From positions 1 to 24,875 of the forward strand of contig CAXIUT010000225.1 in assembly GCA_964035545.1 (NCBI GenBank): a stretch of DNA of 24,875 nucleotides, in the 5' to 3' direction. Position numbers and translations under genes: made by a program. This document shows, in pieces, positions 1 to 24,875 of this stretch. Positions within the stretch are counted from its first letter, which is position 1. Each line of letters opens with the position of its first letter. Below the pieces are notes generated by a model. The model was not told the origin of the DNA, searched no databases, and saw only the letters and a list, made by a program, of their open reading frames with translations. Source of the stretch: Bugula neritina. Its lineage: Eukaryota > Animalia > Bryozoa.

Positions 1-81
1 CCCAACCCCAACCCCAACCCCAACCCCAACCCCAACCCCAACCCCAACCCCAACCCCAACCCCAACCCCAACCCCAACCCC
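1..81 (+). repeat. Left telomere, (CCCCAA)n, about 13.5 units
   Basis: Perfect C4A2 array at the 5' end, the Tetrahymena-type ciliate telomere repeat in the correct orientation for a chromosome end. Confidence 0.98.
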
Positions 82-134
82 TTTCAGAGACATCTTGCTA
101 TTGGGGACAAAGATAAATTAAATAATAAAGTGGA

Positions 135-872
135 ATGGAACTCATATGCCCCATTTGTATGGATAACATGATCGGACCTGTCTCTACGCCTTGTGGTCAT
201 ACATTTTGCTGGCAGTGTCTTGATGAAGCTCTCATTTTATCTTCAGGTACTCTTAAATTAAAAAGCAGTTTGCCCCGTTTGTCGACTTAACATCGAGAAA
301 GTCTTATTTATTCGATGCATTGAACTTTAAGCCATAATAAGAAAGTAGTTATTGATAGACAAAGTTAAATTCGCAAAAATAATCCCTAGATCGAACCAAT
401 CTATAACCGTAGAGTGTAGTTGTTTGAACAATGGTTGTCAAAAAGATATCTGAAAGTTGGTCAAGTTCATGCATCAGATCTGATAGATGTCAAAGATACA
501 TAAGGTATCTGGTGTCCTGCTGTTGTTAAAAATGTTATTAAAAATAATAAAAATGTTTCACTTTTAATTCATTATATTGGATGGAGTACTCTATATGATG
601 AAGTTATCGAGATTGGATCCCAGAGATTAGCCAGCTATCATCTATATACAGGACGGACCAAGTTACCAAGGTATCATTTAGTAGGTTAATCTCAACTTCA
701 AGGCTATGTCTTAGGTTTAGAGGCTGAAGTTGAAGGAAATCAATAAGAAGAGTAAGAAGAAGAGATTGATTTGGTGAGTGAAAGTGAGAGTGAAAGAAGT
801 TAGTAGGAAGTTGAAAGAGAATATTTTATTGAGTCTTCAATACCTATGGAGAGGTGCTATGAGGAATAATGA
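135..872 (+). CDS. C3HC4 RING finger protein with a C-terminal Tudor/MBT-like domain and acidic tail (putative E3 ligase); introns 247-268 and 364-389
   Basis: MELICPICMDNMIGPVSTPCGHTFCWQCLDEAL..VCPVCR RING motif, then LIDVKDT(TAA)GIWCPAVV..LIHYIGWSTLYDEVI..RLA; two GT-AG introns (22 and 26 nt) restore the frame; TGA at 870-872. Confidence 0.88.
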
Positions 873-1020
873 TCTTTAACAAAGCAATTAAATCATATCA
901 TGAATTCAATATTACTTCTATCTATGAATAAATATTTTTGACTGTTTGATAATTATTGACTTTTTAATTAATATTGATTTTATTCTTTTACTATAATTAA
1001 TTCTTGCAAATAATCAACAA

Positions 1021-1908
1021 ATGGAAATAGTTAAATAAGAAAAAGAAAACCAAGTTTTGCTAAAAAAGACTTAATAATAAAAGGTAGATCAAAATAAACC
1101 TCTTCTTGATAATTTTTTTAAACTACTAGGTATAGGGAGGAAAGAATAAGAATTCAAGATAACCTTTGAATAAATTTTGATTAACCTTAAAGCTAAAAAA
1201 TATAAAAAAGTAGTTGTTTTATCAGGAGATGAAATGAGTTCAGTGATTTCAGACTAAAAAATGAAAAACAGAGGTAAAATATAAGAATAATAATTACCAT
1301 ATTCTGAAGCTATTTTTGAGATAGAATACTTTAAAAAGAATCCTAAACCTTTTATAAAACTTTGTAAAAACAAACTAACTAAATTAAATGAACCAACTAA
1401 TATTCATAACTTTATCAAAAAATTAAATGATAAAGGAATTTTACATATGAATTTAACTCAAAACATTGATGATCTCTAGCTGAAAGCAGATATTCCTCAA
1501 TAAAAAATTATTCAAGTTCAAGGAAACATGAGAAATGTTTATTGTATCGAATGCCTAAAAGAAGCTGATCTAGATTTATGGAAATAAAATATAAAGAAAG
1601 ATTAAATTCTATTGTGCTAAAAATGTTAAGGTTATGTAAAGCCAAATATCACTTTTTTTGGTTAAAGACTTCCTGAAGAATACAAAAGTGCCAATAAAAT
1701 ACTATTTTAAGCTGATTTGATAATAATAATAGATTCTTCTTTACAAAGAGCTCCATTTGCCTTTCTATCTAAAATTATTCCAGATAAAATTCCAATACTA
1801 TAAATAAACCAAGAATAAACTCTTCAAAAAAATAAAAATAAAGCATGTATATCAGGAAAAATTGAATAAAATATCAAGATGATAATGTAAAAGCTTTAAT
1901 GGTTGTGA
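1021..1908 (+). CDS. Class I sirtuin (SIRT2/Hst2-like) homolog, probably catalytically inactive, 295 aa
   Basis: Uninterrupted frame with TAR read-through; motifs LPYSEAIFEIEYFKKNPKPF, TQNIDDL, CIEC..CxKC zinc ribbon, VKPNITFFGxRLP; the GAGIS and HG motifs are altered. Confidence 0.9.
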
Positions 1909-1972
1909 TATCTATAAAATCTAACCCTTTATTAATATAATATCAATATCAGTATTAAAGTACAAAATAATT

Positions 1973-3797
1973 ATGCAAGCATATTAATAATAGCGAAACC
2001 TCTAAGCATAAATAACTTCTAACATTGAAAATTTATAACAATTTTATGGTCTTAACCCAATCAACTCATTAAAACACCTGGTCGATATTATTCTTGATCC
2101 TAAAAGATCATAATAATTATTCAAACAACGCAACATAACCGTCTCATCGATTTTTCAATCGAGAAAAGATCCATAATAAATCAATAAAGAACATATCATT
2201 CTGTTTGCCAATAAATATACCTATGAAAAACTCGTATAAAAGTTTCCTAAACCCAGAGGATAAACCAACAGAATGCTCATCAACATCCTCTAACAAAAAC
2301 TCTCAAAATAAACTATTAATAGCCATCAAACCAGAAAAAATATCTGGCTACTTGCCTCAGGAGCACGCTTCAATCTTCTCCACCACAAAGGTCTATATCA
2401 ACAGTTACTAGAATATGATAACTACCCAGATTACTTCATTAGATCAATAAAGCAGGACATCAGCCGGACAGTAGCCAAAAGTCAAACTTCTTAAGCATAG
2501 TTATAATCTCTTTTTAATGTTCTAATTGCCTTTTCAAGAAGAAATCCTTTTGTAGGTTACTGCCAAGGTCTCAATTTCGTTGCTTATTTTTTACTAACTA
2601 TGCAATTCAGCGAATAAGAGTCATTCTGGTTATTAAGTAATATCATATAAAGTGTTATTCCCATGGATTATTACACCAATATGATAGGTGTAGTCTGTGA
2701 TCAACAAGTATTTTTAGCTATTCTTAACAAATTACACCCAGCTATTACTAAAAAATTCGACTAAGTTGGCCTTGATCCATCAGTGCTATCAATTGAATGG
2801 TTTGTTTGCCTTTTTACTTCGTCTCTACCTTTCTATGTAAATTATTTCTCATATAGCTAGTAAAAGTAGTTTGGGATAGATTGCTTATCGAAGGTCCAAG
2901 AGCATTTATCAAAACAGGTATTATTATCATGAGTCACTTTAAATAACAAATATTACAAGTTACTTAATTTCGTATATTTATCATAATATAGATTAAATTA
3001 TATTACTTCTTTAGAAAGGTACTAAACAGTTGACTCTTCCATAATCATAGTTCAACCTTCTTTTCTAAAACTTTTACATCAACCGTTAGGGTTTAATTCT
3101 AGCTCGTACTCTCTATCGCTAGTATCATCTCAAATAAAAACTATCTGATAAACTAGCCAACAGGAAAAGGAGTCCATCAATAAGTGAATGTAATCCAAAA
3201 TGGCCAATTTGTTTAGATACTCTTTAAAAGAATCGAAGACTTAGATAAGAAACAGATATTTGGATATTTAGACAAGGATAGCCTCCAAAAATGGATCCTC
3301 AATATTTACTTAAAACTCAAATCAATTCAACTACGAATAATTAACGTCGTAATTTAAAACCTATCTTAATTAGTCAAAATTTTTAATAATTTGCCAAACT
3401 CAAACCAATTCGATAGTAAAATTAATCCCTCTTTGTTACATAAAACTTTTCAGCATCAAAATATGACAATTTATTCATTTAATAAAGCAGTGACAATAAA
3501 ACTTTAAATATCGGAAGAATGAATCATATTTGCCAAGAAGTAAAGCAATTAAAGGAGCTAAAATAGAAATAGAATAAGAAAGATCCAAGAAGAAGAAGTT
3601 TAATTGTAGTTGAGTAAAATAAAGATAATACTCTTAAAAATTAGAATATAAAGAAAATGATTCATTTTAGTTAATAAAATTAATAAAAAGAATAATAAAT
3701 GTTAAAGAGATCACAGACTGTACTATTTTTCTCTAAATTTTTAAATGATAATACGGAATTGTCCAATATAATAATTCCATCAACTAAAAATAATTGA
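1973..3797 (+). CDS. TBC-domain Rab GTPase-activating protein; introns 2837-2856 and 2972-2991
   Basis: RKNIWLLASGA, IKQDISRT (R finger), NPFVGYCQGLNFVA (Q finger), ESFWLL, WFVCLF, VWD; two 20-nt GT-AG introns; TGA at 3795-3797. Confidence 0.92.
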
Positions 3798-3951
3798 TAT
3801 CAGATAATTTTAATGACAAAATCATATAAAATGACATAAATTATTAATTATTATCAATCAAATAACTTTTATTCAATCATCTAAATCTAGATTAATTATT
3901 ATATCAGTTATCATGTCATAATTAGATATTAATGCAAATCAAACAATACAA

Positions 3952-5157
3952 TCATTGCTCTTGTTTTAACATCAATCCATAGTTTACCACATTTTTATGT
4001 CTCAAAGCCTCATTGATTTCTTTTATAGGAATATTCTTCTTCAAATCTTCTTTCATCTCAACATCTCCTGCCTTCTTTATCGCAGGATCAACAATTGGAA
4101 ACAACTAAGGATTACGTGCCTGCATTCTATTCATCTCCAATAGTCCTCCCAAAGCATAAGCTTTAGCATCATAGTCCAATCTAGTATTCGGCTAGGCACC
4201 CACTCGATCATATCTAGTCGTTACTTGATCCCTAAAAGTAGATAAATTAACATCTACATTGCTCTCATTTATGCGAGTATAATCGATAGGATAAGGATTG
4301 GGATTTGGTCCTAGTCTTTCAGGATAAAATCCAGGTCTATCTAGATGCTTTTCTGCATGAACATGACCAACAGGTCCAGTAGGATATTGAGTTTGAGAGA
4401 AGTTATTGAATTGTCTTTCATCTTGATAAGGATATAACACAGTTTAAAATCCAATGCTATTTCTATTGGCATGTCTTGCTCTTCTTTTATGAAATTGCAT
4501 ATAACCATCATGAGAAGGTTTTAAATGATTTTGATAGTGTTCCTCTAAAGCCTATCCTTCAGCTTTATTCAAATCTTATTTAGAAAGATACCTTTTCTGA
4601 GATATTTTAGTTTATGCAAAAAAACCTACTGAAGAAGTCTCTCTAGGACTCAAAATAGAATAATTTCTAGTATGTTTAGTATCTCCAAATGAATTCTAAT
4701 AACCTTTACTTTTAGAATTCAAATACAAAGAACTCCTCATTGGTTTTACTTGTTCTTTTAAACCTTAGCGCATTGATGTACATGAAGCTCTCATTTTCAG
4801 ATCATGATCTTGAGTAAGTATAGGATGTTTTTAACATACTTAAAATTCTACTATTGCTTTTTTCGTATATTTTTATTTTTTAGAAAAAGACCATGAAGGA
4901 CTACGATTTTTGCCATTATTATGATTAGGATGATATAAAAATTACCCACTTGGAGATGTTATGGAAAATCTAAGATTACCTCTTTTTTATCGAGATATAG
5001 ATGAAAAACCTGAAGTAGATGATTTAATTTTTTTTGGTACAGCTGGTTCACTTTAAACATAAGGAGGATGAGCTGGTGAACTATCATGATAGAATGTTTG
5101 ATCACACAATTTAGCTGATCTAGAAAAATTAGGCCGAGTTGGTGTTTTTAACTTCAT
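3952..5157 (-). CDS. Hypothetical protein, about 401 aa, low-structure and P/Y/R-rich (possibly ciliary)
   Basis: ATG at 5157 to TGA at 3954-3952 is open under the TAR-sense code and contains the 4192..4440 ORF-track fragment; no family recognised. Confidence 0.8.
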
Positions 5158-5279
5158 CGATAAATTTATTTATATAAACTTATTTTATTTATCTTTTAAG
5201 AAAGAGAATTATTCTGATATTAATATCTAAAGTAATAGCTAGAAACGAGAAAGTTACAAAAAAATTAATTAATTTAAAT

Positions 5280-6127
5280 ATGATTCCAAAAATATCTAAA
5301 AGATTACTACATAGCCCAAGATACTATTGTTCGACTAATTTCGTTCCAAAACTTTATGGAAACAACAAATCTGTCGTATCTTTATCTCAATGGTGGAACG
5401 GATAACTTCCTAATCCACCTGATTACTATGTCAGATAAAATTTTGATGCCTAAATAAGTTCAAACTGGACACTAGGAAATGGTATTTTTAGAGTAGTTTT
5501 CTAAGCCTGTCTTAATGATCCCTCTATGGACATAAATATCAACCATTTGAAAAGAAGTGCATCATTGAATAAACTTATTCAGTTGTCAGCTTCATAGAAA
5601 TAAAAATTAGTAGATAATCCATCAACCATCATCATTGTAAGAATTAAGTCATATAGCAACCTACTTTTTCAGTTGATCATACATAAAATAATGAACAAAT
5701 AACTAAAAACATGCTATAAATCGATAAACTTTTTCAACAGGCAGTGGGACTTAAAATATCATATCTGATCAATAATTAAGCTTTAAAACAACCTTCTTAC
5801 ATTCAATAACTCACAAAAAGATTCAAAGCTGTTAGTGCAGATGTTGCCCTCAATGGATAAAAATTGGCTGATATCGTATTTTAACATGGACATCGACTTT
5901 AACATGTATTCTATTCTTCTCCTTTTTAAAAAGACGTGCCACAAGCTGATTTCTAGCAAGTTTTAGCAGCTATGCTAGCAGTTGACTACAAAGGAAAACT
6001 CATTCTTTCAGGAGGAAAAGAATACTAAAATGAAATAAAAGCCTTTGAATAAGCAACTAAAAAAACAGGATTTTCATCTAAATTAGAGTTTTCACTTCAA
6101 ACTGATGGATGGTATACCATGATTTGA
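5280..6127 (+). CDS. Hypothetical protein with a probable mitochondrial presequence; intron 5637-5656
   Basis: N-terminus MIPKISKRLLHSPRYYCS is basic/hydroxylated with no acidic residues; a 20-nt GT-AG intron gives an open frame to TGA at 6125-6127. Confidence 0.75.
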
Positions 6128-6730
6128 TATTATACTTATTTTTAACAATTTATAAATCCATTCTAGTCAAAAACAAATATTTTTGATCTTTATGAAATCA
6201 TTTCGAGCTATTATCTTAAATTTATTCATTGGAAAATATGTATAATTATATTATAATTTTCATCAAATCATCTAATAAAGTTAATATATGATAATTTTAT
6301 CAATATTCTAAGAAAAAAAAAATTAATCAATATCTAAAATATCTGTAATAAATTATTTTAAGTAAGTCGAATTAATAGAATATGTCAAAAAAAAAGCATA
6401 AATAAATAATATATTTTGAAAAAAATTGAATTGCTATCAAATATTGAGTTAATTCGTATTAATCTTTAAAATTGATCATATTTTCTAATTAATAATATAA
6501 AATAACAATGAAAGGAGTAAAATTATTGAAAAAACTAAAATTATATATAATTGTTTGGTTAGAGCATAAATGGATTTTCAAAATAATAAAAATCTTTTTA
6601 TTTTATCTTTTTTTTTACGAATGTATTTTGATATTTTTTTATATAATTTATATTATAAAAGTTGAAATTATTTATATTTTATATTTTGATAGAATAAAAG
6701 TGGTAAAATTATTGAATAATAATAATAAAG

Positions 6731-7567
6731 ATGGATATTAAATAAGCTGAACAATAAAATCTTTATTTGTAAAGAAGATATAAAAAAGTAAATTTCGTAA
6801 GATTTCTCACAAAGTAAATCGTTTAAAATATGAATAAAGAAACCATTCAAGATATCATAGTAAAAAATAATTTCAATTTTTTTAAAACATAACATCTTTA
6901 TATCTCTTCAATGCCTAATAAATATCTAATTAAATTATTTTAAATTATTAGTTAACTATATTCTATAATGCATACAATTTTTCTTTGGAATTGTCGTCCA
7001 AAATAATCCTTTTTTAATAAATTCAATGAACTTCCTTGGAAAAAACTCAGAATATTTCTAACTAACTGTAGAATAGGAAATAATATAGGTAAATATTTAT
7101 CAAATATGCCTCTAGATAGAATTGTCTAATTAAGACTAGCTTCTGAATTGATAAATAATCAAGGTTTAAAATAGTTGCATAAAATTAATCTTCCAAACAT
7201 ACATTCTCTATTTTTCAATAACTTAAATATAACGATTGATGGTCTTAAATTATTCAAAAAAAGGCCCAAAACTTATTTCAAAATGTTTGGCTGTTCTCAA
7301 CAGTTAGGTTTTTAAATCTTTTTTTAAGTTAAATAACTTATGCATTTTATTAATTTTAAGAAAACCTTAGATAGTGTAATAAACTTTGTGATGGGAAAAG
7401 AAAGTTCCGTTTTTATTTATCTTTGTCATATAGCTAAAATCACTCTACCTAAAAAAACAAACCCTTATTTGTTATTTGCAAGTTTATAAAGTAAAACAAT
7501 TTAAGATAAAATTACCTTCATTAATAAAAAAGTTCTTGAAATAATTCAAAATAAAATTGATACTTGA
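6731..7567 (+). CDS. Divergent leucine-rich-repeat protein, 278 aa
   Basis: 279-codon open frame; LRR-like units such as LPWKKLRIFLTNCRIGNNIGKYLSNMPL, LRLASELINNQGLK and LPNIHSLFFNNLNITIDGLK. Confidence 0.65.
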
Positions 7568-7882
7568 TTTATAATTTTGATATTTATTTTTAGTTTTTAT
7601 ATTTTTCCATAAAATATGTTTCTTAGAAAATAAAAATATACTTTTTTTTATGATTCATTTGTTAAACCCATTATATTTTTCATATAAAATAAAATAAAAT
7701 AAAATATTTTACGAAAATAGTTTTTATACCAAAATTAATAGTATTTATAAATAATTCAAAATTGAAAATTAAAATATCATATATTCCATAAATTTACTTC
7801 TTTGGTTAGCAATGAATTTTTGAAAAAATAATATCTTAAAAATTAAAAGGAAATAAATAAATTAGAATAAATAATCTGATAA

Positions 7883-8919
7883 TCATTCAGATCGATCGCC
7901 TTTTTCACGATTGTTTTAATCTTCTGACTTTTTGTTTGGTTTAAATTCAAAGAAATTCATTTTTCCTCGTGCTTTGATTTTTTTTATGTTTTATTCAAAG
8001 AATTATTTATCATTAGGTAATTATTATCTTTTAAAAAACTCCATCATATATTGCTCTAAATCTTAATCTTAATCTTAATCTTCCTACTCACTATTGAATG
8101 GGATATAAAAATTCTTTTTTTCTTGGTTCATCTCATACAATTATTAAGAAGAATATTATTTTTCTATTTTTTATTTTGCTTCTTTAGATTTTGACTTTAA
8201 GATCTCAATAAAATCCGAATTTCTTTCTTTAATAATATTATCATCATAGTTGGAGATAAATGACTACTGACCTTTATCTTCATATTTATCACTGTTACCT
8301 AAATGCAGGTTTAATTAAGGCTATCTAGTCTTGTAATTTTTTTACTCTTCATTCTTTCTCATATTTTTAAAGATGCGTCCTTCAACATTTCTTTGTCTTT
8401 GATTTATCTGGGTATTTTTTTTGATTTTTTTAAATCTTGATAAAGGAATATGGACATTTAGTTAGGATTTTATTTTATTTTGTTTTCCAAAGCCTCGAAA
8501 GCAAAAAAAGACCTTAGATTTCTTACAAGTGTTGAGATATCTATTCCTTATCTTTATCTTCCCTTCAAAAAATATTCATTTAACTCAGTGTGTATTCGAC
8601 GATTGAATGATTTTATGACTAAAAACTTCAGATCAAGCTTCAAATCAAAGTAACCAAGGAATGTTAAATCTTTTTAGAAACCTATAAAAGTACTTTTGGC
8701 CCATTCGAAACTATCCTGACTTATATATGATTTACTTTAGAACTATACCCATATATGACTAGAATATTTGTTGGTTCCTCACTAAGAATGCTTTTAAGAT
8801 TAAGTTTATCATCTTTGTCAAGGTCTGAAGACTAATCTAACACCGATAAAGGTGTCTTTTCTTACATAAAATTTAAATTATTGATAGCTGAAGCTAGTGA
8901 AGTTAGTCTAAATCTCCAT
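7883..8919 (-). CDS. Hypothetical protein with acidic C-terminus; intron 8716-8735; one frameshift at about 8415-8430; start uncertain (8919 or 8867)
   Basis: Long TGA-free frames joined by a 20-nt intron (GTAAATCATATATAAGTCAG) and a 1-nt A-run indel; GAG TAG GAA GAT TAA GAT TAA GAT TAA GAT acidic run; TGA at 7885-7883. Confidence 0.6.
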
Positions 8920-9070
8920 TTCTTATAGTAATATATAAATTATAAAATTTAATATCTTTAAAATTAAGAATAAACTAATCTTTTGGAAATGATTGAAAGA
9001 AAAAAATAGTTCTGGAGTTTGAATTAAGAGATAAATCTTCTAAATATTTTATCAAATAGAAAATATTGTT

Positions 9071-9114
9071 TTTGTTAATTTAAATATAATTTTGTTAATT
9101 TAAATATGATTTTG
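9071..9114. repeat. 20-bp tandem duplication (TTTGTTAATTTAAATATRAT, 2.2 copies) in a divergent intergenic region
   Basis: 9071-9090 and 9091-9110 differ at one base. Confidence 0.85.
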
Positions 9115-9242
9115 CTTTGCTAAAGTTGAAGCTGAAGATAGTTGTAATATTATTTTATACTTTGATTCATAAAAAGTAAGAAATAATTGTTTTCATAATT
9201 AATAATCTTTGAATATTTATTTATTATTAATCAACTTTTGCA

Positions 9243-10442
9243 ATGAATCAAATGAATGATAGATAAAATCTTGATAAAAACTTCATAGGAGGGCCATTCG
9301 ATAGACAAGTTCGAATATAAGATTGGGATCAATAGATCCTTAAAAAACAATCAGTCTTTATCATGGGTGTAGGAGGATTAGGTTCAGTTGTTGCGATCAA
9401 CCTCTTGAGACTAGGAATAGGTAAATTATTTCTTGTTGACTATGACGTAGTTGATATTCATAACTTAAATAGACAACTTATCTTTTCTAAGGCTGATGTT
9501 GGTAAACCAAAAGTATAAGCTGCTAGGGATAATTTATAATTTCACAAAATAATTGATACTTAAATAGAAATTTTTCATGGTAATGCACTAACTAACTGGG
9601 AAATAATCGTTTCTTTTGCTAAAAAATCAACTTTTATCTATAATTGTATTGATTGGGGAGATAAATTTGATCTAGCTGTTTCTACTCTCTGCCTTAAATT
9701 AAAAATACCTCTGGTTATGGGAGGAACCTTTAGCACTTCACTTACAGTTGACTTCTTTCCTGAAAAAGGAAAACCTTGTTATCTATGTACTGAAATGATC
9801 ATGGAAGCTCCCTAAGTATGCAAAACTATAAAGCCTGATACAATACTCGAAATGAAAGATATATCTTTTTTACCTAAAAACAACAATCCTATTAGTAGAT
9901 CTAGCGCTGTAGTTTGTACGATATGTGGGTAATTTATGACTAGTCATTTGCTAAACTGGCTATTTTTGTCTGAATAAAAACCATACAAAGCTAGTAGAAT
10001 TATCTTCTACCATAATACTTTTTAGATTGTTAAATTTTAGTTAGAATAATTCAAAAAATGTCCATATTGCTTTACTCCTTAATAAATTTAAGAAGAAATC
10101 AAAAGAGAAGCTGCAAGAGCTCTTAAGAAAAAAGAATAATAATAGGCTAAAAAGAAATAAGAAGAAGAGCTTAAGAAAAAGGAATAAGAATAAAAATCTA
10201 AAGAAACTTAAAAAGAATCTTAAATAAAGGATTAAATCAAAGAAGAAGATAGAAATTTAAAGCCTGAATAAAACAGCGAAAAAGAAATAAAATAAAAATA
10301 AAAAATTAATTCTGAAGATAAAGGAGATTAAATAATCCAGAATTAAGAATAGATAATTTAAAAAAATGAATAGTAACCTTAAAAAATTGAAAAAGTATCC
10401 TAAAATATTGAAAATTAGTCATAAAAAAAGGTAGATTCTTGA
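9243..10442 (+). CDS. ThiF/MoeB-family (E1-like) adenylyltransferase with a charged helical tail, 399 aa
   Basis: FDRQ, IMGVGGLGS, LVDYDVVDIHNLNRQ, DVGKPKV, NCID, PCYLC and CPYC zinc motifs; no rhodanese domain; K/E-rich C-terminus; TGA at 10440-10442. Confidence 0.92.
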
Positions 10443-10501
10443 TTTATTCCTATTTATTTAAATCAAAATAACAAATATATATTTAATAATTTCATGGACA
10501 A

Positions 10502-11302
10502 TCAGAGTTCTTAATCTGTTGCCTGAGGGTTAGCATCAACCCAATCATATTCAGAATGGTCCTTAATCCAATCCAAAATACCTTGTTTATCTCTTCCTCC
10601 ATTAAAACTTACTGGCTTAACTGACTTATCTTTCCCGTACCAAAGGAGAGTAGGGTATCCTGAGATATCGATTTCATTCACTTCATTCAAAGTTCCATCA
10701 AAATCAGCTAAAATTACATTACTATTTGCAGCTAAAGCTTCAGCTGCAGCAACAAATTCTGGTGCAATTTGCTTACAATGACCACACCAAGGGGCATAAA
10801 CTTTCAAAAGAACTTATCTCTAACTTTCCAAGATCTCTTGCTTGAAACTATTTCCAACTATTACCTTGACTGCCTCATTATTTTCAGTTGGGATAGGAGC
10901 CGACTTAAGGAAAGGTTGAACCTCTCCAGAATTAACCTTATCAGTAAAAGAAGCCAATCCTTCAGCTGAAACATCAAGATCTTCAACTACATATTTTTTC
11001 TTTGCTTCAACAAGATAAACTAATTTGGGTGTTGTATCAACTTGTAAGCCAAGATATTCAGCAAATCGAGTAAAATGATCTTTATCTTGAACTTAATCAA
11101 TCACAGTAAAGACATTGAATTCATCAGTTTAAGATGTTTATTTGAATTGAGCCTTGATATCTTCATTCTCAGGATTGGTAAAGAGAAGGAATGCATTTTT
11201 TTTATCCTTAAAGATTGCGTTGACTGCGTTTTCACCAAAATCAACATATTCAGCGTTTGAAAAAACGACGAAGAAAATAACCAATAATGCTATGACTTTC
11301 AT
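10502..11302 (-). CDS. Protein disulfide-isomerase family protein with one active site, 266 aa
   Basis: Signal peptide MKVIALLVIFFVVFSNA; PFLKSAPIP linker; VKVIVGNSF; YAPWCGHCK; GYPTL; C-terminal D-(TAA)-E-L-TGA resembling an ER-retention motif. Confidence 0.95.
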
Positions 11303-11358
11303 GGTAAGATAATATTGAATATTAAAATCAGGTTAATATAATGAAACTATTTATCTTT

Positions 11359-11447
11359 GGGGTTGGGGTTGGGGTTGGGGTTGGGGTTGGGGTTGGGGTT
11401 GGGGTTGGGGTTGGGGTTGGGGTTGGGGTTGGGGTTGGGGTTGGGGT
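11359..11447 (+). repeat. Internal telomeric tract (GGGGTT), about 15 units; right end of segment 1
   Basis: Perfect G4T2 array with no following C4A2 tract. Confidence 0.98.
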
Positions 11448-12679
11448 CGAGATTATTTTCTCGCTTTCAGGATGCACTACTCAAGAGCTAAACTGGCCTC
11501 TAACATTTTAAATTTTGTTAAACCTTAGTAGAACCATAAGCCTGGCTCTCCCCAAGAATGTCTTCTCGCTGTCCAAAGGGCAACGAAAAAACATTGAAAC
11601 TCTCCTCCTACTCCCCAATCTTACATCTCCTACTCCATCTTACTCATCTTTCTAAATGTACTTTCTTGTCTGAAAAGTTCCAAGAAAACCTCATCTTTTT
11701 TATCTTCTTTGAATTCTGAAAATCCCTTAAACATCTTAGGATTTTCATAAAGCCCATCAGTCTTAAAGTTAAAATCTTCAGCTTTGAAAACAAAGTTATC
11801 ATCTTCAATAACGGATGGTGTGCTGTTTTTTGTTGATAGTAATAATCCAGAACCTTCAATAGTTTATATTTCCATTCTTTATTCTACATTATGTTCAATT
11901 GAAGCAGATCTAGGTCTCTCCTACTTCTTTGATCGTTTTGAGAGAGAACTACTCTCATTAAGAGAATTTTTTCCTGATGCAATTTATTCTTCAAGACTCA
12001 ATGAATCCGGATAACGCATATTTTCTTCACATAACATTGTTTGTTTACGTTTTTTGCAATTCTTTCTAAAATCTTGCATCATCACTATTAAATGATCTAG
12101 ACTCTCATCTGCTTCTCCATTTTCAGTTATTTGTTCTTGTGAAATGAATTGAGCAATAAATGCTAAAATATTCTTAGCTAGTTGAGCAGTATCGTTTCCT
12201 GATAGTCTAACTCTTTTATCGTAGTGTCCATCAACTACAGCCATCAATTTGCTGAGATAATCTGACTCAAAATGCCTAATGATCTTGAATTATTTTCTAT
12301 TTTTTTGTTGACCCAAATAAACATTGATTTTAGTAAGAACTCTTCTAACCGAGGAGTAAAAATAGTTTTTAACTGCATTATCTGTTCTTCCTGGTAAAAA
12401 AGCAGCAATTTGAGCCCATTTATTTCCAATTTGAGTTTGCATCTCAAACAAAGTTTTTTATTCTTTCTAAGTCCATTCTTCACGATTAATAGCAGGATTA
12501 AGTTGATGTTGCCATCTTTCACGGCATTGTTTTCCAGTTCTGATTCTGTTAGTTTTTTATTGAAGAGTTTTAGAAACTTAAATCCATTTAAATCTATCTT
12601 GAGAACAACTAGACATCATCTCAATGATGATTTGATCTTCTTACTGAGTCCATCCTCTTTTTGAAGTGTTGTTTGACAT
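11448..12679 (-). CDS. R2R3-Myb transcription factor; 3' end runs into the internal telomere junction
   Basis: WTQxEDQII..KW..RTGKQCRERWQHQLNPAINREEWT..IGNKWAQIAAFLPGRTDNAVKNYFYS; no in-frame TGA before 11447 as written (a 1-nt homopolymer correction near 11586-11591 would give a stop at 11469-11467). Confidence 0.93.
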
Positions 12680-12800
12680 TGTTTTTCACCCTACTTGTTT
12701 TATTATTATAAATTATATTAGATAAAAGTAGAATTTACCACATCCTTTTGTAAAATACTCAAAAGATCAATGATTAAATTGATGTAAAGGATTCCAAATA

Positions 12801-13030
12801 ATGTACTTAAGCCCTGTAGATAAAAATAACGCTCAATATTCTCAGGATTTTCATGAACTTTATCATTTATGGTTATCAGAAATGAATAGATTAGTCTGTT
12901 TTCAGAAAAAAAACTTGAGCCTTTTTATATCTTTTAACTTAACTCACAAAAACTAAAGAGAATCCAAGAACACTGTCAAATGAACTCTCAATTAAAAAAA
13001 TAACGAATGCTAACTTGGTTATCTTTTTGA
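12801..13030 (+). CDS. Small hypothetical protein (about 76 aa; needs a 1-nt A-run correction near 12906-12913)
   Basis: MYLSPVDKNNAQYSQDFHELYHLWLSEMNRLVCFQ looks protein-like; the end is uncertain. Confidence 0.35.
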
Positions 13031-13166
13031 TAATTTAAATTTAGAATCGAACTCTTAATAGTCCTGCTGTTAAGTCAAAGTTCTCAAAGAAAATGATGCA
13101 AGTGTTTAAAATTCTCTTCAATGTTGATGTTTTATGCATAAAGATAAGTTTTTATTAATAATTACG

Positions 13167-14191
13167 ATGATTTTGATTCCGATCCTGCTCATCTTTATCT
13201 CCTATTTATTGTTCAGCTGGTTCCTCTTTTTCTTTCCCTTCATAGTTCATAGACCTCATAAATACTCGAGAGCACCTATAATTGCTTAATCTTTAGCTAG
13301 ATAAAAAGTGTTGAAGATTGCACATAGAGGAGGTTGCAGAATTAAGACTGAAAACACAATCTAAGCTTTTTAAGAAGCTAGCAAATATAGCGATATGCTT
13401 GAAATGGACGTATGTGAGACTAAAGATGGAGTTTTAGTAGTTCATCATGATCATGATCTTGAAAGAACATGTGGAGTCAAACAATATATCAGAAATTTAT
13501 AATACAAGGAATTACCCTGCTTCAAAAAATAAATATAACTAAATTTTGCTCCTAAAGGGTTAACTGTTTGTTCACATTAAGAAAAAATACCTACATTATA
13601 AGAGGTATTTAAGAAATTTCCAAGTATGCCCATGAATATAGAACTAAAAACTCCTCAACTGCAGCTATTAAAGAAATGATTACACTAATAAAAACTTATA
13701 ATAGACTAGATAAGACAATAATAGGCATCCGAGGAGATGATCAGATTTCTCTTAAGCAAATGGACAGAAAAATTTTAACATTTATGAATGATAAAGATTT
13801 CTTCTTCTATTTTACTAGTATGATAACTGGATTACTCCCCTATTTATATGTGGAAGATCATTCTATGCAGTTACCTCTATGGACAGAGTAAAGCTATCAT
13901 TGGAAAATAAGAGAATGGGGAGATAATTGGAAAGTACATCTTTTTTTTAAAGTATTAAAATGGATTCTAAACCCTCTTATGGGATTGCTTGCTTATCATC
14001 TAAAAAAAAGAGGAATTATTACTATTTTTTGGGTATGTAATTGCGAAGATGACTATAAAAGGGCAATCAAATATGGCGCTAAAGGAATAATGACTGATAA
14101 TCCCTAATTGTTGAACTCTTATTTGAAAAAATAAGGAATGAGTTTTAAAGAAGATTCCGAATAGTAAATAAAGAGAAAGAAGGATGATTGA
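13167..14191 (+). CDS. Glycerophosphodiester phosphodiesterase, GDPD1/GDE4-like (lysophospholipase D type); one frameshift at about 13654-13679
   Basis: N-terminal hydrophobic segment; IAHRGG, ENTI, MLEMDVCETKDGVLVVHHD..LERTCG, IPTL.EVF..FP..PMNIELK, FWVCN, GAKGIMTDNP. Confidence 0.93.
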
Positions 14192-14237
14192 TATGATATT
14201 TATCTTGATATATATTGCAATAGTAAATCATTTAATA

Positions 14238-17200
14238 ATGTACCTCCATAAATTACCTCTATTCAAACCATCAATAACAACCAAACAAAGCAAATAAACA
14301 TAGTATCAGTACAGCATAACAAAATAAGGCTTTTCATATTATGTTTGCAGTCTAACTTCTCCAACTTCTATTTTATTATGGAAAGTAGATCTCACTTCTT
14401 AAAGAAGATAAGAAATATAAATAAAAACCAACCTTTAACCCATTCATATAGCCTATGTCTGTTGCGATAAATTAGTTATTTTGACTGAGAATTGTATTTT
14501 GGGGTGTGCAAAAATTGAAAAAATAATCAAATAAAGCAAATATTCATAAGCATTTTGTAAAAGAATAGCTTTTATGTTTATAAAAATATTGTTCTTCCTA
14601 ATATTTAAATTAGATGTTTCAAAATAAGTCAAGTAGAAGATAGACCAATTGCAATATATTTGGCGGGTGGCAAACTTGTGTTCCAAGACTTGAAATAAAA
14701 CAATATCTCTCTCTTTAGTATTGAACCTTCAGATCTTGGTTATCAAAAAATAGATTAATTCATTGATTTTTAAACATCTAAATAAACCATCTTTAATCGA
14801 TAAAATTCAAATAACCTTTTAACTTCTATAGTAAAAATTGAACAAACTTTTGGATAAATAAGTTATGTCGTACTATAGATTAACTGGTCGAAGAAATCTT
14901 ATATCTCATACCTTTTAAAGGTGACAACTGCTCCATTTATAAAAAATAATCTTATGTTTATTTGTAATTTAAATAAAAACTATATGGTAGTATCAACTGG
15001 AAAAGCACTTATTTTAGGTAAAAAAGTCCTCAGTGAAAATGTAGAAGAAAGTTAGATAGTAGTTTATTGCTAAATACCATTTGATTATCAAGTTTTAGCT
15101 TTGCTTGGAATATCTCATAGTCAAGAACCAATAAATCAATAAATAATAGTCTGCTTTGTTAAAAATAAACAAACACTTATCTACAGTTATCACTTTAATG
15201 ATCTAGCCTTAAAACTTCAGTTCAATCCTTATAAAGTCAATGTTGATAGTTGTATTTTTGGTACTTTTATTGGTATTATAAAAATATCGTCCGATTTAGC
15301 TATTTTTGTTTTTAAGAATGGATCTTATCTATTGAGCTAATATTTCTTCGAAATGACTAAAAATATCTTATCTTGTGGATAAATTGATTAAGATGAAGAT
15401 TAAAATTAACTTTTATAAGTATAGGATCTTTCTTAATCAAGTAATCATATTAATTTTATACCATTTAAACTATTTTTGTAGCAATGTGATAAAAACTTTT
15501 CCTAAATAACTCGATATATGAGATAATTATTTTCAGTAAATTGTTTAAAGTAAATTCTAGATGAATTTTAATTAAAAATACATAAATTAATTCCTTGTTT
15601 GCAAAAAGATAGCTGGCTAGTTATAAATTCTTTTATCACGTAATATTCATTAATTTTCACATATCTCAATCATTTCATCAAATACCTCAAGAAGTAAAAT
15701 CAATAAGAGCAGTTAACTATGAACTTTTCTATCTAATATATTCAAAAATAGATTTTAAAAACATAACATTCTTCGAATTAAATAATAATCGAATATCCAT
15801 CAGTAAAAAAGATTGTACTTGACAATTTATTCTAAATAAAGCAAAATATCACATCAATGATATTTCTTTTTTCAACTAACAACAGTAATAAATAAGCAGT
15901 ATTATGGTTCAATAAAAAACAATTCATATATTCTAAACTTATTGCCAATTTATAAATTCCTCAAATAATTCATTTCTTTACAGATCATACAAGTTTAATA
16001 GACTATCTTTCCTTCATTATCTACAATTCAGCCAAAAATAGAAATCACTAAGAATGGACCTTATCTAGAAAATTACTTAAATCATTACTCAAAAGCAATA
16101 GAGACTATCATCCTCTCGTTGGGTTATTAGGCAATGATATATAGTTATATAATATCAGCAAATATCATCTCAAAGTATGTCGATAGTTGAGACAAAAAGA
16201 TAAAAAGTATGCTTAAAGGGATCTACAAATGTTACCTTCTTTGGAATAATAAGAAATCTAAGTTAAAGAATATTTAAGAAAAATAGGTTATAAAAATTTA
16301 ACATCATTTGTTCCTTCTTCAATGAAACAAGATAAATATAATGATAAAATTGTTGTTTTGCCAATTCCGAATCAATATAAATTTAAGCTTTGAAAAAATG
16401 GCAAAAATAACTCATCAAAATCAATGACTAAAGTTATTTAAAGTTAACATAAGATAACTTTGCTATTGAACTTGAATTCATGCAAAAATAAATTATTTTA
16501 ATTGATAAAAATGAGAATTAAAATAGTATATTAGTATTTTCTTAAAAGATAAAATAAATTAACGATATTTTTATCAAATAAACATAAATTAATCATAAAA
16601 ATCGATAATAATTCAGAAATTACTGCCTATCTATTAAGTATCCAGATTGTAAATGCTACTCAAACTAAGTCTATATTCTTCTTCATTAATTTCTACCTCA
16701 TAAATACTAAAATACCGACAAAATATCATAAATTATTTAAAAACCCAACAAAAGAAAAATCTAGTGCTAAGATGTCCTATAAATAGAATGTATTCATAAA
16801 TATCTGTCAAAATTATATTAAATTCTAACTTAATGTTAACTATTCTAACTCACAAAATGCTTTGATATTCTACCCAAACAATAACCCATCAACAGTAATA
16901 TCTTCAATCCAGATATAAGTTAATAAAATTAATCCAAATAGCAAAATATCATAAAGTTCTTTATCACCAGCATCAAATCAATCTGCATACTATAACCTTT
17001 TGTTCAATCATTTATGGGATCTTTATGATTAATTGACTGAAATAAATTAAAAAATGTTCTAAGTTTAGGAATAATTTTAAAGAACACCTTTTGCTCAAAC
17101 TATAGTTACCTTACTACGTACTCTTTGCAACTCAATATATTCAAAAAATCTGCGTTTACTTCATATTAATAGCAATACAACCGTATAACTACGTAATTTC

Positions 17201-17368
17201 TAAAATATAAGAAATAAATTTTAAGAAAGAAACAAAAAAAATATTAATAAAGTAAAAATAGAATAAAGAAATTTCTTCTTCAAAACTTAATTTCATGAAA
17301 ATATATCTAAAAACTAACCTACTTCACATAATTTATTCTCATAATAAAAGTTGGATTTTCTCTCTTGA
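14238..17368 (+). CDS. Large hypothetical protein (about 1000 aa) interrupted by probable indels; may be two genes
   Basis: ATG at 14238; frame change near 14520; about 600 TGA-free codons to 16390; further long open frames to about 17368; no family recognised and the 3' half is unresolved. Confidence 0.55.
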
Positions 17369-17495
17369 AGACATGATTTTCTCTTGTCTATTCTTTTAAA
17401 TAAAACTGACTCCTAAAATAATCACTTTGATAACTTATCTCTTCGAAATAACCCCTTTTCACTGATATTTATACTTATTCAAAGAATCATTCATA

Positions 17496-18077
17496 TCATT
17501 TGTTTACTCTTAATTTTTTAAATAACTCTTAAAACTCCTTAAAGTCCATTTTCAACGATAAATTGATTGGACCCTTTTCGTCTTCTTCTATCCTATCCTA
17601 CTCTCCCTCAGGAATCTACTCTCCATTCAAAATATACAAAAACCCGATCATATCCGATAAGTCCCGCAATTTAAACTAAATGTGATATTTCTGTAAAGTA
17701 TGACCCAAACTATCAACAGTAATAAACCCTTCAGGTGTACACAACTATTTAAACATAGTTTTAACTCTCTGCTCCTCAATCATTTCATTACCAAAATTAT
17801 CTTTTTTACGATATCTCGGTCTAGTCTTCCCAACATCTTGAGATTGACTGCTTATTTAACTAAGAGCTCGACTAGCCCTTCTTCTAACTGGTTAGTTGTC
17901 CTATCGATAGAGATTTTGCTCAATAAAATCTTAAGAGTAGAGAGAGTTTTTCTATTATTAATGCTCTTCTTTCATATTATTTCTTTATATTTCATTTTAA
18001 GGCTATTCTCTTTCTTCTTATTTTGATTATCTTATAGAGGCGAGTTTTCTTAATCTACTTCTATTTGATTTTTTCAT
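17496..18077 (-). CDS. Protein with an acidic N-terminus and a degenerate C-terminal EF-hand pair, 193 aa
   Basis: 194-codon open frame; VKTMFKELCTPEGFITVDSLGHTL..LSDMIGFL..MDFKEFEELFKK resembles a calmodulin/centrin C-lobe. Confidence 0.7.
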
Positions 18078-18129
18078 ATATTAGATTTGATGTTAAAATG
18101 GTTGAAATAATTGATAATTTTATTGACTA

Positions 18130-19055
18130 ATGAGATCATCATTCTGTTTAGATTCCGTAGCTAACTCCAGAGAAATCAGCCTCTCTCCACACAACAACTC
18201 ATCATCAAAACAACTATACTCTTTTAGTAAGATAGTAGATTCAAAAAAAATAACTCATAGTACTCATCATTCTATCAAGCTGCGATAGTATCTATAACAT
18301 ACCATCAACCTTCAGAACCTCAGGCACGACCATGGGATATGGAAACAAACACGATTTCACTAAAGATCTATCAGGTTCACCAGGAGCAACTAAATACAAT
18401 ATCAATACAATCTTCGACAATAACAAAACCAAAAAGAAAGGATTTACTCTCTATTAAAGCAGAGATGTACATTTAGATATATTTAGAAACTTCCAGATAG
18501 AGGACATATTCCTCTAGATCCTCTAAAAGTACCTGCCCCTTCACACTATCAAAATCTCAAAGTGAACAAAGGACCAACCTTCTCCATGAGAAAAAGATTG
18601 CCTGTCATCGATAAAACCATGTCAATCGATGTTCAAAATCATAATCCAGGAGCTGGACGCTATTAAAATCCATAATCTCTATCACCTAGAGGTAAATACA
18701 GCGTCTCCAAACATAGAGGAACTGGTGCTTCTTTGTTTAACCCTAAAAGGTCTTCAAGATTCTTCTAATTCAGTATCTTTGATGATATCTAGAAAATAGA
18801 AATCCAGGACCAGGAAAATATAATGAAGTTAGTCCAATGAGCAATCGTGGAAAATACACGATCTCTAGTTTCCAAGGTCAAGGCCAAAGACTCTTTGATA
18901 AAGAAAGAAGATAGAACACATTTGATTTCAAAGCAAGAAAGAACATCAACCCAGGACCAGGATCATATCGAGCTCCTTCAGATTTTGGTCAATACGATGG
19001 AAATGTCTACACGAATAACAGGTTATCAAATACATCAAAAAAATATAAGTTATGA
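18130..19055 (+). CDS. SHIPPO/ODF3-like PGP-repeat ciliary protein; introns 18260-18279, 18467-18486, 18773-18792; 1-nt indel near 18229
   Basis: KQLYSF, GYGNKHDFTK, SPGATKY, VPAPSHY, NPGAGRY, NPGPGKY, NPGPGSYRAPSDFGQY repeats; three 20-nt GT-AG introns; TGA at 19053-19055. Confidence 0.88.
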
Positions 19056-19090
19056 TTCATATTTTATTATCTCATTATAAATTGAAACCG

Positions 19091-20433
19091 ATGAGTCAAA
19101 GAAAACAAAATCGATGCGTAGATCATCAACAATAAATAGTAGCTCTTTGTATTGACTAAAGTTGCAAAGAAAAAGTAAAAGCAGTTTGTCCACTTGAACT
19201 TTACAACGAACACTTGGATCATAAATTCTAAAACATAGCAAAAATACATTCAGAATGGTCTTTATATCATAAAGATGCAGACCAAATAAAATAAAATATA
19301 TCAAGGTAGGGCATATTAAAATATATGGATGGAATTATTGACTAGTTAATGACTAAAATCAAAGAACATCTGTTTTTATTAAGAAAATAACTTGATATCA
19401 AAATGGGATTATACTATAATAGCAAACCTGTTGATAAAATCAGATCGGCTCTAAATGGACTTAGCAAATCTCTTGAATAAAGATTTTTAGAACTCAGACA
19501 TTAAGAAATCTAAGATGCTAAATTTTTTATTTAAATTTATGGAGTTAAAAAATTAGTTAATGATACCTTCCAACAAAGATAAAACTTTGAAAAAGAGATC
19601 TTAATAGCCTACTCGAAAATAAAAGAATAAATGTTTATGGATTATCCCAAATTCAATGCCTTAGTCAAAGCTAAAGAATATGAATATTGTGAAATAATCA
19701 AAGCTCAAAAGATATAGATCACAGTAATGAAGGAAAAGTTATCAGAAATATCAGGTGGGCATTAAAAATTAGCCTAAGAACATAAACAACTATCATATGA
19801 ATATGCCAGAACAACTAACGAATTGAAAAATAAATAAGCTGCTCTCGTATAAACAAATAACAAGCTAAACATCATGACAAATAAATTCAACTAACAGGCC
19901 CAAGAAGCTATCCTTAAAGCCAGATAAATCAAATCAAAAAACATACTAGGAACCTATCCCAGCAAACACCTCTTCAGAGTTAGTGATAGAATCATCAAAA
20001 CAGGAGATCAAGAAATGGATTGGCCAGGACTAGTATAAGTAGGCTAAGCTATTGGGAAGATATTTGTCAAATTAACAAGATTCGATGTTGGTTCATGGGT
20101 TCTTGTGGGCTGTATGTTCAAAAGTCAATGCTAAAAGAACTAGTTCTAATTCGATAACTATAAAAATATAGGTCATGGTACTTATTTGCTTGATAGCAAC
20201 CGTTGGAGTTATTCTGATCATGACGAAGACTACAATGCCAAGCCACTTGGGTTTGAATATGCGCATAATGACATAATTAAAATTGAAGTGTTTCCAGAAG
20301 TGATAAGATTTTCAAAAATGGCTTCGGATGGGAAGAATAAAAATTCTAACTACCATATCGTAAGAAAGAAAACGATGAATTTTACTTTTGCCTTGGAGTG
20401 AAAGGATAACATACAGAGCTTACGTTGGTTTGA
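19091..20433 (+). CDS. B-box-like zinc finger + coiled coil + SPRY-like domain protein (1-nt indel near 20340; stops at 20401 as written)
   Basis: CVDHQQ..ALCID.SC..AVCPLEL..HLDH; long heptad-rich middle; WVLVGC..IGHGTYLLDSNRWSYS..F.Y.HNDIIKI..FYFCLG beta-rich C-terminal domain. Confidence 0.75.
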
Positions 20434-20652
20434 TCGGAAGTGATCAATATATATTAAACTAGTATATATTTTAATATTAGAATTATAAACATAGATTCTT
20501 TTAAAGAAAAGATAGTCTCTCTTTAAGCTTTCTAAATAAAGTGTTAAAATAAACATTCTTGTATGCTAAACTCAAATTTCTTTTGATTTGATGCAGTAAC
20601 TGAAAGGCTACTTCTGATAGCTCAAAGGAAAAGTTAACGCTATGAGTTATTG

Positions 20653-21360
20653 ATGCATGCTTTTTTGAAAAATGTTTCTATATCTCTAGATAAGTCTTTA
20701 GAACTTAAAAATAGAAATATTTCTAATGATTTTTGGAGATTTAGAGATTGCTTTAAAAGAAACTTCAATAAGAAAATTTAGTCTTCATTTCAAAAAATTG
20801 ATAAAAAAATAAAAGTTAATAAAAAGGAGATCTATCTTTTATAAGTTGACTATCAATGTTCTTTCTTGCTAAATAAGTTCAAATATGAAGTAAAGTTCAA
20901 GATTTAAAGATTTAGAATTGAAAAAACTCTTTAGTTTTGTTTTTTAAAAAAATCAATCTTTTAACACCTAATTGTATCATTTAGTTTAAATATTTTAAAT
21001 CACTTGAGATAGATAAATTACGAATATTCACGATAAAAAACAGAGATAAGATGTAGACAAAGGTAAATATTGAGGTAAAAACAAAGAGTTAAAAATAAAT
21101 AATCATTGTATGATCTCATTATCATCTAAATAAGACTTTTTCTCAGGACGAGTTCGCGTATTTTATTTTTTCTAAGGAAGATCTTCCCATAAAAAACTAA
21201 AAACATCAGGGTCAATAGACTTAGTCAAATTATCAATCTTTCCATTCGTAATTCTAACTTTAAAATTTTACTAAACTATTTGTTTTTGTTCTGTTCGAAA
21301 GCTATCGTCTTCGGAAAAGTTGTTGAGTTGAGCCAAATTTCCTGGAGGGTCAATACTTGA
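20653..21360 (+). CDS. Hypothetical protein (236-codon open frame; true end may be near 21110)
   Basis: TGA-free frame from 20587 to 21357; the 3' part is the exact antisense of the 21103-21366 ORF. Confidence 0.35.
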
Positions 21361-21366
21361 TTGCAT
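21103..21366 (-). CDS. Small hypothetical protein, 87 aa
   Basis: MQSSIDPPGNLAQLNNFSEDDSFRTEQKQIV..SIDPDVFSFLWEDLP; higher GC than the flanks. Confidence 0.45.
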
Positions 21367-21391
21367 AATTAAATATCAAGATGACGTCACA

Positions 21392-22098
21392 ATGATAAAC
21401 AATAGGAATCATAACAACTCAGTAAAACAAAGGTCAATCAATAGTTTAAGAGTCTTTTATGCTTTCGATCTATATAAGAAATCAGAATTAATCAATAATA
21501 ACTTAAACAAAATAACAAATAAGCAAAATGATTAAAATATGATAATAAGGTCTTTTAAAAATATATAGCTTATTTTTTTGTCTTAATTTATCATTTAAAA
21601 ATTATTTTTATCAAATGATATTTTACTTTCTAAGTAAGCATTTCTGATAATTTATTAAAATCAGAATGATAAGGATAAACCTAAATACTAGATCTAATTA
21701 AATTAAGACATAAATAAATAATCTCTTAATTTCATATTCATGGGTCATTTTGATTAATTTCCGGTTCTTTGTTAAAGCTATATTAAGCATTGGATATTTC
21801 TTTTCGAGGAACTTTATTTTTATTCCTAAATATTCTATGACTGTCTAATTTAATTTATTATACACTCACCAAGTCACGCTCCTTTTATGGAGTTGATAAG
21901 TTGAGTGAAGGATATGACATTTTGATACGATAGTATTTAGAACCTTCTTTTTCATAATAAACAAAAGAAAATTATTTCCAAGCATTAAATTACTATTATT
22001 CAGATGGAGAAGGAAATCTTTCGGGCAAAAAGTCTATAGTAATTCTATTTTTTATTGATTCAATTGTATTAATTAAATAATATATCTTGAATAGTTGA
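21392..22098 (+). CDS. Hypothetical protein (1-nt indel near 21840)
   Basis: Open frame from ATG 21392 to about 21900, with an overlapping frame SFYGVDKLSEGYDILIR..YYYSDGEGNLSGKK to TGA at 22096-22098. Confidence 0.45.
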
Positions 22099-22118
22099 AA
22101 ATTAAATATTCATGATAA

Positions 22119-22199
22119 GGGGTTGGGGTTGGGGTTGGGGTTGGGGTTGGGGTTGGGGTTGGGGTTGGGGTTGGGGTTGGGGTTGGGGTTGGGGTTGGG
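22119..22199 (+). repeat. Internal telomeric tract (GGGGTT), about 13.5 units; right end of segment 2
   Basis: Perfect G4T2 array with no following C4A2 tract. Confidence 0.98.
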
Positions 22200-22451
22200 A
22201 TAGAATAGATGAAGTATTAAAATTGTATGTTTGAGGTCTCAAGCCTAAGGATTTATATTTCCTTATTGCTGATTACCTCGATTTATTTCATTCTCTTCTC
22301 TATTCTACTAACTGATTTTTGATGTTCTTGATAAAGAATACAGACAAAATTCATGTTTTTTTTGACTATTAATTAAATGCGAATGATCGTGTTCATAATT
22401 TTCATCTTATTAGAAATTTCCACTCTCAAAAGTTATGCCTCTGTTACTCAT
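22200..22451 (-). CDS. Short or 3'-truncated hypothetical gene abutting the telomere junction
   Basis: MSNRGITFESGNFEEDENYEHDHSHL..; stops near 22232 as written, while the other two frames stay open into the telomere. Confidence 0.35.
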
Positions 22452-23022
22452 AAGTCGTAAATAGATCTGTTTTTTAAAGAAATTAATAATATCAAAATAT
22501 CTAAAATACTAAATTATAAATAGCTCATACTTTATATTTTTCAAGATATTATTGATTGAAAAATGATCAGAAAAGTAAATATTCATCAAAATTTCAATTA
22601 AACTTTCAAAAAATATTTAATTATCTTTTATATCCTTTACTGATTAAGTTTTAAATCAACTAAAAAAGGTTCTAAAGGCATATTAATCATCTTTATTCAC
22701 TATCTTTACACTTAGGCGCGAGATATTTTTTTTGTTAATGATTTTTTCTTCTTGAATATACTACATTTAGTCATGGAAAGGACTAGAACAAGGCTAAATA
22801 TCAAAACTATCACAGCCTCTCTCTTCTTACAGTAGTAAAGGACATAGATTCAATGGTTTTTCTGATTATAAAATATACTATTTTCAAAGTTCATAATTAA
22901 ATAAGACTATTAGATAATAAATAAAAACATTTTATAAAAAGAAAAAATTCTAATTTTATTCAATTTTTATCAAAAAAAGATAGTTTATCATAAATATATC
23001 TAGTATAAATAAAATATTATAA

Positions 23023-24740
23023 ATGGAGAACAGCATAATAAGACAAATCATGAGCAATAAAAAAAATCTTACTAAACTCCACATCTACATAATCAAAAAA
23101 AGATCATCAAATTAAAATCCTCAATACTCCCATCGACTATAATCTCAATCCAAAATACCTATCATCACCAGCCTACCAAAATGCAAAAGTTAAAGCAAGC
23201 AATCCAATCGATAACAAAATGCAATCAACCAACACATTAACTTCTAAGCTGAAGCAAATCATACAAAAAAATAATTTGTCAGAATTCGGAGCATAAAATC
23301 CTAAAAAAATAGTTTAAGAAGAAAAGTAAAAAGTTAATAAAATAAAGTCATCACTGTCACCCCGCATAAAAGCTATCAAGCTCCTAAATAGAAACAAAAG
23401 AATGTTATGAAAAGCTATCTCTAATATATCAGAGCATCAGATAAACAATATGTATAGAAAATTAATTTCAATCAACTCAGAAAAAGAAGTAGAAGACAAG
23501 GTCTTACAAAGAAATAAAAATAACTTATTTCGCTTTTAGATCAAGTCTTTACTGTTATATTTTAAGTATAATTGTTACTATAAAGAAACTTTCTTTTTAC
23601 AATTAAGATCTCAATAAATCACTTTAAAATTGTTGCTTATATTATCTACAATGCCATTAAAAAGTAAAAATATAACTTCTGCTTTCAATCTACTACCCTA
23701 AACTACTTCACACTAAACTAAGACCATACCTAATCTACCAACGTCAAGTCATCTACTATATCCTCTTTCTCACAAAAAGCCAACAAATGTAAAAACTTGA
23801 ACAAAATCATATTTAATCACTAAAATTATCAATCAGACATATCAAAGAATGTCTTGGTATTTTAGTTAAGGTATAATAATCTCTATCTGTAGCCCATCTT
23901 CCAAATGGAAGAGGAAGTTATTAATAATATGAGCTAAACTTTTAAGATATTGAAGTCTGTGGGAGAAATGGAAAAGAAATTGACTATTATTGAAAAATAA
24001 ACGCAAAGAAAGTATGTTTCTATGTATTTAGTTTTATCAAATCTAATAAAGGACTATCATAAATATAAAATAGCTTTATAGAACTACTTAATTCTAAAAC
24101 ATAGTGGCCTCTATAGATCCTAACTTAAAAATAAATATAAATCTCTTGGAAATATTTCAAAATACCACCTATTCCTTTTCTCCCAGCACAAAAAACATAA
24201 AAATCATACACTCTAGTATTATAAATTTAAGATATGTTAATCTATTATGACAGAACTAATAAAATATTGAAATACCGACCTTATCTTGATATATTTTTAT
24301 CAAAAATAAAATAATTTTATTAGATAGTAATCTACACTTCAGCACCACACTAATTCAGTTAAACAATCATCAAACAAATATAAAAAGTAGGTAAATATTT
24401 TGATTATCATCTCTGTTAATCACATCTAGTTCTTCACTAAGGAAAAACTGTTAAAGATTTTTTCAAGATTAGGAAGAAATGATAAAAAATTAGTCATTGT
24501 AGATACTATTTATCCAGCTAATAAACAATTTAAAACAAATTTTATATAACTATCTAGTTGGTATGGAGATAAAAGCGATCGAGCTCTTTCTCGGTTAACC
24601 AACATTTTGTGGGGTAGTTTTTATGTCATTTAGAACTGCAATTGAATAAAATAGAAGATGTAAGAGAATATTTAAAATAAATAAATTAAAATCTTCATCT
24701 AATTGATGAAAAAGATGAAGAAGAGATCTAAGAAAGATGA
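23023..24740 (+). CDS. FCP1/SCP-like (NIF, HAD superfamily) domain protein, likely a pseudophosphatase; intron 24614-24633; indels near 23995 and 24460
   Basis: PPIPFLP..YTLVLxIxDMLI..YRPYLDIFL..FYxIVIYTSA..VKDFSRLGR..LVIVD..SWYGDKSDRAL..DVREYL; TGA at 24738-24740. Confidence 0.88.
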
Positions 24741-24788
24741 TTTTTAATAAATAAAATAAAATTTAATATATTTCATAGCTAAGATAAA

Positions 24789-24875
24789 GGGGTTGGGGTT
24801 GGGGTTGGGGTTGGGGTTGGGGTTGGGGTTGGGGTTGGGGTTGGGGTTGGGGTTGGGGTTGGGGTTGGGGTTGGG
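24789..24875 (+). repeat. Right telomere, (GGGGTT)n, about 14.5 units
   Basis: Perfect G4T2 array at the 3' end, 48 nt after the last stop codon. Confidence 0.98.

Follow-up and report, generated by a model that had tools for sequence, protein, structure and literature searches.

Genes and telomeres of the window

The window, that is the whole stretch of 24,875 nt that we analyzed, carries (CCCCAA)n at one end (positions 1-84) and (GGGGTT)n at the other (24789-24875), both read directly and recovered as repeat matches, so that it is telomere-capped on both sides. It is a ciliate macronuclear minichromosome with C4A2/G4T2 ends that was picked up alongside the sequenced animal, whose 216 Mb assembly holds it. 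The C4A2 repeat is of the Tetrahymena type and accompanies the table 6 genetic code in other oligohymenophoreans. When the assembly was searched at the DNA level for paralogues of the window or a second haplotype that could serve a synonymous-change test, the only one found was a 296-bp stretch of contig C291 that is 98% identical to it.

Pfam searches were performed on stop-free pieces. For TBC, GDPD and NIF, single exons or pieces were submitted one at a time, with each of the two NIF frames handled by itself, and read-through translations with X at TAA and TAG served scripts only. The gene families that the earlier note had named from the letters alone were recovered, SIR2, RabGAP-TBC, ThiF, Myb and GDPD by Pfam and NIF by a whole-genome family search, and Pfam also recognized Thioredoxin. 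On the plus strand, translation reveals a RING-finger gene (135-872) that has a frame change or an intron near 240-330, encodes an acidic C-terminal tail in which TAA and TAG alternate with GAA and GAG, and ends at TGA. A class-I (SIRT2-like) sirtuin lies at 1021-1908 (plus strand; Pfam SIR2 and a score of 232 bits against a profile built from 95 sirtuins). Its TGA-to-TGA frame contains 23 TAA and one TAG, and stops at TGA 1906-1908. The RabGAP-TBC domain is encoded at 2312-2857 (plus strand) by one or more exons of an intron-containing gene, recognized by PF00566 on the piece 2507-2614 and by translation, with TAA at 2615 and 2762.

Four genes lie between 3952 and 11302. The first, of unassigned family (3952-5175, minus strand), is 51-64% identical to its orthologues in five groups of relatives, shares with them its stop (TGA 3952-3954) and carries TAG at 4105, 4192, 4552 and 4696, mostly opposite GAA, GAG or TAR (TAA or TAG) in the relatives. 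The second (5525-6127, plus strand), defined by orthologue comparison, ends GWYTMI-TGA in the window and in the relatives and carries TAG at 5654 and at 5954, where the relatives have GAA or GAG. The third (9243-10442, plus strand) encodes a ThiF-family, E1-like adenylyltransferase with a Lys/Glu-rich tail, identified by Pfam, by a profile of ThiF ORFs and by codon pairs; it stops at TGA 10440-10442, its TAA 9516 faces GAG, GAA or TAG in all six groups of relatives, and its TAG 10023 faces GAA, GAG or TAA in five of them. The fourth (10502-11302, minus strand; Pfam Thioredoxin and translation) encodes a protein disulfide isomerase-like (PDI) protein with a signal peptide and a thioredoxin domain containing WCGHC.

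Beyond these lie a Myb-repeat gene (11633-12679, minus strand; Pfam Myb on the piece 12293-12457 and translation) and a glycerophosphodiester phosphodiesterase (GDPD) gene in two frames or exons (13302-14191, plus strand; Pfam GDPD on the piece 13374-13499) with TAA at 13362, 13371 and 13599. A divergent NIF/FCP1-like phosphatase in two frames (24099-24645, plus strand) was assigned by PF03031 matches and column tallies. In the translation of the Myb gene a TAA (12641) falls within W-T-Q-TAA-E-D and further codons within W-T-TAG-K-E-TAA, at what we take to be acidic positions of Myb repeats.

In-frame TAA and TAG and the ends of genes

The eight TAA and TAG codons on which the earlier note had built its reading lie where it had placed them and in the contexts it gave, among them QNIDDL-TAG-LKADIP (TAG 1477), NITFFG-TAA-RLPEEY (TAA 1663), TMQFSE-TAA-ESFWLL (TAA 2615), VGKPKV-TAA-AARDNL (TAA 9516), KRGWTQ-TAA-EDQIII (TAA 12641-12643, minus strand), EKIPTL-TAA-EVFKKF (TAA 13599) and FY-TAG-IVIYTS (TAG 24321). 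The Gln residues of TQNID, GYCQG, NLNRQ and GKQCRER are indeed encoded by CAA in every case, and the mixing of TAR with GAA and GAG in acidic runs was seen in the tails of both the RING-finger and the ThiF genes.

Among the 2,212 codons of the window that are supported by homology we counted 90 TAA and 14 TAG in frame and no TGA, whereas TGA occurs 45 times in the +1 frame and 102 times in the +2 frame of the same codons. Such a number of in-frame TAR with no TGA far exceeds chance. Three gene ends could be compared with the relatives, and all three are at TGA in the window and in the relatives. Table 30 requires UGA as the only terminator, and this is what the codon counts and the three gene ends gave, in agreement with the earlier observation that the genes stop at TGA.

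It is very improbable that TAA and TAG also act as ambiguous, context-dependent terminators, as in the Condylostoma-type codes that occur in ciliates (PMC4967479), or that the in-frame stops reflect pseudogenes or read-through. The gene ends that bear on ambiguity number only three, but none of them departs from TGA, and the PDI gene has a TAA three codons ahead of its terminal TGA, with the conserved -EL end coming after it. This C-terminus is D-TAA-GAA-L-TGA in the window, and one relative has N-GAA-TAA-L-TGA, a swap after which both proteins end in -EEL if TAA encodes Glu. Pseudogenes are excluded by the presence of 104 in-frame TAR in 2,212 codons of genes that are clearly under purifying selection across six groups of relatives.

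The amino acid encoded by TAA and TAG

To compare codons between orthologues, four genes of the window were aligned codon by codon with the syntenic orthologues of six related metagenomic ciliate groups. Eleven metagenomic loci, syntenic with window positions 3955-12226, yielded 3,656 aligned codon pairs from lineages that are not independent of one another. Public metagenome copies of close relatives exist only as stop-to-stop fragments. The window TAA (134 pairs at 52 sites) were found opposite Glu 42 times, TAR 32 times, Gln 10 times, Asp 6 times and Lys 4 times, and the window TAG (35 pairs at 13 sites) opposite Glu 13, Asp 7, TAR 5, Lys 2 and Gln 1. The pairing profile of the two codons is the same as that of the window's own GAA (Glu 44, TAR 23, Asp 14, Lys 4, Gln 3) and GAG (TAR 10, Glu 5, Asp 5), used as controls. 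In the reverse direction, TAR of the relatives faces 33 of the 143 GAR codons of the window (23%) but only 3 of 97 CAR, 7 of 338 AAR, 6 of 197 GAY and 1 of 123 TAY. The share of Glu codons facing TAR is significantly different from that of Gln (Fisher, p = 1.1e-5), Lys (p = 6.3e-13) and Asp (p = 1.2e-8) codons. TAA and TAG also substitute for one another at single sites between the window and the relatives. One site, TAG 9333, is variable in the relatives, with CAA, GAT, TCG, CGC and AAA.

The second test decoded the codons from profile columns of the sirtuin, ThiF and NIF families, with a ThiF profile built from bacterial and archaeal ThiF ORFs. For the TAA of the window (n = 23) Glu was the best residue, followed by Lys (-5.4 nats), Asp (-6.8) and Gln (-11.3), and Glu was also best for the two TAG. 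When the paralogues of sirtuin and NIF that this ciliate carries on further contigs were added, TAA reached n = 74, with Glu best, Lys at -14.9, Asp at -36 and Gln at -40, and TAG n = 25 (2 from the window and 23 from other contigs), with Glu best, Lys at -6.1, Gln at -13.2 and Asp at -15.2. The lesser sampling of TAG that the earlier note had pointed out is apparent in both tests. Sense codons used as a control in these runs were correctly decoded in 20/23 to 44/51 cases. The method misreads sense codons when n is small (CAG was read as Glu, n = 9), and is consequently weak if taken alone.

In the per-site profile table the two strongest Glu columns are those of the sirtuin TAG 1477 and TAA 1663 (E 0.63 and 0.49). 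The Glu column of the NIF phosphatase DxD-E-T motif, which is occupied by E in 24 of 25 homologues, is encoded by TAG in one paralogue, by TAA in three and by GAA or GAG in two. At NIF TAG 24321 the profile column is shared between E and D (E 48, D 41 and T 23 of 114), and four TAA of the NIF gene occupy columns in which Asp is invariant or nearly so, both Asp of the DxD motif among them. Discordant sites were also found: TAA 1255 lies on an F column, TAA 1801 on an L column and one NIF TAA on an invariant R. Since the sirtuin and the NIF protein of the window are divergent copies, these stray TAA may reflect lost constraint. The host sirtuin was discarded as a comparator because its only well-detected exon is of class II (SIRT4-like, NVDHLH), the wrong subfamily.

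A split code in which TAA encodes Lys and TAG Glu, as in Oligohymenophorea sp. PL0344, is slightly less probable still than ambiguous termination. It is known within the same ciliate class (PMC10553269), and Lys is the second-best residue for TAA in the profiles, with a modest margin when the window is taken by itself. The margin over Lys nevertheless widens once all contigs are included, window TAA is paired with Lys about a tenth as often as with Glu, TAR is rare opposite the Lys codons of the window, and TAA 9516 is replaced by GAG, GAA or TAG in every group of relatives, with TAA and TAG interchanging at single sites. Least probable of all, and hardly to be entertained, is the Tetrahymena and Paramecium code (table 6) with Gln at both codons: it would fit the telomere repeat and the minority of TAA opposite CAA or CAG (10 of 134 pairs, 7 of 52 sites), but not the scarcity of TAR opposite Gln codons, the log-likelihoods of Gln for either codon, the use of CAA at invariant Gln positions or the Glu column of the DxD-E-T motif.

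Our data support Glu as the residue encoded by both TAA and TAG, and Gln, Lys and Asp are rejected. This assignment rests on orthologue codon comparison and profile-column decoding, two independent tests on the genes of the window that agree with the earlier claim of Glu instead of Gln; profile alignments assigning Gln or Lys, which the earlier note had named as contrary evidence, did not emerge, the profiles giving Glu for both codons. Nearly half (about 46%) of the codons for Glu in the homology-supported genes of the window are then TAR.

tRNA genes, the organism and its code

Two intact tRNA(CUA) genes were found elsewhere among the contigs of this ciliate (C10:16787-16858 and C256:3981-4052); each has a cloverleaf and a B box and is followed immediately by a T-run terminator. 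Of the two anticodons proposed for a search, CUA was therefore recovered, whereas pattern and covariance-model searches of the assembly found no tRNA(UUA). The ciliate's canonical tRNA-Glu and tRNA-Gln were likewise not found in the assembly by these searches, and no additional ciliate tRNA came from T-arm and D-arm patterns or from a covariance model built on the tRNA(CUA) pair. An initial loose tRNA pattern gave chance matches in the host only. Candidate suppressors with 'TTTAAG' on contig C73 were rejected as tRNA-Leu(UAA) on an AT-rich, probably mitochondrial contig. Identity of the tRNA(CUA) to host tRNAs (Glu 44/69, Asp 45/69, Gln 40/69) does not discriminate the isotype, and the tRNA(CUA) covariance model scores host Glu, Gly, Asp, Lys, Gln and His tRNAs at 56.7-59.8 bits without separating them. 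The acceptor stem of the C10 gene matches host Glu/Asp tRNAs at 10 of 15 positions and Gln at 4 of 15.

The 18S copies scored in the assembly are those of the host. A 20-nt stretch of the 18S 3' end, queried in the form of non-animal eukaryotes, had no match in the assembly, and the peritrich-specific primer Peri974F (PMC4103560) had none within 3 mismatches. As the searches of the assembly detected no 18S of a ciliate, the peritrich identity of the organism is something we infer.

The window is almost certainly a ciliate macronuclear minichromosome in which UAA and UAG are sense codons for Glu and UGA is the sole terminator, as in table 30. UAA and UAG act as ordinary Glu codons, interchangeable in evolution with GAA and GAG and placed on Glu or acidic profile columns, and UGA, missing from reading frames and marking conserved gene ends, is the lone terminator. 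The tRNA(CUA), together with a tRNA(UUA) that escaped detection or with wobble reading, would be charged with Glu; the release factor would have lost recognition of UAR; and the organism would be a peritrich.

UAR=Glu has been recorded for peritrichs, and Vorticella, Opisthonecta, Carchesium polypinum and Campanella umbellaria use table 30 (PMC10553269, PMC4967479). The code of the window does not differ from the peritrich nuclear code, which has the same UAA and UAG as Glu and UGA as sole stop in ciliate macronuclear DNA. It is thus already known, and the window adds a data point and no new principle. Oligohymenophorea sp. PL0344, probably of the same class, likewise reads UAG as Glu through a tRNA(CUA) and has UGA as sole stop, but its UAA is Lys where that of the window ciliate is Glu. 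Tetrahymena and Paramecium share with the window ciliate the joint reassignment of both UAR codons, UGA as the only stop and the G4T2 repeat, whereas UAR is Gln in table 6 and Glu here.

Since the code has been described before, the value of the result is chiefly correct annotation. Standard, bacterial or TAR=Gln gene calling would shatter or mistranslate every gene on the ciliate contigs of the assembly, and the code flags such contigs as non-host DNA within an animal assembly. The result would gain in importance only with a placement of the organism outside Peritrichia, which we consider unlikely; UAR=Glu would then have a second origin, in an unsampled lineage of oligohymenophoreans that combines C4A2 telomeres with multi-gene minichromosomes. 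Our literature search found no published peritrich macronuclear genome with which to compare these two features. If the organism is a peritrich, the contigs would be a first look at the architecture of peritrich macronuclear chromosomes.

The window and its coding frames

The window is a ciliate macronuclear chromosome that was swept into an animal genome assembly. This follows from its telomeric ends, (CCCCAA)n at the start and (GGGGTT)n at the finish of its 24,875 bp, and from its low GC content (19-32%), set against the animal-type rDNA arrays on the large contigs of the assembly, whose 18S includes ...GCTACTACCGATTG... and has 55% GC. The source assembly comprises 216 Mb in 321 contigs, the window being contig C234, and the host tRNA genes, rRNA genes and a few exons served as comparators.

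A Pfam scan of the stop-free pieces confirmed the SIR2, RabGAP-TBC, ThiF, Thioredoxin, Myb and GDPD domains, and a whole-genome family search confirmed the NIF domain at 24210-24609. Every TAA or TAG codon (TAR) cited in the earlier note had the correct coordinate and sequence context, and the four motifs whose Gln it had called invariant all use CAA. The 2,212 homology-supported codons of the window include, in frame, 90 TAA, 14 TAG and no TGA; the remaining two frames of the same stretches contain 45 and 102 TGA. It follows that TAA and TAG serve as sense codons and that TGA is kept out of the coding frames.

Meaning of TAA and TAG

An 83-residue piece of the ThiF gene (9243-10442) was used as a query against public metagenome contigs. 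This led to the identification of 11 loci, 70-83% identical across the piece, which sort into six relative groups. Several loci are syntenic with the window, in the order gene 3955-5175 (minus strand), gene 5525-6124, ThiF and PDI (10502-11302, minus strand); one of them, L180, alone extends the synteny to the start of the Myb gene. We aligned TGA-delimited frames of the window, with X at TAA and TAG, to these loci and retained, at each place, the best frame that did not overlap another. Codon pairs were counted once per relative group and site, 3,656 in all; they are not independent events, the groups being akin to each other. Window TAA formed 134 pairs (52 sites) with Glu as partner in 42, TAR in 32, Gln in 10, Asp in 6 and Lys in 4, and window TAG formed 35 pairs (13 sites) with Glu in 13, Asp in 7, TAR in 5, Lys in 2 and Gln in 1. 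The control codons gave Glu 44, TAR 23, Asp 14, Lys 4 and Gln 3 for GAA (116 pairs) and TAR 10, Glu 5, Asp 5, Gln 1 and Lys 1 for GAG (27 pairs), and the main partners of CAA and AAA were Gln (45 of 89 pairs) and Lys (171 of 284). In the other direction, a TAR codon of a relative faces 33 of 143 window Glu codons (23%), compared with 3 of 97 Gln (Fisher, p = 1.1e-5), 7 of 338 Lys (p = 6.3e-13), 6 of 197 Asp (p = 1.2e-8) and 1 of 123 Tyr codons. Site-level counts agree with the pair counts: Glu occurs in at least one relative at 25 of the 52 TAA and 6 of the 13 TAG sites, and Gln at 7 and 1. At TAA 9516 (GKPKVXAA) the six groups have TAG, GAG, GAA, GAG, GAG and GAG, and at TAG 10023 the relatives have GAA, GAG, TAA, GAG and GAG. 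The pair counts and these single sites indicate that TAR acts as a synonym of GAA and GAG.

The earlier note had proposed a profile-based codon inference, and we ran a Codetta-like test for which full-length homologues were gathered starting from the stop-free pieces: 150 representatives for a 61-residue sirtuin piece (those named being SIRT2-type proteins from slime mould, rotifer, insect and green alga), 61 bacterial and archaeal loci for ThiF and 120 NIF-domain proteins. HMMs were built from these sets, the ciliate genes were aligned with X at TAA and TAG, and log emission probabilities were summed over confidently aligned columns. Glu scored best for both codons. In the window genes the margins were K -5.4, D -6.8 and Q -11.3 nats for TAA (n = 23) and D -2.5, K -4.6 and Q -4.9 nats for TAG (n = 2, a weak result if taken alone). 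Over all contigs of the ciliate, that is the window genes with the sirtuin of contig C228 and eight NIF paralogues, they were K -14.9, D -36 and Q -40 nats for TAA (n = 74) and K -6.1, Q -13.2 and D -15.2 nats for TAG (n = 25). Of the sense codons, 20 of 23 were decoded correctly with the window genes and 44 of 51 with all contigs, so that the procedure is informative but imperfect at small n. The clearest columns in the sirtuin (1021-1908) are TAG 1477 (NIDxL-E, E 0.63) and TAA 1663 (FFG-E, E 0.49). The NIF DxD-E-T column, E in 24 of 25 homologues, holds TAG on contig C93, TAA on C162, C190 and C197, and GAA or GAG on C178 and C85. Pooled NIF columns have E 0.16-0.19 at TAA/TAG sites, matching 0.18-0.20 at GAA/GAG sites and unlike CAA/CAG (Q 0.16-0.28) and AAA/AAG (K 0.31-0.34). 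Orthologue pairing and profile columns both support the claim that TAA and TAG encode Glu.

The rival most worth excluding was a code of the PL0344 type, with UAA as Lys and UAG as Glu (PMC10553269), since Lys comes second in the profile test; it is clearly excluded by the orthologue partners of TAA, 4 Lys against 42 Glu, and by the 2% of Lys codons that face TAR. Gln for both codons (NCBI table 6) is rejected, being ruled out by the orthologue and the profile tests alike. Context-dependent stops or pseudogenes do not fit, as they conflict with the conserved gene ends and with purifying selection across the relatives.

Three gene ends could be compared with the relatives, and none was found at TAA or TAG. 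The last codons of gene 5525-6124 read ...GWYTMI-TGA both in the window and in group C of the relatives, and ...GWYTMT-TGA at the same position in group B; gene 3955-5175 has a terminal TGA in the window and relatives. PDI closes with D-TAA-GAA-Leu-TGA in the window, where a relative has N-GAA-TAA-Leu-TGA. Both therefore end -EEL, and TAA is read through three codons ahead of the final TGA. These ends and the lack of in-frame TGA bear out TGA as the stop codon.

Some TAA codons fall on hydrophobic or otherwise invariant columns (1255, the F of sirtuin PDFRS; 1801, an L column; and one NIF site, an invariant R), all in the two degenerate-looking genes of the window, the sirtuin and NIF. The SIRT2-like sirtuin has QG for the catalytic HG (IIQVQGNM vs lveaHGsf) and has LSGDEMSSVISD-TAA-K in place of the NAD-binding motif GAGIStsAGIPDFRS, so that GAGIS is lost; otherwise its fold aligns well (232 bits), and judged by these residues it looks catalytically dead. 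The NIF/FCP1-like gene (24099-24645) has TAA at both Asp of DxDxT and at two more Asp columns that are invariant or nearly so, and scores far below nine paralogues on other contigs (E 1e-8 vs 1e-26 to 1e-47); its product may be a pseudo-phosphatase. Neither Gln nor Lys suits the four TAA on Asp columns as well as an acidic residue does (Asp to Glu). As the general meaning of TAA, Asp is rejected (6 of 134 pairs, -36 nats).

Chromosome structure and neighbouring contigs

Two internal (GGGGTT)n tracts of telomere length, at 11359-11447 and 22118-22199, are oriented like the right end, and a gene end lies some 55-75 bp away from each. L180 continues collinearly on either side of the first, from the start of PDI into the Myb gene, with no telomere; in place of the 89-bp tract it has unique DNA of about 95 bp. 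A physical internal telomere therefore does not fit; the tract looks like a cap that belongs to a shorter chromosome isoform and was laid over a longer one in the assembly consensus, which fits alternative fragmentation.

The 6-8 kb region of the window has 19% GC, and about 3 kb of very AT-rich DNA (6130-9200) separates ThiF from the gene that ends at 6127; this stretch has no counterpart in the relative loci L179 and L180, where the flanking genes adjoin. Near-identical DNA is shared with another contig only at 3909-4204 (296 bp, 98% identical to C291:28902-29197). A degenerate C4A2 telomere in the relative locus L181 stands beside the position matching about 3950, and a fragmentation site may lie at or near 3909-4204. 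Elsewhere in the assembly, contig C73 (70.6 kb), probably the ciliate mitochondrial genome, has an AT-rich tRNA-Leu(UAA) in two copies and a tRNA-Phe, and on C214 there are 11 tightly clustered tRNA genes of bacterial or organelle type.

tRNA genes and the identity of the ciliate

The earlier note had also suggested looking for tRNA genes with UUA or CUA anticodons. Within the window there is no tRNA gene. When the whole assembly was searched by pattern, two genes with CUA were found, on the ciliate contigs C10 (21 kb; 2288-2359 of the cut-out L188) and C256 (12 kb; 2182-2253 of the cut-out L189), but none with UUA; nor were a ciliate tRNA-Glu or tRNA-Gln found in this assembly, which includes only part of the ciliate genome. 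Both tRNA(CUA) genes fold into a regular cloverleaf and have a GGTTCGATTCC B box, a common CAGATATA element about 10 nt upstream and 6-7 T immediately downstream, as expected of a polymerase III terminator. Their T arms are nearly identical, 21 of 69 positions differ and the acceptor stems are almost wholly different. The acceptor of the C10 gene (U1-A72, 5'-UCC...GGA-G-3') has the form known from eukaryotic tRNA-Glu and tRNA-Asp, and matches host Glu/Asp at 10 of 15 positions and host Gln at 4 of 15. Its anticodon stem is nearer host Gln, and its overall identity to host tRNAs is non-discriminating (Glu 44/69, Asp 45/69, Gln 40/69). A decoder for UAG thus exists, with a putative Glu ancestry.

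A search of the assembly for ciliate 18S detected none, and a published peritrich-specific primer, Peri974F (PMC4103560), had no match within 3 mismatches, as would be expected if the rDNA is absent. NCBI table 30 is the code in which UAA and UAG mean Glu and UGA alone terminates; it has been described in Vorticella, Opisthonecta, Carchesium and Campanella and is regarded as of single origin in Peritrichia (PMC10553269, PMC4967479). The window uses this same code, and its genetic code is already known. The ciliate is very probably a peritrich, because to our knowledge no other ciliate lineage reads both codons as Glu. The chance that it belongs outside Peritrichia is small, and it is there, if true, that the interest of the finding would lie.
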